Assembly: GCA_963716175.1 (NCBI GenBank)
Contig: OY970296.1
Coordinates: 2,272,001 to 2,336,000 of the forward strand
DNA from: an uncultured Armatimonadetes bacterium
Lineage (GTDB): Bacteria; Armatimonadota; Hebobacteria; Hebobacterales; Hebobacteraceae
Direction of reading: 5' to 3'
Length of the DNA: 64,000 nt
Made by a program: the position numbers and the translations under genes. Positions within the stretch are counted from its first letter, which is position 1. Each line of letters opens with the position of its first letter. The notes beneath the pieces were generated by a model. That model did not search any database. It saw only the letters and a list, made by a program, of their open reading frames with translations, and was not told the origin of the DNA. This document shows positions 1 to 64,000 of the stretch, piece by piece.

Positions 1-1
1 G

Positions 2-73
2 GGCGGCTGGGGATTGGCAGTGGGGCAGGCCTGGTACGATGACATCGAACTGCGCATGGTCGCGGTGAGATAG
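2..73 (+). CDS. 3' end of a gene entering the window (carbohydrate-binding-module-like C-terminus)
   Basis: Frame 2 reads GGWGLAVGQAWYDDIELRMVAVR*; G-x-AWYDD-x-x-L is typical of CBM4/9-like domain ends. Confidence 0.55.
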   Translation, partial: GGWGLAVGQAWYDDIELRMVAVR

Positions 74-476
74 CCTGTGCGTGTTAGGCTGGCTTGGGAC
101 ACCGGATTCCAGGCGGATATTGGCCCTGTGGCTCTGAGCGACGAGGGTAGGGGAACCATACAGCCGCGCAAATGGGAGGGGGATCTTAGGGCCGGCATGG
201 CGCATGAGGGCACGGTGTCAAGGCCGGTGCAAACCCCCCCATTTCGCCGGTTGAAAACTCCCCAACCGCCACAGGCGGCGATCAAGCTCCCCCTGATCGC
301 AGTACACGCGATGGTGGCCTCCTGCGGCACTGGACTTGATCGCGGCACATAGGCAGCCGGTGCCAATCCGGGTGCCGGCGGGAACTGCCCACGCGTGTCC
401 ACTGCGAAGGACCGGCACGGAACTTGCGTTATCGGCCCACGAGTGCTCGGGCCCTGCCGCCCACCGCTGTTGACCG

Positions 477-730
477 CCGACGGCCCCGGCCACCCTCGAC
501 TCCGGCTACCCCCTCGGCTGGGGGTCGATGTCCGGGGTCCGTCGCTTACCGGAGACGCCAGCTGCGCCACGGTGGCGATCACGGGCAGCCCTGCCCAGTC
601 GGATTCCCTGGCGCTGCCCTTCCGCATCCTCGGCGCCTCCCAGCACAGGGATTCCAGCGAATGCCGAGAACACGACGATCGGGGCTGCAGGAGCATTCTG
701 GGAGCCGGATGAGTTTCTGGACAGCGCGGC
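477..730 (+). repeat. Dispersed intergenic element, copy 1 (hairpin 477-545 plus opposite-strand promoter/SD/short ORF)
   Basis: CGACGG..CCCCGG..GACTCCGGCTACCCCCTCGGCTGGGGGTC..CCGGGGTCCGTCG; downstream ~180 bp aligns with copies 2, 3 and 7. Confidence 0.85.
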
Positions 731-797
731 AGCCGACGTAGCATGGGAACCGCGCCGAGGACTCAGTCGCTTGGTCTGCGAGAAGAGGAGGTGACCA

Positions 798-3767
798 GTG
801 ATGCGGGTGCTGGGTGTGCCATGCAGTGCGTCGCGGTTTTCTGGGGCCGCGCTCTGCCTGTTGCTGGCTCTGGCGGCACGTGGCGGGCTCGCGGCGAAGG
901 CGGCCGGGAGCAGTCGAGGCGGGGGCAGCGCGGCGCGGGCGGTGGTCACGTATGTCGCGGGCGAGGTAGTTGCCGCCACCGGAAAGGCTGCCCGCCACAA
1001 GGTGGTGTTGGGCGAACAGCTCTCGATGGGGACGCGTCTGACACTGGCGAAGTCCTCGCGGCTGACAGCGCTGTGGAAGGATCGTCAGGTGACGACTGCT
1101 CTCAGGGGACCGAAGAGGGGGGTCGTGCTGACACCCCCGCCCCGCCCGAAGCGGACCGCGGACTCCGGCCCGTCCTCCCCGTCAGTGGTGAGGAGCGTTT
1201 GGAGCGCGGTGTGGACCCGCTTCGGCCGGGTGGGGCGGGGGCGGAACGGCCGGGCCGGGACGATGGAGGAACCCCTGGCTGTCCGCGGTTCTGGCGATAC
1301 CTGGCAGATGCGCCCGGCAGATGAGTACATACGATCGGGCAGCGTTGACCTGAGCTGGCATGACTCATCTGGGAGCACCGGTCAGCACCTGGTAATCATC
1401 TGGGATGCGAGCTTCGGGGAGCTCTGGAAGGCGACAGTCCGGGAGCACTCGGTCGCCGTGCCCACCTCGATCGGCTTTGCGCCTGGGCAGCGGTACCGGT
1501 GGGTAGTGTCCTCGGCGGCGAGCTCGGAAGCCTCCCCCATGCGGTGGTTCGAGATCCTGACGCCTCAGCGGGAGGCCTCTCTCCAGGACGAACTGCGTTG
1601 CGTCCAGGACCTGTTCCGGAAGGCAGACCCGCCATCTCAGATGCATGCCGCCATGGGGTGCATCTACGAGAGCTATGGGCTCGACTCGCAGGCGCGGGCC
1701 GAGTATCAGACGGCGGCGAAGACCAGCAAGGGATACCAGGCACTGGCTGACGCATTGGATCAGCAGAGGGCCCACAGCTCTGCCGTTGGTTCCCGTCCGC
1801 AGGTCCCCCGCGGGGCGAGTGATCCGAAGGCCACCAGTGACCACGTGAACTCGTCCCCCGGCCGACGACGAGTGCTGTTGACCAATCTCGGGCACGGCCT
1901 GATCGCCGGCTTGCTCATCGCTCTGCTGCATCTTTCAGGGCTGACCCTGACGCTGGACAAGCGCAACTACGATCTCTTGTTCCAGTTCTCACCAACCTCT
2001 GACAGGCCGGCCCAGCACGTCGTGATCGTGGGGGTTGATGACGCATCTCTGGGTGACCTGGGCCGCTGGCCCTGGCCCAGCAGTCGGCTGGCAATGGTGC
2101 TGCGCAAAGTGGAGCAAGCGCGGCCTGCGGCCGTTGGCCTCGACGTGTTGCTGGATCGGACTCGAGATGCGACGGACCCGGAACTGGGACGGGCGCTCCT
2201 GGAGCTGACCAACGTGGTCGCTGCCGCCAATCTCCGCTGGACGTCTGGCCTGCTGGCCGACATTGACCGGCCGGTGCCGGCCTTTCGCATCGGCACCGAG
2301 CGGATGGGGTTCTCGAACGCGGTCGAGGACCGAACCGACGGGTACATTCGCTCCTGGCGGCTGGCAGTGCAGGGCGACGGCTCGAAGCCCCTGCTGTCGC
2401 TGCCGGTCATGCTGGCTCTAGCGGCCTCGGGCAGGCCTGCCGACGACGTCCGCGTCGGCGGCGGTTCAGTGTGGCTTCCGCAGGTAGTGACGGCGTGGCG
2501 GAAGTGGCCTATGGTCACCATGATCGACTTCCGCCGTCCGGGTCAGATCCCCATACTCTCTGCGGCAGACGTACTCGAAGGCCGTGTGCCACCGGAGGCA
2601 CTGTCGGGCAAAGTGGTACTGGTGGGCGGCACGGCCACAGGGGTCTTCACCGACCTCTTTCGTACGCCGTTCTCGGACGACCTGGCAACCGGACGCTCGG
2701 CGCCGGCTCATGGTGTCGAGGTGATCGCGAACGCGGTTGAGACCCTCCTTTCTGATGTGCGCGTGCGAGAGCTGTCGCCGCTGGCGGCAGCTTCCATTCT
2801 GGCCGCCTTGGTCGTGATCGCGTGTGCCACGCTCCGACCTTTGCATCCCCTGTGGGGCGTGGGCGTTGTAGGGGTTATGGTGGTCGGTGTGGCGGTGGCA
2901 TCACTGGCGCTGTTCTCCTCCCATCGCCTCCAGGTCCCGGTCACTCCATTTGCGCTGGGGGTCACCGCAGCCTACCTGGTGGTGGCCCTGGAGAAGCGTG
3001 CGGCAGCAGATGCGCGCAGGCGCCTCGCCGAGCATAGGAACGTCCTCCTGCGCGACCTCTCAGCCATGGTGACACACGACCTGAAAGGGCCGTTGACAGC
3101 CATCATCGGGTTCCTCGAATTGCTGTCACGAGAGCAGCTCAGCGACAGCCAGCGGGAATTCGTGCAGATCGCCATGGGCAGCAGCAAGTGGCTCTCTGTG
3201 CTGATCGCAGGCATCCTCGACGTGGCGAAGATCGAGGCTGGGCAGATCAGTCTGAACCGCGAGTTCCTCGACATCGGGCGTGAACTGGAGCAGGCGCTGG
3301 CGGCCGTGAGCTATCAGCTCCAGGAGAAGGATCTGCGGATGGAGGTGACCGTCGAAGCTGACCTCCCCTGTGTGCCGGCCGACGCGGAGCTCTTCCGGCG
3401 AATCGTGGTGAACCTGGTGGGTAATGCTGCCAAGTTCGGCCCCGCGGGAAGCACGATCCAGCTTGGGGCCAGCCTTGATCGCAAGCGTGAGGCGCTCGTC
3501 GTAAGCGTGCAGGACCAGGGGCCAGGGATCGCGCGGGAGTATCAGGACCGGATCTTCGACAAGTTCGTGCAGGTGGCCAAAGCCAAGAGTGCAGAGACGA
3601 TCTCCGTCGGCCTCGGGCTGGCCTTCTGCCGTCTGGCTGTGGAGGCACATGGAGGTGGCATCTGGGTGGAGAGTGAACCTGGGCACGGCGCCCGGTTCTC
3701 GTTCTCATTGCCGCTGACTCTCCCTGACTCGCACAGGGCCCCGAAGCGCCGCTGGCGTCGGCTGTGA
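798..3767 (+). CDS. CHASE2-domain sensor histidine kinase with an N-terminal signal peptide and FecR/DUF928-like region
   Basis: CHASE2 motifs (VVIVGVDDASL, GRWPWP, VGLDVLL, GKVVLVG, HGVEVIANAVETLL), TM helices, HisKA (HDLKGPL), HATPase (NLVGNAAKF, DQGPGI, GLGLAFC); SD GAGGAGG upstream. Confidence 0.9.
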   Translation: MMRVLGVPCSASRFSGAALCLLLALAARGGLAAKAAGSSRGGGSAARAVVTYVAGEVVAATGKAARHKVVLGEQLSMGTRLTLAKSSRLTALWKDRQVTTALRGPKRGVVLTPPPRPKRTADSGPSSPSVVRSVWSAVWTRFGRVGRGRNGRAGTMEEPLAVRGSGDTWQMRPADEYIRSGSVDLSWHDSSGSTGQHLVIIWDASFGELWKATVREHSVAVPTSIGFAPGQRYRWVVSSAASSEASPMRWFEILTPQREASLQDELRCVQDLFRKADPPSQMHAAMGCIYESYGLDSQARAEYQTAAKTSKGYQALADALDQQRAHSSAVGSRPQVPRGASDPKATSDHVNSSPGRRRVLLTNLGHGLIAGLLIALLHLSGLTLTLDKRNYDLLFQFSPTSDRPAQHVVIVGVDDASLGDLGRWPWPSSRLAMVLRKVEQARPAAVGLDVLLDRTRDATDPELGRALLELTNVVAAANLRWTSGLLADIDRPVPAFRIGTERMGFSNAVEDRTDGYIRSWRLAVQGDGSKPLLSLPVMLALAASGRPADDVRVGGGSVWLPQVVTAWRKWPMVTMIDFRRPGQIPILSAADVLEGRVPPEALSGKVVLVGGTATGVFTDLFRTPFSDDLATGRSAPAHGVEVIANAVETLLSDVRVRELSPLAAASILAALVVIACATLRPLHPLWGVGVVGVMVVGVAVASLALFSSHRLQVPVTPFALGVTAAYLVVALEKRAAADARRRLAEHRNVLLRDLSAMVTHDLKGPLTAIIGFLELLSREQLSDSQREFVQIAMGSSKWLSVLIAGILDVAKIEAGQISLNREFLDIGRELEQALAAVSYQLQEKDLRMEVTVEADLPCVPADAELFRRIVVNLVGNAAKFGPAGSTIQLGASLDRKREALVVSVQDQGPGIAREYQDRIFDKFVQVAKAKSAETISVGLGLAFCRLAVEAHGGGIWVESEPGHGARFSFSLPLTLPDSHRAPKRRWRRL

Positions 3768-3900
3768 GAAGGTCACAGGAAAGAAGAGCATAGAGAAAGG
3801 CGTACTCGTAGCGGACCAAGGGCCCCTGTGCATCCGTGAGCACGCGCACAACGAGGTCGAAGCGCCTTCTTGGCGAAGCCGTGCTGCTGAGGGAACGAAC

Positions 3901-6900
3901 ATGGCGGGCGAGAGCAGGCCTTGGGGTCAGGCTTTTCGCAGGTCCTTCGCCCTGGCGTGCTGCGCGGCCGGTTTCTCCCTGCTGTTTCTTGGCGCACTCC
4001 CGATCTGTGCTGACACCGACAAGGCAAGCGCAGACGCGGCGTTGGCCAAGGGGTGGGCTCTTTACGAGCAGCAAGACTTCCTAGGCGCCCGTGGTCCGTT
4101 CGAGCAAGCCTTAGCGGCCTACCGCAAGCTGGGGCTGCAGAAGGAGGAGGGCCAGGCGCTCACCGGTTTAGGCGTGGTGGCGCGCACAGTGGCCCAGTAT
4201 GACAAGGCCCTGGGCTACTTCGACCAGGCGCTGACGACTTACCGCAAGCTGGGGCTGGAGCAGGAGGAGGCGTACACACTTCTCAACCTGGGCTACGTGG
4301 CCCGCCACCTCGCCCAGTATGACAAGGCCCTGGGCTACTATGAGAAGGCGCTGGCGACTTTTCGCAAGCTGGGCCTGGAAAAGGAAGCTGCCAGCACGCT
4401 GAAGATGTTGGGCTGGGTGGCCGCCGATCTCGCCCAGTACGATAAGGCTCTGGGCTACTTCGACCAAGCGCTGACGACTTACCGCAAGCTGGGGCTGGAG
4501 AAGGAAGCTGCCGGCACGCTGAACAACATGGGCTGGGTGGCCGCCGATCTCGCCCAGTACGACAAGGCTCTGGGCTACTTCGACCAAGCGCTGACGACTT
4601 ACCGCAAGCTGGGGCTGGAGAAGGAAGCTGCCGGCACGCTGAACAACTTGGGCTGGGCGGCGCGCGAACTGGCCCAGTATGACAAGGCCCTGGGCTACTG
4701 CGACCAAGCGCTGACGGTCTGCCGCAAGCCGGGGCTGGAGAAGGAAGCTGCCGGCACGCTGAACAACCTGGGCAGAGTGGCCCTCGAGCTAGCCCAATAC
4801 GACAAGGCCCTGGGCTACTTCGACCAAGCGCTGACGACTTACCGCAAGCTGGGGCTGGAGAAGGAGGAAGCGGAGACACTTCACTGCCTGAGCGCGGAGG
4901 CGCGCGAACTGGCCCAGTATGACAAGGCCCTGGGCTACTGCGACCAAGCGCTGACGATCTGGCGCAAGCTAGGGCTGGAGAAGCACGAGGCGTACACATT
5001 TGACGAGCTGGGCCTGGTCGCCGCCGACCTCGCCCAGTACGAGAAGGCCCTGGGCTACTACGAGCAGTCGCTGGCGATCTGGCGCAAGCTGCGGCTGGAG
5101 AAGGAGGCTGCCACCACGCTGAGCACCCTGGGCCTCGTAGCCGCCAATCTCGCCCAGTACAATAAGGCCCTGGGCTATTACGAGCAAGCGCTGGCGATCT
5201 ACCGCAAGCAGGGGGTCCCCCGCTATACCCGGTGGGCTCAGGCCAACATCGCCGACGTGCACCTGAGCCAGGGCAGGCTTGGGGAGGCGCGGGGCCTCCT
5301 GGAGCAAGCAGGGGACCCGCTGCGCTGGGGCCGCTACTACCTGCGCGCGGGGGACCCGGGAAAGGCAGCCAACGCATTCGAGCAAGGGGTTGATGTCGCG
5401 GAGCAGGCCCCCCCTGTCCGCGTCGCCTACCAGATCGGTCTTGGTCTGGCCCAGGAAGCGCTGGGGGAGTGGGAGAAGGCGGCGACGGCTTACGCCAAAG
5501 CCGTGGATCTGATCGAGAAGGCGCGAGCGAACACTCCGGCCGGGCAGCGAGGGAGCTTCTTCGAGGGGAAGGACTACGGGTTCCGTCGCCTGGAGCCCTA
5601 TGAAGGTCTTGCTCGCGTACTGCATCGGCTGGGACGAGACGACGAAGCCTTCTACTGGAGCGAGCACACCAAGGCGAGGGCCTTGGTGGAGGCGGTGGCG
5701 AGGGCGCCTTTTGGCGCGCCCCTGGGTTTGCCGGAGGGACTGCGCAGACAGGAAGACCAGCTCACCGACCAGGCCGCAGTGTTGAGCAAGCGGCTGGAGG
5801 AGAAGCCCGGGCAGCGGCAGGCGATTGAGGAGCAACTGAAGCCGGTGCGAGCGGAGCTGGAGGCTTTGCTTGCTCGCCTCCGCCTGGAGTACCCAGAGTA
5901 TGCTTCCCTGCGGTATCCTCAGCCGCTGCATGCGGGCGAGCTGGCCTTGGGGCCTGAGGAGGTGCTGCTGGCCTACCAGGTGACGGAGCCGGAGAGCTTC
6001 GCCTTTCTGGTGCGCCAGGGCAAGGTCGAGAAGGCCTTCGAGATCAAGCTGAGCCGTCAAGAACTTGAGAGCCTGATCCTGAGCTACCGGGCAGGCTTCG
6101 CGTCGGTGCGGCAGCAGGCCGATCTTCGGGCCCTTGATCTGCAGGCTGGTGCGCGGCTCTACCAGTTGTTGCTCGCGCCCGTGCTGGCGGAGGTGAAGCA
6201 GGGCGAGCAGGTGGTGGTGGTGCCGGATGGGGTGATTGGGCTGCTACCGCTGGAGGTGCTGATAGAGCACGCAGACAGGGTGCAGTGGCAGGAGGGGGAG
6301 CACGGGCCCTCCCCGGTGGGAGTGCACTTCGTCGGAGAGAGCAGGGTCTTCAGCTACTGGCAATCGGCGACGGCGATGACCACGGTACGGAGGCTGAGGA
6401 AGGAGGTGGGAGGAGATCGGGCGCTGGTGGTGGCGGACCCAGTGTTCGAGGCGAGCGACGCGCGGATGCCGGCCACGCAGGTGGCGAAAGTGGAACCAGC
6501 CGGCGCGGACTTGGGCCTGCGGGGGGAGATTGCGGAGAGCCTGCGGACGGCCTACGGAGCGGAGATCTTCCAGCGCATCGGGGGAGCCGAGCAACTCGTG
6601 GCAGGGCTGCGTCGCCTGTATGGCGAGAGGCTGACCGCGCTGGTGGGGCTAGATGCGCGCAAGGGGAGGCTCAAGCAGGAGCCCTTGGAGCGCTACGGCC
6701 AGATGATCTTCGCCACCCATGGCCTGCTGGGCGGGAACGTGCCCTGGCTGCGGCAGCCGGCCCTGGTGCTGAGCCAGGTGGGCAATGAGCCAGGGGAGGA
6801 CGGCTATCTCACCATGGCGGAGGTAATGGACCTGAAGCTGCGGGCCGAGGTGGTGGCCCTGATGGCCTGCGACACCGGCGCGGGGAGGAACGTGGGGGGC

Positions 6901-7185
6901 GAAGGCGTGATGGCGATGGGGCGGGCCTTCCAGTATGCCGGAGCGCGCAGCGTACTGGCGAGTCTCTGGAAGGCGGAGGATACAAGCACGAACTTGCTGA
7001 CGGAGGCGTTCCTCAAGGAGATGATGGCCGGGAAGGACAAGAGTGCCGCCCTGCAGGCGGCGCGCCAGCGCGTCCGCGAGGCCGGCTACGTTCATCCCTT
7101 CTACTGGGCGAACTTCGTCCTGATCGGGGAGCAGAGCGTGGCGAGCAGTCCGAGCGCACCGAAGGCGAGCGGAGCGGGAGGTTAG
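3901..7185 (+). CDS. Secreted TPR-repeat CHAT (caspase-like) domain protein
   Basis: Signal-peptide-like N-terminus; about nine 40-aa TPR-like repeats; CHAT motifs VPDGVIGLLPLEVL, FATHG (His), LMACDTG (Cys), ASLWKAED, HPFYWANF. Confidence 0.93.
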   Translation: MAGESRPWGQAFRRSFALACCAAGFSLLFLGALPICADTDKASADAALAKGWALYEQQDFLGARGPFEQALAAYRKLGLQKEEGQALTGLGVVARTVAQYDKALGYFDQALTTYRKLGLEQEEAYTLLNLGYVARHLAQYDKALGYYEKALATFRKLGLEKEAASTLKMLGWVAADLAQYDKALGYFDQALTTYRKLGLEKEAAGTLNNMGWVAADLAQYDKALGYFDQALTTYRKLGLEKEAAGTLNNLGWAARELAQYDKALGYCDQALTVCRKPGLEKEAAGTLNNLGRVALELAQYDKALGYFDQALTTYRKLGLEKEEAETLHCLSAEARELAQYDKALGYCDQALTIWRKLGLEKHEAYTFDELGLVAADLAQYEKALGYYEQSLAIWRKLRLEKEAATTLSTLGLVAANLAQYNKALGYYEQALAIYRKQGVPRYTRWAQANIADVHLSQGRLGEARGLLEQAGDPLRWGRYYLRAGDPGKAANAFEQGVDVAEQAPPVRVAYQIGLGLAQEALGEWEKAATAYAKAVDLIEKARANTPAGQRGSFFEGKDYGFRRLEPYEGLARVLHRLGRDDEAFYWSEHTKARALVEAVARAPFGAPLGLPEGLRRQEDQLTDQAAVLSKRLEEKPGQRQAIEEQLKPVRAELEALLARLRLEYPEYASLRYPQPLHAGELALGPEEVLLAYQVTEPESFAFLVRQGKVEKAFEIKLSRQELESLILSYRAGFASVRQQADLRALDLQAGARLYQLLLAPVLAEVKQGEQVVVVPDGVIGLLPLEVLIEHADRVQWQEGEHGPSPVGVHFVGESRVFSYWQSATAMTTVRRLRKEVGGDRALVVADPVFEASDARMPATQVAKVEPAGADLGLRGEIAESLRTAYGAEIFQRIGGAEQLVAGLRRLYGERLTALVGLDARKGRLKQEPLERYGQMIFATHGLLGGNVPWLRQPALVLSQVGNEPGEDGYLTMAEVMDLKLRAEVVALMACDTGAGRNVGGEGVMAMGRAFQYAGARSVLASLWKAEDTSTNLLTEAFLKEMMAGKDKSAALQAARQRVREAGYVHPFYWANFVLIGEQSVASSPSAPKASGAGG
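4120..5210 (+). repeat. Coding tandem repeat, 120-bp unit, about nine copies
   Basis: GCCCAGTAYGACAAGGCYCTGGGCTACT..CGCAAGCTGGGGCTGGAG recurs at exactly 120-bp period. Confidence 0.95.
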
Positions 7186-7231
7186 CTCAGCGGCGTGCGC
7201 CGGGCGAAGCACGCAGTTGAGGCCCTGTACT

Positions 7232-7603
7232 CCGATTTGAACCTGCGACCTCGCGATCGGGCCGGTTCGGTCGGATGGGGCGGACGGAGAAGAACGACGT
7301 AGGGGCGTCAAAGGGGGCAAGAGAGGGCAGATAGGTCTTGAGGGCAGGAACTGTCTTCGCATGGTCGCAGGTTCAAATCGAGGTCGCAATCAGTGGATTG
7401 CTTGCTCACCTTGACCCCGATATGAACCTGCGACCTAACGGCGTTCCTCTGGGATCTCCACCCTCGCCAGCCGCAACCCCGCCTCCTCCCACATGGCGTC
7501 TAGAGCCCTGCCAAGCCTCTCAAAGGGCAATTCCCAGATCCATCGCCTAGTGCGCATCTTCTCTAAGGCTGCCAATCCTGCCCCCGATTCGAACCTGCGA
7601 CCT
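7232..7603. repeat. Four ~20-bp repeats CCGATWYGAACCTGCGACCT (7232, 7363 inverted, 7417, 7584)
   Basis: Direct inspection; the reverse complement GGTCGCAGGTTCRAATC resembles a tRNA variable loop/T-arm. Confidence 0.85.
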
Positions 7604-7678
7604 GACCTGCGAGACACTCTCAGCAACGTCCACTTGCGCGCAAGAGGCGACGGCGTCTCTGGCGTCGCCTCCATATCC

Positions 7679-7754
7679 TGGTGCCGGGTCCCAGAGTCGA
7701 ACTGGGGACGCCGGGATTTTCAGTCCCGCGCTCTACCACCTGAGCTATCGCTCC
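7679..7754 (-). pseudogene. Chimeric tRNA-Phe(GAA) with unpaired acceptor stem (att-like copy)
   Basis: GGAGCGA-TAGCTCAGGTGGTAGAGCG-CGGGACTGAAAATCCCG-GCGTCCCCAGTTCGACTCTGGGACCCGGCACCA; 5' GGAGCGA cannot pair with 3' ACCCGGC. Confidence 0.8.
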
Positions 7755-7841
7755 ACTCGCGCTCAGGCCGCAGTCATCCCCCAGGAACACAGGTGTCCCG
7801 CTATCGAGCAGGGCCATCGGCCACCTCGGCGAAGCTCCTGG

Positions 7842-8097
7842 GCGACGGCCTCGGGCACCCCCGACTCCGGCTACCCCTCGGCTCGGGGTCACTGGCTGGG
7901 GGTCCGTCGCGTACGGCGGCGGGAGCCGCGCCACGGCGGCAATGACCGGCAGGCCCGCCCAGTCCAACCCTCGTTCGACGACCTTCTCCATCCTCGGTAC
8001 CTCTCAGCGCAAGGATATGCACAAGCGGAGAGAATACCACGAGAGAGGCGGCACGAGCATCCTGGAAGGCAGATGACTTTCTGGACAGCACGCGGCA
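7842..8097 (+). repeat. Dispersed intergenic element, copy 2 (hairpin 7842-7910)
   Basis: GCGACGG/CCGTCGC closing stem, GACTCCGGCTACCCCTCGGCTCGGGGTC core; minus-strand ATG at 7991 with AGAGGT SD. Confidence 0.85.
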
Positions 8098-8230
8098 GCA
8101 GCACAAGAAGATGATACTGGGCCATGGAAACACAGGGGCAGAGACACCTCAAGTGTGTCTCTGCTCACCCCCGATCTGTCCCAACTTCGCTGAGGCCGGA
8201 CATCAGGCGTCTTAGGGAGGAGACGAGCTC

Positions 8231-8851
8231 ATGGCAAGACACGCGGCGCTTGACTTCGACCGCAGACTCCTGCGCCTGTTCAAGGATCGAACTCACAGGC
8301 TAAGGGCACAGGTCCGAAAGCCCACGCGAGGCAAGGCCCCATCCTTCAACAAGACGAAGGTGGAACGTGTCATCAAGCAACTCCAAGAACTGGCGACTAA
8401 GTGCCAGCTACATGATCACGCGATCCGAGGCCTGAGGCAACTCTACGACCTCAAGAAGCAGTGGCATGTAACCAGTAAGACGGGTTGGGGCAATGAAAGA
8501 AAGCGAAAGGCATTCGTCGCGTGGTTTGAGAAGCACATTCCCTATGACAACTGCGTGTACGTGTTTTGGGAAAAGCGCAGATGCCGTTATGTCGGCCGAA
8601 CGCTAGGCGGACAGAATCGGCCTCAAAGCCAGTTTCAGAAGTTCTGGTTTCCTGGGGTCACCAGAGTTGACATCTATGCAAGTGGAGGGGCACGCGAGAT
8701 TCCGAAATTGGAGTGCCTGGCAACGCATCGTTTCCGGCCGACTCACTCGCGGATGAAACCCGCAACGCGAAAGTGGTACTCGAAGTGTCCGATCTGCGAG
8801 ACACGCAAGCTCGTCCGTGCCGAAGTGAAAGCAATCTTCAGGTTCCGATGA
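8231..8851 (+). CDS. GIY-YIG-superfamily nuclease-like basic protein with C-terminal CxxC
   Basis: CVYVFW-x6-YVGRT, downstream Arg and Glu (PKLECL); SD GGAGGAG. Confidence 0.7.
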   Translation: MARHAALDFDRRLLRLFKDRTHRLRAQVRKPTRGKAPSFNKTKVERVIKQLQELATKCQLHDHAIRGLRQLYDLKKQWHVTSKTGWGNERKRKAFVAWFEKHIPYDNCVYVFWEKRRCRYVGRTLGGQNRPQSQFQKFWFPGVTRVDIYASGGAREIPKLECLATHRFRPTHSRMKPATRKWYSKCPICETRKLVRAEVKAIFRFR

Positions 8852-9243
8852 AGTCGCCCGTAGAGGTCGCCCTGGATTGTCACCGCGCTGCATTCGCCCG
8901 TCGACGCATACGTGACCCGGCGTTGATTTCGGCCTCGTTCCAGGTGAGACCATTGCCCCGCGGCAGGTGAGCCGATCAACCGGTGGTATCGGTCGCGGGC
9001 GCGGGATCGGCCCGAGCAGCGGGACGTTTTGGGAACGCGTGCGGGTGCCAAATGGGCTTGGGACACCACCTGCGCCACCCAGACAGGCTCTGATCCTATG
9101 GGCGGGGGCGCGACCGCAGATGCGAACGGGACAGTGGGCACGGACGGGTTGCCGAGGCATCCGGCGAGGCCAAGGAGGGTTGCAGCAAGCGCGGCGGGAC
9201 GCGCCGGGCTGCGAAGTGACACCGGCCGCGGCTGGCAGAGGAA

Positions 9244-9518
9244 TCAGGCGGCGAGCCGGTAGGCGGTGATCCGGGTGTCGGCGAAGACGCGTCGCTCAAG
9301 GTTGGTCGGCAGAGCCTTGGTTGACTTCTCCGGCTTGGTCCACTGCTCGCCGCGATGAACCACCGATGGAAGCGCGCCGCCCAGCGTGGCATGGCCGCGG
9401 TACTCGTTGTAGTAGACGGCGAAGTCGTGCAGCAGTTGGCTCAGATGATCAAGGCCGCGGGTGATGGGGACGCGCTTCAGCCATTCGTACTTCAGCGTGA
9501 GGATGACGCGCTCGGTGA
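9244..9518 (-). pseudogene. C-terminal fragment of a DDE integrase-core (rve-type) transposase
   Basis: Reads TERVILTLKYEWLKRV...FAVYYNEYRGHATLGG...RLAA*, matching the ER..TLK.E / YN..R.H.L.G signature. Confidence 0.75.
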
Positions 9519-9671
9519 GAACAGCATCAGCATCACCTGCCAGAACATGGCCGGGAGGATGCCCCAGTGATGGCGAGAAGTCAACCTCAGTCGTGCCCGG
9601 GAACCAAGACTCCTGGCTTCCTGGATGCCTCAGATTGGTCTTGGTACACTACGACCTGCCGGTTTGTCTGA

Positions 9672-11048
9672 CTAGCGTTCCGCTCGCGTAATGAGCTTCC
9701 AGAAGAAGAACGCGGGCTCGTCGCGTATGGCGGCCTGGTGGTCGCGCAGGTCGTAGATCCCCTGTAGGGCTGCGACGAGAGCTGCCGCCAGGGTCAAGCC
9801 CCCGGTCGGATATGCGGCAACAAGCGATGTCGCGATCACACCGGCGTTCAGAAAGACACGGCTCTTGAGTTGCTTGTTCGCACGCGAGACTCTGTCAACC
9901 GCGTCTCCCAAGATGTCCCGCTGCACTGTCTTGATACGCTGCTCGAGTGTTGCCGTTCCCCCATCTGACGCGATCTCTGCGAACGCCCTGTCGAGAGCTT
10001 CTCGGAACCGCTCGAACGCATCTTCGTCTCGACGCACCTTAGCCAGATCCGCTATTGAGACCTTGTCCAAAACCGGGAGGTCTATTCGTAACAGTGCTGA
10101 GGAAACCGGTTCCATCGGCATCTCTGCTGACAGACCGATCTCCAACATGTCTCGCGACACGGGCGAGCCCGTAAGGAGACGAGCTCCGCTCGCGCAAGCC
10201 GCACGAACATCTTGGACGACCCCTTCGAATCTGTCTCGGAGCACCGCAGCGGCGGACTGGTTCACCCACGTCTCGAACTCTTCCTCGGTCACTGGCTGCG
10301 GATCACGGAGATTCAGGGAAGTGTGGAGTATCCGGTGCTCTTCATCCTCGTCGCGGATGGGCAAGATCTCGTGAAGGAAGAACAGCCGTCGCGGCTCGGT
10401 CGGATCGCCGCGAAAGCCGCAAGCGATCATGCGACCGGGGGTCAGAGGTCCATCCGTCACGACAAAGTCACTGTCCACGTAGCGCACTGGTTGAACGAGC
10501 AGACTCTCAACGCCGTACGCTATTAGGGATGGCGGCGGGGCAGATGGTGACTGCTCAAACAACGGCACTGACCCGGGTTTCGGAACGAACCAGCTGAGGG
10601 TCCTGGCCCGTTGTCGTCCCAGCGGGACCACGATCCCACTTTCGACCAGAGGCCTTATCTCAAGGAGTCGGCCCAGCGCACCCCGTATGGCCTGTTGCTC
10701 CCGCTCTAGTCTCGCCTCCTGTCCTTTCGTCACGGCGAACAGGTCAGCTCCTGGCCTCAGCCAGCGCACGGCAAGGCCGTAGAGCGGATCATCAAGGAAT
10801 ATCCGGTGGGCGTACAGGCAGAGTCGCCGTACGGCGCTCAACGGCAACCCCGGATCAGCAGAATCGGGATAGACCCGGAACACGCGTCGGTCGGTCTCTT
10901 CTCCGACAGCCTCCCTGTGTTCACATATCCGAGCGTACTCCTCATAGAACCGGGACAGTTCCTTGTCTGTCACCCGGCTAATCTGCGACTCGTCTATCTG
11001 CCCTCGTCGAGCAAGCCCGTAGCGCTCAATGATGTCGTAGACGCTCAT
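9672..11048 (-). CDS. Hypothetical protein, DUF6236-like architecture, C-terminal hydrophobic hairpin
   Basis: 458-aa ORF; LCLYAHRIFLDDPL, LPVLDKVSIADLAKVRRD..FERFREAL, then hydrophobic tail. Confidence 0.75.
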   Translation of the reverse strand: MSVYDIIERYGLARRGQIDESQISRVTDKELSRFYEEYARICEHREAVGEETDRRVFRVYPDSADPGLPLSAVRRLCLYAHRIFLDDPLYGLAVRWLRPGADLFAVTKGQEARLEREQQAIRGALGRLLEIRPLVESGIVVPLGRQRARTLSWFVPKPGSVPLFEQSPSAPPPSLIAYGVESLLVQPVRYVDSDFVVTDGPLTPGRMIACGFRGDPTEPRRLFFLHEILPIRDEDEEHRILHTSLNLRDPQPVTEEEFETWVNQSAAAVLRDRFEGVVQDVRAACASGARLLTGSPVSRDMLEIGLSAEMPMEPVSSALLRIDLPVLDKVSIADLAKVRRDEDAFERFREALDRAFAEIASDGGTATLEQRIKTVQRDILGDAVDRVSRANKQLKSRVFLNAGVIATSLVAAYPTGGLTLAAALVAALQGIYDLRDHQAAIRDEPAFFFWKLITRAER

Positions 11049-11171
11049 TCTAGTCCCGTAGTGTACCGGAACTGATCTGAGGGTTTCTTCGGCAGGTGCA
11101 GAGCGGGACCTGCCCTCTCGCGTGGTTGGTTGATGGGGTTTGAGATGGCTCGCGCGTCCCCGAAGCTAAGC

Positions 11172-11420
11172 TGACGGCCCCGGGCACCCCCCCAACTCCG
11201 GCTACCCCCTCGGCTGAGAGTCACGGCCTGGGGTTCCGTCACGTAGGGGACAGCAGTCAGGCTACCGTGGCAATCACCGGCAGTCCTCAGAGTCCAGTCC
11301 TCTATTGCTGTCCAGCTGCATCCTTTATGCCTCCGAGACGAAGGGGTGTCGGCGAGCGCACGGAATACCATGAGACCGGCTATGCAGAGGCTTCGAGAGC
11401 CGGGTGAGTTCTCGGATCGG
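11172..11420 (+). repeat. Dispersed intergenic element, copy 3 (hairpin 11172-11241)
   Basis: TGACGG/CCGTCA compensatory closing stem; AACTCCGGCTACCCCCTCGGCTGAGAGTC; minus-strand GGAGG plus ATG at 11321, ORF frameshifted. Confidence 0.85.
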
Positions 11421-11425
11421 AGGGC

Positions 11426-12445
11426 ATGACGGTGGAACGGGACGAGGGAGCCCCCGAGATCGCGTTCTACTATCCCGGCCACCTCTGGCGGTCCGGTGAC
11501 TGGATAAAGAACCTGCTCCTGTTCTTCGATGGCGTCGGGCTACTGGTTCCTTCCCACAAGAGGCTTGAGCCCGAGATACTCGATCCAGTCGTTGTGAAGC
11601 CCCTGCTGGATGAACAGCTGCTTCATATTCTCGAGCCTGAGGCATTAGTGGACCAGGAGGCAACTCAGCACCTTGTGGGCACGATGACGGACCTCATCGC
11701 GGCCGGGACCCTAGACCCTTTGGCCGCGGAGGGCGGCGCGTTTGACACTATCTCAAGGTCTCGCTTCGGGTACCATGGCGATCCTGGCCTGGCGGACATG
11801 ATGTTCGAGGAACTGAAAGCTCGTGCCCTCGCGCGCGACAGCGAAGATGGCGTCTCGATACCGATCCATCCGTCGATCCGCTACCTGATCCTTGCCTTGC
11901 TCGCACAGATTCTCCGACCGAAGGGACGCCAACTCGGCCTAGACTTGTCCCCGGTCACCGACCGCCCAGAACTCATCCAGGCGCTTTCCGAGTTCCTGAC
12001 GATAGCGGTCCCACCATCGGCCGGACAGGTGATAGCTCTTGACCTCCAGACGGTTGGCGTGGACCTCAGTGCTGTGCCAATCGACGAAGTCCTCAGCTTC
12101 CGCAGTTCAAACCTCGATTCCCACAGGGCTTACATCCGCGCCGTGCGCCGGTTCGTCCGTGAGCTGAGTGTGATGCCGGAAGAGAGTCGCCGCTTAGCGA
12201 TGTTGGATCGCGGGCGGGAACTCGATGATATGGCAAGCGATCTCACGCGCAATGCCCGGAAGGCCTGGCGTCGCGCAGCGGCGTTCGCGCTGAGCATCGC
12301 GGGGGCTACGTGGAAGATGGCCAGCGGTGACCCATTGGGGGCCCTTCTGGGGGCAGGGGCCGCCCTCGCTGGTGGCGTGGGGGGCACAGGTGCAGAGACT
12401 GGCGCGTATAGCTACCTGTTCGCCGCCCACGAGCGGTACGCCTGA
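11426..12445 (+). CDS. Hypothetical protein, DUF6236-like
   Basis: AFYYPG..WIKNLLLFFDGVGLLVP N-terminus; VPIDEVLSFR; Gly/Ala-rich hydrophobic C-terminus. Confidence 0.8.
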   Translation: MTVERDEGAPEIAFYYPGHLWRSGDWIKNLLLFFDGVGLLVPSHKRLEPEILDPVVVKPLLDEQLLHILEPEALVDQEATQHLVGTMTDLIAAGTLDPLAAEGGAFDTISRSRFGYHGDPGLADMMFEELKARALARDSEDGVSIPIHPSIRYLILALLAQILRPKGRQLGLDLSPVTDRPELIQALSEFLTIAVPPSAGQVIALDLQTVGVDLSAVPIDEVLSFRSSNLDSHRAYIRAVRRFVRELSVMPEESRRLAMLDRGRELDDMASDLTRNARKAWRRAAAFALSIAGATWKMASGDPLGALLGAGAALAGGVGGTGAETGAYSYLFAAHERYA

Positions 12446-13182
12446 GATGCCAACAGATCGCCCGCGTAACAGTGGCTACTGCGGTCCATGCACGGCGAGC
12501 CACGATTTCCGTCTTGAGCGCCGACGTATGTGCCGGCCAACTGGCGTGGAACTGGTGTCATCGGGCCACAAGTGGCCTCTTGACGAACGCGCAGCAAATC
12601 CGTGACGAGCCTTCGCCGGGATGCACACTCGCCCCCGTCGACAGGGACAGCGGGGCGAGGCCACAGAGGGCACGTCTCGGTCAACACGCATAGCTTTGCT
12701 GCCGAAGCGCTGCCGCAGGCCGTTTCGATCCCAGGTCCTTTTGGTAGTGGTGGAGGAAACTATACTCAGCCGCTCATGGCTCTCTGAGCCACCCGGAGAG
12801 GATGAAGAGGGCGGGCGACGGTGGTAGTTGGGTGGCGGACGAGCGGGATGAGATCGTTTCGGTCGTGGGTGCGATCAGCCCGCTATTCAGTCTGATCCGG
12901 GCGCAGCGTTTTCGAGCCCAGGAGTGCTGCCCGCACCTGGTGCGGAGTGGACTGCACCCCTGGGCCTGGACAGAATGGGGCGCGATGTAGCACCCTCTGA
13001 TGAGGCGGGAAAGAGAGGGCCTCATCATGGCAGTGACACGAAGGCCGCGTACCCGGGGCACCCAGCCCTGCACCCGCCCCTCTCTTGTCACCCCCGGTTG
13101 CTCACCGAGTCCAGACACTCCCGGAGCCCATGTGCCAGGGACGGCAGCGGCGACGGCCTCTCCGCCGCCGCCTTCCATACCC

Positions 13183-13258
13183 TGGTGCCGGGTCCCAGAG
13201 TCGAACTGGGGACACCCGGATTTTCAGTCCAGCGCTCTACCACCTGAGCTAACCCGGC
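13183..13258 (-). tRNA. tRNA-Phe (GAA)
   Basis: GCCGGGT/ACCCGGC acceptor stem, CTGAAAA anticodon loop, GTTCGAC T-loop, encoded CCA. Confidence 0.95.
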
Positions 13259-13393
13259 ACGCGAATCTCAGTCCTCAGTTGGGTAGGTTCGAACTGCCCC
13301 TCGGGAGCCAAGACGGTTCTTCACCCACCTCCGCTCCCCATCTTGTCCCAGGACGCGTGGGATTGCCCGTAGAGAGGCACTTTGTGTGACACC

Positions 13394-13759
13394 TCAGCCC
13401 ACTTCCTGGGGGTGCCGGCGACGCGCCAATCGCCTCGCCCGCGAGATGCGCTGGCGCACCCGGGCCTTCTCTCGCTTCAGCTCCGCAAGTTCGGCGTCTG
13501 CTGCGGCCTCCTGGTCGGGGTTACCGGCCGGGAATGAGATCAGGACATCGCAGCCCTTGCCTCCGCACAGCCATTGTGCGCGGCCGCCCTCGATGCCCAA
13601 GTAGTACAATCTGCTGCCGCAGCGTGGACATACCGGTGCCCCGCGATGGTCGGGCACGCCGCAGCGCGCGCAGCGCGAGGACCCGAAGAGCGAGCACCGC
13701 AGCAGGCACCGTGCGCGTTCGCCCGCAGAGGCAAGTCTCGAACGCTTGGCGCCGATCAT
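13394..13759 (-). CDS. Small Cys-rich zinc-ribbon protein
   Basis: CARCG, CPRCG, CxxxxC motifs; start overlaps the stop of the upstream gene. Confidence 0.55.
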   Translation of the reverse strand: MIGAKRSRLASAGERARCLLRCSLFGSSRCARCGVPDHRGAPVCPRCGSRLYYLGIEGGRAQWLCGGKGCDVLISFPAGNPDQEAAADAELAELKREKARVRQRISRARRLARRRHPQEVG

Positions 13760-15072
13760 CAGTTCCCGTCCCCAGGCCCCGAGTGGTCGACGTCGTCGCG
13801 GCTCGGCGCCGTTTCCCCTTGAGCAGCCTTGTACGCTTCGATCTGCTCGAAGTAGTCGCGTCCGGAATCGAGCAGCCAGGGCAGGCCTCCGTCCGCCTCC
13901 GGGTCTCCGTCCCCAGGTGCGGGTTCATAGTTCGCCAGGTGAGGGACTCTGATCGACCTCAGCTCCTGGCGCATGCCCTCCAGCGCCGCGATCTGCTCCC
14001 TGTAGCGGCCAGTGATGGCCTTTACCCGTCGCTCTATGGCTAGTCGTAACGCGGCCTCCTTCTCGCGGGCCTCCTCGGCCGCGTCCTCGTCCCAGAACTT
14101 GCCCAGAGCGTCGGACAGGATCCTGGCAAGCTCGCCGGGGTGAAGTGCCTCGAGCGCGTCGAGCTCCACCGCCCCCGCGCCATGGCGCTCCTCGAACTTC
14201 GCGCCGCGTCGCTCCGTCTCTTTGATCGGACTCCGGGGAAGGTCGTACTCGCACACCTGCGCTGCCGTTAGCACCAGGGGACGAAGCTTCACCTCGAGAC
14301 CGCTCCCGTGGACCATCCACTCGATCTTCCGGGCCACCGCCCGCGGCATCGACTGCCCGGCGGGATCGAAGTCCGAGACGTAGAAGATGCGCGCGGGCTT
14401 GTTCGCCTGGCGCAGTCGTTGGGAGAGCTCATGGACGGCGGTGATGCTCATCTCGCCCTCGCCGGTCACGAAGTTCGCACAATACTCCTCGCAGACAGGA
14501 AGCAGCACGTCGTCCATGGTGGACTTCTCCACCCACACCTCCAGGTAATAAGGCTGCACCATCGCCCGGTTGAAGCCACTCACGAATCGGTCGGATTCCC
14601 ATCGGCCGTTGATCCATACCGACGGATCGGAAAGCTCAGGGACGTTGACTTCGAACCGTGCCTGCGGTTCCCGCTGATAGTGGGTGAACAGGTGCGGGGC
14701 CGGGTTCTTGTGGTCGGCGATGTCGGCGATGCTCACCAGGCCTAGGTAGCGCGCCTGTTTGCTAGCCTGGCACAGGTTCTTCCAGGCCTCCTCCGTGTTC
14801 TCGTACGGCTTGCCATTACTCTGAGCCAGGCCGGTCTGAGAAACACACCAGTAGTGCATCCGGCGCAGATGCACGCCGCTCAAGTACCCCGCTCTCCGCC
14901 ACACTTCGGCGAACCACTCCGCCTGTGCCCGGCCGGTCGGGGTGCCAGCGTAGAACGGGTCGTTCTGAGGCGCCAGCGCTAGGACCGCTCTGACCGAGCA
15001 CCCGCGCTCCTTCGCCACCAGCTTCAGCGTCTCGTAGTCGAGACGCACCGCTGTCTGCACATCTGTCGTCAT
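13759..15072 (-). CDS. Spo11/topoisomerase VI-A-like TOPRIM protein
   Basis: HLRRMHY (catalytic-Tyr-like), EVWVEKS, SDFDPAG, ELDAL; SD AAGGAG. Confidence 0.8.
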   Translation of the reverse strand: MTTDVQTAVRLDYETLKLVAKERGCSVRAVLALAPQNDPFYAGTPTGRAQAEWFAEVWRRAGYLSGVHLRRMHYWCVSQTGLAQSNGKPYENTEEAWKNLCQASKQARYLGLVSIADIADHKNPAPHLFTHYQREPQARFEVNVPELSDPSVWINGRWESDRFVSGFNRAMVQPYYLEVWVEKSTMDDVLLPVCEEYCANFVTGEGEMSITAVHELSQRLRQANKPARIFYVSDFDPAGQSMPRAVARKIEWMVHGSGLEVKLRPLVLTAAQVCEYDLPRSPIKETERRGAKFEERHGAGAVELDALEALHPGELARILSDALGKFWDEDAAEEAREKEAALRLAIERRVKAITGRYREQIAALEGMRQELRSIRVPHLANYEPAPGDGDPEADGGLPWLLDSGRDYFEQIEAYKAAQGETAPSRDDVDHSGPGDGN

Positions 15073-15392
15073 GTCCGTCTCCTTCCGGCCATTGATTGAG
15101 GAGCCGCCAGCATCTGCCAGCGCCTCCTCGGTGCCTTGCTGCGTGTGCGGTTCCCGGCCAACAGAAGAGCGCCGCCTTTGCGAAAAAGGCCGCGCCCACT
15201 ACCAACGTCTGCCCGGGTTGTGTCCCTGTGCCGGGTCTAGATGGTCCCGGCAGCTGCTCCGCGGACGACCCCGCTTCTCGTAGCCGCGGGGCTCAACTGC
15301 GTATCCCGCTCCTCCTGCAACCGCGAGTTCGCGCTGATACCCGCTGACGCCAGCCTCACCAGGATGCGAGTGAGCCGCCCCCTGGCTGCACC

Positions 15393-15434
15393 TGTCCCAT
15401 AGAAGTAGTGCGTAGTTACTACTTCTATGGGACA
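15393..15434. repeat. Perfect 17-bp inverted repeat, candidate replication origin
   Basis: TGTCCCATAGAAGTAGT-8nt-ACTACTTCTATGGGACA, AT-rich in GC-rich context, just downstream of the primase-polymerase. Confidence 0.7.
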
Positions 15435-15553
15435 CCCCCCTGAGACGTGTCGCGGGCCGGTCCGGCGGCAGTCAGGAGGCCGGGTGTGACGGCACGCGGC
15501 GGGGCGGGCGCACGTCCCGCGGCTGGGTCGATGGCGGAGGCGGCCGGGCGCGG

Positions 15554-17110
15554 TCACGTTGCATCGCGTATCTCCACGATGACGCCGGCCGCCAGGTCGC
15601 CGCTCATCTGCACACCGCGCGGCGCGATCCACGCTTGCGGAATCAGGAACAGGCTCGCGACGCCACGTCCCGTCCCGGGCACCCACCGCGCTTCCTGTTC
15701 GTCGCCGGGGAACCGGGCCACCACGCGCCCGATCAGGCGCACCACCGACCGGCCGTGGTTGCTCAGGTGGCTTCGCGGTCGGCCGTCCGGATTCGCCCAC
15801 ACCACTTTCTCGCATCTGGTCGCCCCCACGATGTCGCGGGTGGTCCATGCGATCAGGTGGCGGGGGTCGTATCCGTTCCTGGTGGCGTGGCGCAGAAGCC
15901 CTTCCCAGAATGTCCGCTCATCGTCGGGCAGGTCGAGGGCATTCAGTGCCTCGAAGGCCCGGCCGTACCATGGCGAGAGAGCGACACGGCGGTCCAGCGG
16001 GTTGGTCATCTTCCAAAGGAACTGGCGGAAGGTCAGCACCCGTCGGAGGCGCCTCCCACCGGCCGCGAGCGGGGTGGCGATGGCACTGTCATTGCACCCT
16101 GGGGCGAAGCACTGACCGCGCAGGCGTCCATCCCGGCCGCGGAACACGCCGAAGCTGCGGGAGTGCCCGGCAGGCGGATCCTCGTGCCAGGGGCAGAAGC
16201 CGAGCCACTGCTCATCTCCTGCTGGTTCCAGGGAAGGGATGTACTTCTGCCATTCGGCGATGTCATAGTCGCCATTCCCGACCCTCACTCTTGGTACCTG
16301 GCCGCGGGGCGCACGCCCGGCCCTTTCTGCGGGCGAGCGCGTTTCCCGCGCTCTGCTCTCGCTCTGCCTCCGCATGAGCGCCACCATCCAGGCGGGGGCA
16401 TCGGCGATGGGGTCGGAGGGGTGTCCGAGCCATCGCTTCTGGAAGCTAGGCGGGATGAACGCGAGGGTACCCGGCCCGAGCAGTTCAAGCTTGCCGGCGC
16501 GCGGGTCCGCATCTGGGTCAAGATCGGGGACGTGGTGCCGGCCGACATAGGGCACCGCGTGGCGGTACCAGTGGTGAACCCCGCGAGTGCCAGCGACACC
16601 CACCGTCTGGGGTAGGCCCTGCTCCTCGGCGTATTCCGCAGCCTCGGGCGAGTCTGGGTCGGCGATCACCAACCACCGCGGGATGATGATGGCGAGCCCG
16701 TTCGTCCGCTGCGCCTTGCTGGTGATAGTCTGCTCGACCTCCACCCAAGGGATGCGTACGCCATCCAGGACGCGTGAGCGCCAACCACCCTTCACCCACT
16801 TGATCTGGGGAACGCCCTTCTTGCTGGCGGTGCGGCGGACGGGAATGGCAGTAAGACCAGCTTGCCAGCAGAGGCGAGCATTGGTGAGCAGTTCAGCCAG
16901 CGTGGGCGGATAGGGCAAGAAGTCATCGGTAGCTGGTCGCGCTTCCGCGTTTGCCGGTTGCCGCGGACACGGTTCACCGTTGCCTATGCTGGCGTCATCT
17001 TGTGACGCCCCAGTGATCCGCGCCCTGGTTATCGCGTCGCTACCCGGCACTGTCCACACCTTGTCAGGAACGCGCGGGACCCCCGGCGCCAATGCCGAGG
17101 GTCCCGCCAT
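15554..17110 (-). CDS. Bifunctional DNA primase/polymerase (AEP Prim-Pol) with CHC2-like zinc finger; true start may be internal
   Basis: GLTAIPV, NGLAII..LVIADPD, RGVHHWY, LELLGPG..FIPPS, FCPWHED..C..C. Confidence 0.75.
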   Translation of the reverse strand: MAGPSALAPGVPRVPDKVWTVPGSDAITRARITGASQDDASIGNGEPCPRQPANAEARPATDDFLPYPPTLAELLTNARLCWQAGLTAIPVRRTASKKGVPQIKWVKGGWRSRVLDGVRIPWVEVEQTITSKAQRTNGLAIIIPRWLVIADPDSPEAAEYAEEQGLPQTVGVAGTRGVHHWYRHAVPYVGRHHVPDLDPDADPRAGKLELLGPGTLAFIPPSFQKRWLGHPSDPIADAPAWMVALMRRQSESRARETRSPAERAGRAPRGQVPRVRVGNGDYDIAEWQKYIPSLEPAGDEQWLGFCPWHEDPPAGHSRSFGVFRGRDGRLRGQCFAPGCNDSAIATPLAAGGRRLRRVLTFRQFLWKMTNPLDRRVALSPWYGRAFEALNALDLPDDERTFWEGLLRHATRNGYDPRHLIAWTTRDIVGATRCEKVVWANPDGRPRSHLSNHGRSVVRLIGRVVARFPGDEQEARWVPGTGRGVASLFLIPQAWIAPRGVQMSGDLAAGVIVEIRDAT

Positions 17111-17216
17111 GAGCCAACCTGCTTAGTTGTCTATCGAATGCCCTGCCAGGTACCTACCGAGGATCTAGCCCGCACGCCGATCTGCGGTGCCCCCACCCCG
17201 CCTGCCGGTCACCCTC

Positions 17217-17969
17217 TCACGAGGATCTCGGCTCTATCCCCAACCGCCGCGCCAGCCTCTCGACCGCTCCGCCAAAATCGACGTGCTCGATCAGCTCCAC
17301 GAATCGGAACACATCGCCTTGCGCCTTGCAGCTGTAGCAGATCCAGAGGCCTAACTCCGGGTCCACGTGGAATGACGGTATGCCCTCATGTCGGTGGAAC
17401 GGGCAGAGGCCGACTAGATGCCGCCCCACCCTGACCAGCTCGGCGTGGGGCGCTATCACCTCCGCGAAGTCGACCCGCCGGCGAATATCCGCGAGGTCGT
17501 AGCCGCGGCCGGGGGAAGGTCGCTCCTCATACATCACTGATCTCCCGACCGCGGCAGCGTCTTCGGCCTCGTGGATTATGCGTTCCAGGCGTTCCATCAC
17601 CTTGCGCACCTGCCTGGGGCTCAGAGCGAACTCTATGCTCGACGAGCCCCAATGAAGGCCGAGTACTGCCTCGTTCGTGTAGTAGGTCCTGCCGGGCGAC
17701 TGCTCATCGTCTCGGACCTGAAAGGCACCATTCCTGAGCGATAGGTAAGCACTGTCGCCCTCGTCCTCGGACGCGTCAGTTCGCGCAGCTTTCGCAAGAA
17801 GGTTAGCTACCTTCCCTCCCATCCCAGTGATCCGACCTCGGACGCGTTTGTACGGCTCGCTGAACCAGGATGGCCTGTGGAAGGCCACTGGTTCTCCGTC
17901 CTCGATCTCGACAACGTCGCCATCTGAGATCCTCACGTCTGCCGTTCCTTCCGTCTGCACTTCCTTCAT
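17217..17969 (-). CDS. Protein with C-terminal CHC2 (DnaG-type) zinc-binding domain
   Basis: GLCPFH..PSFHV..WICYSC..GDVFRFV; SD GGAGG before ATG 17969. Confidence 0.85.
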   Translation of the reverse strand: MKEVQTEGTADVRISDGDVVEIEDGEPVAFHRPSWFSEPYKRVRGRITGMGGKVANLLAKAARTDASEDEGDSAYLSLRNGAFQVRDDEQSPGRTYYTNEAVLGLHWGSSSIEFALSPRQVRKVMERLERIIHEAEDAAAVGRSVMYEERPSPGRGYDLADIRRRVDFAEVIAPHAELVRVGRHLVGLCPFHRHEGIPSFHVDPELGLWICYSCKAQGDVFRFVELIEHVDFGGAVERLARRLGIEPRSS

Positions 17970-18514
17970 CGTTTCGCCTCCGTGGTATGCTTCACGTGGG
18001 GATCTCCCCACGGTCCTGAGTCACCGCCTACCTCCCGGACTGCCGGCGGCCGAACAGAAGGACCCGCGGCGATCACGCCGGGGTCCCTCGATGCTTGGGT
18101 CTCTACGGTTGTCTAGGGTTCGCGACTGGGCTAAACCAGGCCTGGCGCGCCCTACCCGCCACCAGCAGCCAGTCGTCGCTGTTCAGCGCCGCTGCTGTGG
18201 CTGTGGCGGTCTAGGAGCCTGATCCTCCTGGGCGGGAGACGAAATATCAAGGGTGTCAAAATCCCGCCGGGGCTATATACGCTCTCAACTTTGCCGGTCA
18301 GCTGCAGCAACGCCTCCAGGCTTCCGTGCACCAGCAGCTTCGCGCCCGGCCGCTTGCGCTTTGGCCGTGGGTCCTCGTGCACTTCGATCTTCCCCGCCAA
18401 GCGCGACAGGGCGCTCCCACCGTGGTCCCACGGGCCCTCAACCGCGCACCTGCTTTCACGCGTCGGGCGACTGATGCGCAGCCATCAGGCCTTGGGCCGC
18501 CGGGACGTTCCCTC

Positions 18515-20665
18515 TCACCTCTCCCGCGCCAGCAAGCCCACCTGGGGCGTCACGCGATGCGTCAGGTCGCGGTCGGCCAGGACACCTTCGGGGCCGACAA
18601 TGCGGATGCGGCCTCCAGGGTCACCCGCGGTGGAGAAGAGCACCCAGACGTTCCTGTCGCCCGCCGCGAAGCGCACGCCAACACGGCCATCCTCGCCAAG
18701 CAGCTCGCAGGGGCCCATCGTCTCTAGCCTAGCACGGTCACCTACTTGGATCAGATGCAGGAACACGTCGTCGGTGCGCGCCTCGGCAGGGGAAACCTCC
18801 ACGCGCCACTGCCCCAGCAGCTCCACGTCGTCACGGGTACGCCAGTCGGCCGGCAGGGGCCAGTTGCGGCCGTCTGACCAGAACTGCTTGCCCGGGCCGC
18901 CGACCTTACGCAGCTCGGCCCTCTCAGGCAGCAGCGTGCGGCAGAAGATGCGGCCTTCGCCCTGGTCGGCACGGAGAAGAGGCCCTTGCACTTCGGGCTC
19001 ACGCGCGGTGTGGAGCACCCATGTCTTGCGGTACTCGGGCCGGGTGGACGTCACCCGGTCCAGGATCACAAAATGGTCGGGGGGGACGAAGACGATCTGG
19101 CGCGTGGCGAGGGAGCACTTCCGCGCGTTGTAGCACGGGGTGGCATCACCGGCCACGTAGGTGTACTCCGGGCCCGTCTCAAACGCCAGCAGCTTCGACC
19201 CCGATACCTTGTCCTGCCCGCCGTCATTCGGGACCGGCAGCGGTTCCTCACCGGGTGCGGGGCCTCCCCAATAACGCGGGAGATCCTCACCCGCCATGTT
19301 GATGAGCACGCAGTTGTGCGCTACGGTGCGGCAGTAGTAGTGGGTTAGGTGCTGGCCAGGCTCGGGACGTGTGCCGGTGTCGAGCGCCAGAAATCCCTTC
19401 CTGTAGATGACGAAGTTGTTGTTATCGTAGTGGCGGTGCATCTCCAGCGTGCCGCCGCAGGTGAAGAGGGCGTAGGTGTCGTCCGGCCCGGACCCGGAGC
19501 GCATGAACACCTGGCCCATACCCTCGAAGTTCCGGGCCGGCGGGAGCGTCTCCGCGGGAGGCCTCGCCTCCGGGGCGGCCTCGATCCGGGTCAGCAGGAA
19601 CGGAACGACGGGCCAGGTGCCGGAGTACCGACCCTCGGGGATGGCGCCCATCATCCACCGTGCCAGCGCCGCGCACTCCGGCTGGCTCCTGCCGTAGAAG
19701 TGCAGCGTCTCGGCCAGGTGGGTGTACATGCTGCCCGAGGGCAGGTCATTCGTGGTGTGGTAGGAGTCTCCCGTGCCGAACTCGTGCTGGCCTGGCAGCC
19801 AGTTCCAGATCACGTAGTTCGCGAAGTAGGCCACGTAAGGCCAGTCGCCGGAGATGTCCTCTCCCGTGGCGGACTCCCAGGTGTGGAAGAAGCCGAACTC
19901 GGCCCAGGGGTAGGCGCCCATGCAGTAGCCGAGGGTGGCCGAAGCGGATCCCCCATCGTTCCCCGCCGCGCGGCGCCGGTGCTCCAGCACCTGGTGGTAC
20001 AGATCGTGGCCGCGGATCATGAAGTCACGGGCCCGGGCGTCGTCGATGCCCTCGCCATAGGTGGCCAGACCGGCGTACCAGAGCATACTTGGGGTGCTGT
20101 AGAACCCGCTCTCCGGGCCGCCGTCGTTCAGCCGCTCGATGCGCGGCTTCCCGGGGCCCGGCTGCTCGTCGTCCACGTGCTGTAGGAACGAGCGGCCCAT
20201 ATCCCGGCGCTCCTCCGGCGTCATCTCATTGAAGACCCAGTCGAAGGCGCACCACGCATTGATCCGCGAGCTGGAGTACCAGTTCACCGACTCGAGCGCG
20301 GCGCGGGTGGCCTGGTAAGACTCGATACTCCTGCGCAGCAAGGCCTTCGTCAGCTCCAGGTAAGCAGCGTCGCCGGTCATCCGGTAGACGAAGGCCGCGC
20401 TCGCCGCCTCAGTGCCCCAGTCCTTCGCCTCCGGCTGCCGGGGGAGCCGGTCGACGCGCTGCTTCAGCCGGTCGTAGCAGGCGCGCTCAGGCCCGAGGGC
20501 GCGGGCCCTGACGGCAGGCCAGGTTTCCGCGTTGAAGAACAGACGCGGGTGGTCCTTCCGGACGCGGGCGACCCACCCGGGATCGTTGGCGGCCGCGCCG
20601 GGCGACACTCCGGCCAGAAGCACCGCGGCAAGCGCGAGCAGCGCTGCCAGAATCGGGCATGTCAT
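18515..20665 (-). CDS. Heparinase II/III-like polysaccharide lyase, secreted
   Basis: Signal peptide; DHPRLFF, GQVFMRSG, HRHYDNNNFVIY, YYCRTVAHNCVLI. Confidence 0.85.
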   Translation of the reverse strand: MTCPILAALLALAAVLLAGVSPGAAANDPGWVARVRKDHPRLFFNAETWPAVRARALGPERACYDRLKQRVDRLPRQPEAKDWGTEAASAAFVYRMTGDAAYLELTKALLRRSIESYQATRAALESVNWYSSSRINAWCAFDWVFNEMTPEERRDMGRSFLQHVDDEQPGPGKPRIERLNDGGPESGFYSTPSMLWYAGLATYGEGIDDARARDFMIRGHDLYHQVLEHRRRAAGNDGGSASATLGYCMGAYPWAEFGFFHTWESATGEDISGDWPYVAYFANYVIWNWLPGQHEFGTGDSYHTTNDLPSGSMYTHLAETLHFYGRSQPECAALARWMMGAIPEGRYSGTWPVVPFLLTRIEAAPEARPPAETLPPARNFEGMGQVFMRSGSGPDDTYALFTCGGTLEMHRHYDNNNFVIYRKGFLALDTGTRPEPGQHLTHYYCRTVAHNCVLINMAGEDLPRYWGGPAPGEEPLPVPNDGGQDKVSGSKLLAFETGPEYTYVAGDATPCYNARKCSLATRQIVFVPPDHFVILDRVTSTRPEYRKTWVLHTAREPEVQGPLLRADQGEGRIFCRTLLPERAELRKVGGPGKQFWSDGRNWPLPADWRTRDDVELLGQWRVEVSPAEARTDDVFLHLIQVGDRARLETMGPCELLGEDGRVGVRFAAGDRNVWVLFSTAGDPGGRIRIVGPEGVLADRDLTHRVTPQVGLLARER

Positions 20666-20995
20666 GTCGGCTCTCCTCGCCAGTCTCCTCAAGAAGGCTG
20701 TGGGTTTCCCAGCTTCGGGACCCGCCAGTCACTGGACTCCGGTAGGTAGCGTGATGTCATGCCGGCGTCACGGACGGTCGGCAACGACACGCGGCTCTCG
20801 ATCACAGTGCCCATTCACACGCGGGCCGCTCAAGCGAGTCTCCGAAGCGCATCGTCCATCCCGCGGGCCACACACAAGTTCCCAGACAGCACGGGGCAAT
20901 ACTGGCTTTCCCATCTTCTGTTCCTGTCACGACGCTGGCGACAGTCCCCGGACGGCGGCATCCCACTGCCTGCTCCACCGGGATCTCTCGCGTCC

Positions 20996-22006
20996 TCATC
21001 TGCTCATTGCTCTGTCAAGCACCCCCCACAAATGCTTGGTGTGCGGCACCATATCCTGGCGAAAGTACCACCAGAAGAAGCCCTTGATATAGCGAGGATG
21101 ATCTATCTGCATGAGGTAGAACTCATCGATCAGAGCGGCCTTCTCGGCGTCGGTGCCTTCAATCCCCAGCTCCCCAAAGCCCAACTTGGAGTTGGGAAAG
21201 ACGTTTCCGATCCTGGTGAACTCACTCTTCCAATCGGGCTTGAACTGCGGAGAGTTCCCCGGGTAGTAGCTGAACAGGACGTAGTCAACGCCACGCTTCA
21301 TCCGCTCCGGGATGTAGGTCCGTACCCAGGAGTACATCTCGTATTGAGGAGCCGCCGCGCATGGGGGAGAAACCGCGCAATCCTGACCCTCATTGAACAC
21401 CAAGGTCAGCACCGTCTTTCCGCCAGCGGCTTTGACGATATCATAGGCGGCCGAGACCTTGGCCGAAACATCGCCTACTGGGCCGAGCCAGTTACCATTG
21501 ACTTCGTTGCCGACTTCCCACAGGTCAACTCTGTCAGCGAAAGCGTTCAAGTACTCAGTGAATACCGCCTTGTACTGATCGAGGGTGTAGTCCTCCACGT
21601 AGCTGGAATCAGCGGGTTGGCCGAGGATATAGGCGACAGCGTGAATCTGGTCGACGGCCTGCCGGTAGTCGGCCGCAGGCACGCCCCTGTCGAAGACGAT
21701 CCTGACGGTCACCTTCTTTGAGAATCTGCGGAGGGCGGTGACAACTGCCGACAGGTCGGTGGTGCTGTCAACAGTGACGCCGTAGATCGGAGCGGGGACT
21801 TCACCAATCGCCGAACATGCTGCCGGGGGCGAAGGTGTTGGTGTTGACCGCACAGCCGTCGGCGCTGGCGCAAGCCCTGTCTTACCCGGGCTGATCCCAG
21901 CGGCTTCCGGATAGGCGACGCACAAGCGGGCGACCAACCCAAAGGCAACTACCACCAGTCCAAGAACGACAGGTGACGTCTTTAGGCCCACTGCCCACCT
22001 CCGCAA
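20996..22006 (-). CDS. Secreted glycoside-hydrolase-like TIM-barrel protein
   Basis: Signal/TM then Pro/Thr linker; WEVGNEVNG and GFGELG Glu motifs; GFFWWY. Confidence 0.7.
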   Translation of the reverse strand: MRRWAVGLKTSPVVLGLVVVAFGLVARLCVAYPEAAGISPGKTGLAPAPTAVRSTPTPSPPAACSAIGEVPAPIYGVTVDSTTDLSAVVTALRRFSKKVTVRIVFDRGVPAADYRQAVDQIHAVAYILGQPADSSYVEDYTLDQYKAVFTEYLNAFADRVDLWEVGNEVNGNWLGPVGDVSAKVSAAYDIVKAAGGKTVLTLVFNEGQDCAVSPPCAAAPQYEMYSWVRTYIPERMKRGVDYVLFSYYPGNSPQFKPDWKSEFTRIGNVFPNSKLGFGELGIEGTDAEKAALIDEFYLMQIDHPRYIKGFFWWYFRQDMVPHTKHLWGVLDRAMSR

Positions 22007-22198
22007 GAGATAGCGATCACAGTGTCGGTTCCGTATGCGCGGCCGGCAGTTCGCAGCTCGGCGGCCACGGGACCAAGGCCTGGGGCGCGAGCGGCTGAAA
22101 GCTCAGCACACTGCGTGGCCGCACACTACGGTAGTGTTTTCGATGGCGGTCCGCCAGCACCTGCGGTTCCAGCGCCTGCCACAGCCAAGGCCTCGGGC

Positions 22199-22267
22199 CG
22201 ACGGCCCCCTGCAACCCTCGACTCCGGCTTCCCCTTCGGCATGCAGGCACTATGCGGGGTTCCGTCG
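22199..22267 (+). repeat. Dispersed intergenic element, copy 4 (hairpin)
   Basis: CGACGG-CCCCCTGCA-ACCCTCGACTCCGGCTTCCCCTTCGGC..TGCGGGG-TT-CCGTCG. Confidence 0.8.
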
Positions 22268-22397
22268 CGCATGGGGCAGTGCCAGGGGGCAAGGCTAATC
22301 GGGGCAGGTCAGGCCGGGAATCGTCCATCGCCGGCAGGACCATCGCCACCCGCTCACGTATAGGGCGGGATGGCAACCTTCAGGAGGCAAGACGACC

Positions 22398-23189
22398 GTG
22401 GCGACTACAGGAGACTTCACTTTCTCGGTGTTCACGAAGCCGTGGAAGACGCCGATCCGCGAGCTCGGCGCGTTTGTGAAAGGGCTGGGATTCGACGCCA
22501 TCGAGCTGCCCGTGCGGCCTGGCTACCAGGTGCTGCCGGAGAACGTCGAGCGCGACCTGCCTAAGGCCGCCAGGCAGTTAGCTGACTGCGGCGTGGCTAT
22601 CGCCAGCATCGCCGGGCCCACCGACGAGAAGACCATCGCCGCCTGCGCCGAGGCCGGCGTGCCGATCATCCGCGTCATGGTCCGCATCGGCGAAGAGGGC
22701 TACATGGCGACGGACGCGAGAACCCAGGCCGAGTACGAGGCCCTCGTCCCCCTGCTCGACAGGTACAAGGTTCAGATCGGGGTGCAGAATCACTGCGACG
22801 AGTTCGTCGCCAACGCGATTGGCTTGCTTCATCTCATGGAGCGCTTCGACCCCAAGCACGTTGGCGCGGTCTGGGATCCGGCCCACTGCGCGCTCAATGG
22901 TGAGGACCCGGAGCTGGCCGTTGATATCCTCTGGTCCCACCTCTGCATGGTGAACCTGAAGAATGCCTTCTGGCAGCGGAGGACCGGCCCCGAGGCCGAG
23001 GTCGCCAAATGGCAGGTCTACTGGACCACCGGAAGACAGGGGCTTGCCTCCTGGGCGCGTGTCGGCGCCGAGCTGAAGCGGCGGAAGTGGCGTGGCGTCC
23101 TCTGCCTCACCGCCGAGTACAGTGACGAGCCGTCGGTCAACCGCCTGATCGCCGACGATATCGCCTTCGCCAAATCGCTGTTCACCTGA
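22398..23189 (+). CDS. Sugar phosphate isomerase/epimerase (xylose-isomerase-like TIM barrel)
   Basis: GFDAIEL, GVQNH, WDPAH, NLKN, AEY motifs; SD AGGAGG. Confidence 0.85.
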   Translation: MATTGDFTFSVFTKPWKTPIRELGAFVKGLGFDAIELPVRPGYQVLPENVERDLPKAARQLADCGVAIASIAGPTDEKTIAACAEAGVPIIRVMVRIGEEGYMATDARTQAEYEALVPLLDRYKVQIGVQNHCDEFVANAIGLLHLMERFDPKHVGAVWDPAHCALNGEDPELAVDILWSHLCMVNLKNAFWQRRTGPEAEVAKWQVYWTTGRQGLASWARVGAELKRRKWRGVLCLTAEYSDEPSVNRLIADDIAFAKSLFT

Positions 23190-23262
23190 GGATGCCGCGC
23201 TAGCCGAGAACTCATCTGCGCGCCCGAAACGGGACTGACGCCTGCAACGAAGAGGCCCTGTG

Positions 23263-23336
23263 CGCGACGGCCCGAGCAACCCTCCGACTCCGGCTGCCCT
23301 CCTCGGCTTGGCATCAGTGTTCGGGGTTCCGTCGCG
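23263..23336 (+). repeat. Dispersed intergenic element, copy 5 (hairpin)
   Basis: CGCGACGG-CCCGAGCA-ACCCTCCGACTCCGGCTGCCCTCCTCGGCT..TGTTCGGGG-TT-CCGTCGCG. Confidence 0.8.
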
Positions 23337-23685
23337 GGTGCCGGAGATCCTGAAGCTGACCGGCAGCGGCGCTGACTGTATGCTGGGGCCCATGTGTCGT
23401 GTCCGCCCTGCCTGCAGCAGGACCACCTGCGTGATCAGGCAGATCGAGGTTCCGGCCGCTTCCGCGTGGATTCACTCCGGGCGAAATGGAGTGCCCACCC
23501 TACGACAGAGGATGTCCCCGGAGCAAGGCAGGAGCGGTTCCACGGCGAAGTGGCCGGCGCACGTGGAAGCGATCGACCATCTTGCTGGGGGCACGTGACC
23601 CGGGCTGGCAATCCCAGTCCTGGTGGAGTCGCCAGCGCCCGGGTGTGGCGTCGGAGCCGGCAATCTTCGACGATGGAGAGGCGAC

Positions 23686-24666
23686 ATGTCTGTCGTGAGC
23701 TTCGCCCTGATCGGATGTGGGTCCATGGGCCGCACGCTCGCTGATTCGCTGAGGGAGCATCGCGACTCCCACTTGGTGGCAGCAGCTGATCCGAATGAGG
23801 ACGCGCGCCTACAGGCCGTTGCGAAGTATGGCGTGCAAGGTTACACCAGGTACGAGGACCTCCTCCAGCGGGATGATATCGACGCCGTCGTGGTAGCCAC
23901 GCCGAGCTACCTCCACAAGGAGGTCGCGGTTGCGGCCGCGAAGGCCGGAAAGCATGTCTTCTGTGAGAAGCCGATGGCGCTCAACACCGCCGACTGCGAT
24001 GCCATGCTGCAGGCCGCGAAGGATGCAGGCGTCAAGCTCATGGTGGGACACGTACTGAGGCTGATGTTCCCCTGGTGGCGAATCAAGGAGTTGGCCGGCG
24101 AGAACGAACTCGGCGCGCCGTTCTGTGTGAGTATCCGCCGATATAGCCGGATGTTTCCCAGAGGCTGGCGCGCACAATCCGAGTTGTCGGGAGGCCAGCT
24201 CTTCGAAGTGCATGTGCACGAGCTGGACTTCATGCGCCACCTGTGCGGGGAGGTGGCAGAGGTGAGCGCCTATGGGGGAAGCTTCGCCTGTGACGACGGC
24301 GGCAAGTGCGACGTCTACCTCATCAACCTGCGTTTCCGCTCAGGCGCCGTTGGGCAGCTTCACGGCGGGGCCACCACTGGGCGGTCGCGGTACGAGGGGC
24401 AGGTGCTGTGTCCACGCGGGGCGCTGCTGTTCGGCCCTGACTGGGGCACTGGTACCATGGAGCAAGGCGACCGAGAACCGCAACCTCTCGACCCGGACGT
24501 GCGGACCGGGCCGGTGGGGGTGGACTGGGAGTTGGATTCCTTCCTGCGATGGCTGCTGCGCGGCGACTTGCCGGTGTTTACAGGCGAGGACGGGAGGGCG
24601 GCCGTTCAACTGGCTGAAGCTGCCCGTCGCTCCATCGCAGACGCGCGGCCAGTCGGCCTGTCCTGA
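23686..24666 (+). CDS. Gfo/Idh/MocA family oxidoreductase
   Basis: IGCGSMG, ATPSYLH, CEKPMA, HELD. Confidence 0.9.
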   Translation: MSVVSFALIGCGSMGRTLADSLREHRDSHLVAAADPNEDARLQAVAKYGVQGYTRYEDLLQRDDIDAVVVATPSYLHKEVAVAAAKAGKHVFCEKPMALNTADCDAMLQAAKDAGVKLMVGHVLRLMFPWWRIKELAGENELGAPFCVSIRRYSRMFPRGWRAQSELSGGQLFEVHVHELDFMRHLCGEVAEVSAYGGSFACDDGGKCDVYLINLRFRSGAVGQLHGGATTGRSRYEGQVLCPRGALLFGPDWGTGTMEQGDREPQPLDPDVRTGPVGVDWELDSFLRWLLRGDLPVFTGEDGRAAVQLAEAARRSIADARPVGLS

Positions 24667-24804
24667 GCGTTCGGCGCGGCACAGGAGCTGACCGACAGAC
24701 GCGGCCGCCGGCCCCGCGGTGCGCCCTTCGCTGTGGGCACATGTCCTGGCGGGTCAACCTCGGCTCCGTAGCAGGCGAGACAACCGCAGGGGTGACGGAC
24801 TCAG

Positions 24805-25854
24805 CTATCCGCTCAGCGCCCGGTAGATCTCTCCCGGGCCCAAGGTGTCGGGGTAATGAGGCCGGAGGAACTTGCGCACTTGCCAGCACAGGTGGCACTT
24901 CTGCACGTACTGCTCCCGGCGATAGCCCAAGCCCTCCGCGAGATGCAAGAGGCCGACCGGGCCCTGCTCGCGCAGCGCCGTGATGATCGGGTTATCCGTG
25001 GCGAACCCCGCCGCCATCAGCTCCCCAAACGGGGTGTGCTCCACGTTCCCGAGGATGACACCGCAGCAGGTTTGCACATTGCCGTACGGGTCGAGGTGGA
25101 TCTCCCACATGGTCTGCGGAGAGAACTCCCAGGCACAGGACATGCCCGGAGGCGCGTCGTGCCACATGTGATCCCTCACGAGATCGGCGATCGGTCGCGC
25201 CGGCAGGTACTGGGCCAGCACCTCCCCGGCCCTGCCCACCATTCGAGGCGGCGATCCCCGCACGTATTCAGTCAGCCGAGCCGGATCGCGGCCGACCCGC
25301 TGCATCCCGAGCAACTGCTCTTTGGTGAAGGGCTCAGCTGCGACATTTCGCTGCCCGAACAGCTCAGCCGCGGCCTCATAGCACCGCAGGTACCGGTCCA
25401 CCGGATAGAACGCCAGGTGAAAGGGGTCGGCGCTGATGTAGAGGCCGCGCACCCCCGCGTCTCGCAGCTCCGTGAGCCGCGCGTGCACCTTCGCCGTATT
25501 CGTGCACCAGGTGGCGTTGGTCTCGATGAAGTGCGGCGCCGCACCGTACCGGGAAGCTCCCCGGCAGATGGCCAGCACTGTCTCGTACTCCAGCATCGCC
25601 TCGCCGCCGGCGATGTGGACGCAGCGATCCGTCGCGCGCAGCATCCGCAGATAGCGGATCCCCCGCTCAACGTCGTGGAACCGCCGAGGATGACGCGGCG
25701 TGCAGCTGAACAGGCAGTGGGGGCAGGCCAGCGTGCAGCGATAGGTCAGCAGCAGGCTCGCCACCGATTTCCGGGTGATGGCGGCGGCTACACCATCTCT
25801 CTCGACTACGGCATCAACGGATCTCCACTGCGCGGACCCGGCTTCCTCAGGCAT
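24805..25854 (-). CDS. Radical SAM protein
   Basis: CTLACPHC, AGGEA, ETNA, ISADPFH, C-terminal CHLC. Confidence 0.88.
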   Translation of the reverse strand: MPEEAGSAQWRSVDAVVERDGVAAAITRKSVASLLLTYRCTLACPHCLFSCTPRHPRRFHDVERGIRYLRMLRATDRCVHIAGGEAMLEYETVLAICRGASRYGAAPHFIETNATWCTNTAKVHARLTELRDAGVRGLYISADPFHLAFYPVDRYLRCYEAAAELFGQRNVAAEPFTKEQLLGMQRVGRDPARLTEYVRGSPPRMVGRAGEVLAQYLPARPIADLVRDHMWHDAPPGMSCAWEFSPQTMWEIHLDPYGNVQTCCGVILGNVEHTPFGELMAAGFATDNPIITALREQGPVGLLHLAEGLGYRREQYVQKCHLCWQVRKFLRPHYPDTLGPGEIYRALSG

Positions 25855-25971
25855 GCTTCTTCCCTTCGCCGGGCCCCAGTTCTCTCCTGGACATGTGGGG
25901 GGCGGGTCGCCGGGCAGGTTGCAGGCCTGCGGAGTGGCAACTCGACCAGACGTTCCGCCGCGCGGTCTCAT

Positions 25972-26040
25972 TGATCGCCCTCGGCCCTCCTCGACTCCGG
26001 CTACCCCCTGGGCGTGGAGTCGGGGCCTGGGGTTCGGTCG
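25972..26040 (+). repeat. Dispersed intergenic element, copy 6 (hairpin)
   Basis: TGATCG/CGGTCG covaried closing stem; CTCGACTCCGGCTACCCCCTGGGCGTGGAGTC core. Confidence 0.8.
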
Positions 26041-26248
26041 CGGATAGTGGTCAGAACCGCGGGTCATTCTGCACTGGCCCGGGTCAGAGCAAGGCTACGG
26101 CGGTTCCAGAGCGAAGTAACCGCTACAGGAGATCGCGCTGACCGCTGTGAAGAGACGAGATCCCGCGCCGGTTGGCATCGCACGATACCAGCGGGGAGGG
26201 CGCGTCGCCGATAGGCCGGCATGATGGCTGAACTAGGAGAGACCACCG

Positions 26249-28438
26249 ATGCCCAACACCAGCCGATCCTTCGCCGCGGTCGGTGAATGGGGGGTGACCT
26301 TCGACGTTCGCACCACCGCCCTCGACTGCCGGCATCGTCCTACGGGCGCCCGCGTCAGTGGCCGGTTGGAGTTCGGCTCGCCGGGCGGGGAACGCATGGC
26401 GATCTCACTTGCGCCGGGCGCGGGGCCCCAGCAACTGGCGATCCGCGACTCTCGCGGAGACTGCCAGATGTACCTGCGGCTCGACTCGGCCGGCCGCGAT
26501 CTCAGGCTCTCTCTCGTGCCCCGCGGCCGTGCGAGTTCCCGCGGACAGCTCACCCTTCGTGGCGTCGCGACCTTAGGGCGTCAGACCTTTGCCTGCCGGA
26601 CGTTCGCGCCGCAGCATCTGGACGTGGTCCAGATGGCCTCCGGCCCGGCAGACAGCGCGCTGAACGATTCACTGTTCGACATCGCCCGAGACATCGCCAT
26701 GCGGCTCCGCGCCGAACACGTTGCCATCACCACGAGGGAGAACGCGAACGGCAGGAAACAGCGCTTCGAGGTCGTGTTGGCGGGTCGGATCGAGAGTCCG
26801 GCAGCGTCGGAGATGACCATCACTGTCGAGCAACATTTTTACCGGGGCCGCTACGTTCCGTGGTACCGTCCGCTGGACAAGTCGAGACTGCCTTTCGCTC
26901 CCACCGGGTGGATGTCGTGGAACACCTACTTCGATCAGGCTGGGGAGACGGAGAACCTCAATGAGGCGCGCATTGGGGCGACGTTCCTCAAGCCATACGG
27001 GTTGCGGATCTGGTCCATCGAGTCATGGCAGGACAACTCCGCTTCGCAGCCGGTCAGCCAGTTCCACCACCTCACGCTGCGCCCATACCTCAGGCAGTTC
27101 CCGCACGGGATGAAGTGGCTTGCCCGGGAGATCCGGCGGCTTGGCTTCCAGCCCGGTATCTGGACCGTCCCCTTCGGCACCGGTGACGCCGAGTTCTACC
27201 GGAGACACCAGCGTTGGTTTCTCCACCATCCTGATGGGCGCCCCATGAGCAACTGGTGCGGCCGGTACGTGCTGGACCCGTCTCAGCCCGCGGTGCGCCG
27301 GCATATGGCGGAGACCCATCGGCGGATGGCAGAGTGGGGATACGGCTTCTTCAAGATCGACGGCATGTTCGGCGGGAGCCGGCACTACAGCGCGCATTTC
27401 TACGAGATCCCCGAGGTGCGCGCCGCCTTTCGGCGGTCCTGCCGCAACCCGTTCCAGCTATGCACGCAGGCGCTGCGCCGCGGGATCGGAAAGGACCGCA
27501 TCCTGCTGGCGTGCGCCGGTCACTACACCGGCCCCGAAGTAGCCGTATCCGACGCGGCACGTATCGGCGGCGATGTGGTTGCGCCGAACCGCCCTCCCGG
27601 GTGGCGGAGCTACGTCGAGCAAGCGAGCATGATCCTCTCGTGTCTGTTCGTGAATAACATCGTCTGGTACTGCGATCCTGACACCTTGCTGGTCGGCACA
27701 TACCTGCCGATCGAGCAGGCGCGGGTGGCCGCCAGCGCGATAGCACTGGCCGGACAGGTGATGTTCGCGGGAGACAAGCTCGGCGAGTTGCCGCCGGAGC
27801 GGATGTGGCTGCTCCAGCGCTGCCTGCCGGTGTGCGACGTGCGGCCGCTCGATCTCTATCCCATCAACCAACTGGTCCCCATCTGGGACTTGAAGGTGAG
27901 GCGGCGGTTTGCGCAGTGGGATGTGGTGTCGGTGTTCAACTTCGACGGCGGTGCGAGGAAGCGAGTAATCGTTGAGATGGCGCGACTGGGCCTCGACTGC
28001 GAGAAGCAGTACCTCGCCTACGACTTCTGGCGGGGCCGGCTGCTGGGCCGGTTCTCGCGCTGCCTCTCGGTGGACGTGCAGCCCAGGTCGAATCTGCTGC
28101 TGGCGGTGCACGAAGACCTGGGGCGACCCCAGTTCCTTTCCACCGACCGGCATCTGACGCAGGGCGCGGTATCGCTGCGGGCGTTGACCTGGGATGAATC
28201 CCGCCTCACGCTTTCCGGAAAGACGGAGCTGGTGGCTGGCGAACAGACCCGGCTAACGTTCTGTGTTCCTACTGGCTTCCGTCTGGAGACCGCGAGCGCG
28301 ACGCGCGCGGAGGTCGGCCAGGTGAGAAAGGGCAAGGACCAGACCGTTACCGTGACACTCCGCGCCGCGCGCTCTACGACGGCCGCCTGGCGACTGCGGT
28401 TTGCGAGAGCGCGACCGCAACCGGGCGGCCGCGACTAA
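26249..28438 (+). CDS. Alpha-galactosidase-like glycoside hydrolase (GH27/GH36 clan)
   Basis: PTGWMSWNTY, FPHGMKWL, GIWTVPF, FFKID, ARIGGD, DPD. Confidence 0.85.
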   Translation: MPNTSRSFAAVGEWGVTFDVRTTALDCRHRPTGARVSGRLEFGSPGGERMAISLAPGAGPQQLAIRDSRGDCQMYLRLDSAGRDLRLSLVPRGRASSRGQLTLRGVATLGRQTFACRTFAPQHLDVVQMASGPADSALNDSLFDIARDIAMRLRAEHVAITTRENANGRKQRFEVVLAGRIESPAASEMTITVEQHFYRGRYVPWYRPLDKSRLPFAPTGWMSWNTYFDQAGETENLNEARIGATFLKPYGLRIWSIESWQDNSASQPVSQFHHLTLRPYLRQFPHGMKWLAREIRRLGFQPGIWTVPFGTGDAEFYRRHQRWFLHHPDGRPMSNWCGRYVLDPSQPAVRRHMAETHRRMAEWGYGFFKIDGMFGGSRHYSAHFYEIPEVRAAFRRSCRNPFQLCTQALRRGIGKDRILLACAGHYTGPEVAVSDAARIGGDVVAPNRPPGWRSYVEQASMILSCLFVNNIVWYCDPDTLLVGTYLPIEQARVAASAIALAGQVMFAGDKLGELPPERMWLLQRCLPVCDVRPLDLYPINQLVPIWDLKVRRRFAQWDVVSVFNFDGGARKRVIVEMARLGLDCEKQYLAYDFWRGRLLGRFSRCLSVDVQPRSNLLLAVHEDLGRPQFLSTDRHLTQGAVSLRALTWDESRLTLSGKTELVAGEQTRLTFCVPTGFRLETASATRAEVGQVRKGKDQTVTVTLRAARSTTAAWRLRFARARPQPGGRD

Positions 28439-28461
28439 AGCAGCAGCGAGAGGGTTATGAA

Positions 28462-31170
28462 ATGCGCTCAAGTGTGGCTGCTCTGACGTTGGTGTTGATG
28501 CTCTGGACCGTCGGGAGATGCGCTCAGGGAGAAAGTGCGAACATGATGCTCAACGGGGATTTCGCAGTTGACTCTGATGGCGATGGAATGGCGGACCACT
28601 GGCAGTTTTCCGGCGACGCGAACGTCAAGGTCACGTGGGCGCGGGATGCAGGCGCACACGGGGGCTATTCCCAGAAGATCACGTGCACGCAGTTCGCGGT
28701 GAAGTCGCCGAGCAGCCACGCCATGCTCGCCCAGGTGAATGGCTTCGCCCTGCGCAGTGGGCAGTGGTACCGCCTGAGCTTCAACGCCAAGGGAGAGATT
28801 GCGAGCAAGGCGGTCAACGTCGGGATCAGTGACATGAGCATGTGGCAGTCGTGCGGGCTCAGCGACGTATTCCGGGTTCGGGCAGAATGGCGGCCACAGG
28901 AATTCATATTCCGCGCCAACCGCGATATCTCGACTGACATCCGCCTCCAGATCTGGTTCACCGAGGTCGGTTCACTCTGGATAGATGATGTGCGGCTGGA
29001 GGAGGTCCCCGCGGAATCAGCCGCGACCAGACGGCGATACACCGAAGTCGTGCCGAGCATCGGGTCGAGGAATCTGGTCCCGAACGGCAGCTTCGAATGC
29101 GGCACGAGCGGCTGGGGAAGCATCGCCCAAGGCGTCGATTGGGGTGACAGCGGGTTGATCGCATTGTTCGGCAGAATCGACAGCGAAGCACCCGAAGATG
29201 GGGCGAGCAGTTTCCGCATCGACATTGACAAGGCCACAGCACCCGTGCTCGCGTTCGATTACTTCGACGTCGAGCAGCGGCCGGTGTATATGGCGCTGGT
29301 GGCGAACCGCGGGTGGATCAGCGTGACGCGGGGGCAGGACTACACGCTTTCGGCGTATGTCAAAGCCGATCCCGCCGGCACACCCTGCGTGCTGGTGGCT
29401 CGCCAGGCCTTCGACGATCCCCAGGAGCGTGAGGTCGAGGCCACGGGCGACTGGCAGCGAGTCACCTTCACATTCAAGCCACAGGCGGACCAGATCTTTG
29501 TCGCGGTGGGGCCGGATCTGACGCATTCGCCCCTGCGGAAAGCGACGGTCTGGGTAGATGCGGTCCAGCTCGAGCAGGGCCCCGAGGCGACGCGGTACCA
29601 GCCGCGGTCGCCGGTGGAGGTCGGATTGGGATGGGAGCGCCCCGGTCATTCGTTTTCTTCGCCCCAGGAGGCGCGGGCGATCGTTAACGTGTATAACGCC
29701 GGAACCGCGGCGACGCGAGTTCGGGTGGAAGCAACCGTCACCGATTTCTTCGACAGGGAGGTGGCGAGGCCGCAGCTCGAGGTCGAGGCACCGGCAGGAC
29801 GAGGGGTGCAACAGGTCTTGAGGCTTGGGGTAGAGGACAAGGGCTTCTACCGGATCAAGTTGGAGGCCGATCCAGGAGTCGTGCTTCCCATCAATGCCGA
29901 ACGCTGGGGGGTGATCGACGCGCATCCAGATGCGGACGGCATCTTCGGGATGAACCATGCGTATGCGGCGCCCGAACTCCTCACACTCAGCAAAGAGATC
30001 GGTCTGACCTGGATGAGGGACTGGTCGCTGAAGTGGCAAGCAGTGGAGCCGGAGAGGGGAAGGTTCGACTTCTCCCGGATGGACTTCCAGATCGACCGGA
30101 TCGTCGAACATGGGCTCAACGTCGATGCGCTGCTTCCGTTCCCATCGAGCGACTGGAGCAGCAGCGCGCCGGCCGGCGTCCAGCCAAGCTACGACATGGG
30201 TGAGCATGCGCGGATGGCCTACAAGCCACGGGACCTCGACGAGTTCGCGGACTATGTGCGCGCGACTGTCAGGCGCTACGCGAGCCGCGTGCACGTGTGG
30301 GAGATACTCAACGAGCCGCTCTATACCGGCTACGCGCTCCCGCAAGCGACAGGACATACGGTTGAGGACTACGTGGCGCTGCTCAAGACCGCCTACCAGG
30401 CGATCAAGGAAGTGGACCCGAAGGCATTCGTCATCGGTGGTGTCGCCGACGATCCGGATGGGATCACCCAGGAGTTCATCCCGGCCGGCAGGCTGGACTG
30501 GTTGGACGGGATCAACATCCACATCTACCCGGTCATCCGCCAGCCAGAGAGCTATCTGAGCGGGCTGGAGAAGCTGAACGCGATGATGCGGACGATCGGG
30601 AAGCCGCGGCCCATCTACTTCACCGAGGGCTCGTACTATGGTGAGGACGACCTGCCGGTCCAGCCGTTCTCGCCCGGGGACCCGCTGATGAGGCCGCTCG
30701 ATAGCGAGCTCGAGTGCGCGTCGTACCAGACGAGGTTCAACATCATCTTGATGTCGCAGAACGTGAAGATGATCATCTATCACGCCGGCACCGGCGGGTC
30801 GCTGAACAACCCGTCCGTGGGTGGGATCTTCTTCGAGTGGGACGGCGCCCCGAGGAAGATGGCGATCTCGCAGTCCGTCATGACGTCGCTGTTCGGCGCC
30901 GACACCGCGTGCATTGGCTCGGCGTCCGATCAGGTGCGAAGCCTCGCCTTCCACTCGCGGGGCCGAACCGTGGTCGCGCTCTGGGACGAGAAGTACCAGC
31001 ATCTCGCGCTCGCTCCTCCCCACGGAGCAATGGTAGTTGACCTGGCGGGGGCCCAGGTGAAGAACACGCGCGTGATCCTCGACGAGATGCCGCATTACAT
31101 CATCTTCAGCGGGGAGATCTCGATCGAGCAGTTGCGGGATGCGTTGAGGGGGTGTATCGGCAAGGCGTGA
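28462..31170 (+). CDS. Secreted CBM4/9-like domains plus clan GH-A glycoside hydrolase
   Basis: Signal peptide; NGDF/NGSFE CBM starts; WEILNEP, NIHIY, YFTEG. Confidence 0.85.
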   Translation: MRSSVAALTLVLMLWTVGRCAQGESANMMLNGDFAVDSDGDGMADHWQFSGDANVKVTWARDAGAHGGYSQKITCTQFAVKSPSSHAMLAQVNGFALRSGQWYRLSFNAKGEIASKAVNVGISDMSMWQSCGLSDVFRVRAEWRPQEFIFRANRDISTDIRLQIWFTEVGSLWIDDVRLEEVPAESAATRRRYTEVVPSIGSRNLVPNGSFECGTSGWGSIAQGVDWGDSGLIALFGRIDSEAPEDGASSFRIDIDKATAPVLAFDYFDVEQRPVYMALVANRGWISVTRGQDYTLSAYVKADPAGTPCVLVARQAFDDPQEREVEATGDWQRVTFTFKPQADQIFVAVGPDLTHSPLRKATVWVDAVQLEQGPEATRYQPRSPVEVGLGWERPGHSFSSPQEARAIVNVYNAGTAATRVRVEATVTDFFDREVARPQLEVEAPAGRGVQQVLRLGVEDKGFYRIKLEADPGVVLPINAERWGVIDAHPDADGIFGMNHAYAAPELLTLSKEIGLTWMRDWSLKWQAVEPERGRFDFSRMDFQIDRIVEHGLNVDALLPFPSSDWSSSAPAGVQPSYDMGEHARMAYKPRDLDEFADYVRATVRRYASRVHVWEILNEPLYTGYALPQATGHTVEDYVALLKTAYQAIKEVDPKAFVIGGVADDPDGITQEFIPAGRLDWLDGINIHIYPVIRQPESYLSGLEKLNAMMRTIGKPRPIYFTEGSYYGEDDLPVQPFSPGDPLMRPLDSELECASYQTRFNIILMSQNVKMIIYHAGTGGSLNNPSVGGIFFEWDGAPRKMAISQSVMTSLFGADTACIGSASDQVRSLAFHSRGRTVVALWDEKYQHLALAPPHGAMVVDLAGAQVKNTRVILDEMPHYIIFSGEISIEQLRDALRGCIGKA

Positions 31171-31255
31171 CGAGGTGCGAGGAGGGCGCAAGCTTCCGCG
31201 CAGTGCCCACCAGCGACCGCCAACGCGCCGTCCGCCGAGTGCGGAGATCAGGAGG

Positions 31256-32568
31256 CTACCGGTCCGGCCTTTTCTCCCCGCGCGAAGTGCCGGCGCCGGC
31301 CTGGCCCGATTCCACCAGCTCACCCGTCGCGTCCCGGATTTTCGCAACCGCCTCGGCGAAGAGGTCCATGTCCTGCTGGCTGCCGAGGAGCACGGTCTGG
31401 GGGAGGGAGAGGAACTTGCCGGCATAGCCTTCGGCCACCGGGCAGCGCGTCCGCGTGTAGTCGAGTTCCTTCCCGTAGACCCTCAAGATGCCTGGGTCGA
31501 AACGTTTCTCCACGAACATCGGATGCTGGTGAAGCGCCCGCACTGCCGTGACCGCGCTGCAAGGAATGCCCTCCGCGGACAGGGCCTCGGCGAAGCGCGC
31601 CGCCGGCAGCCCTCCCAAGGCTTCCGCGTCGTAGTGCAGCGTCGGGTAGAGGTGGCTGAGCCGCGTCATGCGCGGGTCCCTAGTGGGGAAGCGCACTGCG
31701 GCGGTGACCCCGGCGAGCGCGGAGGCGAGATGGGCGGCATTCGCCTCTTTGACGCTGATCAGGTCGTCAAGCCTGCCAAATTGCGCTAGCACGATCGCTC
31801 CCGCGAACTCGGACATACGGAAGTTCCAGCCCATCTCCTCGAACCTGCCTATCTCATCCTGTCCGACCCGCTGCCCGAGCTTGCGACATTCGCGGCGAGC
31901 ACCTCGTCATTCGTCACGATCATCCCGCCTTCACCCGCGGTGAGCGACTTGTCCTGCTGAAAGCTGAACGCGCTCAGGTGTGCCGCGGCCGCCACCTTCC
32001 TGCCGCGCCATTCGCTACCATGGGCGTGGCAGGCGTCGCCGATCACCATCAGGTGGTGGCGCTGGGCGATCGCCATGATCGCGTCCATGTCGCAGGGGAT
32101 GCCCCCGCAGTGCACCGGCACGATCGCCTTTGTCCGTTCCGTGATCGCGGCCTCGATCGCAGCTGGGTCCAGGTTCAACCACTCGGCCTCGATATCCACG
32201 AACACCGGGATCGCGCCCAGAGCAAGCGCCGCGCTGGCAGTGGTGACGAAAGATCGAGGCGGCATGATCACCTCATCGCCGTGGCCGACGCCCGCCGCCG
32301 CATAGCTGATCAGCAGCGCCGCCGAGCCGCTATCCACCGCGATGCCGTACGCGCAGTCGTGGTAGGCCGCGTACGCCTGCTCCAACTGCGCCACCTTGGA
32401 CTCGCTGAAGTCCCTTCCCTTGCCCTCGAAGATGTAGGGCAAGGCGCACCAGCACCTGCTCTCGAGGACCTCCCGCACCCCCTGGAGTTCCCGCTCATCG
32501 TAGATCGGCCATACCGGCCAGCTTCCCGTCCTGACCGGCTCTCCACCTCGGATTGCGAGCTTCGCCAT
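31256..32568 (-). CDS. DegT/DnrJ/EryC1/StrS aminotransferase, frameshifted near 31889
   Basis: DSGSAAL, PVFVDI, DACHAHG, FSFQQDKSLTAGEGG, then GWNFRMSE in another frame; adding one A restores continuity. Confidence 0.85.
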
Positions 32569-32592
32569 CACCGCCCTCCCTATCGCCATTGT

Positions 32593-32796
32593 CGGGTTCC
32601 ATCCCAGGCTAGCATCCCCTTTCGTGCTCCTCTCGGAGGCAACGATATGGCCGGGCTGCGCAGTGGTTCAGCCGCACCCGTGCCCTGCTGCATCATCCAT
32701 GCCTCCCAGAACAGGGGTATGCGTGAGGGGAGAGAATAGCACGAGATGGGCGGCAGGGGCGGTCTGGGTGCCAGATGAGTCTCTCGACGGCACGCG
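32593..32796 (+). repeat. Dispersed intergenic element, copy 7 (hairpin mostly lost)
   Basis: GCCTCCCAGAACAGGG..GAGAATAGCACGAG..CCAGATGAGTCTCTCGACGGCACGCG aligns with copies 1-3; only GGGTTCCATC of the hairpin remains. Confidence 0.7.
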
Positions 32797-32917
32797 CTCG
32801 TCGGGTTCGCCCTAATGGCGTTCGCACAAAGAAGCAATGTGCCAACGCCGCTCTGGGCCCGTCTGAGCAGTTGCCTGAGCTTCGCCCCCTTACTTCTTTG
32901 GGCGAAGCTCAGTAGTC

Positions 32918-33365
32918 GTGACGCGATGGAATGGTGCTGAGGTGCTCGGCATGTCCGTGGATGCCGACTTCGGGCGCGGCCGCATCGGCACCGGCAGCTT
33001 CGCCGTGGGCCTTGCCGTCGAGGACTTGGATGCTGGCGGCAGATTGGAGGTGGTCACAGGCGAGGAGACGGGCGGCCGCCAGCAGATCACCTGGTATCAG
33101 CCCAGGACCGACCTCCGCCATCCCTGGCAGCGTCACATCGTAGACCTCGAGTGTGACGGCTCGGCGCATGACATCCTGTTCGCAGACATGGACGGCGATG
33201 GACGCCGAGAGCTGGTCGCCAACGCCGCTTACTGTGACTCGCCCGGCCTGTTCATCTACAAGCCCGGCGCTGATCTGGCTGCTCCCTGGAACAAGCATGC
33301 TGTCGACCGAGGCGTCTTCGCTGAGGGTGTGTCCATGGGGGACCTCGACGGCGATGGCGCTGTAC
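32918..33365 (+). pseudogene. FG-GAP/VCBS repeat protein fragment
   Basis: DLDAGGRLEVV, ADMDGDGRRELV, GDLDGDG, then abrupt loss of similarity. Confidence 0.65.
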
Positions 33366-33437
33366 CGTGCGGCCGAGGGAGCAGAAGGGGAAAGCGGCGC
33401 AACAGTGTACTGGTGGAACTGGTGGGAGCATTTCTGG

Positions 33438-33977
33438 ATGCTCGGATGCGAACGTCATTTCGTCAGGCTGATCCCATACCAGTCCGACTGGGCCGAGCTG
33501 TTCCAACAGGAGGCTCTGGCGCTGAGACGCGCCATTGGCGACCAGACCGTGCGCATTGAGCATGTCGGCAGCACCGCCATTCCGGGCCTGGACGCAAAGC
33601 CAATCCTAGACATCGTGGTTGCCGTGCGAGACATGGCAGACGCGACGGCATTCGAGGAGTCGCTCCTGCCGCTCGGCTATGTCCACAAGGCTGAGAACGA
33701 CCGGCCTGGGCGGCTCTACTTCGTGAAGCGCACGGCGGATAACAGGTCAACCCACCACCTCAACATCACCGAACTCGGCACCGAATGCTGGTTCACCCAT
33801 GTGGCGTTCCGAGACTACCTGCGTTCCCATCCCAAAGCGCGGGACGGGTACCAGGGGCTCAAGCGCGAACTGGCGTCCCGACACCAGCATGATCGAGCGG
33901 CGTACCAGGACGGCAAGGCGGAGTTCATCGAGCACGTCCTCTCGCTCGCTGGCGAGGGACGTATCCTGACTACCTGA
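33438..33977 (+). CDS. GrpB family nucleotidyltransferase-fold protein
   Basis: IEHVGSTAIPGLDAKPILDI, FRDYLRSHP, Y..LK..LA, Y..GK..FI. Confidence 0.92.
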   Translation: MLGCERHFVRLIPYQSDWAELFQQEALALRRAIGDQTVRIEHVGSTAIPGLDAKPILDIVVAVRDMADATAFEESLLPLGYVHKAENDRPGRLYFVKRTADNRSTHHLNITELGTECWFTHVAFRDYLRSHPKARDGYQGLKRELASRHQHDRAAYQDGKAEFIEHVLSLAGEGRILTT

Positions 33978-34045
33978 TCGTGAACCTCGCCCCCTACTAC
34001 TGATCGGTGGGACGGCCGCCGGTCGCGGCTTTCCGCGCCACGATG

Positions 34046-34570
34046 CTAAGCGCTCCGCGGGTCGTTCCGGTACTCCTCCGGAAGCTCCACGCCGAACCGC
34101 TGGCGCAGCAATCGCATCTCCCGGAAGTCCTTATCGCTTGGCTCATAGCCGGTGTGGCAGAGCATCTGGGCTTCTGGCGTCAGGCATCGCACTTCTCGAT
34201 CAGCCACTCTGCCTGTGCCCCGGAAACCGGCAGCCGGATACACCCAGTCCTCGCCATTCAGCATGCGGTAGACCCCGTTGCCCTCTTCGTCAAACCGTAC
34301 TGGATGAACGTCAACCTCCCGCCCCTGCGAATCCTTGAGGACGAAGTTCGAGGCCGGGCAACCATCAGCCAGCTCGAACCCGCGGTGGCCAAGTACGCTG
34401 ATCATCGCTGGAACATCGTCGACGCGGACGATGATGTCCACGTCCTTGTGCGGCCGCGTCTGCTCACCGAGCAGGGCATCGACTCCCCAGCCGCCGTCCA
34501 GCCACACCTCGATCTCGGACGATTCCAGGAGATCGACTACGGCAATCAGGTCGTGACTCTCCATTGTCAC
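34046..34570 (-). CDS. Aminoglycoside/lincosamide nucleotidyltransferase-like protein (ANT(2'')/Lnu(A)-like)
   Basis: WLDGGWGVDALLGEQTRPHKDVDI, VDVHP, HTGY. Confidence 0.85.
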   Translation of the reverse strand: MTMESHDLIAVVDLLESSEIEVWLDGGWGVDALLGEQTRPHKDVDIIVRVDDVPAMISVLGHRGFELADGCPASNFVLKDSQGREVDVHPVRFDEEGNGVYRMLNGEDWVYPAAGFRGTGRVADREVRCLTPEAQMLCHTGYEPSDKDFREMRLLRQRFGVELPEEYRNDPRSA

Positions 34571-35568
34571 GGCACCTCACCCTGCTGCGGCCATCCCCAT
34601 CGGTCCCAGATCCATCCGTCCAGCCAGTCGTATCCGGCTCGTTCCGCCAGCCTGCCGCGGGCCTCGACTCTGTCGAACCAGTTGGGATTCTCCCAGGCCT
34701 TCTCGCTCGTGGCGGCGAACGAGAAGGTGAGCATATCAGCCGTCAGCATCCCGCTTTCGAGAATCTCTCTGGTGAGCATCTGCACGATCCGGTCGATGGC
34801 CGCAGACTTCTCCGACCAGTCCGCATCCGACCCCACGGTCTCAAACTCGCCAATCAGATCCCCAGGGACGGCCGGCAACTCCTTGAGCATCCGGGGGAAG
34901 CAACGCCGCCACGAGTAGTACTGCCTGTTGGTCAGGAAGGCGATGCGGAAGAGCTTCGGGAGGATGTCTCCGAGGATCATGTGCGCTTCCAGCGGCTGGT
35001 TGCGGCGCACGGCTTTCTCCAGGGCCTCTGGCTCGCCGGCAAGGTCCACAAGCTCGCCTAGCACGCCCTTGGCCCACAGCCGCGGCGGATAGCGATCGGG
35101 AGCGGTGAGCCCTCTGAGTCGAGTCAGGACCTCGTGCGCATCGCAAAGAGGCGGGTGAATCTGCAGTTGGAGCAACTCCTCCATGCTGACCTCTTCCCAC
35201 GGCACGTCCTTCTCGCCCGCCAGCACGGACTCGGCCTGCCCACAGAGTAGTTCGGCCCACGAGTGCACACTGATCTCCGAGTGTCTGAAATCTGGCCAGG
35301 TGTAGGGATCTCTTGAGAACCCGGAATAGGGATGGGCGAGGAATGGTTCCAGCTTGTGGAGCAGCGTCAACTGCAACTGCCCGCCCCGCTCCTTCCACAG
35401 CTTCTCCGGCAGGAAGAGCGTGGTATCCAGGTCGGACAGCTCATCATCTAATCCGAATCCGAAAGAGCCCTCGACGCGGATGCTCATCTCCGACACCAGC
35501 TCCGGGTGCTCCCGCGCGATCAGTGGGAGCACCTTCTCCTCGAAGTAAGCTTCGAAGCCCCGCCTCAT
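34567..35568 (-). CDS. DUF4037-like nucleotidyltransferase-fold protein
   Basis: GSFGFGLDDELSDLD, FLTNRQYY. Confidence 0.75.
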   Translation of the reverse strand: MRRGFEAYFEEKVLPLIAREHPELVSEMSIRVEGSFGFGLDDELSDLDTTLFLPEKLWKERGGQLQLTLLHKLEPFLAHPYSGFSRDPYTWPDFRHSEISVHSWAELLCGQAESVLAGEKDVPWEEVSMEELLQLQIHPPLCDAHEVLTRLRGLTAPDRYPPRLWAKGVLGELVDLAGEPEALEKAVRRNQPLEAHMILGDILPKLFRIAFLTNRQYYSWRRCFPRMLKELPAVPGDLIGEFETVGSDADWSEKSAAIDRIVQMLTREILESGMLTADMLTFSFAATSEKAWENPNWFDRVEARGRLAERAGYDWLDGWIWDRWGWPQQGEVP

Positions 35569-35636
35569 CGCATTTCCCCTCCCCTTCCGCAGTTGCCATG
35601 CCGCGGCATATACGGGCAGCGCCCAATCACCACAGA

Positions 35637-36482
35637 TCACGCGCGCTTGAAGATCGAGAAGATGTGCGGAACGCGATAGCTTTCAGCAGCGTGCTGCTCA
35701 ACGACTCCAAAGCCAGCATTTCGAAATGCAGTCTGCAGCGTGTGCGGGTCGAATTGCTGTTCTTCCTCATAGTAGGAATCCAGAATCACATCGCTTGGGA
35801 TGTCTGCAGGCAAGAGGTCTGTCGCCACTCGCTCTTGCTGGCGCAGGGATGAGTCTCCAAGCAGTTGCTGCCCGAACCGGGTGTTGGCGTGGAGTTCGTA
35901 TCGCTCAGTGCGAATGCGGTAGGGATCTGTCAGATAGTGCACGACCTGCAGTACCAACGGCCGGAGGTCGCGTCGCAGACAACGCTCGACGCGCGGCGCG
36001 CCTTCCGACAAACGGTATCGGAAGTCCTGTTCGATGGAAACGGTTACCGCTCCGGGGACCGCCACTCGCGCCATCTCTGACAGTACGCATGAGGGATCGG
36101 CGATGCTACCAAGACTTCCGCAGGCTGCCAACCCATCGAACGTCCGATCAGGGAACGGTAGTGCTTCGCCCACTCCACGTATCAGAAAGACGTTACCGAG
36201 CCCGAGGATGGTGGCATTCACGGCAGCCCGGGCGAGCATACCTGGCGAGATGTCCAACCCGACAGCCACACCGACTCTGGGAGCGACCAAGACAAGCGGG
36301 AAGCCGGGGCCGCAGCCGACATCGAGGACGAGCTTACGCCCGGCGAGCGCGGCCGTGAAGAAAGTGGCCTCGCGCTGGCCGTCCGGCGCAAGCGCTATCT
36401 CACCAGCATCGTTCAACAACGCGTCGTACCTGCCGGCCCTCGCCATCCAGTCATAGCTTTCCCAGGCGGGTCGAGTTCTCAA
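35637..36482 (-). CDS. Class I SAM-dependent methyltransferase
   Basis: VLDVGCGPG, GLDISPGML, LPFPDRTFD. Confidence 0.88.
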   Translation of the reverse strand: MRTRPAWESYDWMARAGRYDALLNDAGEIALAPDGQREATFFTAALAGRKLVLDVGCGPGFPLVLVAPRVGVAVGLDISPGMLARAAVNATILGLGNVFLIRGVGEALPFPDRTFDGLAACGSLGSIADPSCVLSEMARVAVPGAVTVSIEQDFRYRLSEGAPRVERCLRRDLRPLVLQVVHYLTDPYRIRTERYELHANTRFGQQLLGDSSLRQQERVATDLLPADIPSDVILDSYYEEEQQFDPHTLQTAFRNAGFGVVEQHAAESYRVPHIFSIFKRA

Positions 36483-36916
36483 GGTTCCTTCTCGACCAAG
36501 TCGATTTCAAGCTGTACCCCTACCATCTCCGCGCCCATGCTCCCGTACAGCGCCTTTGCGGCGTCGTTGTCCTGCTCGGTGTTGATGTGAAACTCGCCCA
36601 CCCCGCGCTGCTTCGCCCGACGCATTGCCTCGCCAACAAGCTGCCTGCCAATGCCTTGCCGGCGCATATCCTCGCGGACCACCAAGCCGAGGAGTTCGCC
36701 AGCCAGCGCGCCATGCGAGAGGTCGTGATAGGTCAGCAGATGGGCGAGGCCCACTACCGAGCCGCCGGCCTCAGCGACGACGAGGTCATGGTCCGAGCTG
36801 GCAAGCACCGCTTCGAACGAAGCTCGACGATCGGCCTCGACAAGGACCAGTTGGGTCTCCAGCTCAGCGATTGCGGGGTAATCTTCCAACGCTGCCATGC
36901 GTAGCGAGATGCCCAT
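36479..36916 (-). CDS. GNAT family N-acetyltransferase
   Basis: RRQGIGRQL, N..AKALY. Confidence 0.88.
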   Translation of the reverse strand: MGISLRMAALEDYPAIAELETQLVLVEADRRASFEAVLASSDHDLVVAEAGGSVVGLAHLLTYHDLSHGALAGELLGLVVREDMRRQGIGRQLVGEAMRRAKQRGVGEFHINTEQDNDAAKALYGSMGAEMVGVQLEIDLVEKEP

Positions 36917-36929
36917 TTCGCCACTCCCT

Positions 36930-37372
36930 TCCGGGTGCAGATCAGCTCGGGATGATAGAGGCCATCCGGATAGCCTGCCGTGACTCTCCTCACGGGGTCG
37001 GCAATGTACTGCCCATACTCATAGCACCAGGCCCAAGGGCCCCGTGCTGTCACATCGGCAAGAAGCGCGGTTCTCGCCTGTCTGTGAGGTATCTGGCCGA
37101 ACCCCGTGGTCTGTTTGGCGATGGCGCGGGCGAAAAAGACCGCCATCTGCCCCCGGTCCACGGTGAACTCGGGATGGTAGCAGCCATCAGGATACCCCCC
37201 AACTGCGCCCGCTGTCGGCCACCCAGCAAGTCCCGTCCGCTCGGTTGACCGAGAGGAACCTGGGGCAGGCAAACAGGCTGCGCCACGTCTCCGGCACTTG
37301 CTCTGCAGCAGTTACCGGGACCGCGGAACTGAGAAGAAGCATGGGAAGATACAGCCACAGGCGCGCTTTCAT
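36930..37372 (-). pseudogene. Internally deleted S-layer-homology (SLH) protein remnant
   Basis: Signal peptide and VN..DGTCWVAD start joined out of frame to GYPDGCYHPEFTVDRGQMAVFFARA and GYPDGLYHP. Confidence 0.7.
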
Positions 37373-37403
37373 CGGACCTGCCCCCCTATCCGCCGAATCT
37401 GAC

Positions 37404-37533
37404 TAGAAGCTGTTTCATAACCTTCCCAGGGAAGGTTATGAAACAGCACCGCACAACGTCAGGCAGTGGCCGGCGCATTTCATGCGAGGGCGTGGTGCGG
37501 CCAGCCAGCAGGTAGGTTATGAAATGCGCTCTA
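37404..37533 (+). mobile_element. 130-bp MITE, copy 1
   Basis: Imperfect TIRs TAGAAGCTGTTTCATAACC / GGTTATGAAATGCGCTCTA, TA at both ends, near-identical to the other two copies. Confidence 0.88.
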
Positions 37534-37646
37534 CCCACATGATGGAGAGCGACAGCTCGACACAGGGCAAGAAGCTGGTTCTGGCGAATCAGGCCAGGTC
37601 CCTGCCGCACAGGGCTCTCAGTCTATCTCAAAGGGAAGGAGACGCC

Positions 37647-38658
37647 TTGCCTGAGAGAGCCGTTGTGGTTGGTGCCGGTGGCATCTCCGGCGCTTGGTTC
37701 CCACCCCTGATCGAGGAGGGAGTCCGGATCGCGGCCGTGGTTGACCTGAGAATCGAGGCCGCCCAAGAGAAGATCAGGCACTACCAGCTGGATGCTGAGG
37801 CCTCGACCGATCTGGCGGTCACCCCTGAAGCGCACGCGGCCGCACTTCGTGGTGGACTTAACCGTTCCCGAGGCCCACTGCGGGGTCACCTGCACGGCCC
37901 TGCGCGCCGGCTGCCACGTGATCGGCGAGAAGCCCATGGCCTCCAGCATGGCCGAGGCCCGGGAGATGGTCCGTACCGCGGAGGAGACGGGCAAGCTCTA
38001 CATGGTGAGCCAGACGCGGCGGTGGGACGCCAAACATGACCGCGCGCGGCGGGCGCTAGCCGCAGGGACCGTCGGTTCGGTCACGACCATCAACTGCGAC
38101 TTCTACCTCGGGGCCCACTTCGGGGGCTTCCGGGATGAAATGCCAAGCCCATTGATCCTGGATATGGCGATTCATCACTTCGACCTGGCGAGGTTCATGA
38201 CTGGGCTGGACCCGGTGGCGGTCTATGCCAGGGAATCCAGCCCAGTGGGCTCCTGGTACCGAGGCAGCGCGGCCGCGAGCTGCATCTTCGAGATGAGCAA
38301 CGGCGCCATCTTCACCTACCGGGGCAGTTGGTGCGCTGAGGGCTTCCCCACCAGTTGGAACGGTGACTGGCGGATCATCGGCGAGCGCGGTACGCTCCTC
38401 TATGAGCGAGACGAAGAGCCGCGCGCCCAAGTGGTAGCCGGCGATACCGGCTTCCAGCGCCCGCTCGGAGAAGCAGCGATACCGGCATCTCCGCTCAAGT
38501 TCACTGGCTGGCACGGCGCGCTGCGGGAGATGCTTGCCTTCCTTCGCACCGGCGAGAGGCCGCAGACCGAATGCCACGGCAACATCAAGTCTCTTGCCAT
38601 GGTGTTCGCGGCCATTGAGAGTTCAGGAGCGGGCCAGCGTGTGCCCGTCGCGGTCTGA
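37647..38658 (+). CDS. Gfo/Idh/MocA oxidoreductase, frameshifted near 37823
   Basis: VVVGAGGI in one frame; GEKPMA and DMAIHHFD in the next; one extra C in ACCCCTG. Confidence 0.85.
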
Positions 38659-38679
38659 CGGCGGACATGGAGGTGGCTG

Positions 38680-39009
38680 ATGGTTGATATCGCACTGCCT
38701 CTTGCTATCCTGGATAGCCTGGCGGACCCGATACTGGTGGCCGACACAGAGCACATGACCCGATACATGAACGCGGCCGCGGCCAAACACTACCCCGGTG
38801 GCGAAAGCCTGATCGGCCAATCGCTTCTCGATTGCCACACACCCAAGTCCCAGCAGATCATCCGGGAGGTGCTGGCGGCGATGCAGGCAGGTGAGAACGA
38901 GCGCCTGATCAGCGACCGAGACGGGCGCCGCCACTACATGATCGCGGTGCGCAGCCGGGAGGGCCGCCTTCTTGGCTACTACGAGCGCCTCGTGCCGGCC
39001 GGAGACTAG
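38680..39009 (+). CDS. Stand-alone PAS-domain protein
   Basis: ILDSLADPILVAD..YMNAAA..LIGQSLLDCH..GRLLGYYE. Confidence 0.85.
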   Translation: MVDIALPLAILDSLADPILVADTEHMTRYMNAAAAKHYPGGESLIGQSLLDCHTPKSQQIIREVLAAMQAGENERLISDRDGRRHYMIAVRSREGRLLGYYERLVPAGD

Positions 39010-39136
39010 AAGCTGTTTCATAACCTTCCCAGGGGAGGTTATGAAACAGCACTGCACAACGTCAGGCAGTGGCAGGCGCATTTCATGCGAGGGCGTGGTG
39101 CGGCCAGCCAGCAGGTAGGTTATGAAATGCGCTCTA
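39007..39136 (+). mobile_element. 130-bp MITE, copy 2
   Basis: Same sequence; sits in a CTAG shared by two convergent stop codons. Confidence 0.88.
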
Positions 39137-40210
39137 GGCCGTTTGCTGCATGGCCACCTCTCGCTTCTCTCTGCCTGAGCGATAGCAGGCCTCGACTACC
39201 TTCAGGTTCCAGAGCGCCTCGTCGCCATCCACCGCCGGCCTTCCGCCGGTGAGGATGGCCCGCGAGAACTGCTCGATCTCGGCTCCGTACATATTCACCG
39301 GCTCGGCCTCGAGATCGAAGGTGCGCTCGCTCGGCGGCCGATCCTGCTGGGCCTCGTATGCGCCCTGGTCCGAGAGCACGGCCTCGATCCTGCCGCCTGG
39401 AAGCTGGCCGACGGTGCCCTGCCCGAAGAGCGCGCCCCGAGTGCCATAGATCTCGAGCAGACTGCGGCTGGCCGCATCGGGGACGTTGAACAGCGAGTCC
39501 ACGATCATCTGCGCCCCGCTCTCCATGCGCATCACCACGGTGGAGGTGTCCTCTGAGGGGTAGGCTTGGACCAGACTCTGGTTCATGGCGAACACGGATA
39601 CCGCTTTGCTGCCGGTGATGAACTCGAGCAAGTCAATGCAGTGGCTGCCCATGTCCATCAGCGAACCCCCGCCCCCGGCCTTCGGGTCCTGCCGCCAGGC
39701 GCCTTGAATGGGCGGATACCAGCAGGTCAGTTGGGCGCGCGCGGCCACCACCTTCCCTAGCTCGCCCCTTGCGACCAGATCGCGAGCGGCCGCGTTCAGG
39801 GAATGGAACCGCATCATGTAGCCGCACCCCAGCAGCACGCCCGCCTGGCGGCAGGCTGCGATCGCTTGCTCTGCCTCCGCCACCGTTAGCGTGATCGGCT
39901 TCTCCACCAGGACGTGCTTGCCGGCCTTCGCCGCGGCCATGATCTGAGGGAAGTGGGCGGCCACCGGAGTGGCGATGTAGACCGCCTCCACCTCCCGGTC
40001 CGCGAGCAGCTCCTGGTCGCCTGCGTGCACCTTAGGCACGCTGAACTGCTTCGCCGCGGCCTCGGCCGCCTCATGCCGCACATCTATCAGCGCCACGAAC
40101 CTGGCGCTCTTCGCTCCCTCCTTCGCGCCGGGCAAGGTGCGCCGGGAAGCGATGCCGCCGGCTCCGATCACCCCCCAGTTGACCTGTCTCATCTGCGTTC
40201 TCTCCATCAC
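39134..40210 (-). CDS. Gfo/Idh/MocA family oxidoreductase
   Basis: WGVIGAGGIA, VEKP, GGGSLMDMGSHCID. Confidence 0.9.
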   Translation of the reverse strand: MMERTQMRQVNWGVIGAGGIASRRTLPGAKEGAKSARFVALIDVRHEAAEAAAKQFSVPKVHAGDQELLADREVEAVYIATPVAAHFPQIMAAAKAGKHVLVEKPITLTVAEAEQAIAACRQAGVLLGCGYMMRFHSLNAAARDLVARGELGKVVAARAQLTCWYPPIQGAWRQDPKAGGGGSLMDMGSHCIDLLEFITGSKAVSVFAMNQSLVQAYPSEDTSTVVMRMESGAQMIVDSLFNVPDAASRSLLEIYGTRGALFGQGTVGQLPGGRIEAVLSDQGAYEAQQDRPPSERTFDLEAEPVNMYGAEIEQFSRAILTGGRPAVDGDEALWNLKVVEACYRSGREKREVAMQQTA

Positions 40211-40366
40211 ACGGCAGCGTCCAAGTCATGCGATTTCGGCTGGCAGATGATTCGGCGGGCTCATGGGAGCACCTCTCTTCGCGCCGGACGGGGCGGTGGC
40301 TTTGACCTCCGGATCCGCACACGCCGGCTCGCGGCCGCCTCGACGGAATCGCCTGGCGCGGCTATC

Positions 40367-41431
40367 ATGGTTGCTCACGAGGCCCCCGTGCTAGCCATCA
40401 AGAAGACAAGAGCGGGACCTGGGCTCACTTGGTGCGATGATGTACCTCGCCCGGATGTTGGGCCGCGCGATGTTCTGATCGCCGTCACCCATACCGGCAT
40501 CTGCGGCACCGACCGTCACATCTACGAGTGGGACAAGTGGAGCGCGGATCGCGTCCCGCTGGGCATCACCATCGGCCACGAGTTCGTGGGCCGCGTCGCG
40601 GCTGTCGGCTCCGGCGCGGTTCGCGTCCAGGTCGGCCAGCGGGTCAGTGGCGAGGGGCACATTGGCTGCGGCCTCTGCGAGCCCTGCCGCACCGGCAATG
40701 CCCACATCTGCGAGAAGGTGAGGATCCTGGGCGTGGATCGGGACGGCTGCTTCGCCCAGTACATCGCCATCCCCGAGGAGAATGTGTGGCCCGTCCATCC
40801 CGATATCCCGGACCGCATCGCGGCCGTGCTGGACCCGCTGGGCAATGCCATGCACACGGTGATGGCCGCCGGGGTGAGCGGGCGCAGCGTGCTCATCACC
40901 GGCGTCGGCGTGATCGGTCTGATGGCCGTCGCCATCGCCCGCGCGGCCGGCGCCGGCACCATCCTGGTCTCCGATGTCAAGCCGCAGCGCCTGGAGCTGG
41001 CGAAGCAGCTCGGGGCCGATATCGCCTACCTGGCCGACGATCCGGAATGGACGGCCAAGGCGAGGGAGGCCACTCACAACCAGGGCCCGCAGGTGCTGTT
41101 GGAGATGAGCGGGAACCCCCGCGCCATCCGGGATGGCCTCACCGCCCTGCGCAACGGCGGCACCGCTGCTCTGCTCGGAACCCCCTCCAACCCGGTCGAG
41201 ATCAACCTTTCCACCGACATCATCTTCAAGGGCGCCACCATCCTGGGCATCAACGGCCGCCGCATCTACGAGACCTGGTACCAGGTCGAGAGCTGCCTGC
41301 TCTCTAATCGCCTTCACCTGGACCCCATCATCACTCACCAGCTGGAGCTGCGAGACTTCGAGCGCGCCTTCCATTTGCTGGAGGCTGGCGAGGCGATCAA
41401 GGTGGTGCTGAGGGTTCCGCAGGAGACTTAG
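40367..41431 (+). CDS. tdh: L-threonine 3-dehydrogenase
   Basis: GICGTDRHIYEWD, GHEFVG, VSGEGH, DPLGNAMHT, GINGRRIYETW; adjacent to kbl. Confidence 0.93.
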   Translation: MVAHEAPVLAIKKTRAGPGLTWCDDVPRPDVGPRDVLIAVTHTGICGTDRHIYEWDKWSADRVPLGITIGHEFVGRVAAVGSGAVRVQVGQRVSGEGHIGCGLCEPCRTGNAHICEKVRILGVDRDGCFAQYIAIPEENVWPVHPDIPDRIAAVLDPLGNAMHTVMAAGVSGRSVLITGVGVIGLMAVAIARAAGAGTILVSDVKPQRLELAKQLGADIAYLADDPEWTAKAREATHNQGPQVLLEMSGNPRAIRDGLTALRNGGTAALLGTPSNPVEINLSTDIIFKGATILGINGRRIYETWYQVESCLLSNRLHLDPIITHQLELRDFERAFHLLEAGEAIKVVLRVPQET

Positions 41432-41433
41432 CC

Positions 41434-42606
41434 ATGCCTAACCCGGCTTTCGACCAACGCACCAAGGAGCTGCTCGATTCCCTGCTGGCATCCGGCCAGC
41501 ACAAGTATCTCCAGCACCTCACCGGCGCGATGGGCCCGACTGTCAACATCGAGGGCCGGGGAGAGGTGATTTGCCTCTGCTCCAACAACTACCTGGGCCT
41601 GGCCCGGCACCCCGAGGTGATCGCCGCCGGAATCGCGGGGCTGCGCCAGTATGGCGCGGGCACCGCGTCGGTCCGCTTCATCTGCGGCACCCTGGTATGT
41701 CACCGTGAGGTCGAAGCAGCCATCGCCCGATTTGTGGGCACGCCGGCCGCCCTCACTTATGTGAGCTGCTGGAACGCGAATGAAGCGCTCATCCCCACCG
41801 TCGCGGGCGAGGAGGACGCGATCATCTCGGACGAGCTGAACCACGCCAGCATCATTGACGCCAGCCGGCTCACCCGCAAGACCGAGCGCGCCATCTTCAA
41901 GCACGGCGATATGGAGGACCTGGAGGAGAAGCTCAGGCAATCCGCGCAGAAGGCCTGCCGCTGGGTGGTCACCGACGGCGTCTTCAGCATGGAGGGGGAC
42001 CTGGCCAATCTCCCGGTCATGCGCGACCTGTGCCGCCGCTACCAGGCCATGCTCATCGTGGACGATTCCCACGGCGTGGGCGTGCTCGGGGCAGGGGGCC
42101 GAGGGACGCCCGAACACTTCGGGCTGCTGGGCCAGGTTGATGTGCTCACGGGCACCTTAGGCAAGGCGCTGGGCGGAGCCGCCGGCGGCTATGTGGCGGC
42201 CGCGCCGCATGTGGTTGATCTGATGGTGCAGCGCAGCCGCCCCAGCCTGTTCTCGAACGCGCTTCCGGCCACCGTGGCCTGCAGCGCTCGCAGGGCGATC
42301 GAGATCATCGAGCGCGAGCCCCGGCTGGTGGAGCGGCTGCACCAGAATGTGAAGCTGATGCGCGACGGTCTGCGCGACCTCGGCTTCGACTGCGCTGATT
42401 CCCCCACCGCCATCATCCCCATTATCATCGGCGATGATGCTCAGGCCCTCGCCCAGAGCCGGCGCCTGCTGGAGCTGGGAGTCTGGGTGGTGAGCTTCAG
42501 CTTCCCGGTCGTCCCGCGCGGCCAGGCGCGGCTCCGGGTGCAGGTCTCGGCTGCCCTGGAGCAGTCGCATATCGAGCAGGCCATGGCGGCCTTCGCGAAG
42601 CTGTAG
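41434..42606 (+). CDS. kbl: Glycine C-acetyltransferase (2-amino-3-ketobutyrate CoA ligase)
   Basis: SNNYLGL, SVRFICGT, LNHASIID, DDSHG, GTLGKALGG, SRPSLFSN. Confidence 0.93.
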   Translation: MPNPAFDQRTKELLDSLLASGQHKYLQHLTGAMGPTVNIEGRGEVICLCSNNYLGLARHPEVIAAGIAGLRQYGAGTASVRFICGTLVCHREVEAAIARFVGTPAALTYVSCWNANEALIPTVAGEEDAIISDELNHASIIDASRLTRKTERAIFKHGDMEDLEEKLRQSAQKACRWVVTDGVFSMEGDLANLPVMRDLCRRYQAMLIVDDSHGVGVLGAGGRGTPEHFGLLGQVDVLTGTLGKALGGAAGGYVAAAPHVVDLMVQRSRPSLFSNALPATVACSARRAIEIIEREPRLVERLHQNVKLMRDGLRDLGFDCADSPTAIIPIIIGDDAQALAQSRRLLELGVWVVSFSFPVVPRGQARLRVQVSAALEQSHIEQAMAAFAKL

Positions 42607-42627
42607 GGGCGGGGTTCATCCCTCCCT
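42603..42627 (+). repeat. GTAG-type REP-like hairpin overlapping the kbl stop
   Basis: GTAGGGGCGGGGTTCATCCCTCCCT. Confidence 0.55.
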
Positions 42628-42691
42628 TTGTGCAGGACGCCGACGCTCACCGTGGAACTGATTCTCAGCCGGCAGAACCGAGGAGGCTTGC

Positions 42692-43378
42692 ATGCGCCTG
42701 GTGAATCGTGACAGCCTGGTTGCCACACTCGACCGTGTGAACGACGCGTTCTTCTATGGTAGGCCGCTGTCCGCGGTGGAGCGGAAGGACGTCGCGGCCT
42801 GGATCGCGAGCCGGCGCGGGCGGCCGCGCGCCTATGCCGGCATGTTCGCTCCCACCGAGCACGACTTCCGCGCGGGCGCGCAGGTCTTCACCGGCGAATG
42901 GATCCGCTCCGGGGCCGGGCTGGCGCATGTCTTTGGCCAAGAGGCGTGCCGTGCGCTCATTCTGCTGGACTCGCACCAGCCGGTGGTCGAGCAAGCGCTG
43001 CGGGAGGCCAGCGCCGGCATGGTCCAGCGGCTGGCCGAACTGGAATCCCGTGGTTACTCAGCAGGGATGTACTGCTGCCGCAGGTGCAGCGTGGCCCTCT
43101 GGCGTCATCTGGCAGCAGGCGGGCTGGCGCACGGAGAGCGCCGACTCGCCGCCGGCATGGGAGTGCTGAGGTCGAGCCGAGGGGACAACGGGCGATGGCG
43201 GACCTTTCCCTTCTACTACACTCTCTTCGCCCTCAATGACATCAAGCTCCGCTCGGCCCTCGAGGAACTCCGGTTTGCCGCCCCCGCGCTCGAACGTGCG
43301 CTCACGCGCGCCCCCAAGGCGGACAGCTTCGATCAGCGCCGCCGCACCCTGGCCGAGCGCGTCCTGGCCAGGTGCTGA
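42692..43378 (+). CDS. Hypothetical protein
   Basis: 228-aa ORF with AGGAGG SD and typical codon usage; YCCxxC and FPFYYTL motifs. Confidence 0.75.
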   Translation: MRLVNRDSLVATLDRVNDAFFYGRPLSAVERKDVAAWIASRRGRPRAYAGMFAPTEHDFRAGAQVFTGEWIRSGAGLAHVFGQEACRALILLDSHQPVVEQALREASAGMVQRLAELESRGYSAGMYCCRRCSVALWRHLAAGGLAHGERRLAAGMGVLRSSRGDNGRWRTFPFYYTLFALNDIKLRSALEELRFAAPALERALTRAPKADSFDQRRRTLAERVLARC

Positions 43379-43519
43379 GACCAGTCCAGACCCTCCCGCC
43401 CTCCTCGCCCTGACGTTCGCCTACCTATGACGGCGAGGAGTTCCAGGGCGAGGACGCCGTGCTACTCGTCCCCGGACACGGGTGAGTGTGACCGACCCGA
43501 AGGGCCTTCCGCCGATGAG

Positions 43520-43548
43520 GAGGCCCCGGCCGAGCAGGCCGGGGCCTC
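43520..43548. terminator. GC-rich hairpin between convergent genes
   Basis: GAGGCCCCGGCC-5nt-GGCCGGGGCCTC. Confidence 0.5.
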
Positions 43549-43582
43549 TACGCGCTGAGAGGGCCAGATCAGCTAGTTGTTC

Positions 43583-43608
43583 GTAGGGGCGACCCTCTGC
43601 GGTCGCCC
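43583..43608 (+). repeat. GTAG-type REP
   Basis: GTAGGGGCGACCCTCTGCGGTCGCCC. Confidence 0.7.
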
Positions 43609-43612
43609 GATA

Positions 43613-44902
43613 TTACTGCCAGTGACCGTGCAGTGAGCTCACGTCCCAAGAGAGCGCATCCGCCGAGGGGCGCGCCTTCAAGATCGCAGCCTTCTTCCCG
43701 GCCACCGCTTGCTTTCTGCCCCGCGCCGCCTTCTTCGCGGGGGCGCGCTTGAAGTTGCGAGGGCCTATCTTCATGTCCATACTCACCCCGCCGCAGGTGG
43801 GCAGCCAGAGGGTGGTAGTCTCATAGCCCCCCGGCACGTCTCGCCGCTTCTCGATGGACTTCACGCGGGAGAGGCCCGGCAGGGCGCGATCCACCCTCAC
43901 CTCCGGCACCGGGAATCGCGCCAGCAGGTAGTCGAGGTCGGCCCGCTCCTTCTGGTACTTGATCAACTGCGCCAGGGCCACGAAGCGGAAGAGGCCCTCC
44001 AGCTCCAGGTAGATGGGCCTCTTGGCCGCAATCTCCTGGTAGTGGGCGCCGAAGCCCTCGGCGAAGCGCTGCGCCAGCGGGTCAGGCCTCTTCAGGCCGG
44101 TGAGTCCTTCCCGCGTCAGGTGCTGCTCCTCGGTCAGCAGCACCACCGGGCATTCCTCGATCGTGACCACGCCGTCGTCTTCCCTGAAGCTCAGCTTCCC
44201 GGGGTAGAACCAGAAGCGGTTCATGGATGATCGCGGCAGCGAAGGAGGGCGATTGCGCTCCAGATCCTCCCGCGCCAACGCCATCTTGATGCTTGCGAGG
44301 CCGGTGAAGCCGGGGATCCCCAGTTCCAGAGAGCCATCCGTCAGTCTCTTCATGAGGTAGTCGGCGTCCACCATGACCTTGGCGAAGTGGGTGTCAAAGG
44401 GCACCCCCATCACCCGCACCTTCTGGGGCTCCGCGCAGGTGTCGCACCAGTCATCCATCTCCTCACCCAGCTCGTCGGACTGGGCGATCTCGCTCAACCG
44501 CTGTATCACTCGTGGGTCTGGATCTATGGAGCATCCGGGCTGTGAGTAGTAGAGAGCGCCTACCTGGCGCGTGGCATACCGCAGCCAGGCGCTGCGCAGC
44601 GCCACCGCCAGGTCTTCTACCTGCAGAGGCGGGGCCGCCGGGTCCACTTCGCCCAGCAGGATCAAATCTCGGCCCTTCTCGTCGGCCACGTAGCCCGCTA
44701 CTCTGGTGATGCCGCACAGGTGCAGCAGCTCCGCTCTGTCCTCGCCTTTCGGCAAAGACCCCCTCAGTCGAGACTGTAGCACCTTCAGGGAAACGGCTCT
44801 GGTCTGAGCCGAAGGAAGTGCGGCTTGAGTCACGTCGGCCCACGGCCCAGCGGCCGCCGCGAAGACCCACAGCAACAGCACAAGCGTACCGATCCGCCTC
44901 AT
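43613..44902 (-). CDS. DUF1598-like secreted protein
   Basis: Signal peptide; GCSIDP, VMGVPFDTHFAKVMVDADYLMKRL, RFWF, GGV. Confidence 0.75.
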   Translation of the reverse strand: MRRIGTLVLLLWVFAAAAGPWADVTQAALPSAQTRAVSLKVLQSRLRGSLPKGEDRAELLHLCGITRVAGYVADEKGRDLILLGEVDPAAPPLQVEDLAVALRSAWLRYATRQVGALYYSQPGCSIDPDPRVIQRLSEIAQSDELGEEMDDWCDTCAEPQKVRVMGVPFDTHFAKVMVDADYLMKRLTDGSLELGIPGFTGLASIKMALAREDLERNRPPSLPRSSMNRFWFYPGKLSFREDDGVVTIEECPVVLLTEEQHLTREGLTGLKRPDPLAQRFAEGFGAHYQEIAAKRPIYLELEGLFRFVALAQLIKYQKERADLDYLLARFPVPEVRVDRALPGLSRVKSIEKRRDVPGGYETTTLWLPTCGGVSMDMKIGPRNFKRAPAKKAARGRKQAVAGKKAAILKARPSADALSWDVSSLHGHWQ

Positions 44903-45096
44903 GCCTGAACCCCTCTCGCGCCTGGCTCGTCAGCAGACTCCAATGCTGCACCTGCACTAATCTCTTCCATGCCAGGGCTGGCAAGTGCAAGAAACCGCGG
45001 AGCCGCGACGAGAAGGAGGAAGCTTGCGGCAGGAGGTGAGGATCTCGTTTCCCAGGCGCTCGGGCACCGCCCGGAGGACCGGGAGGCAGCAGACCC

Positions 45097-45633
45097 CTAG
45101 GTCACTCGCTGCTGCTTGGTCCGCGGCCGGAGTGGCTTCTGCGGCAACGCCTTGCCGAAGGCGCGCACCAGCTCGATGCGGCTGCCAGCGCCCTCCAGCC
45201 TGATGGTGACCTGCCGCACCTCCTCCGCGGAGGCCACTGCCAGCAGGTAGCGCTTGCCGTCTTTGTCCGAGATCAGTTCCGGCTTGGGCTTGCCGGGCAG
45301 CCGGGCCGAGTAATCTTGGGCCACCTGCTCCGGCGCGTCCGGCGTCGTCAGCACCGCGGAGGCGTAGTAGGTGATGCGCTTCCCCTGCTTGGTGCGGACC
45401 CGGTAGAGGAAGCTATCCCCCACCTTCGCACCTGCATAGAACGGAAGCATCAGCTCCTTGACGCCGGCCGCGGGCTCGTACTCCACCACCACCTGGGTCC
45501 CCTCCAGCATGATCTGCTCGCGCACCGGCTTGCGCTGGGGAGCGGCCACCAGCCAGCAGAAAACGCCGGCCATGGCGGCCACGGTCGCGAGCCAGAAGAT
45601 CGCCCGGCGCCTAGGAGGATTGCGGGATGGCAT
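45097..45633 (-). CDS. Hypothetical membrane-anchored protein
   Basis: Follows rpoD; N-terminal TM; LPFYAGA motif. Confidence 0.65.
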   Translation of the reverse strand: MPSRNPPRRRAIFWLATVAAMAGVFCWLVAAPQRKPVREQIMLEGTQVVVEYEPAAGVKELMLPFYAGAKVGDSFLYRVRTKQGKRITYYASAVLTTPDAPEQVAQDYSARLPGKPKPELISDKDGKRYLLAVASAEEVRQVTIRLEGAGSRIELVRAFGKALPQKPLRPRTKQQRVT

Positions 45634-45645
45634 CCGTCGGCTCTG

Positions 45646-47492
45646 TCAGTCCAAGTAGTCGCGCAGCTTGCGGCTTCGGCTGGGATGCTTCAGCTTCTTG
45701 AGCGCTTTCGCCTCGATCTGGCGAATGCGCTCTCGGGTCACTTTGAAGATGCGCCCCACTTCCTCGAGCGTGCGCTGATAGCCGTCATCCAGCCCGAACC
45801 GGAGCTTCAGGACATCCCGCTCGCGCTCGGTGAGGGTGTCGAGCACGGCCTCGAGCTGCTCCCGCAGCACCAGGGTGGAGGCGGCGTCAGCCGGAGAAAC
45901 CGCGTCTTGGTCCTCGATAAAGTCGCCGAGGTGGGAGTTCTCCTCCTCCCCGATGGGTGTCTCCAGGGAGAGCGGCTCCGGCGCGATCCGGAAGATCTCG
46001 GTTACCCGCTGCACCGCCTTCTGCCGGTCTTCGGGGGTCTCGAAGGGCCCCTCCATCTCCTCCGCGATCTCCTCCCAGGTCGGCTCCCGGCCCAGCTCCT
46101 GATGAAGGTGCCTAGAGATCTTGACCAGCTTGTTGATGGTCTCGACCATGTGCACGGGGATGCGGATGGTGCGTCCCTGATCGGCAATGGCGCGGGTAAT
46201 GGCCTGTCTGATCCACCAGGTGGCATAGGTGGAGAACTTGAACCGCTTGCGATAGTCGAACTTCTCCACCGCCCGGATCAGTCCGATATTCCCTTCCTGG
46301 ATGAGGTCGAGGAAGGACATGCCGCGGCCGCTGTACTTCTTGGCGATGCTCACCACCAGGCGAAGGTTGGCCTCGGTGAGCTGGTGCTTGGCGGCGCGGC
46401 CCTCGTCCAGGATCCTGCGCGCCCAGTCCAGGACCTCCTTCGTCTTCGCCGCCGGCAGATCGGTGGCCTTGGCGATCTCCTGCAGCGTGGGCTCGCGGGG
46501 AGGGGTTCCCACTCGGCGGTTGGCCACTGTCAGCACGCGCAGATGGCGCCGAAGCTGCGCCGGTGGGATCGCCAAGATGGCGGGAGCGTCATAGCGCCCG
46601 ACGGTGTCCTCCTCCTCCGGCGGCGGCGCCTCGTCTTCGCTGCGGGCCTCCGCGCGGAACTGCTCCCACACATTGCGCACGAAGAGATCGTGGCGCAGCC
46701 TCCGCAGCTGCAGCCGCCGGCGCAGGCGCCGGTAGAAATCGCCTCGCTGCCGCGACTCCGCCAGCGCGCGCTGCAGCTCGCTCTTGCCGATCCGGCTCCC
46801 CTCTTCCTCCGGCGCGGCATAGTCACGCAGCAGCAGCATCCGCTTGGTCTTCAGCTCCTCGAGGCGGTGCTGGAGATAGGTCTGCACTCCCTCATGGATG
46901 CGTGGCGCAGGCAGGGCCTCGACCACGGTGCCCCGGGCCAGCAAGCGCTTGAACACGTGGTCAATGACCTCTACTTCTGCCCGCAGATCGGAGTCGGAAA
47001 CGCTCTCGATGGCCTCCGAGATATCTGACAAGCGCGGTTCCCGGCCCAGCACGTTCAGGCTGTAGTCCCAAATCGCCTGCAACTTGGAGAGGATGGTGGC
47101 GCGCTCCAGGCGCTTGGCGAGCTCGACTTCCTCCTCCGGGGTGAGGAGCTGGACCCGCCCGATCTCGCGCAGGTACATCCGCACCGAGTCATCGGGCGGA
47201 ATCCCCTCCACCGAGGGCAGTTCTTCCTCGGGCGCAGCTACCGCCGTCCTGGTCCCGCGGTGCTCCGGCGCGCGCGCTCCACCTCGCGCTCCTGCTCCTC
47301 CGTTTTCTCTATCACCCGGATGCCCTCATCTCCCACCATCTGCAGGATGTCGTCCAACTGATCGGGATCAACCTGCTCGTCCCCGAGGGTATCGTTGATC
47401 TCCGCGTAGGTCAGAACGCCGCCCTGCTTGCGCCCCTGTTCGAGCAGCTTCTGGACTTCCTCAGACTCTCTCAGGTCACGACGTCGCAACAT
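45646..47492 (-). CDS. rpoD: RNA polymerase primary sigma factor, frameshifted near 47270 between regions 1.1 and 1.2
   Basis: Region 1.1 ([10 protein letters not shown]), [55 protein letters not shown]; downstream of dnaG. Confidence 0.95.
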
Positions 47493-47549
47493 GATTCCAC
47501 CCTGCGCCTGGGTCGCTCAACCACTCTCGTGGCGCGCCAGGAGCACACC

Positions 47550-47679
47550 TAGAGCGCATTTCATAACCTACCTGCTGGCTGGCCGCACCACGCCCTCGCA
47601 TGAAATGCGCCTGCCACGGCCTGACGTTGTGCAGTGCTGTTTCATAACCTCCCCTGGGAAGGTTATGAAACAGCTTCTA
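47550..47679 (-). mobile_element. 130-bp MITE, copy 3, between dnaG and rpoD
   Basis: Reverse complement of copies 1 and 2; TA at both ends. Confidence 0.88.
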
Positions 47680-47779
47680 ACCGCTTTCGGCTTCGACGCC
47701 CCTCCGCCCGCAGCCTCTTCTTCTTTCCCCATCTCCTCCAGACCTGTACCCCGAGCGGACAAGCCCCAGCCCCGCTTGC

Positions 47780-49627
47780 TCACTCCTCCCCAATCAGGCG
47801 CTGCCCCGCCAACTGGGAACGCTGCCGCCGGGACTCCGTCAGCTCCCGCAGGATGGCTTCCCGCTCCTGCTCCGATTCCACCTCTTCCAGCCGCTGGCGC
47901 AGCGCCGACTCCTGCCGCGATAGGCGCGCTTCGATGACCCGAGCCACCGCGCCCGCCACCGACTCCTCTACCCGTTCCTCTATCCCCTCTCGCAGCAACA
48001 GCTCGGCCAGCTCCTCTCTTGCCTCTGGGTCGAGCTGCGCCAGCACGGCCTGCGCGGTGACTGGCTGGCCTGCCTCGACCAGCCTGCGAATCACCAGCAG
48101 TATGCTGCGCTGCCCACCCCCAAAATCATCGGGCTCCAGCTTGGGCCCGTAGCCGACCGCCAGCTCCCCGTGTCTGATCAGCGCCGCCAGCAGATCAGCC
48201 TGCATCCGGCTCCCGCTCGGCCGGCCGGGCGCCTGCTTGTTGACAGACTCCCCACTACTCTGAGTATACCCCGTTCGGCGCCCGCTCTCGCCCCTCCTTG
48301 CGAGCGTTCCCGCCAATTCCTCCCGCACCGCGGCTTCCATCTTCGCCAGGTGGGAGGGCGAGCCGCCGCCCCCTTTACCAGCTAACCACCGTATGTAGTA
48401 TTCCCGTTCTACGCCGGCCGGTAAGCGCGCCAGGGCCGCTACGGCCTCCTGCATGGCCTCTATGGCTATTGGCTCCCCGGCAGGGCTATCTCCTGACACT
48501 GGAAGGCGTCGCAGGATGCGGCTCAGCTCCCATTCGATCATCGGCACCGCGGTGGAGACCAGCTTCCGGAACGCCTCCGCACCCTGCTCCCGGACCACGC
48601 GGTCCGGGTCGAAGGCATCGGGCAGAGTCACCACCCGCACCGCCAGCCCCGCTTGCTGGAACAGGTCGCGGCCGCGCAGCGCCGCCGCCAGCCCCGCCGA
48701 GTCGGCGTCGAACGCCAGCACCAAGCGGCTGGCCCGCCGGCGCAGCAGCTCCACGTGATCCGGCGTGAGGGCGGTGCCCATGGTGGCCACCGTCTCCGCG
48801 AAGCCGGCTTCGTGGCAGGCAATGGCGTCCAGATACCCCTCCACCACGATGGCCTGGCCCGCCTCGCCCATCGCCCGCCGGGCACGATCGAAGGCGTAGA
48901 GGGTGTGGCCCTTCTGGAAGAGCGGACTGTCGGGGGAGTTGATGTACTTGGCCGACTGATCGTCGCCCAGCGCACGGCCCCCGAAGGCGATCACCCGGCC
49001 AGTGCTGTCCCAGATCGGGAACATCACCCGATCCCGGAACCGGTCGTAGAAGCCGCCGTCCTCCCGCGGCACCGCCAGCCCGCCCCGAGCCAGCTCTTGC
49101 CCGGAGTACCCGCCTCTGGCCATCGCCGCCAGCAGCCCATCCCAGGAGCCTGGCGCATAGCCGATGCTGAAGCTCTCAATGCACTCCATGGAGAGACCAC
49201 GCCGCTGGAGATAGGCCGCAGCCTGCCTGCCAGCCGGCGCTCGTAGCTGGGCCCGGTAGAACTCGCAGGCTGCGGCGTGGAGGGCCAGCAGGCGCTCCCG
49301 ATCCCGCTGCCGCGCGGCCTGCGCCGGCCGCCTGGGCGCGACCCCGAAGCGCCTGGCCAGCATCTCCACCGCCTCGGCGAAGGTGACCTTCTCGATCATC
49401 TCTACGAAGCGGAAAAGGTCGCCGCCGGCCTTGCAGCCGAAGCAGTGCCAAAGGCCGGTCTCGGGGTCCACGGTGAAGGAGCCGGTGCGCTCCTGGTGAA
49501 ACGGACACAGCCCTACCAGGCGCCGCCCGGCCTTGCGCAGGGCGACGTGCGGAGAGATGATCTCCACGATATCGGCCCGCCGACGGATCTCCTCCAGGTC
49601 GTAGCCGCCCCCGGCCATCCCACTCAC
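47780..49627 (-). CDS. dnaG: DNA primase
   Basis: CPFH..CFGC, FRDRVMFPI, KYINSP, VEGYLD, FDADSAG. Confidence 0.96.
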   Translation of the reverse strand: MSGMAGGGYDLEEIRRRADIVEIISPHVALRKAGRRLVGLCPFHQERTGSFTVDPETGLWHCFGCKAGGDLFRFVEMIEKVTFAEAVEMLARRFGVAPRRPAQAARQRDRERLLALHAAACEFYRAQLRAPAGRQAAAYLQRRGLSMECIESFSIGYAPGSWDGLLAAMARGGYSGQELARGGLAVPREDGGFYDRFRDRVMFPIWDSTGRVIAFGGRALGDDQSAKYINSPDSPLFQKGHTLYAFDRARRAMGEAGQAIVVEGYLDAIACHEAGFAETVATMGTALTPDHVELLRRRASRLVLAFDADSAGLAAALRGRDLFQQAGLAVRVVTLPDAFDPDRVVREQGAEAFRKLVSTAVPMIEWELSRILRRLPVSGDSPAGEPIAIEAMQEAVAALARLPAGVEREYYIRWLAGKGGGGSPSHLAKMEAAVREELAGTLARRGESGRRTGYTQSSGESVNKQAPGRPSGSRMQADLLAALIRHGELAVGYGPKLEPDDFGGGQRSILLVIRRLVEAGQPVTAQAVLAQLDPEAREELAELLLREGIEERVEESVAGAVARVIEARLSRQESALRQRLEEVESEQEREAILRELTESRRQRSQLAGQRLIGEE

Positions 49628-49706
49628 CTCGTCCCCGGCGGCCCGCGCAGGGCGGAGCCGCCAGCGATCACTTCCATTCAGGGCAGGCGGATACCTGCGG
49701 ATGATA

Positions 49707-49779
49707 GCGGGCGTAGGCGGCTAGGCCTTCGACCGCCATGGCGGCCTGCGTAGCAGGCCTAGCCACACGCCCGCCCTAC
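49707..49779 (-). repeat. GTAG-type REP-like palindrome with inserted inner hairpin, overlapping the nfo stop
   Basis: GTAGGGCGGGCGT..GGCTAGGCCT..AGGCCTAGCC..ACGCCCGC. Confidence 0.6.
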
Positions 49780-50645
49780 AGCGGCCGGCCGGCCAACTCC
49801 CGGGCGCGCCGGATGTTGCGAGCGTCGTCCTCCGGCCTGTCCAGTGGCGTCTCCAGGATGGCGCAGCGATCCTGAAGCGCCCGCCGGCGGAGAAAAGCGC
49901 GGAATCCCCGGTCGCCGATGGTGCCCCTGCCGATGTGCTGGTGGCGGTCCAGTTGGCTGCCTGCGGCGCCTCGGGAGTCGTTGAGGTGAATCAGCCGGAG
50001 CCGATCCAGACCCAGGATGGCGTCGAACTCCCGCAGAGTCCGGCCCACCCAGCGCGCGCTGTCGAGGCGATGCCCGGCGGCGTGTGCGTGGCAAGTGTCG
50101 AAGCAGATGCCCAGCCGCGGCTCGCCGTCGAGCCTTTCCAGCAGCCGGGCGAAGTGGCGCCAATCGGTACCCAGCCGATGCCGCCCGGCTGCATTCTCTA
50201 ACCAGAGGTCAACGCCCGGCGGCGCCTCCGCCAGGAGACCGCGTATGCTCGCGGCCAGAGTGGCGATGGCCCCTTCGGCTTCCTCACCCACGAAGTACCC
50301 GGTGTGCATGTTGACCGCGCGGCTGCCCAGGGCTGCCGCCCGCTCCATGTCGTCCGCGACCACGCGGCGCGACCGGGCCAGCAGCTCCGGATTCGGGGAG
50401 GCGAGATTCACGAGGTAGCAGGAATGCACCACCAGAGGCCCGATGTGATACTGGGCCAGAAGCTGCTCGAACTGCGCGGTCTCACGCTCCGCGTAGACGC
50501 GGCCCCGCCAGCCGCGGGCATTGCGGACGAAGATCTGGAGGCACTCACAGCCGATGGCATGGGCGTGCCGCGCGGTCTGCACCAAGCCTTTGCCCACAGA
50601 AACGTGGAACCCGATACGCACTGGTGTCGCCCCCCAGCCGGTCAT
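49776..50645 (-). CDS. nfo: Endonuclease IV
   Basis: IGFHVS, QIF, HSCYLVNLAS, LENAAG, CFDTCH, HLNDS, DRHQHIG, ILETP. Confidence 0.93.
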   Translation of the reverse strand: MTGWGATPVRIGFHVSVGKGLVQTARHAHAIGCECLQIFVRNARGWRGRVYAERETAQFEQLLAQYHIGPLVVHSCYLVNLASPNPELLARSRRVVADDMERAAALGSRAVNMHTGYFVGEEAEGAIATLAASIRGLLAEAPPGVDLWLENAAGRHRLGTDWRHFARLLERLDGEPRLGICFDTCHAHAAGHRLDSARWVGRTLREFDAILGLDRLRLIHLNDSRGAAGSQLDRHQHIGRGTIGDRGFRAFLRRRALQDRCAILETPLDRPEDDARNIRRARELAGRPL

Positions 50646-50710
50646 CCCCCCAAGCTGTCATCCCGGGCGAAGCGATGAATCCTGGTCACTGGAACGACCG
50701 TTTGCCGCCG

Positions 50711-51772
50711 TCATTCGTCGCGCCGCGCCTGCCCTGCCCGTTCCACCCACTCCATGATCTCGCGCGGCTGGGGGCTGTGCACACCGACGAACCGGGAAAC
50801 GACTCCGCCGGCCGCGTTGGCCAGGGCGGCCGCCTCCAGGCAGTCTGCGCCTGCGCCCAGCGCCAGCGCGGAGGCGGCGCTGGCGGCATCACCGCAGCCC
50901 GTGCTGTCGCCCACCGCGCCCGGCTCCGTGGTAGCGGCGACGTGGTGCACCGCCCCATCAGGGCAGAAGACCGCGATGCCCCGCTCCCCGCGGGTGATGA
51001 ACACGATATCCGCCTCCAGACGCTCCCGAAGCAGCCGGCCCGCGCGCAGCACCGTAGAGGGCAACGGCCCTACCTCCACCGGCCCTGTGGCCTCCGCCCC
51101 GGGCCCGTCGTTGGGTCCGGCTGCAGCGAGGGCCTCCGACTCGTTCGGGCTCACCAGACAGGCGCCGCGGAAGAGATCAATGTTGACCGGCTTGGGGTCA
51201 GCGCAGAATGGGATCTTCGCCGCTCGCGCCTGCGCGATCAACTCCGGCGGCAGCGCCGTCTGCGAGAGCACGCCCTTGGCGTAGTCCGCCACCAACACCA
51301 CCTCGGCCCGATCCAGCCCCGCGCGGATGCTATCGCACAGCCGATCGGCGACGGAGGGCGGAACCGGATCGGTCGCCTCGGTGTCAATGCGTAGCAACTG
51401 CTGCCGGCCAGCGATAATCCGCATCTTGTGGGTGGTGGGGCGACTGGAGTCGGTAAGAATGGAGGAGACATCGGCGCCTCGGCCCACCAGGTCGGCCACC
51501 AGCCGCCTCCCCAGACCATCGTCGCCCACCACTCCGATCACCTGCACCGCCGCTCCGAGACCGAGCAGAATGGCGGCGACGTTTCCGGCCCCGCCCGGCT
51601 TCTCGGCCCGCGCTTCCCCCGTGAGCGGCATCTTGACCACGGGAATGGGGGCCTCGGGCGAGATGCGGGTGACGCTTCCGAACACCCATTCATCCATCAT
51701 CAAGTCGCCCACCAGCAACACCCGGCGGCCCGTGAAGCTCCGCAGCAGTTGCCCGGCGCGGTCAGCCCTCAT
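50711..51772 (-). CDS. hldE: D-glycero-D-manno-heptose 7-phosphate kinase (HldE/RfaE domain I, PfkB family)
   Basis: VGDLMMDE, RISPEAPIPV, GGAGNVA, QQLLRID, DYAKG, DPK, DSTGCGD. Confidence 0.85.
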   Translation of the reverse strand: MRADRAGQLLRSFTGRRVLLVGDLMMDEWVFGSVTRISPEAPIPVVKMPLTGEARAEKPGGAGNVAAILLGLGAAVQVIGVVGDDGLGRRLVADLVGRGADVSSILTDSSRPTTHKMRIIAGRQQLLRIDTEATDPVPPSVADRLCDSIRAGLDRAEVVLVADYAKGVLSQTALPPELIAQARAAKIPFCADPKPVNIDLFRGACLVSPNESEALAAAGPNDGPGAEATGPVEVGPLPSTVLRAGRLLRERLEADIVFITRGERGIAVFCPDGAVHHVAATTEPGAVGDSTGCGDAASAASALALGAGADCLEAAALANAAGGVVSRFVGVHSPQPREIMEWVERAGQARRDE

Positions 51773-52470
51773 AGCGGCCTTCTCTCCCCATCCAGCGAGA
51801 TGAACTTCACGCCAAGCTGTGGGCACAGGTCCCGCAGGAGGCACACAGTGCAACGAGGCCAGCGGGCGATGCACACCTCCCGCCCGTGCCGAATCAGGCC
51901 CAGGTGAAGATCGAGCATCTGGTCTGGTTCCAGCATCTCCGCGTAGACATCGTGAGCCCGATCCATGGTGGTGTTGGCAGGGATGAGCCCGAGCCGCTTC
52001 GACACTCGCAGCACGTGCGTGTCCACGGGGAAGACGGGTCGGTGCAGAGAGAACAACAGCACTACCGCGGCCGTCTTTCGGCCCACCCCGGGCAGACCGA
52101 GCAGATAATCGTGCACCTCGGGAGTGGGAAGTCGCCGCAGAAACCCTAGATCGAGACGGCCCCGATCCTGCTCGATGCGGCGCAGGATCTGCTTGATACG
52201 GCGGGACTTGATCTCGGCCAGACCGCCGGAACGAATGGCGGCAGCGATCTCCTGCGGCCGCGCTGCCAGCACCTCCTCCCAACTGGGAAACCGCGCCTGC
52301 AACTGCGCAAAGGCGCGGCCGGAGTTGGCGTCGGTGGTGTTCTGCGATAGCACGGTCAGCATCAGGCTGTCGAGTGGAGCCAGCGCGCGGGCATGGGTCG
52401 GCCGCTTCCTAGTGCGCCCCAGCCGCTTCAGGATGAGTGGAATGCGCGCCTTCGGCGGTCTCGCCGACAA
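51769..52470 (-). CDS. nth: Endonuclease III-like HhH-GPD glycosylase
   Basis: LSQNTTD, LPGVGRKTA, PVDTHV, C..PRC..C..C Fe-S motif. Confidence 0.88.
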   Translation of the reverse strand: MSARPPKARIPLILKRLGRTRKRPTHARALAPLDSLMLTVLSQNTTDANSGRAFAQLQARFPSWEEVLAARPQEIAAAIRSGGLAEIKSRRIKQILRRIEQDRGRLDLGFLRRLPTPEVHDYLLGLPGVGRKTAAVVLLFSLHRPVFPVDTHVLRVSKRLGLIPANTTMDRAHDVYAEMLEPDQMLDLHLGLIRHGREVCIARWPRCTVCLLRDLCPQLGVKFISLDGERRPL

Positions 52471-52471
52471 G

Positions 52472-53743
52472 CTAGAGGATGATGTCCTGGTCACGCTCGC
52501 GGCCCACGAGGATGTAGCAGACCGGCACGCCGACCAGCTCCTCCACCCGCCTCACGTAGCGCTGCGCGTTGGCGGGGAGGTCGGAGAACCGCCGCGCCTC
52601 ACTGATGTCCCTCTGCCAGCCAGGCAGAGTCTCGTACACGGGCTGACAGCGCGCCAGGCGATCGGTGTCGTTCGGGAATTCGGGCACGGGCTGGCCGTCG
52701 CAGCTGTAGCTGACGCACACCGGAATCTCGCTGAACTGCCCCAGCACGTCGAGGTGGGTCATGGCCAGCGCGTCCAGGCCGTTGAGGCGAGCCGCCTTGC
52801 GCAGCACCACGCAGTCCAGCCAACCGATGTCGCGCTTCCGTCCGGTAGTGGTGCCATACTCGCCGCCCAGATCCCGCATCGCCTGGGCAACCGAGTCTTC
52901 CTGCTTGGTCGGCAGGGGCCCGGCGCCCACACGAGTAGTGTAGGCCTTGCTCACCCCCACGATCCGGTCCAGCCACTTGGGTCCGATGCCGGCGCCCGCG
53001 CACACCGCGCCGGAAAGCGGATTCGAGCTAGTGACATAGGGGTAGGTGCCCCAGTCAATATCGAGCATGGTGCCATGCGCGCCCTCGAAGAGCACGCTCT
53101 GGCCCCGGGCCAGCGCCTCGTTCACCAAGGCCGAGGTGTCGCAGATCGCCTCCCGATAGTGGTCGTGCATCACTCGCAGGTCATTGTAGATCCGGTCCGC
53201 ATCAACCGGAGGCGAACCATACACCCGCTGCAGGATCAGGTTCTTGTACTCCACGATCGCGCCGAGCTTCTCGGCCAGCCCGTCGGGGTCGCAGAGATCG
53301 CCCACCCGCAGGCCGCGGCGCGCCACCTTGTCCTCATAAGCGGGCCCGATTCCCCGCCCGGTGGTGCCGATGGCGCGCGCCCCACGGCGCCTCTCCTCTG
53401 CCTGCTCCAGCAGCTTGTGATAGGGAAGAATCAGGTGGGCGTTCTCGCTGATGCGGAGCTTCCCTTGCACCGGCACACCCCGCGAGGCCAGCTCCTCCTC
53501 CTCCTCCGACAGCACGGTCAGGTCAATCACCATGCCCGCGCTCAGCACCGACAGCTTGCCCCGGAGGATGCCCGTAGGGATGAGGTGGAAAGCGAACCGC
53601 TGATCGCCCACCCAAACCGTGTGGCCGGCGTTGTTCCCGCCCTGATAGCGGACTACCACATCGGCTTCCGCAGCCAGCAGGTCAACCACGCGGCCTTTGC
53701 CCTCGTCTCCCCACTGGCTGCCAACGACGACAGTTGCTGGCAC
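52472..53743 (-). CDS. purA: Adenylosuccinate synthase
   Basis: QWGDEGKG, GGNNAGHT, GTTGRGIGPAY, GTYPYVTSS, GTTTGRKR. Confidence 0.97.
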   Translation of the reverse strand: MPATVVVGSQWGDEGKGRVVDLLAAEADVVVRYQGGNNAGHTVWVGDQRFAFHLIPTGILRGKLSVLSAGMVIDLTVLSEEEEELASRGVPVQGKLRISENAHLILPYHKLLEQAEERRRGARAIGTTGRGIGPAYEDKVARRGLRVGDLCDPDGLAEKLGAIVEYKNLILQRVYGSPPVDADRIYNDLRVMHDHYREAICDTSALVNEALARGQSVLFEGAHGTMLDIDWGTYPYVTSSNPLSGAVCAGAGIGPKWLDRIVGVSKAYTTRVGAGPLPTKQEDSVAQAMRDLGGEYGTTTGRKRDIGWLDCVVLRKAARLNGLDALAMTHLDVLGQFSEIPVCVSYSCDGQPVPEFPNDTDRLARCQPVYETLPGWQRDISEARRFSDLPANAQRYVRRVEELVGVPVCYILVGRERDQDIIL

Positions 53744-53952
53744 GCTGCTCCTCCCCCTGCTGGACGTCTCAGCCGCCCGATGATGGCCAGGCCTGAGTCG
53801 CAGACCAGCGCCTAGCCGGGGGAAACAAGAAGGCCCAAATGGGGGGTCCATTTGAGCCAGCCGGTACTGCCCAGATACTCGCCTTCCGGGTGTTCCTCGC
53901 ACCACTATAGCCGAACCGGCCGGCCTTGTCAATGCGCGGGAGGGTGGCTCGC

Positions 53953-54327
53953 TTACTCTCCTTGGTCGGTGAGCTCAGGCCGCCTTCTCTGCTCCCCTGG
54001 GTCTTCCTCAGGTGTGGCCGCTTTCTCCAGCCCGCCCAGGTCGAAAGCCCCGCTCATCACTTTCGCTCGCTGTCCCTCCACCCAGATCGCCGCGGCCAGC
54101 GCCTCCGCGCTGCTCGGCGGCAGTACGAAGAACACCAGATCGCTCTCCCGCGCGTCGTCGTCCACCAGGAAGAAGCGCACGCCGACAAACACCGGCCCCC
54201 CGGCGCTCACCGAGAGCGTCGCCTTCGCCATGTTCACGGCTCCGGTCTGCTTGCCGCCCGGCTCTGTCAGCACTCGCACCACGCGGAACCTGTGCTCGCC
54301 GACCTCTCTGCTCTTCCCGTCGCTCAT
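53953..54327 (-). CDS. Hypothetical protein
   Basis: 124-aa ORF with plausible SD and acidic tail. Confidence 0.55.
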   Translation of the reverse strand: MSDGKSREVGEHRFRVVRVLTEPGGKQTGAVNMAKATLSVSAGGPVFVGVRFFLVDDDARESDLVFFVLPPSSAEALAAAIWVEGQRAKVMSGAFDLGGLEKAATPEEDPGEQRRRPELTDQGE

Positions 54328-54517
54328 CTTCTCACCCTCGTTTCACCTTAGTTTGCGCTCGGCGACATTCCTCCTGCCGCATCGCGGCCACCGCTGGCAG
54401 CCGTCCGGCCCGCGGTGCGCTGTCTTCGCGCCGCAACTGAACACAGGGAAGGCCCAGTGCCTTGTTCGCCGCCCAGGCGCTGGCTAGAATCGCCTGGGGT
54501 AGAAGGAGGTGACGTTG

Positions 54518-55048
54518 ATGGAACTGGACAGCAAGCGCATCGCGGTCCTGGCCGAGGACCTGTATGAGGACCTGGAGCTCTGGTATCCAGTGATCCGCAT
54601 GCGGGAGGCCGGCGCTAGGGTGACCCTGGTCGGAACAGGAACCTCGAGCACCTATCGGGGCAAGCACGGCCTGCCGGTGACAGTGGACACATCCGCGGAC
54701 AAGGTGTCGGCCGCGGATTTCGACGCGCTGATCGTGCCCGGAGGCTACGGGCCGGACCGCCTGAGGCGTCACCAGTCGGTGCTCAGGCTGGTGCGTGAGG
54801 TGTTCGAGCAGGGCAAGCCGGTTGCGGCCATCTGCCACGCGGGCTGGGTGCTGATCTCGGCCGGCATCCTCAAAGGCAAGCGGGTGACCTCCTTCTCCTC
54901 GATCAAAGACGACATGGTCAACGCAGGTGGCAAGTGGGAGGACCGGGAGGTGGTGGTAGATGGCAATCTGATCACCTCGCGACAGCCAGACGATCTGCCC
55001 GCCTTCTGCCGGGCGATCATCGAGGCGCTGCGGAAAGAGAGGAAGTGA
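54518..55048 (+). CDS. PfpI/DJ-1 family protein
   Basis: YEDLEL, VPGG, AICHAG, VVVDGNLITSR. Confidence 0.92.
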   Translation: MELDSKRIAVLAEDLYEDLELWYPVIRMREAGARVTLVGTGTSSTYRGKHGLPVTVDTSADKVSAADFDALIVPGGYGPDRLRRHQSVLRLVREVFEQGKPVAAICHAGWVLISAGILKGKRVTSFSSIKDDMVNAGGKWEDREVVVDGNLITSRQPDDLPAFCRAIIEALRKERK

Positions 55049-55611
55049 TGGGCAAGAGCAAGGCTCCGTTCAAGATCCTGGGCATCGCGGGCAGCGTGCG
55101 GCGGGCCTCCTATAACCGCGGCCTGCTGCGGGAGGCGGTGAAGCTGGCCCCGGAGGGAGTGGAGATCGAGACCTTCGAGATCGGCGAGTTCCCCCCGTTC
55201 AACCAGGACTTGGAGGCGAAGCCGCCAGAGGTGGTAGCACGCCTGAAAGCGGCCATCCGCGCCGCCGACGCGCTGTTGATCTGCACCCCGGAGTACAACT
55301 ACTCCGTGCCCGGCCTGCTGAAGAACGCGATTGACTGGGCTTCTCGCCCTTACGGCGACAGCGCGCTCACCCACAAGGCGGTGGGCCTGATGGGCGCCAC
55401 CATCGGCATCTCCGGGACCGCGCGGGCGCAAGCCGCGCTGCGCCAATCTTGCGTGTTCAACGACGCCTACTGCATGGCCCAGCCGGAAGTGCTGGTCACC
55501 AACTGCACCGACAAGTTCGACGAGAACGGCAACCTCACCGACGAAGACACCCGGGAGCACGTGCGCAACGGGCTGGTGGCGCTGGTGGCATGGGCGAAGC
55601 AGGTCCTGTAG
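55048..55611 (+). CDS. NADPH-dependent FMN reductase
   Basis: GSVRRASYN, TPEYNYSVPGLLKNAIDWASRP. Confidence 0.92.
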   Translation: MGKSKAPFKILGIAGSVRRASYNRGLLREAVKLAPEGVEIETFEIGEFPPFNQDLEAKPPEVVARLKAAIRAADALLICTPEYNYSVPGLLKNAIDWASRPYGDSALTHKAVGLMGATIGISGTARAQAALRQSCVFNDAYCMAQPEVLVTNCTDKFDENGNLTDEDTREHVRNGLVALVAWAKQVL

Positions 55612-55660
55612 GGCGGGCATGTCGGAGTTTACCCTGAGCGGAGTCGAAGGGCATGCCCGC
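55608..55660 (+). repeat. GTAG-type REP with nested CCCTGAGCGGAGTCGAAGGG unit
   Basis: GTAGGGCGGGCAT..CCCTGAGCGGAGTCGAAGGG..ATGCCCGC; supplies the TAG stop. Confidence 0.65.
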
Positions 55661-55714
55661 CGGCCGTTTCCGCGCCTTGGGCAGGGGATTCCAGCGGGAT
55701 TCCAAGGCGGGGGC

Positions 55715-55790
55715 TGGTGGAGGCTAGCGGATTCGAACCGCTGATCTCCTGCGTGCAAGGCAGGCGCTCTCCCAGCTGAGCTAAGCCCCC
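55715..55790 (-). tRNA. tRNA-Ala (TGC)
   Basis: GGGGGCTTAGCTCAGCTGGGAGAGCGCCTGCCTTGCACGCAGG..GTTCGAATC..CTCCACCA. Confidence 0.95.
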
Positions 55791-55887
55791 AGGCCAGACG
55801 CTCTGTGCCGACGATATTCTAGCCGAAATCATGTCGGCCGGGAAGAGAAGCCGGCCAAGAGCGCCCAGCAGACTTCCGAATCGCCGA

Positions 55888-56120
55888 CTACTCCTCGAAG
55901 ACCGCCCGCGGAAGTCCGGATTGTCGGATGATGGCCAGCAGTGTCCCGGTCTTCAGTTCATCATGCAGCGATCATGCAGCGGAACCGGAACGGTTACCGT
56001 CGAGCCAGGGATGAGTTTCTGCATGACAGCATGACTTCCGCGCTGGCGCACGAGTCTGAACCCGCTGTCGGTAAGGATTCGGCACACCTCCTTCCCGGAC
56101 AAGACTCGAAGCCTACCCAA
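55888..56120 (-). pseudogene. hicA: HicA mRNase toxin frameshifted by an 11-bp tandem duplication
   Basis: MGRLRVLSGKEVCRIL..GF..VRQRGSH..VPVPLHD/ELKTGTLLAIIRQSGL; ATCATGCAGCG repeated at 55960 and 55971. Confidence 0.88.
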
Positions 56121-56337
56121 CAGCTATCTCCAGGCTGGTTATGTAGATCTCGCTCGGCAGGCGCCTGTGCACCTCATCGGGAGAAGCCGTCTCGAAGAAA
56201 AGCTCCAGCGCCTCCTGGAGATTTGCCTTTGCCTCTTCGATGCTTCCGCCCTGACTGGCGATATCGAGTTCCGGGCAGAGGGCGACATGGCCGCTGCCCT
56301 CTCGCTCGATGATCGCGGTGAGATGGTGTGTACTCAT
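56113..56337 (-). CDS. hicB: HicB family antitoxin
   Basis: AIIEREG..VALCPELDIASQGGSIEEAKANLQEALELF; TGGTATACT extended -10 at about 56369-56377. Confidence 0.9.
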   Translation of the reverse strand: MSTHHLTAIIEREGSGHVALCPELDIASQGGSIEEAKANLQEALELFFETASPDEVHRRLPSEIYITSLEIAVG

Positions 56338-56411
56338 GGGGATTATCCCGTACTGCAACTCCGCCGCTAGTATACCACGGATCGGGCGATGCGGTTCGCG
56401 GGCAGGAAACA

Positions 56412-56439
56412 CGCTGCTGCCCAAGTGAGCTAAGCCCCC
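56412..56439 (-). pseudogene. Degenerate 5' fragment of tRNA-Ala
   Basis: GGGGGCTTAGCTCA identical to the 5' end of the tRNA at 55790, followed by a decayed D-arm. Confidence 0.7.
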
Positions 56440-56498
56440 ATACCAGAGAGGGGAAAGGAGAGGCCACCTCCATTTTCTGCTCTCTACTCTCTGAGCAG

Positions 56499-56572
56499 TG
56501 GGCCTCGCTGGACTCGAACCAGCCGCCTCCGCCTTATCAGGGCGGCGCTCTAGCCAACTGAGCTAGAGGCCC
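56499..56572 (-). tRNA. tRNA-Ile (GAT), CCA not encoded
   Basis: GGGCCTC/GAGGCCC acceptor, CTGATAA anticodon loop, GTTCGAG T-loop. Confidence 0.95.
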
Positions 56573-56749
56573 ACGCGCGGCTCGCCCAAAAAGGATACGA
56601 GAGGGGTTGTGGGAACCCCTCTCGCGATCTGGTGAGCGCTCCTTGGGAAACTCAACAGTGCTCGGAGGTTGTATCGACCTAGAGTCGGGGTCGTCGTTGG
56701 ATGGCCCATCTGCAAGCAGCTGGATCCTTTGGCGACCCGTTGGGGGACT

Positions 56750-58288
<1,539 letters not shown>

Positions 58289-58516
58289 AAAGTCTGTCTC
58301 TACAGCGACCGCATGCGCTGAGCCAACTCCCGACAAGTCGAGATGCTCTGCGCCAACTACGGTCGCAGAATCAACGTAGCGCGCACAACCATCCGAGCAC
58401 TGTTCAGTTTTCAAGGAGCGCGGGAAGGAGCTTCAGAGACACCAAGGGCGCGAGAGGCTCGACCTTTGCCCCTCGACACTTACCCAACTTTGAAGGTTCC
58501 CCTGAATCCGTGCCTA

Positions 58517-58545
58517 ATTCTGCCACAATCCAGGGGCGCTGTCAA
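58517..58545 (-). promoter_or_regulatory. rRNA promoter
   Basis: TTGACA-17nt-CAGAAT; a second TATAAT at 58630-58635. Confidence 0.65.
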
Positions 58546-58664
58546 GCGTCCAGCCAGCCTTTTTCGGCTGCTTCCCGCCAGCCCTTGCACGGCTGGCACC
58601 ACTGCTCGTTTCCCGATCTTTCCACTGCTATTATACCCGGTCCGCCGCCCCTTCCATGAAACCC

Positions 58665-59921
58665 TCATCGCGCCACCAACCGCGCCACCCGCCGCTTCCC
58701 CACCCGGAGCAGCATCCCCGGCTTCAGCACGATCTCTTCCTGTGGATCCTCTATGCGCCGCTGGTCCAGGTAGACGCCTCCACCTTTGACCAGACGCGCT
58801 CCCTCGCTCCTTGTCCTCGCCAGACCCAGTGCGTGGAGAGCCGTGGAGACCCAGACCGGCTTGTCCCGCAGCTTGGCCGGGATGGAGATATCGTCGGCCA
58901 GCGCCGCGTAATCCTCTTCGGTGTGCTCACGCGCGGTGGAGAACACCCGCATGAAAGTATCGTCGGCGCGGTCCGCCGCCTCCACGCTGTGATAGAGCGA
59001 GACGATCTCCCGCGCCAGGCGCCGCTTGACATCCCTGGGGTTGGCGGCGCCGGAGCGCATGTCGTGTATCAGGTGCGCGATGTCCTCCTCCGGCACATCG
59101 GTGCAGAGCGCGAAGTAATCGCCCATCACCTGGTCCGGGATGGACATGATCTTGCCGAACATCTGGTCCGGGGGCTCGGAGACGCCGATGTAGTTGCCGA
59201 TGGACTTGCCCATCCTCCGCTCCCCATCCGTGCCCACCAGGATGGGGAAGGTGATGATGACCTGCGGCTCCTGCGATCCCCCGATAGGATTGGCGCGCTG
59301 CAGCTCCCGCCCCACCAGCAGGTTGAACTTCTGCTCGGTGCCGCCCAGTTCGGTGTCGGAGCGGACCGCGACCGAGTCATATCCCTGGAAGATCGGATAC
59401 AGCAACTCGTGGATGCTGATCGGCTGCTCTGCCTTGAACCGCTGGGCGAAATCCTCCCGCGCCAGCATCTGCGCCACCGTATGGGTGGAGGCCAGCCGCA
59501 GGATCTGCTCAGGCGTCAGCTTGCCGCACCATTCGCTGTTGTAGCGAAACTCGGTCTGCTCAGGAATCAGGATCTTGAACACCTGCTCCTGGTAGGTCTC
59601 GATGTTGCGGTCAATCTGCTCCCGGGTGAGCTGGGGCCGGCCTTCGGTGCGGCCCGAGGGGTCGCCGATCATGCCCGTGAAGTCGCCGACGATCAGCACC
59701 GCGGTATGACCCAGGTCCTGGAAAAGCCGGAGCTTTCGCAGCACCACGGCATGGCCGAGGTGGATGTCCGGCCCGGTCGGATCAACCCCCAGCTTCACCC
59801 GCAGCGGCCGGCCGGAGGCCAGCTTGGCGCGCAGCTCCTCCTCGGGGAGGAGGTCCACGGTGTGGGCGCGGATCAGGGCCAGCTGCTCATCCACCGAGCG
59901 CGCTAGTCTTTCAGGTACCAC
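58665..59921 (-). CDS. tyrS: Tyrosine--tRNA ligase
   Basis: KLGVDPT, HLGH, IGDPSG, QGYDS, GGTEQ, RMGKS (KMSKS-like), C-terminal S4 domain. Confidence 0.96.
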   Translation of the reverse strand: MVPERLARSVDEQLALIRAHTVDLLPEEELRAKLASGRPLRVKLGVDPTGPDIHLGHAVVLRKLRLFQDLGHTAVLIVGDFTGMIGDPSGRTEGRPQLTREQIDRNIETYQEQVFKILIPEQTEFRYNSEWCGKLTPEQILRLASTHTVAQMLAREDFAQRFKAEQPISIHELLYPIFQGYDSVAVRSDTELGGTEQKFNLLVGRELQRANPIGGSQEPQVIITFPILVGTDGERRMGKSIGNYIGVSEPPDQMFGKIMSIPDQVMGDYFALCTDVPEEDIAHLIHDMRSGAANPRDVKRRLAREIVSLYHSVEAADRADDTFMRVFSTAREHTEEDYAALADDISIPAKLRDKPVWVSTALHALGLARTRSEGARLVKGGGVYLDQRRIEDPQEEIVLKPGMLLRVGKRRVARLVAR

Positions 59922-60802
59922 GGCTTCCCCTTGGTCGCGGGCGCGGGCAAGACGCCCCCCAGGCGGCCCTGCCGATAGGACTGGACCATCTGTGGCACCG
60001 ACTGCCACTCCACGTGCCCATCGGCGAAGGCGATGTTGCTTCCGCCGTTATGGCGGGTGAAGCGCGCCCGCAGCACCGGGTTACTCGGGAAATCGCCGGC
60101 CGCTCCGCACTTGCGCGTCCACGAGCAATTCTGCCAGTCCGCCTTGTCCTTGAGGTCGGCGCAGTCGCCCCGGCAGGCATTGGCCCAGAGCAGCGATCCC
60201 AGGTTGATGCACATGCGGGAGGAATCGGCCCACAGCACGTGATACCTCGGATCCTTGATGGCCGCGAGGCTGGTGTCGGCGAGGGCGACAGCAACCGCGC
60301 CCACCGTGGCCCGAAACCGCCCTGGATCGGAGCAGGGGCCTTGCACGGAGCTATCGGTTATGGTGCCGCCCCACCCTGGCGGCCAGACCGAACCACAAGG
60401 CCCGTTGGGCCATCCCTTGGTGGTGACCAGCTTGGTGGTGATCCACCCGGGCCTGGTAGCCACCCCGTGCCCCATGGGCGGCGCCTCCACTCCCTCACAG
60501 AGGTAGACGGAGCGGTCGTGCAGATAGGGGTCGAGCAGCACCGGCCAGCGCAGCCACGGGTTGGAGTTGTCGGCTCCCCATTGGCAGGTGTAAGGGCTCT
60601 GCACCTTCTGATGGGGTGGAAAGCGGCCATCGTGTTCGGCCACGTACATCAGCGTCGCCTGCGCCAGCCGCGCCAGATTCCCAAAGCAGAGCTGCTGCGC
60701 CGGGAGCTTGGCGCTCCTGGCTATGCCCAGGCCCAACAGCGACGCCAGCGAGAGCCCCACCGCCAGCAGCGCTGCGCCCGACCATGCGTGGCGCCCGGCC
60801 AT
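59903..60802 (-). CDS. DUF1559/H-X9-DG domain protein
   Basis: CFGNLARLAQATLMY..HDGRFP, RHNGGSNIAFADGHV; SD AAGGAGG. Confidence 0.85.
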   Translation of the reverse strand: MAGRHAWSGAALLAVGLSLASLLGLGIARSAKLPAQQLCFGNLARLAQATLMYVAEHDGRFPPHQKVQSPYTCQWGADNSNPWLRWPVLLDPYLHDRSVYLCEGVEAPPMGHGVATRPGWITTKLVTTKGWPNGPCGSVWPPGWGGTITDSSVQGPCSDPGRFRATVGAVAVALADTSLAAIKDPRYHVLWADSSRMCINLGSLLWANACRGDCADLKDKADWQNCSWTRKCGAAGDFPSNPVLRARFTRHNGGSNIAFADGHVEWQSVPQMVQSYRQGRLGGVLPAPATKGKPWYLKD

Positions 60803-61072
60803 GATCTCCTCCTTCCGAGGCGGCCCCGCTCGCTTTCCCCCGCACGCGCCCCATCGCGGCCGCTGCCTGGGCCAGGAGGATACGGCGCCCGCGGCCGGAT
60901 CACCTGTTCCCGGTAGCCCTCCCGCTCGCCACATGGTCGCCGGCGGCGGCCTGTCCGAGTAAGCGCACACGATCCGGCCGGAGGTCGGTTTCAGCAGGAG
61001 GAGGCAAGCCGTCCTGGTGCAAGATTGGGTAGCACGGATGGCCGTGATCTTCGAGGGCAAGGAGCCAGGCCG

Positions 61073-61780
61073 ATGACAATGGATCGCCGAGGGTTCCTCC
61101 AGCTGGCCGGTGCCAGCGCCATTGCCGCCTCCCTGGGGCGCATGGGCCTCTCGGCGCCGGAGAAAGGAGAGAGTGAGAAGATGGCACATGAGCTTCCGCC
61201 GCTGCCGTACGCGTATGACGCGCTCGAGCCTTACTACGACGCGGAGACGGTGCGCCTGCACCATGACATCCACCATGCCGGCTACGTGAAGAACTGGAAC
61301 GCGGCCGAGGAGCAGGTGGCGAAGATGGCGGCCGCCGGCGACTTCGCCGGGGCGAAGACGGCCTGCAAGATGCTGGCCTTCAACGCCTCCGGCGCGGTCC
61401 TGCACGGCCTGTTCTGGACCAACATGAAGCCGGGGGGAGGGGGGGTGCCGGGCGGCGAGCTGATGCAGGCGATCAACGCCAAGTACGGCAGCTTCGACGC
61501 CTTCAAGGGCCTCTTCCTCGCCGCCGCCGACTCCGCCGAAGGCTCTGGCTGGGCCATTCTCGCCTATGACAAGCCGAGCAAAGCCCTGGTGGTGCTGCAG
61601 GCGGAGAAGCACGAGAACTTCACCCAGTGGGGGGTGACCCCCCTCCTGGCGCTGGATGTGTGGGAGCACGCCTACTACCTCAAGTACCAGAACCGGCGGC
61701 CGGAGTGGACGAAAGCCTTCATGGAGCACCTCGTCAACTGGGACGACGTGGCGAAGCGGCTGGCCGAGGCGAAGGCCTGA
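61073..61780 (+). CDS. Fe/Mn superoxide dismutase with Tat signal peptide
   Basis: DRRGFL, LPPLPYAYDALEP, HHDIHHAGYV, GSGW, DVWEHAYY. Confidence 0.93.
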   Translation: MTMDRRGFLQLAGASAIAASLGRMGLSAPEKGESEKMAHELPPLPYAYDALEPYYDAETVRLHHDIHHAGYVKNWNAAEEQVAKMAAAGDFAGAKTACKMLAFNASGAVLHGLFWTNMKPGGGGVPGGELMQAINAKYGSFDAFKGLFLAAADSAEGSGWAILAYDKPSKALVVLQAEKHENFTQWGVTPLLALDVWEHAYYLKYQNRRPEWTKAFMEHLVNWDDVAKRLAEAKA

Positions 61781-61800
61781 GCTGGCCTGGAGCTTGGAGC

Positions 61801-61830
61801 GCGGGAGGGCGCAGAGCTGCGCCCTCCCGC
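61801..61830. terminator. 14-bp perfect hairpin after sod
   Basis: GCGGGAGGGCGCAG-AG-CTGCGCCCTCCCGC. Confidence 0.5.
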
Positions 61831-61925
61831 CGCGCTTGTCTCGGGCCGACCTCGCCAGGCGATCCAGCAACACAGGTGAGCGCCGCTCCCGCGGGGAAAG
61901 ATAGGGCTGAGACGAGGCAGGCCGA

Positions 61926-62687
61926 TTGGAAGCAGAGAAGCGGGGCGATCTGGTTTCCCACCTCACCGAGCTGCGGGCGCGCCTGGTGCGAGCCATCCTC
62001 CACGCTTCCCTCGGCATGCTGGTGGTCTGGATCTTCTACCGGCCCCTGTACGCGTTCCTGACCCATCCCATCACCGCCGGCATGAAGGCGGTCGGGGGCC
62101 AGCTCACTGTGCGCGGGCTGATGGAGGGGTTTCTCATCAAGTGTGAGATCGCGCTGGTGGGCGGCGTGATCCTCGCCTCCCCCTTCATCATCTACGAGGT
62201 GTGGGCTTTCGTGTCTCCCGGGCTCACGCGAAGCGAGCGGAGCGCGGTGGCCCCGCTGATCCCGGCCTCGATTCTGCTGTTCCTGATGGGCGTCGCCCTC
62301 GGCTACCTGATCACCGGCCCTTCCGTGGCCTGGCTGATGCTGTACGTCCCGCCGGACACGCGCGCCCTGCTCACCCTGAACGACACCCTGCTCCTGGTGC
62401 TGAAGTTCTATCTCGCCTTTGGCGCGGCCTTCCAGCTCCCCGTCGTGCTGGTGGTCCTGGCCAAGATCGGCCTCGTCAACTCTCGCCTGCTGAGCAAGCG
62501 CTGGCGAGAGGCCACGATCGCGATCTTCTTGATCGCGGCCATCATCACTCCCACCTGGGATCCGATCACCATGACCGTGTGCGCCATACCGATGGTGGTG
62601 CTCTATCTCGGAACCATCTGGATCATCAAGCTGATCGAGCGCGGCCACCGACGGGCCGCCAAAGCGGAGGAGTCGCCGGCAGGATGA
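61926..62687 (+). CDS. tatC: Twin-arginine translocase subunit TatC
   Basis: HLTELRARL, YEVWAFVSPGL..E, FQLPV, AAIITPTWD. Confidence 0.95.
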   Translation: MEAEKRGDLVSHLTELRARLVRAILHASLGMLVVWIFYRPLYAFLTHPITAGMKAVGGQLTVRGLMEGFLIKCEIALVGGVILASPFIIYEVWAFVSPGLTRSERSAVAPLIPASILLFLMGVALGYLITGPSVAWLMLYVPPDTRALLTLNDTLLLVLKFYLAFGAAFQLPVVLVVLAKIGLVNSRLLSKRWREATIAIFLIAAIITPTWDPITMTVCAIPMVVLYLGTIWIIKLIERGHRRAAKAEESPAG

Positions 62688-63502
62688 TAGACATTCACAC
62701 CCACCTCATCCCCAATAGCGAAGTGTCAGGCTATGGGCCTTGCGTCACAGCCAGTGGGCTGATCGCGGCCATGGACGCCTGGGGCATCGCACAGGCCGTG
62801 GTGCTCCCTCTGGAGAGCCCGGAGTGCGACACCGAGTACGCCATCAGCGCGGAGGTCTTCGCTAGCTGCGAACAGCACCCGGATCGGCTCATCCCCTTCG
62901 TCGGCGTGGACCCGCGAGCCCAGCAGGCGTTGGCCAAGATTCGGCGCTATCACCGGCGGGGGGCGAAAGGCTTCGGCGAGCACAAGTGCGGCCTGGCCAT
63001 GGACGACCCGCGGTCCATGGCCGTCTACCGGCTGTGCGGCGAACTCAAGCTGCCCGTGCTCTTCCATATGGACCCCGACCTGAACCGCGACGAGCCCGGG
63101 CTACCCCGCCTCGAGCGCGCGCTGCGCGAGTCCCCGGACACCCTCTTCATCGCCCACGGCCCGGCCTGGTGGTCAGCCATCTCGGCCGACGATCCGCATG
63201 ACGGCAGCTATCCCACCGGATCGGTGAAGCCGACTGGAGCGGCCGACCGCCTGCTCTCCGACTACCCCAACCTCTATGGCGACATCTCCGCCGACTCCGG
63301 CCACAACGCCCTCACCCGCGACCCGGCCTTCACCGAGGGCTTCCTCGCCCGTCACTGGCGCAAACTCCTCTTCGGCACCGACTTCTTCCACGCCGGCGAC
63401 GTGCCGGCGCAGATGGAGTGGCTGCGTAGCTACCCGATGTCGGAGGACTGGAGGGAGGCGATAGCGCGGGGAAACACTCAAGGGCTACTGCAGCGGGGGT
63501 GA
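62684..63502 (+). CDS. Amidohydrolase_2 family protein
   Basis: IDIHTH, LPVLFH, FIAH, LLFGTD; ATGA overlap with tatC. Confidence 0.88.
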   Translation: MIDIHTHLIPNSEVSGYGPCVTASGLIAAMDAWGIAQAVVLPLESPECDTEYAISAEVFASCEQHPDRLIPFVGVDPRAQQALAKIRRYHRRGAKGFGEHKCGLAMDDPRSMAVYRLCGELKLPVLFHMDPDLNRDEPGLPRLERALRESPDTLFIAHGPAWWSAISADDPHDGSYPTGSVKPTGAADRLLSDYPNLYGDISADSGHNALTRDPAFTEGFLARHWRKLLFGTDFFHAGDVPAQMEWLRSYPMSEDWREAIARGNTQGLLQRG

Positions 63503-64000
63503 ACTGAGTGAGGATCGAGCACTCACTAATGATGTTCGCACAACAAGTAATGTGCGAACATCGCCCTGTACCTGTCTGGGCCGCTTCTTGAGCTTCGCCG
63601 CGTTACTTCATTCGGCGAAGCTCCTTAGATGGGGACGAGGTTGGAGGAAGACACTGACCCCGCCGGAGGATTCCAGGGGAAAGGGCAAGGCCAAGAGCAC
63701 TCTCGGCAACGGGGTTAGCGGGTCCGTAGAGCTGCTGTCGCAGGTGGTAACGCTGAAGTCAGCCAGGGAGGCACGGCCATCTGAGGCGTGGGCATAGTTC
63801 AGTGGACGTTCTGACTCGTCTCAGCAATGGCCACGTTGACTTCAGACTGCTTCGCCTGGCGGCTACCGGTGGCGCAATGGCTCGCCGACCAGCCGCGGCG
63901 CCAGCTCCAGGTGGCGCTCAGAAAGCATGTTCTGTCTGCGCCGCCTCTCAAGACCACGCCTGAAAGCGGCTTCGACCTGCTCGTGCCAAGGGATCACTGC

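Follow-up and report, generated by a model that had tools for sequence, protein, structure and literature searches.

A hairpin of ~70 nt, here called H, recurs on a 4.56-Mb Armatimonadota chromosome, where nhmmer gave 97 to 99 matches and a covariance model (CM) gave 82. We interpret H, with a probability of about 0.4, as a junction or recombination element that would act at the DNA level and mark the junctions between cassettes in hypervariable, co-oriented arrays, by analogy with the attC sites of integrons and CALINs. H belongs to a mosaic junction built from several modules (a T motif 3' of a gene, then H, then a class I or class II module), and its orientation follows the array in which it lies, not the genes.

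Copies and fold of the hairpin

The window (the whole stretch of 64,000 nucleotides that was analyzed) contains six copies of H, all on the + strand (Table 1). An earlier note, made from the letters of the window, had placed six hairpins there, and the CM recovered all of them at 75 to 84 bits; nhmmer E values of 1e-13 to 1e-15 put them far above chance. By crude gene calls, the next + strand gene begins 254, 322, 186, 131, 289, and 209 nt beyond these copies, close to the ~130 to 350 bp estimated before, and neither nhmmer nor the CM found H at 26043-64000, in keeping with the remark that the housekeeping half was free of hairpins. The truncated seventh element proposed at 32593-32796 did not hold up: it has no hairpin and corresponds to a solo class I module. 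Across the chromosome, 94 of the 99 copies lie outside called genes, a count that, like every gene position given relative to H, rests on crude gene calls.

Table 1. Copies of H, associated modules, and neighboring features in the window
Feature	Window position (genome position)	Strand	Evidence
H copy 1, type A left arm	476..546	+	CM 79.2 bits; nhmmer E 8.6e-14; RNA fold matches consensus architecture, z -2.66
Class I module after H copy 1	552..737 (2272552-2272737)	+	nhmmer class I profile, E 3.9e-49
CHASE2 histidine kinase gene, downstream of H copy 1 and class I	798-3767		Pfam
Partial tRNA just upstream of H copy 2	7690-7747	-	Rfam RF00005, model positions 8-63
H copy 2	7841..7911	+	CM 79.3 bits
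Class I module after H copy 2	7912..8113 (2279912-2280113)	+	nhmmer E 2.9e-47
H copy 3	11170..11243	+	CM 83.7 bits
Class I module after H copy 3	11244..11440 (2283244-2283440)	+	nhmmer E 1.1e-34
Solo class II module fragment	20718..20796 (2292718-2292796)	+	nhmmer E 2.1e-07
H copy 4	22197..22269	+	CM 82.2 bits
Xylose-isomerase-like TIM barrel gene, 131 nt past H copy 4	22398-23189		Pfam
H copy 5	23263..23336	+	CM 75.1 bits
H copy 6, final copy of the 2259-2298 kb array	25970..26042	+	CM 84.4 bits
Solo class I module without hairpin	32680..32801 (2304680-2304801)	+	nhmmer E 8e-27, profile positions 68-189

RNAalifold and the aligned copies reproduced the architecture that the earlier note had drawn: a closing stem (consensus CGACGG/CCGTCG), a T or TT bulge on the 3' side, a middle stem and, further in, a C-rich internal loop, a GACTCC inner arm, and a conserved apex. 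The two arms are near-inverted copies of each other, making H an imperfect palindrome. Among 98 aligned copies, conservation is highest in the columns of the apex and the left inner arm (at least 90%), and both the C-rich internal loop and the bulge that separates the closing stem from the middle stem are kept.

Standard pairs occupy 87.2% of the pair cells in the 98-copy alignment, compared with 32 to 53% when the structure is slid by 1 to 3 columns; this alignment was fitted to the model, which bears on its pairing and covariation figures. The covariation score from the same model-fitted alignment was 0.151, compared with 0.125 in shuffles, and was reached by none of 500 shuffles. Double changes were found at 13 of the 23 predicted pairs (both-side changes at 4 of the 23 within the six window copies), but 53 of 500 shuffles had at least as many, so that covariation is modest and conservation dominates. 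The suspicion that H belongs to no known family holds as far as Rfam 15 is concerned: a search with Rfam 15 at gathering thresholds returned rRNA and tRNA only, and at E values of up to 5 nothing was found at the hairpins or class I modules in window positions 1-34000. H had no match in plasmids or phages.

Arrays, junction modules, and breakpoints

The copies of H fall into 14 clusters that occupy 329 kb, or 7% of the genome. Neighboring copies within 20 kb of each other are on the same strand in 85 of 88 pairs; the spacing has a median of 1,910 nt, and 63 of the 88 intervals are 4 kb or shorter. One called gene is present in 43 of the intervals and none in 8. Genes inside the intervals are co-oriented with H in 133 cases and opposite in 70 (about a third). 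The statement that H always stands ahead of accessory genes is correct for the window, but genome-wide the downstream gene is co-oriented in only 68 of the 99 copies. The upstream gene is co-oriented in 63 and opposite in 36, and both neighbors are opposite in 11. As judged from dnaA (at 1.343 Mb), GC skew (cumulative minimum near 1.15 Mb), and the strands of H, 90 of the 99 + forms are on the presumed lagging-strand template; because the GC skew is noisy, the position of the terminus is uncertain.

The T motif, a hairpin-like element located 3' of genes, often precedes H, and most copies of H (type A) have no T on the left. T also joins other, unrelated modules and is conserved across genera as an exact 23-mer. 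Class I, a promoter- or leader-like repeat of ~190 nt, follows 30 of the 99 hairpins by nhmmer, and class II, the repeat found after H where the next gene is inverted, follows 15 of the 99. A third kind of flank (class III) follows copy 6, and the same flank type is present at two other copies in the genome. The class I module after copy 3 reaches the start of the gene at 11426-12445, and copies 4 and 5 enclose a single-gene interval.

The H family extends to a sister genus and to sediment metagenomes, where at least 119 stretches carry it, and 35 of the 37 metagenome contigs with at least two copies are fully co-oriented. The content of the arrays is shuffled between genomes and hypervariable: array ORFs of genome G011 have best matches scattered over genome G000, several of them inside G000 arrays, with no shared order, and the metagenome arrays have only isolated segments in common with G000. 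Units bounded by H recur elsewhere in the arrays (1949152-1950074 at 2026232-2027030 and 2258927-2259858; 1060652-1061171 at 2025765-2026281; 1064402-1065307 at 2056807-2057713), and one recurs inverted (2057658-2058838 at 2259787-2260966).

Two metagenome contigs, L084 and L107, share 99.8% identity along 1,247 nt and then diverge exactly at the boundary between T and the left arm of H; in another pair, L109 and L120, the match resumes at the right closing arm. Homology breakpoints were located at T or the left arm (P3, P6, and case 7), at the apex (P7 and P5 downstream), and at the right arm (P5 upstream, P2, and case 3); four or five lie within ~13 nt of the center of T. Such a spread is less in line with a single crossover point than with gene conversion or homologous exchange between repeats. 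An IS481-family element inserts specifically into the apex loop of H; attC and REP sites are likewise targets of IS elements from other families.

Likeness to integrons and the candidate recombinase

The earlier note had offered, as one option, a folded DNA site that would bound cassettes as in an integron, and the anatomy of the arrays, the duplicated units, the shuffling, and the recombinase fragments agree with it. An integron proper was rejected because there is no IntI, there are no GTT/AAC boxes, the apex is conserved and not variable, and there is no single crossover point. The best TIGR02249 score was 90 bits genome-wide and at most 63 bits on the Xer-type protein described below, compared with a cutoff of 265. 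In attC, the R'' (RYYYAAC) and R' (GTTRRRY) boxes pair at the base of the hairpin; H has CGACGG/CCGTCG there instead, and the sole GTT in its consensus overlaps the bulge and is unpaired. The apex of H is invariant, whereas the terminal structure of attC is variable. H cassettes also differ from those of integrons in their greater size (median, 1.9 kb), in that about one in three is inverted, and in that many come with a repeated promoter-like module of their own; the arrays have no attI or Pc platform beside the integrase, and breakpoints occur at several positions. What H shares with integron and CALIN arrays is an imperfect hairpin of ~70 nt with conserved bases outside the helix and an unpaired internal region (PMC5027507 names extrahelical bases and an unpaired central spacer as features of attC), same-strand arrays with most intervals no longer than 4 kb (the rule by which IntegronFinder clusters sites; PMC4889954), mostly single-gene intervals along with some ORF-less ones, duplicated and shuffled units, recombinase pseudogenes within arrays, and site-targeting IS elements.

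The only candidate enzyme found is an Xer-type tyrosine recombinase (integrase), and its link to H is loose. The genome has two intact copies and four that are truncated at the 5' end; H arrays enclose the fragments at 1952.9, 2027.2, and 2102.5 kb, and one metagenome fragment (contig L127) directly abuts H. The integrase is present in three of three H-rich genomes, and three genomes carry it without detectable H. In G000 and G011, five copies that are intact or nearly so are separated from the 5' edge of an array by 7 to 15 kb and face away from that array; the integrase never adjoins an array, and the 7- to 15-kb gaps contain ordinary genes and no repeats. Both intact copies are beside restriction-modification and helicase-nuclease genes and may therefore belong to separate islands. 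Only 2 of 10 close integrase loci in relatives have H within 10 kb, and only 1 of 80 metagenome H loci has an integrase fragment. In a PDB search, the nearest solved structures were XerD (1.4e-35) and XerA; IntI4 (2A3V) matched the Xer-type protein over a C-terminal stretch only (45 bits).

If H is a DNA-level junction element, exchange would occur at H and the adjoining T motif, by structure- or site-specific recombination or by homology between the repeats. H may owe a direction to its asymmetric features (conserved TT bulge, C-rich internal loop, and invariant apex), and such a direction would keep the arrays co-oriented. With the G-T-richer form on the presumed lagging-strand template, single strands of H could fold during replication. 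The Xer-type recombinase, with paralogues and pseudogenes in or beside the arrays, would be the candidate enzyme, on the strength of that loose link. A more specific version, possible but doubtful in our judgment, is an integron-like gene-capture system of Armatimonadota in which XerC/D-type recombinase paralogues take the place of IntI, the site is the folded ~70-nt H plus a dif-like core, and promoter-bearing cassettes are stockpiled in chromosomal arrays of >100 kb. If this were true, structure-specific cassette capture would have arisen independently, outside the integron lineage, in a previously undescribed system.

Two other known systems invite comparison. The pdif sites of plasmids are 28-bp duplexes, made up of two Xer arms plus a 6-bp spacer, in alternating orientation that depend on host XerC/D, whereas H is a hairpin of ~70 nt, co-oriented and chromosomal, in arrays of >100 kb. 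In Acinetobacter plasmids, accessory modules bounded by such Xer-family (dif) sites are shuffled between replicons, according to PMC6449649 and PMC7399989. The H-bounded accessory modules are similar, and inspection by eye allows the T motif next to H to be parsed as 11-6-11 inverted arms resembling a dif-type core, but T is present in genera without H and in genomes without this array-associated Xer-type integrase. In Neisseria, mosaic intergenic dRS3/RS repeats flank minimal mobile elements that are exchanged through the repeats; the H junctions likewise are intergenic mosaics of repeats with exchangeable gene units between them, but the dRS3/RS repeats differ in sequence and size and form no long co-oriented arrays.

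Palindrome, RNA, and transposon readings

H could instead be a selfish or structural palindrome of the REP/REPIN or BIME type, made of a ~30-nt unit and its inverted second copy and propagated via single-stranded DNA by an HUH (Y1/RAYT-type) or unknown transposase, although we consider this unlikely. The transposition mechanism would then set the orientation of H relative to replication, and the cassette duplications would be by-products of homologous recombination. REP, REPIN, and BIME elements are high-copy extragenic imperfect palindromes of inverted half-units, with lineage-specific sequence, that form mosaics of modules and are targeted by IS elements; H resembles them in copy number, extragenic position, near-inverted arms, BIME-like mosaics with short modules, and the insertion of an IS into its loop. 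The bias relative to the presumed direction of replication points the same way, orientation relative to replication having been reported for IS200/IS605-type elements, and the variable breakpoints fit homologous exchange. The genome has five RAYT-like Y1_Tnp genes, but searches up to 1.5 kb from each gene found no H, even at E values of up to 10, and the genes carry flanking inverted repeats of their own that differ from H. Further evidence against a REP-like origin is that H is confined to tight arrays and not dispersed, that neighboring copies are direct and not alternating, that the intervening genes are hypervariable between genomes, and that no target-site duplication was seen by eye at 22 inspected copies.

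We assign a similarly low likelihood to the idea that H acts as a + strand RNA, whether as a terminator, insulator, or 3'-end stabilizer in a mobile terminator-hairpin-promoter module or as a leader or antisense RNA. On the + strand there are 267 G-T cells compared with 56 A-C cells, and tolerance of G-T pairs is more typical of RNA, which counts against a DNA-level H. The excess is largest where both neighboring genes are co-oriented (13.7% versus 2.2%) and smallest where both are opposite (7.5% versus 4.0%; n = 8). With RNA parameters, all six + strands of the window take the consensus fold (z, -1.6 to -2.7), but the - strands vary from -0.5 to -2.8, so that the edge of the + strand is only slight. 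With DNA parameters, the + strands (mean, ~-17.0 kcal/mol; z, -0.3 to -2.4) have no folding advantage over the - strands (mean, ~-17.8). The G-T excess is real, and the folding energies lend weaker support to the earlier view that + is the folded strand. The frequent T motif before H, the promoter-like module after it, the co-orientation of the upstream gene in most copies, and the pairing of CUCC with GGAG in the inner stem would also suit an RNA. Pairing, however, is kept equally in all four contexts of flanking-gene orientation (85.6 to 88.3%), even where the upstream gene or both genes are opposite. The stem is not followed by a T-run, no terminator-like site was predicted for the window hairpins in positions 300-12000, Rfam gave no match at permissive E values, and clustering and shuffled cassettes are left unexplained. 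At the copies at 477, 7842, and 11172, class I lies between the hairpin and the gene, so H is probably upstream of the transcription start. The leader or antisense RNA proposed earlier is disfavored by this placement, by an orientation fixed within clusters whatever the orientation of the genes, and by pairing that persists in every context; H may have an RNA role at the 3' ends of upstream genes.

Least likely by far is that H is the internal part of a MITE with inverted T ends (T, H, class II, reversed T; ~180 to 220 nt) moved by a classical transposase, since most copies have no left T, class II follows few of them, T joins unrelated modules, target-site duplications were not seen by eye, and orientation within arrays is uniform, unlike that of typical MITEs, although T is an exact 23-mer across genera and several copies do have T on the left and a reversed T on the right ~160 to 200 nt apart (1927010/1927212, 1951768/1951924, and 2067568/2067728).

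Fold and genomic arrangement of the hairpin

A covariance model built from the six hairpins of the earlier note returned all six at 75 to 84 bits on the + strand, and their alignment and consensus fold reproduced the anatomy described for them: a closing stem of 6 bp (CGACGG/CCGTCG), a 3′-side bulge of T or TT, a middle stem whose sequence varies, an internal loop rich in C, an inner stem beginning with GACTCC, and a nearly invariant apex. Rfam gave no match at the hairpins (here, H) or at the class I modules that adjoin some of them, at the gathering threshold or at E values up to 5, in keeping with the statement that H belongs to no known family. In a model-fitted alignment of 98 copies (84 from the source genome, G000, and 14 from a relative, G011), 87.2% of pair cells held standard pairs, versus 32 to 53% for structures slid by 1 to 3 columns, and pairing was alike in all gene-orientation contexts of H (85.6 to 88.3%). 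The covariation score was 0.151 versus 0.125 in shuffles, and none of 500 shuffles reached 0.151. Double changes were present in 13 of 23 pairs, a count equalled by 53 of the 500 shuffles; for this reason, and because the alignment was fitted to the model, we describe the signal as conservation with modest covariation.

The claimed excess of G-T pairs on the + strand was borne out (267 G-T/T-G cells versus 56 A-C/C-A cells), with ~125 of the 267 stemming from two consensus wobble positions. Predicted folding energies support the structure more weakly than pairing conservation does. With RNA parameters, the consensus fold was obtained for 6/6 + strands (z, −1.6 to −2.7), and the − strands were more variable (z, −0.5 to −2.8); with DNA parameters, the six + strands (z, −0.26 to −2.43) were no stabler than the − strands. 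The whole-leader fold of window positions 470 to 800 was unremarkable in stability (z, −0.74).

The window forms positions 2,272,001 to 2,336,000 of a single 4.56-Mb contig (~65% G+C), in which nhmmer found 97 copies of H, or 99 after iteration (70 on + and 29 on −), and the covariance model found 82 at E values up to 1e-3. Rather than being dispersed, the copies lie in 14 clusters (35, 13, 12, 7, 6, 5, 4, 4, 4, 3, 3, 1, 1, and 1 copies) when grouped by a 20-kb same-strand rule; the clusters have a total span of 329 kb, ~7% of the genome, and 94 of the 99 copies are extragenic as judged by our crude codon-usage gene caller. The six window copies are the tail of a cluster at 2259 to 2298 kb; none lies past position 26042, so that the housekeeping half of the window is indeed free of H. 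That half holds an rRNA operon start at 55718-58288 on the − strand (16S rRNA, 56755-58288; tRNAs, 56499-56572 and 55718-55790).

Neighboring copies within 20 kb shared a strand in 85 of 88 pairs and were spaced by a median of 1910 nt (quartiles, 1300 to 4106). By the same rough gene calls, 43 of these 88 intervals held one gene, 14 held two, and 8 held none; genes within intervals were co-oriented with H in 133 cases versus 70 opposite, and the genes flanking the 99 copies were same/same in 43, opposite/same in 25, same/opposite in 20, and opposite/opposite in 11. The orientation of H is thus far more uniform than that of the genes. The cumulative GC-skew minimum lies near 1.15 Mb and dnaA at 1.343 Mb; relative to an origin there, 21 of 22 copies to the left are on − and 69 of 77 to the right are on +, with the exceptions in blocks (1713 to 1725 kb and 2056 to 2059 kb) resembling local inversions. 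The replication-strand assignment is provisional, since the skew is noisy and the terminus position is not fixed.

Among 31 genomes (G000 and 30 relatives, few and nonindependent, with many incomplete MAGs), the covariance model matched 82 times in G000, 56 in G005, and 19 in G011, the latter two belonging to one sister genus; two more genomes had single weak matches, and 26 had none. A 21-base core of H occurred in at least 119 metagenome stretches and in no viral contig, and blastn of H plus class I against plasmid and phage collections gave no match. The 80 metagenome loci examined held 140 H matches, and all copies shared one orientation in 35 of the 37 contigs that had more than one. Literature searches returned no paper joining Armatimonadetes with attC sites (integron cassette recombination sites) and integrons, and none on intergenic hairpin repeats of Armatimonadota.

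Coordinates of hairpins and associated features (window positions in nt; genome positions in nt or kb as indicated)
Feature	Position	Strand	Remark
Hairpin H, window	476-546, 7841-7911, 11170-11243, 22197-22269, 23263-23336, 25970-26042	+	Covariance model
Class I module, window	After hairpins at 477, 7842, 11172		
IS481-family element in H	L014:17478-18844 (genome 1725478-1726844); genome 1904451-1905814, 1934759-1936123, 1973937-1975305		
Xer-type integrase, intact	808.8 kb	+	
Xer-type integrase, intact	2242.4 kb	−	
Xer-type integrase, 5′ truncated	1952.9, 2027.2, 2102.5, 2113.8 kb		First three within arrays
RAYT-like Y1 (HUH) transposase genes	962.0, 1199.8, 3132.1, 3625.7, 4050.7 kb		Diverged, 162-179 aa

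Mosaic junctions and recurrence of hairpin-bounded units

The downstream flanks of H (100 to 190 nt) are themselves repeated: 79 of 99 have a partner, as do far fewer upstream flanks. Class I (~190 nt) had 57 genome matches, 30 directly after H and 27 solo, and one solo copy, at window positions 32680 to 32801, is what had been taken for a truncated seventh hairpin element. A co-oriented gene follows about 24 of the 30 hairpin-linked copies (read off tables by eye), and class I contains a conserved arrangement of AGAACA, 18 nt, and GAGAAT together with a small stem. By eye, we infer from this sequence that class I may be a promoter plus leader. A simple scan for promoters and terminators called nothing at the hairpins or class I modules of the window. 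An integrase-derived 3′ end of class I, considered owing to a fragment at 2027 kb, is not supported, since that fragment is now read as class I joined onto a truncated integrase gene.

Class II (~105 nt; 31 matches, 15 after H) mostly precedes an opposite-strand gene (10 of 16, read off tables by eye). The T motif, found immediately 3′ of genes, matches the outer end of class II in reverse complement and, in type B hairpins (a left-arm variant), is fused directly to the left arm. The typical junction therefore consists of a gene, T, H, class I, and the next gene or, before an inverted gene, of H, class II, and that gene. T is older and more widespread than H. With up to 3 mismatches, its 23-mer occurred 26 and 21 times in two sister-genus genomes and 7 to 10 times in each of four genomes without H, and a reversed control pattern gave 0. 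T can be read, genome-wide, as an imperfect 11-6-11 palindrome (e.g., L052:17544-17593), is kept as an exact 23-mer in several genera without H (relatives G002, G010, G013, and G014), and joins at least four different downstream modules.

Comparison of the genome with itself revealed that H-bounded segments recur at other array positions. A 0.8- to 0.9-kb unit is present in triplicate (1949, 2026, and 2259 kb), a 1.2-kb unit lies at 2058 and 2260 kb in opposite genome orientations that match opposite H strands, and further units tie the 1033- to 1065-kb cluster to the 1976-, 2026-, and 2057-kb regions. Array open reading frames (ORFs) of G011 had their best G000 matches scattered genome-wide, several within G000 arrays, in an order that is not shared; one ortholog adjoins H in both genomes in opposite relative orientation (L043, 9613-10641, versus G000, 2089688-2090551). 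H-bearing metagenome contigs had only isolated segments in common with G000.

Homology breakpoints were placed in pairs of segments. L084 and L107 are 99.8% identical over 1247 nt and diverge exactly at the boundary of T and the H left arm, and L109 and L120 differ across H and rejoin at the right closing arm. Instead of a single crossover point, the compared pairs gave three breakpoint classes: T/left arm (P3, P6, and case 7), apex (P7 and the downstream end of P5), and right closing arm (the upstream end of P5, P2, and case 3). Of the arguments against a strict attC-like mechanism, this scatter is the chief one; it could arise by homologous exchange or gene conversion between repeats. Four DNA metagenome runs were examined, of 6 that share at most 0.20 of sampled words. 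Apparent joints between hairpins (7877 to 9615, 12794, and 25989) had sides of only 23 to 32 nt through the shared apex and are read as assembly through the repeat rather than as recombination products. Loose ends at hairpins in metagenome assemblies indicate that contigs break there.

The apex is also the target of a 1.36-kb IS481-family element. Four hairpins carry it in their apex loops, always in the same orientation with respect to H and with a 5-bp duplication (CTACC or CTCCC) at each insertion. Its 379-aa transposase has rve, HTH, and IS481 leucine-zipper domains, and the element is a site-specific IS homing to H. Such an insertion is also visible as a loose end in a metagenome contig, at window place 26015. 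A unit with a 193-aa ORF, present in three copies, begins with an end similar to that of the IS481-family element and accounts for three “half hairpins.”

Candidate enzymes

The integron integrase IntI was not found in the genome, and a canonical integron is therefore rejected. The arrays are instead associated with a Xer-type tyrosine recombinase of 303 to 325 aa, which scored 232 bits with the XerC model, under the cutoff, and whose best solved relative is XerD (1.4e-35). Its gene has a clear TTGAC-type promoter, and only the ~1.1-kb gene and promoter are conserved between copies and genomes. Two other Xer-like loci, at 4.483 and 3.112 Mb, read as split and look like the housekeeping pair. 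A DegT/DnrJ-type aminotransferase gene is likewise split (window positions 31256 to 31834 and 31849 to 32589, − strand; Pfam profile positions 216 to 350 and 24 to 195). The split genes are either pseudogenes or assembly indel errors, and pseudogene calls are provisional because the assembly seems to carry frameshifts.

At E values up to 1e-60, the integrase was present in 6 of the 31 genomes: G000, G005, G011 (9 matches), G008, G012, and G018. These include all three H-rich genomes and three without detectable H. Five copies, in G000 and G011, lie 7 to 15 kb outside the 5′ edge of an array, with transcription directed outward, an arrangement that resembles integron topology. The intervening gaps contained no multicopy repeat, bar a piece of another recombinase gene, and both G000 gaps contained restriction-modification genes, one also having helicase-nuclease genes and a MerR/HTH_17 gene; it may thus be that the integrase is part of separate defense islands that occupy the same plastic regions. 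When the integrase end was compared with the hairpin end in two presumed islands, no direct repeat of 11 nt or more was shared. Both intact integrase genes are flanked by defense-type cargo (L009:1764-5909 and L010:3905-17275), comprising D12 and Eco57I/TaqI-type methylases, a type III-like Res/Mod pair, DEAD and UvrD-PD-(D/E)XK helicase-nucleases, and a small MerR/HTH_17 protein.

Only 2 of 10 close integrase loci in relatives had H within 10 kb, and only 1 of 80 metagenome H loci had an integrase fragment, which abuts H. There (L127:1601-1995), an integrase truncated at its 5′ end (from about residue 213) runs straight into the H left arm, which the integrase coding sequence at the junction resembles; the arrangement suggests that a look-alike secondary site recombined. 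Elsewhere, adjacent tyrosine recombinase genes form a unit that recalls recombinase-trio elements and is present in three copies, 92 to 93% identical (2841.6 to 2843.4, 2959.8 to 2961.5, and 3032.2 to 3034.0 kb). Immediately upstream of the integrase, at 808.6 kb, is the C-terminal part of a recombinase similar to these.

Proposed cassette junctions and their alternatives

We favor, tentatively and with a probability of roughly 0.4, the reading of H as a DNA-level cassette-junction element. It draws on the confinement of H to arrays, its direct orientation independent of genes, the one-gene intervals, the recurring and shuffled units, the recombinase debris, and the site-specific IS. This large-scale grammar is what a cassette system would produce and would hardly come from a REP-like element or an RNA motif alone. 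A classical integron does not account for the fine-scale data, in which breakpoints fall into several classes, no integrase is adjacent, promoter modules are repeated, the apex is conserved, and the strands do not differ in DNA folding energy. These data would also accommodate homology-driven exchange, an origin by single-strand transposition, and an RNA function on the + strand. That H is a REP-like element is an unlikely alternative that keeps some weight; a RAYT link is rejected, as no H lies near any of the five Y1 genes, which probably serve other repeat families (several have their own flanking repeats of 34 to 48 nt). A function of H in + strand RNA, for which the fine-scale data leave space and which would not by itself readily yield the array grammar, we likewise hold to be doubtful. 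An origin of H as a MITE is improbable, and the small remaining weight is assigned to no reading.

To our knowledge, integrons alone are well understood among systems that use folded single-stranded hairpins to bound gene cassettes and move them. Integrons depend on one specialized integrase. The arrays are like them in having hairpins that point one way, intervals of one gene, units that are shuffled and duplicated, and an IS homing to the site but differ in the site itself and in the lack of IntI here. If recombination at H were shown, H would represent a second, independent solution to cassette capture and a new site for structure-specific recombination, the Xer-type recombinase being the candidate enzyme, and the origin of cassette arrays would become testable. 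Were H a REP-like or terminator module, it would still be a lineage-wide organizer of the accessory genome. The arrays occupy 7% of the chromosome in a little-studied phylum, and H is abundant in freshwater sediment metagenomes and breaks short-read assemblies at exactly its own positions.

The largest array (1904 to 2028 kb) encodes 77 proteins, 29 of them with no match in Pfam. Its cargo includes polysaccharide-degrading enzymes, methyltransferases, acetyltransferases, and two-component and S-layer-homology proteins, along with pieces of several IS families and two integrase fragments. In the window, a complete tRNA lies at 13186 to 13258 (−), and a partial one (7690 to 7747, −; Rfam model positions 8 to 63 only) lies ~95 nt upstream of the hairpin at 7842, suggesting an old integration or rearrangement scar at this array junction.

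Follow-up and report, generated by a model that had tools for sequence, protein, structure and literature searches.

On the minus strand of the 64,000-nucleotide stretch analysed here (the window), a small arrangement recurs in which a promoter-like box, an SD, an ATG and a short hydrophobic reading frame run up to a GC-rich hairpin. Is this a gene of its own, or a piece of something larger? Type I toxin-antitoxin loci, e.g. Fst/RNAII and TxpA/RatA, combine a short hydrophobic ORF, a good SD and a hairpin readable from the opposite strand, and an earlier note on this DNA took the arrangement for such a locus or for a leader-peptide unit. We find instead that the unit is, very probably, a relic of the left end of an insertion sequence (IS) joined to a hairpin repeat: non-coding, non-autonomous and MITE-like, with no peptide gene maintained.

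The unit spans ~260 bp of the minus strand and has three modules: A, which is the terminal inverted repeat TGTCCAGAAACTCATC with the promoter-like box, SD and ATG; B, the hydrophobic stretch DWAGLPVIATVARLL; and C, a 65-nt GC-rich hairpin. All window features given here are on the minus strand. Composite copy 1 (A-B-C, 476-735), whose limits are set where matches from other copies and other genomes begin (~476-478) and end (~729-740), has its inverted repeat at 723-708, a -10-like box at 672-667, the SD at 640-636, the ATG at 627-625, module B at 600-552 and the hairpin at 543-479, followed by a shortened tail, GGCGGTCAACAG. Composite copy 2 (7840-8095) has the inverted repeat at 8087-8072, the box TGGTATTCT at 8039-8031, the SD at 8004-8000, the ATG at 7991-7989, module B at 7964-7909 and the hairpin at 7908-7844. 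Copy 3 (11170-11425) is also composite and is decayed, with a degenerate inverted repeat, the box TGGTATTCC at 11370-11362, the SD at 11334-11330, the ATG at 11321-11319, a module B (11287-11244) that bears a 1-nt deletion and in-frame stops, and the hairpin at 11240-11173. A fourth occurrence, the "copy 7" of the earlier note, is a stub (32681-32794): a solo module A without B or hairpin, with the inverted-repeat-like CGTCGAGAGACTCATC at 32789-32774, the box TGCTATTCT at 32741-32733, the SD at 32707-32702 and the ATG at 32693-32691. Solo hairpins lie at 22204-22266, 23266-23333 and 25975-26039, the upstream flank of the last being common to a copy at genome position 1033509.

The letters themselves had been read correctly in the earlier note. 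The four SDs (GGAGG, AGAGG, GGAGG and GGGAGG in copies 1, 2, 3 and 7) each stand exactly 8 nt before the ATG; the box TGnTATTCY is present in copies 2, 3 and 7 and degenerate in copy 1 (TGTTCT); the window peptides are MRKGSARESDWAGLPVIATVAQL and, from copy 2, MEKVVERGLDWAGLPVIAAVARL; copy 3 does carry the deletion and a stop; and copies 1 and 2 have no stop at the hairpin, their frames running through it for 270 and 123 aa. The left edge of module A in the window copies is exactly the inverted repeat, whose terminal 16-mer occurs four times in the window against 0.43 expected by chance.

Genome-wide (4.56 Mb, nhmmer) we counted 54 matches to module A, 31 to B and 99 to C; B is attached to 26 of the hairpins, and in about 26 copies the gene is broken off after approximately codon 27. 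The units are multi-copy and intergenic, with no maintained ORF and with copies 70-80% alike, and their neighbours are unrelated genes: a histidine kinase, glycoside hydrolases, glycogen genes and hypotheticals. Loss of the repeat end, of the start or of the hairpin is common among the copies.

The source of modules A and B is preserved outside the window, in an intact 1414-bp insertion sequence (genome 2861802-2863215) where the two continue into an uninterrupted 373-aa ORF. The ends of this parent are TGTCCAGAAACTCATC and an inverted TGTCCAATAACTCATC, which are identical at 14 of 16 positions and begin TGT; immediately inward of the left repeat come its promoter and SD. The promoter-SD-ATG-peptide block is thereby identified as an insertion-sequence left end, comprising inverted repeat, transposase promoter, 5' UTR and ~27 codons, and the unit looks like a gene because these features were inherited from the transposase gene. 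As its fallback the earlier note proposed that a longer mobile-element gene had left its 5' end behind, and this reading is supported; the note had also named a match to the N-terminus of a known transposase as fatal to a peptide gene, and the peptides do align with the N-termini of full-length relatives. In a 14-row alignment both window peptides match these N-termini, with W11, L14, P15, I17 and A18 invariant, and copy 2 differs from one relative (P0020) at only 2 of 23 residues. The transposase has over 3,800 full-length relatives: of the 8,000 candidates that were scored, 3,896 reach E<=0.001. The 120 best listed are mostly ~370 aa long with 59-100% identity, and several are named "putative transposase" at source. 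The parent transposase passes the Pfam rve_3 cut-off (33.1 bits against 26.5), and it has an HTH-like N-terminal part and, as read from the alignment, a D...D(35)E pattern (CADLF, HDRD, HAERW). Its scores with the NCBIfam IS481 and IS3 models, 86.4 and 49.3 bits, are both under the curated cut-offs; since 86.4 bits falls below the IS481 cut-off of 224, we call the parent only IS481-like, a distant relative of the IS481 and IS3 families and no curated IS481 member. A different element of the same genome reaches 261 bits with the IS481 model. The genome holds a single full-length parent copy (tblastn, 20 HSPs), and this lone intact copy counts against the relic reading.

In the window copies the transposase gene is cut after ...ARLL(C), at about codon 27, and joined to the hairpin. 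The junction is the same in all composite copies, ...CTGCTGTGCC -> (CA)YAYRCGC-GACGG, and four related Armatimonadota genomes carry it: it is identical in copies from G005, G009 and G011, and in G014 a match spans A to C. The unit is found in several genera, at unrelated loci. We infer a single origin, in which the transposase body was lost beside a hairpin; later multiplication may have occurred in trans by way of TGTCC...GGACA ends, or by duplication and recombination at hairpins.

The ends of the unit are discrete. In closely related unit pairs, similarity is lost exactly where the inverted repeat lies on one side and where the hairpin or tail finishes on the other. In about 10 units the termini TGTCC...TTGACA(N)GGACA are preserved, with a length that stays at 260-267 bp. 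On the right, a unit finishes either with the hairpin or with a repeat of another kind, whose end ...TTGACA(N)GGACA has nothing but the terminal TGTCC in common with the parent. This alternative right end is supplied by a second repeat family, a hairpin-bearing inverted repeat of ~175-220 bp, and both TGTCC...GGACA ends are present only in copies keeping the tail. We looked for an autonomous partner of this second family and found no pairs at 0.8-4 kb bracketing a transposase; the ORFs beside 10 solitary repeat ends of the family are ordinary genes. A parent-type right-end inverted repeat was not found in the window copies, inspection of unit flanks gave no target-site duplications (which erosion could hide in copies 70-80% alike), and no orthologous empty site appeared in the 15 relatives searched, where only the repeat itself matched. 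Because these three signs are missing, mobility of the unit is unproven, and we give even odds that it spread by true transposition in trans.

The relic might also have spread passively, by segmental duplication together with homologous recombination or gene conversion between hairpins, a course that we regard as possible and rather doubtful. Many hairpin pairs have one flank in common at 93-100% identity and the other flank different, and in the 12 pairs examined the points where similarity switches are dispersed, some in the 5' arm of the hairpin and others in its loop, its 3' arm or the tail. Segments of ~0.8-1.2 kb with hairpins at their borders are found again, 92-97% identical, beside different neighbours, and passive spread would agree with the missing target-site duplications and parent-type right ends. 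It fits poorly, however, with the precise limits of similarity, which are the inverted repeat and the end of the tail or hairpin, with termini at constant spacing, and with occurrence at unrelated loci of several genera.

The hairpins occur in same-strand runs and fold alike from both strands (-31.9 vs -32.7 kcal/mol, n=51, p=0.35); RNAalifold on a MAFFT alignment gave no useful consensus. Use as a terminator was rejected, given the absence of a T-run after the hairpin in copies 1-3 and the other hairpin copies checked, and a facing stop codon at a median distance of ~300 nt (crude ORF calls). An integron cassette array with attC sites was likewise set aside: in the one array covered, a run at 1713 kb, the adjacent tyrosine recombinase scores 40 bits against an integron-integrase cut-off of 265 and housekeeping glycogen genes lie between the units, and the scattered switch points of the 12 pairs disagree with a single crossover site. 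Nor is a RAYT system supported, as the genome's five Y1_Tnp matches are at 0.96, 1.20, 3.13, 3.63 and 4.05 Mb, with the nearest hairpins more than 70 kb off; a Y2 (rolling-circle) transposase gave no match, a result of little weight since control genomes gave none either. A specific IS481-family insertion sequence sits at one fixed hairpin point in 4 of 4 complete copies. More speculatively, and improbably in our estimate, the hairpins could form a REP-like system serviced by DDE (IS481-type) transposases in place of RAYTs. They would then travel inside small TGTCC-ended elements (the A-B-C chimera and the 175-220-bp inverted-repeat element), be the site into which a canonical IS481 element must insert, and provide the joints at which recombination reshuffles segments of kilobase size, and the transposase promoter would have been kept for a transcript acting on the hairpin or on the neighbours.

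The retained promoter faces the hairpin and may still fire toward it, which raises the reading that the module has been exapted: the former transposase promoter would drive a short non-coding RNA through B into the hairpin or the 3' end of a neighbouring gene, with an antisense or other regulatory role. The -10 box, SD and ATG are among the best-kept columns of module A across its 54 matches and could still function. Module B has changed at about half the rate of A (3.0 vs 6.3 parsimony events per column). Orientation is biased as well, the units and their promoter being mostly antisense to neighbouring genes: module A is antisense to both neighbour ORFs in 26 of 54 cases and co-directional with both in 4, and module C in 44 and 11 of 99, counts that all inherit the weakness of crude ORF calls (made with a GC3 filter, they give 3,210 ORFs and cover 81% of the genome). 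The solo module A at 32681-32794 stands 92 nt upstream of a DegT/DnrJ-type aminotransferase ORF (32589..31849) read in the same direction. Against such a role, the box was not flagged in a sigma-70 consensus scan of 300-12000, which gave one promoter-like site vs 1.1 expected; the hairpin has no T-run; Rfam at gathering thresholds found only rRNA and tRNAs in the whole window and, at E<=5, only a tRNA fragment in 7700-8200, so that no family matches the unit; the neighbours of the copies are unrelated; and the repeat end, start or hairpin is gone in many of them. We consider exaptation unlikely. The unrelated neighbours, the mostly antisense placement and the missing T-run also speak against a leader peptide or attenuator.

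What remains is the reading frame itself. In 18 composite copies the start could be placed, and the frames read from its canonical position vary from 2 to 270 aa. The start is ATG in 24 of the 31 placeable A copies and something else in 7 (ATA three times, AAG, ACG, ATT and TTG); our SD-ATG placing pattern was too strict for a further 17 of the 54 A matches, the intact element among them, which count as unscored and not as negative. In two of the three relatives aligned, G005 and G011, the ATG is absent. Module B is broken by stops or frameshifts in 12 of its 31 matches (in-frame stops in 5, 1-2-nt deletions in 4, 4-5-nt insertions in 3). Codon changes were scored in 23 truncated copies, the other B matches being four that continue into the transposase gene and four with large indels. 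Departures from the consensus number 43/47/77 at codon positions 1/2/3, and tree-based parsimony events 38/43/64 (chi-square p=0.02). The third-position excess is modest, and the "mostly synonymous" pattern of the earlier description is weaker in this larger sample, with 60 synonymous changes vs 82 non-synonymous and 4 stops. Both the slow change of B relative to A and the third-position excess among truncated copies count against the relic, in that neutral decay after one old fusion predicts neither. Putative gene conversion from intact elements would explain both, and mosaic identity between unit copies is observed. The coding-like pattern is accounted for by the peptide's residues alone, which belong to a transposase N-terminus that does not vary among full-length proteins. 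A real small-protein gene of the first ~26 residues (a type I toxin countered by a hairpin-strand RNA, a leader peptide, or an inhibitor of transposition acting in trans) could claim the ideally spaced SD, the 24 ATGs, the hydrophobic stretch and the third-position excess, and is nevertheless close to refuted by its unconserved stop, its lost starts, its broken frames and residues that are those of the invariant transposase N-terminus.

As an insertion-sequence relic, the unit is ordinary mobile-DNA debris, and its main value is as a warning. Where a genome is repeat-rich and high in GC, an insertion sequence's left end brings along a promoter, SD, ATG and coding-like substitutions, giving it the look of a small gene, and with a hairpin attached it can be mistaken for a type I toxin-antitoxin locus. 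Once the relic is recognised, dozens of candidate small ORFs and sRNAs in this genome and its relatives prove false, and the hairpin-rich runs stand out as places of insertion and recombination.

With type I toxin-antitoxin loci the unit shares a short hydrophobic N-terminal frame, a good SD and an adjoining stable hairpin. It differs in having no conserved ORF end, a frame that is often broken, residues that a 373-aa transposase conserves at its N-terminus, and copies that number dozens in each genome. Neither a toxin-like gene nor a free-standing peptide is supported. The parent resembles the IS481/IS3 group in its single transposase ORF, rve-type DDE core and terminal inverted repeats, and departs from the IS481 family in scoring 86 bits vs the curated cut-off of 224. 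MITEs are described, in PMC3852290 and PMC3184786, as non-autonomous derivatives of insertion sequences. The unit is MITE-like in being ~260 bp, non-coding, multi-copy and intergenic, with the parent's repeat at its left and a stable hairpin. Unlike a MITE, its right end is not the parent's, being the hairpin or the inverted repeat of the second family, it resembles the start of a gene in retaining promoter, SD and 27 codons, and no target duplications were found. A literature search on IS481 and miniature inverted-repeat transposable elements gave nothing on this element, judged by title, and one on Armatimonadetes and repetitive extragenic palindromic sequences found no match. Passages of PMC1525189 treat REP/BIME palindromes as insertion-sequence targets, in some cases for "100% of copies", and the families that those passages name are IS3, IS110, IS4, IS256 and IS5, with IS481 not among them. 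The hairpin resembles these palindromes in being GC-rich and extragenic, with ~100 copies and an insertion sequence at a fixed point in the four complete copies. It differs from REP/BIME, as far as those passages describe them, in length (65 nt vs ~35 nt) and in forming same-strand runs vs alternating pairs; none of the genome's five RAYT-type Y1 genes is near a hairpin, and the targeting element is of the IS481 family, unlike the families named in those passages. The hairpin family and its dedicated IS481-type insertion sequence are an undescribed case of transposition aimed at a structure, in a phylum that has been little studied, and extend known biology modestly.

Four minus-strand ATGs in the window (627, 7991, 11321 and 32693) are each preceded 8 bases upstream by a (G/A)GAGG SD, and an extended -10-like box is present in copies 2 (TGGTATTCT), 3 (TGGTATTCC) and 7 (TGCTATTCT) and degenerate in copy 1, as the earlier note had described. 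Copies 1 (window ~476–735), 2 (7840–8095) and 3 (11170–11425) are minus-strand composites of module A (repeat end, promoter, SD and ATG), module B (early transposase codons) and module C (a hairpin); copy 7 is a solo module A (32681–32794, minus), and solo hairpins lie at 22204, 23266 and 25975, also on the minus strand. The peptides proposed for copies 1 and 2 were recovered unchanged, a 1-nt deletion and stops indeed interrupt the frame of copy 3, and copies 1 and 2 have no stop at the hairpin, staying open through it for 270 and 123 aa; their read-through past it is composition-typical junk sequence. Just downstream of the solo module A is a DegT/DnrJ/EryC1-type aminotransferase (window 31256–32589, minus) in two ORFs, 32589..31849 matching profile positions 24–195 and 31834..31256 matching 216–350; the split may reflect a frameshift, pseudogenization or misassembly.

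The window peptides are the N-terminus of a transposase, which bears out the fallback reading that they are the 5' end of a longer mobile-element gene. With nhmmer profiles made from 26 full-length unit copies, the 4.56-Mb, 66% GC genome gave 54 matches to module A (~127 nt, from the repeat end through the ATG), 31 to module B (the DWAGLPVIATVARLL stretch) and 99 to module C (65 nt), 26 hairpins having B attached and 73 not; same-strand runs of copies include 0.72–0.80, 1.03–1.08, 1.61–1.62, 1.71–1.73, 1.91–2.11, 2.26–2.30 (the window) and 2.79 Mb. Four B matches do not turn into the hairpin and go on ...LLCRELTLQNEYLLLENRTLKSKVPGRLRFTDEERR; one of these is intact (genome 2861802–2863215), a 373-aa ORF with TGTCCAGAAACTCATC on one side and the inverted partner TGTCCAATAACTCATC on the other, and module A starts exactly with the terminal repeat of this parent element. 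The parent protein has an rve_3 integrase core above the Pfam cut-off and scores 86 bits on NCBIfam IS481 and 49 bits on IS3, each below its cut-off, and we therefore regard it as an IS481-like DDE transposase and not as a curated member. Of 8,000 candidates scored, 3,896 are relatives at E ≤ 0.001; the top 120 are mostly ~370 aa, several named 'putative transposase' by their source. In a 14-row alignment (A1) the window peptides align with the N-termini of twelve full-length proteins, the parent transposase and eleven relatives, with W11, L14, P15, I17 and A18 invariant; copy 2, for instance, reads MEKVVERGLDWAGLPVIAAVARL against MEKAVERGLDWAGLPVIATVARL in the full-length relative P0020.

Apart from a few larger fragments, the genome holds a single full-length copy; hairpin-less truncations (at residues ~27–67) exist as well. 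The right end of full-length elements in two relatives is without the hairpin, so that the fusion is no by-product of the element's normal structure. One junction, ...CTGCTGTGCC / (CA)YAYRCGC-GACGG..., with a 10-nt indel variant, is found in all composite copies, and identical architecture and junction were seen directly in other genera of the family (genomes G005, G009 and G011); a match in G014 spans A to C. Among genomes searched, 13 of 14 from the family and 2 of 26 from further afield contain some match; scanning for exact matches to the hairpin core gave two records, both with Armatimonadota MAG titles. Similarity to other copies and genomes begins at window ~476–478 and stops at ~729–740. 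Some ten units have a 'tail', ...GGCCGGCTTCACGGGCGGTTGACA(N)GGACA, giving TGTCC...GGACA termini and a constant 260–267 bp; window copies lack the proper tail, copy 1 having a shortened one. No empty site was found in 15 relatives searched.

A second small repeat (TGTCCCTGTCAGACGCCCGTGAAGCCGGCC ... hairpin ... inverse, 173–219 bp), in which the hairpin lies between ~27-nt terminal repeats (e.g. genome 1927002–1927220, 1951760–1951932 and 2067560–2067736), has this tail as its inverted repeat. No autonomous partner for it was found in the genome, and its solitary ends adjoin ordinary genes. At least 10 copies have, downstream of the hairpin, a semi-conserved ~60-nt module (CAGGATGCTTCGGCGGGGTGGGC...; e.g. 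window 7780–7840, genome 1917400–1917466) that resembles a diverged tail; on the transposase-sense strand it contains a cUUCGg-type tetraloop motif.

Most likely, the promoter-SD-ATG block is a relic of transposase expression signals. The left repeat, promoter, SD and first codons would originally have served transposase expression; the gene body would have been lost next to the hairpin, and the ~260-bp remainder then multiplied. The chances are roughly even between multiplication in trans via its ends and passive hairpin-mediated duplication or exchange. The relic promoter may yield a short transcript into the hairpin, and that at 32681–32794 may read into the DegT-type gene; an exapted regulatory role seems unlikely.

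Less probable still is that the transposase-start block encodes a real peptide, although the earlier note favoured a type I toxin-antitoxin-like or leader-peptide gene. The copies preserve no peptide gene: frames run from 2 to 270 aa in the 18 composite copies with a placeable start. Starts are non-ATG (ATA, AAG, ACG, ATT or TTG) in 7 of 31 placeable cases, a further 17 A matches being left unplaced by an over-strict pattern and 6 truncated before the SD; ATG is absent from two of three aligned copies from other genera. The 31 B matches include five with in-frame stops, four with 1–2-nt deletions and three with 4–5-nt insertions. The claim of mostly synonymous differences holds in part, as a coding-like signature is present but modest: in 23 of the 31 B copies, differences from consensus at codon positions 1/2/3 number 43/47/77, and 60 codon changes are synonymous versus 82 non-synonymous, where random single changes would give ~31% synonymous. 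Parsimony on a tree from non-B columns counts 38/43/64 events (p = 0.02), with 3.0 events per column in B, 6.3 in A and 4.2 in C. This residual constraint on B is the main loose end, for which we prefer putative gene conversion from intact elements as the explanation; units resemble one another in a mosaic fashion, one pair being ~75% alike in A and ~95% in B–C.

In the three window copies the hairpin has a folding energy of -35 to -43 kcal/mol whichever strand is taken, with no strand preference across 51 full copies, and the outer stem has compensating variants (e.g. CCCCGAGC/GCTCGGGG and CCCCGGCC/GGCCGGGG, read by eye and unscored). Of 99 matches, 95 are extragenic; by ORF calls from our own crude filter, 44 are antisense to both neighbours and 11 co-directional with both. 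Many hairpin pairs share one flank (93–100% identical) and not the other, the switch points are scattered through the hairpin, and hairpin-bounded segments recur with different neighbours, which together points to homologous exchange at hairpins rather than site-specific crossover. Such segments of ~0.8–1.2 kb, 92–97% identical in different runs, include genome 2258934–2259858 (13 kb left of the window) versus 2026239–2027030 and 1949153–1950074; this recurrence is cassette-like shuffling at hairpins. The hairpin matched no Rfam family; an integron reading was not supported in the one array checked, nor was a RAYT-linked REP identity, Y1 genes being distant from hairpin runs. Five Y1 (IS200/RAYT-type) transposase genes of 177–198 aa, all solitary and diverged, lie at genome 0.96, 1.20, 3.13, 3.63 and 4.05 Mb.

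Other repeats were observed in the window. A 90-nt stretch occurs at 7670–7759 and 13174–13263 (90% alike); the latter covers a tRNA-Phe (13183–13258, minus) and the former a degenerate copy of it (7690–7747) with its 5' acceptor strand replaced. The pair brackets a 5.4-kb segment, holding copies 2 and 3 and ORFs without Pfam match, that resembles an ancient tRNA-Phe integration; below copy 2 the flanking sequence shares 96% identity with a locus at genome 789.4 kb, beside the genome's other tRNA-Phe. A 1094-aa TPR and CHAT-domain ORF (3901..7185) contains eight tandem 120-nt repeats, 67–79% alike (4101–5240), and two 133-nt direct repeats (37401–37533 and 39004–39136), 98% identical, lie 1.6 kb apart.

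The hairpin is also itself a target. A canonical IS481-family element of 1294 bp, whose transposase scores 261 bits against a cut-off of 224, occupies the GTAG site of the hairpin loop, and all four complete copies, which lie outside the window (genome 1725520–1726813, 1904478–1905771, 1934792–1936085 and 1973970–1975263), adjoin the identical loop position in one orientation, with a 4-bp duplication around 1725520–1726813, the sole copy read at both ends. At three additional sites a related end (TTGTGCGGACCGGATACAGA) adjoins the hairpin one helix-strand earlier. The IS481 element in the hairpin loop parallels the insertion sequences that target REP elements, at least as these are outlined in PMC1525189.
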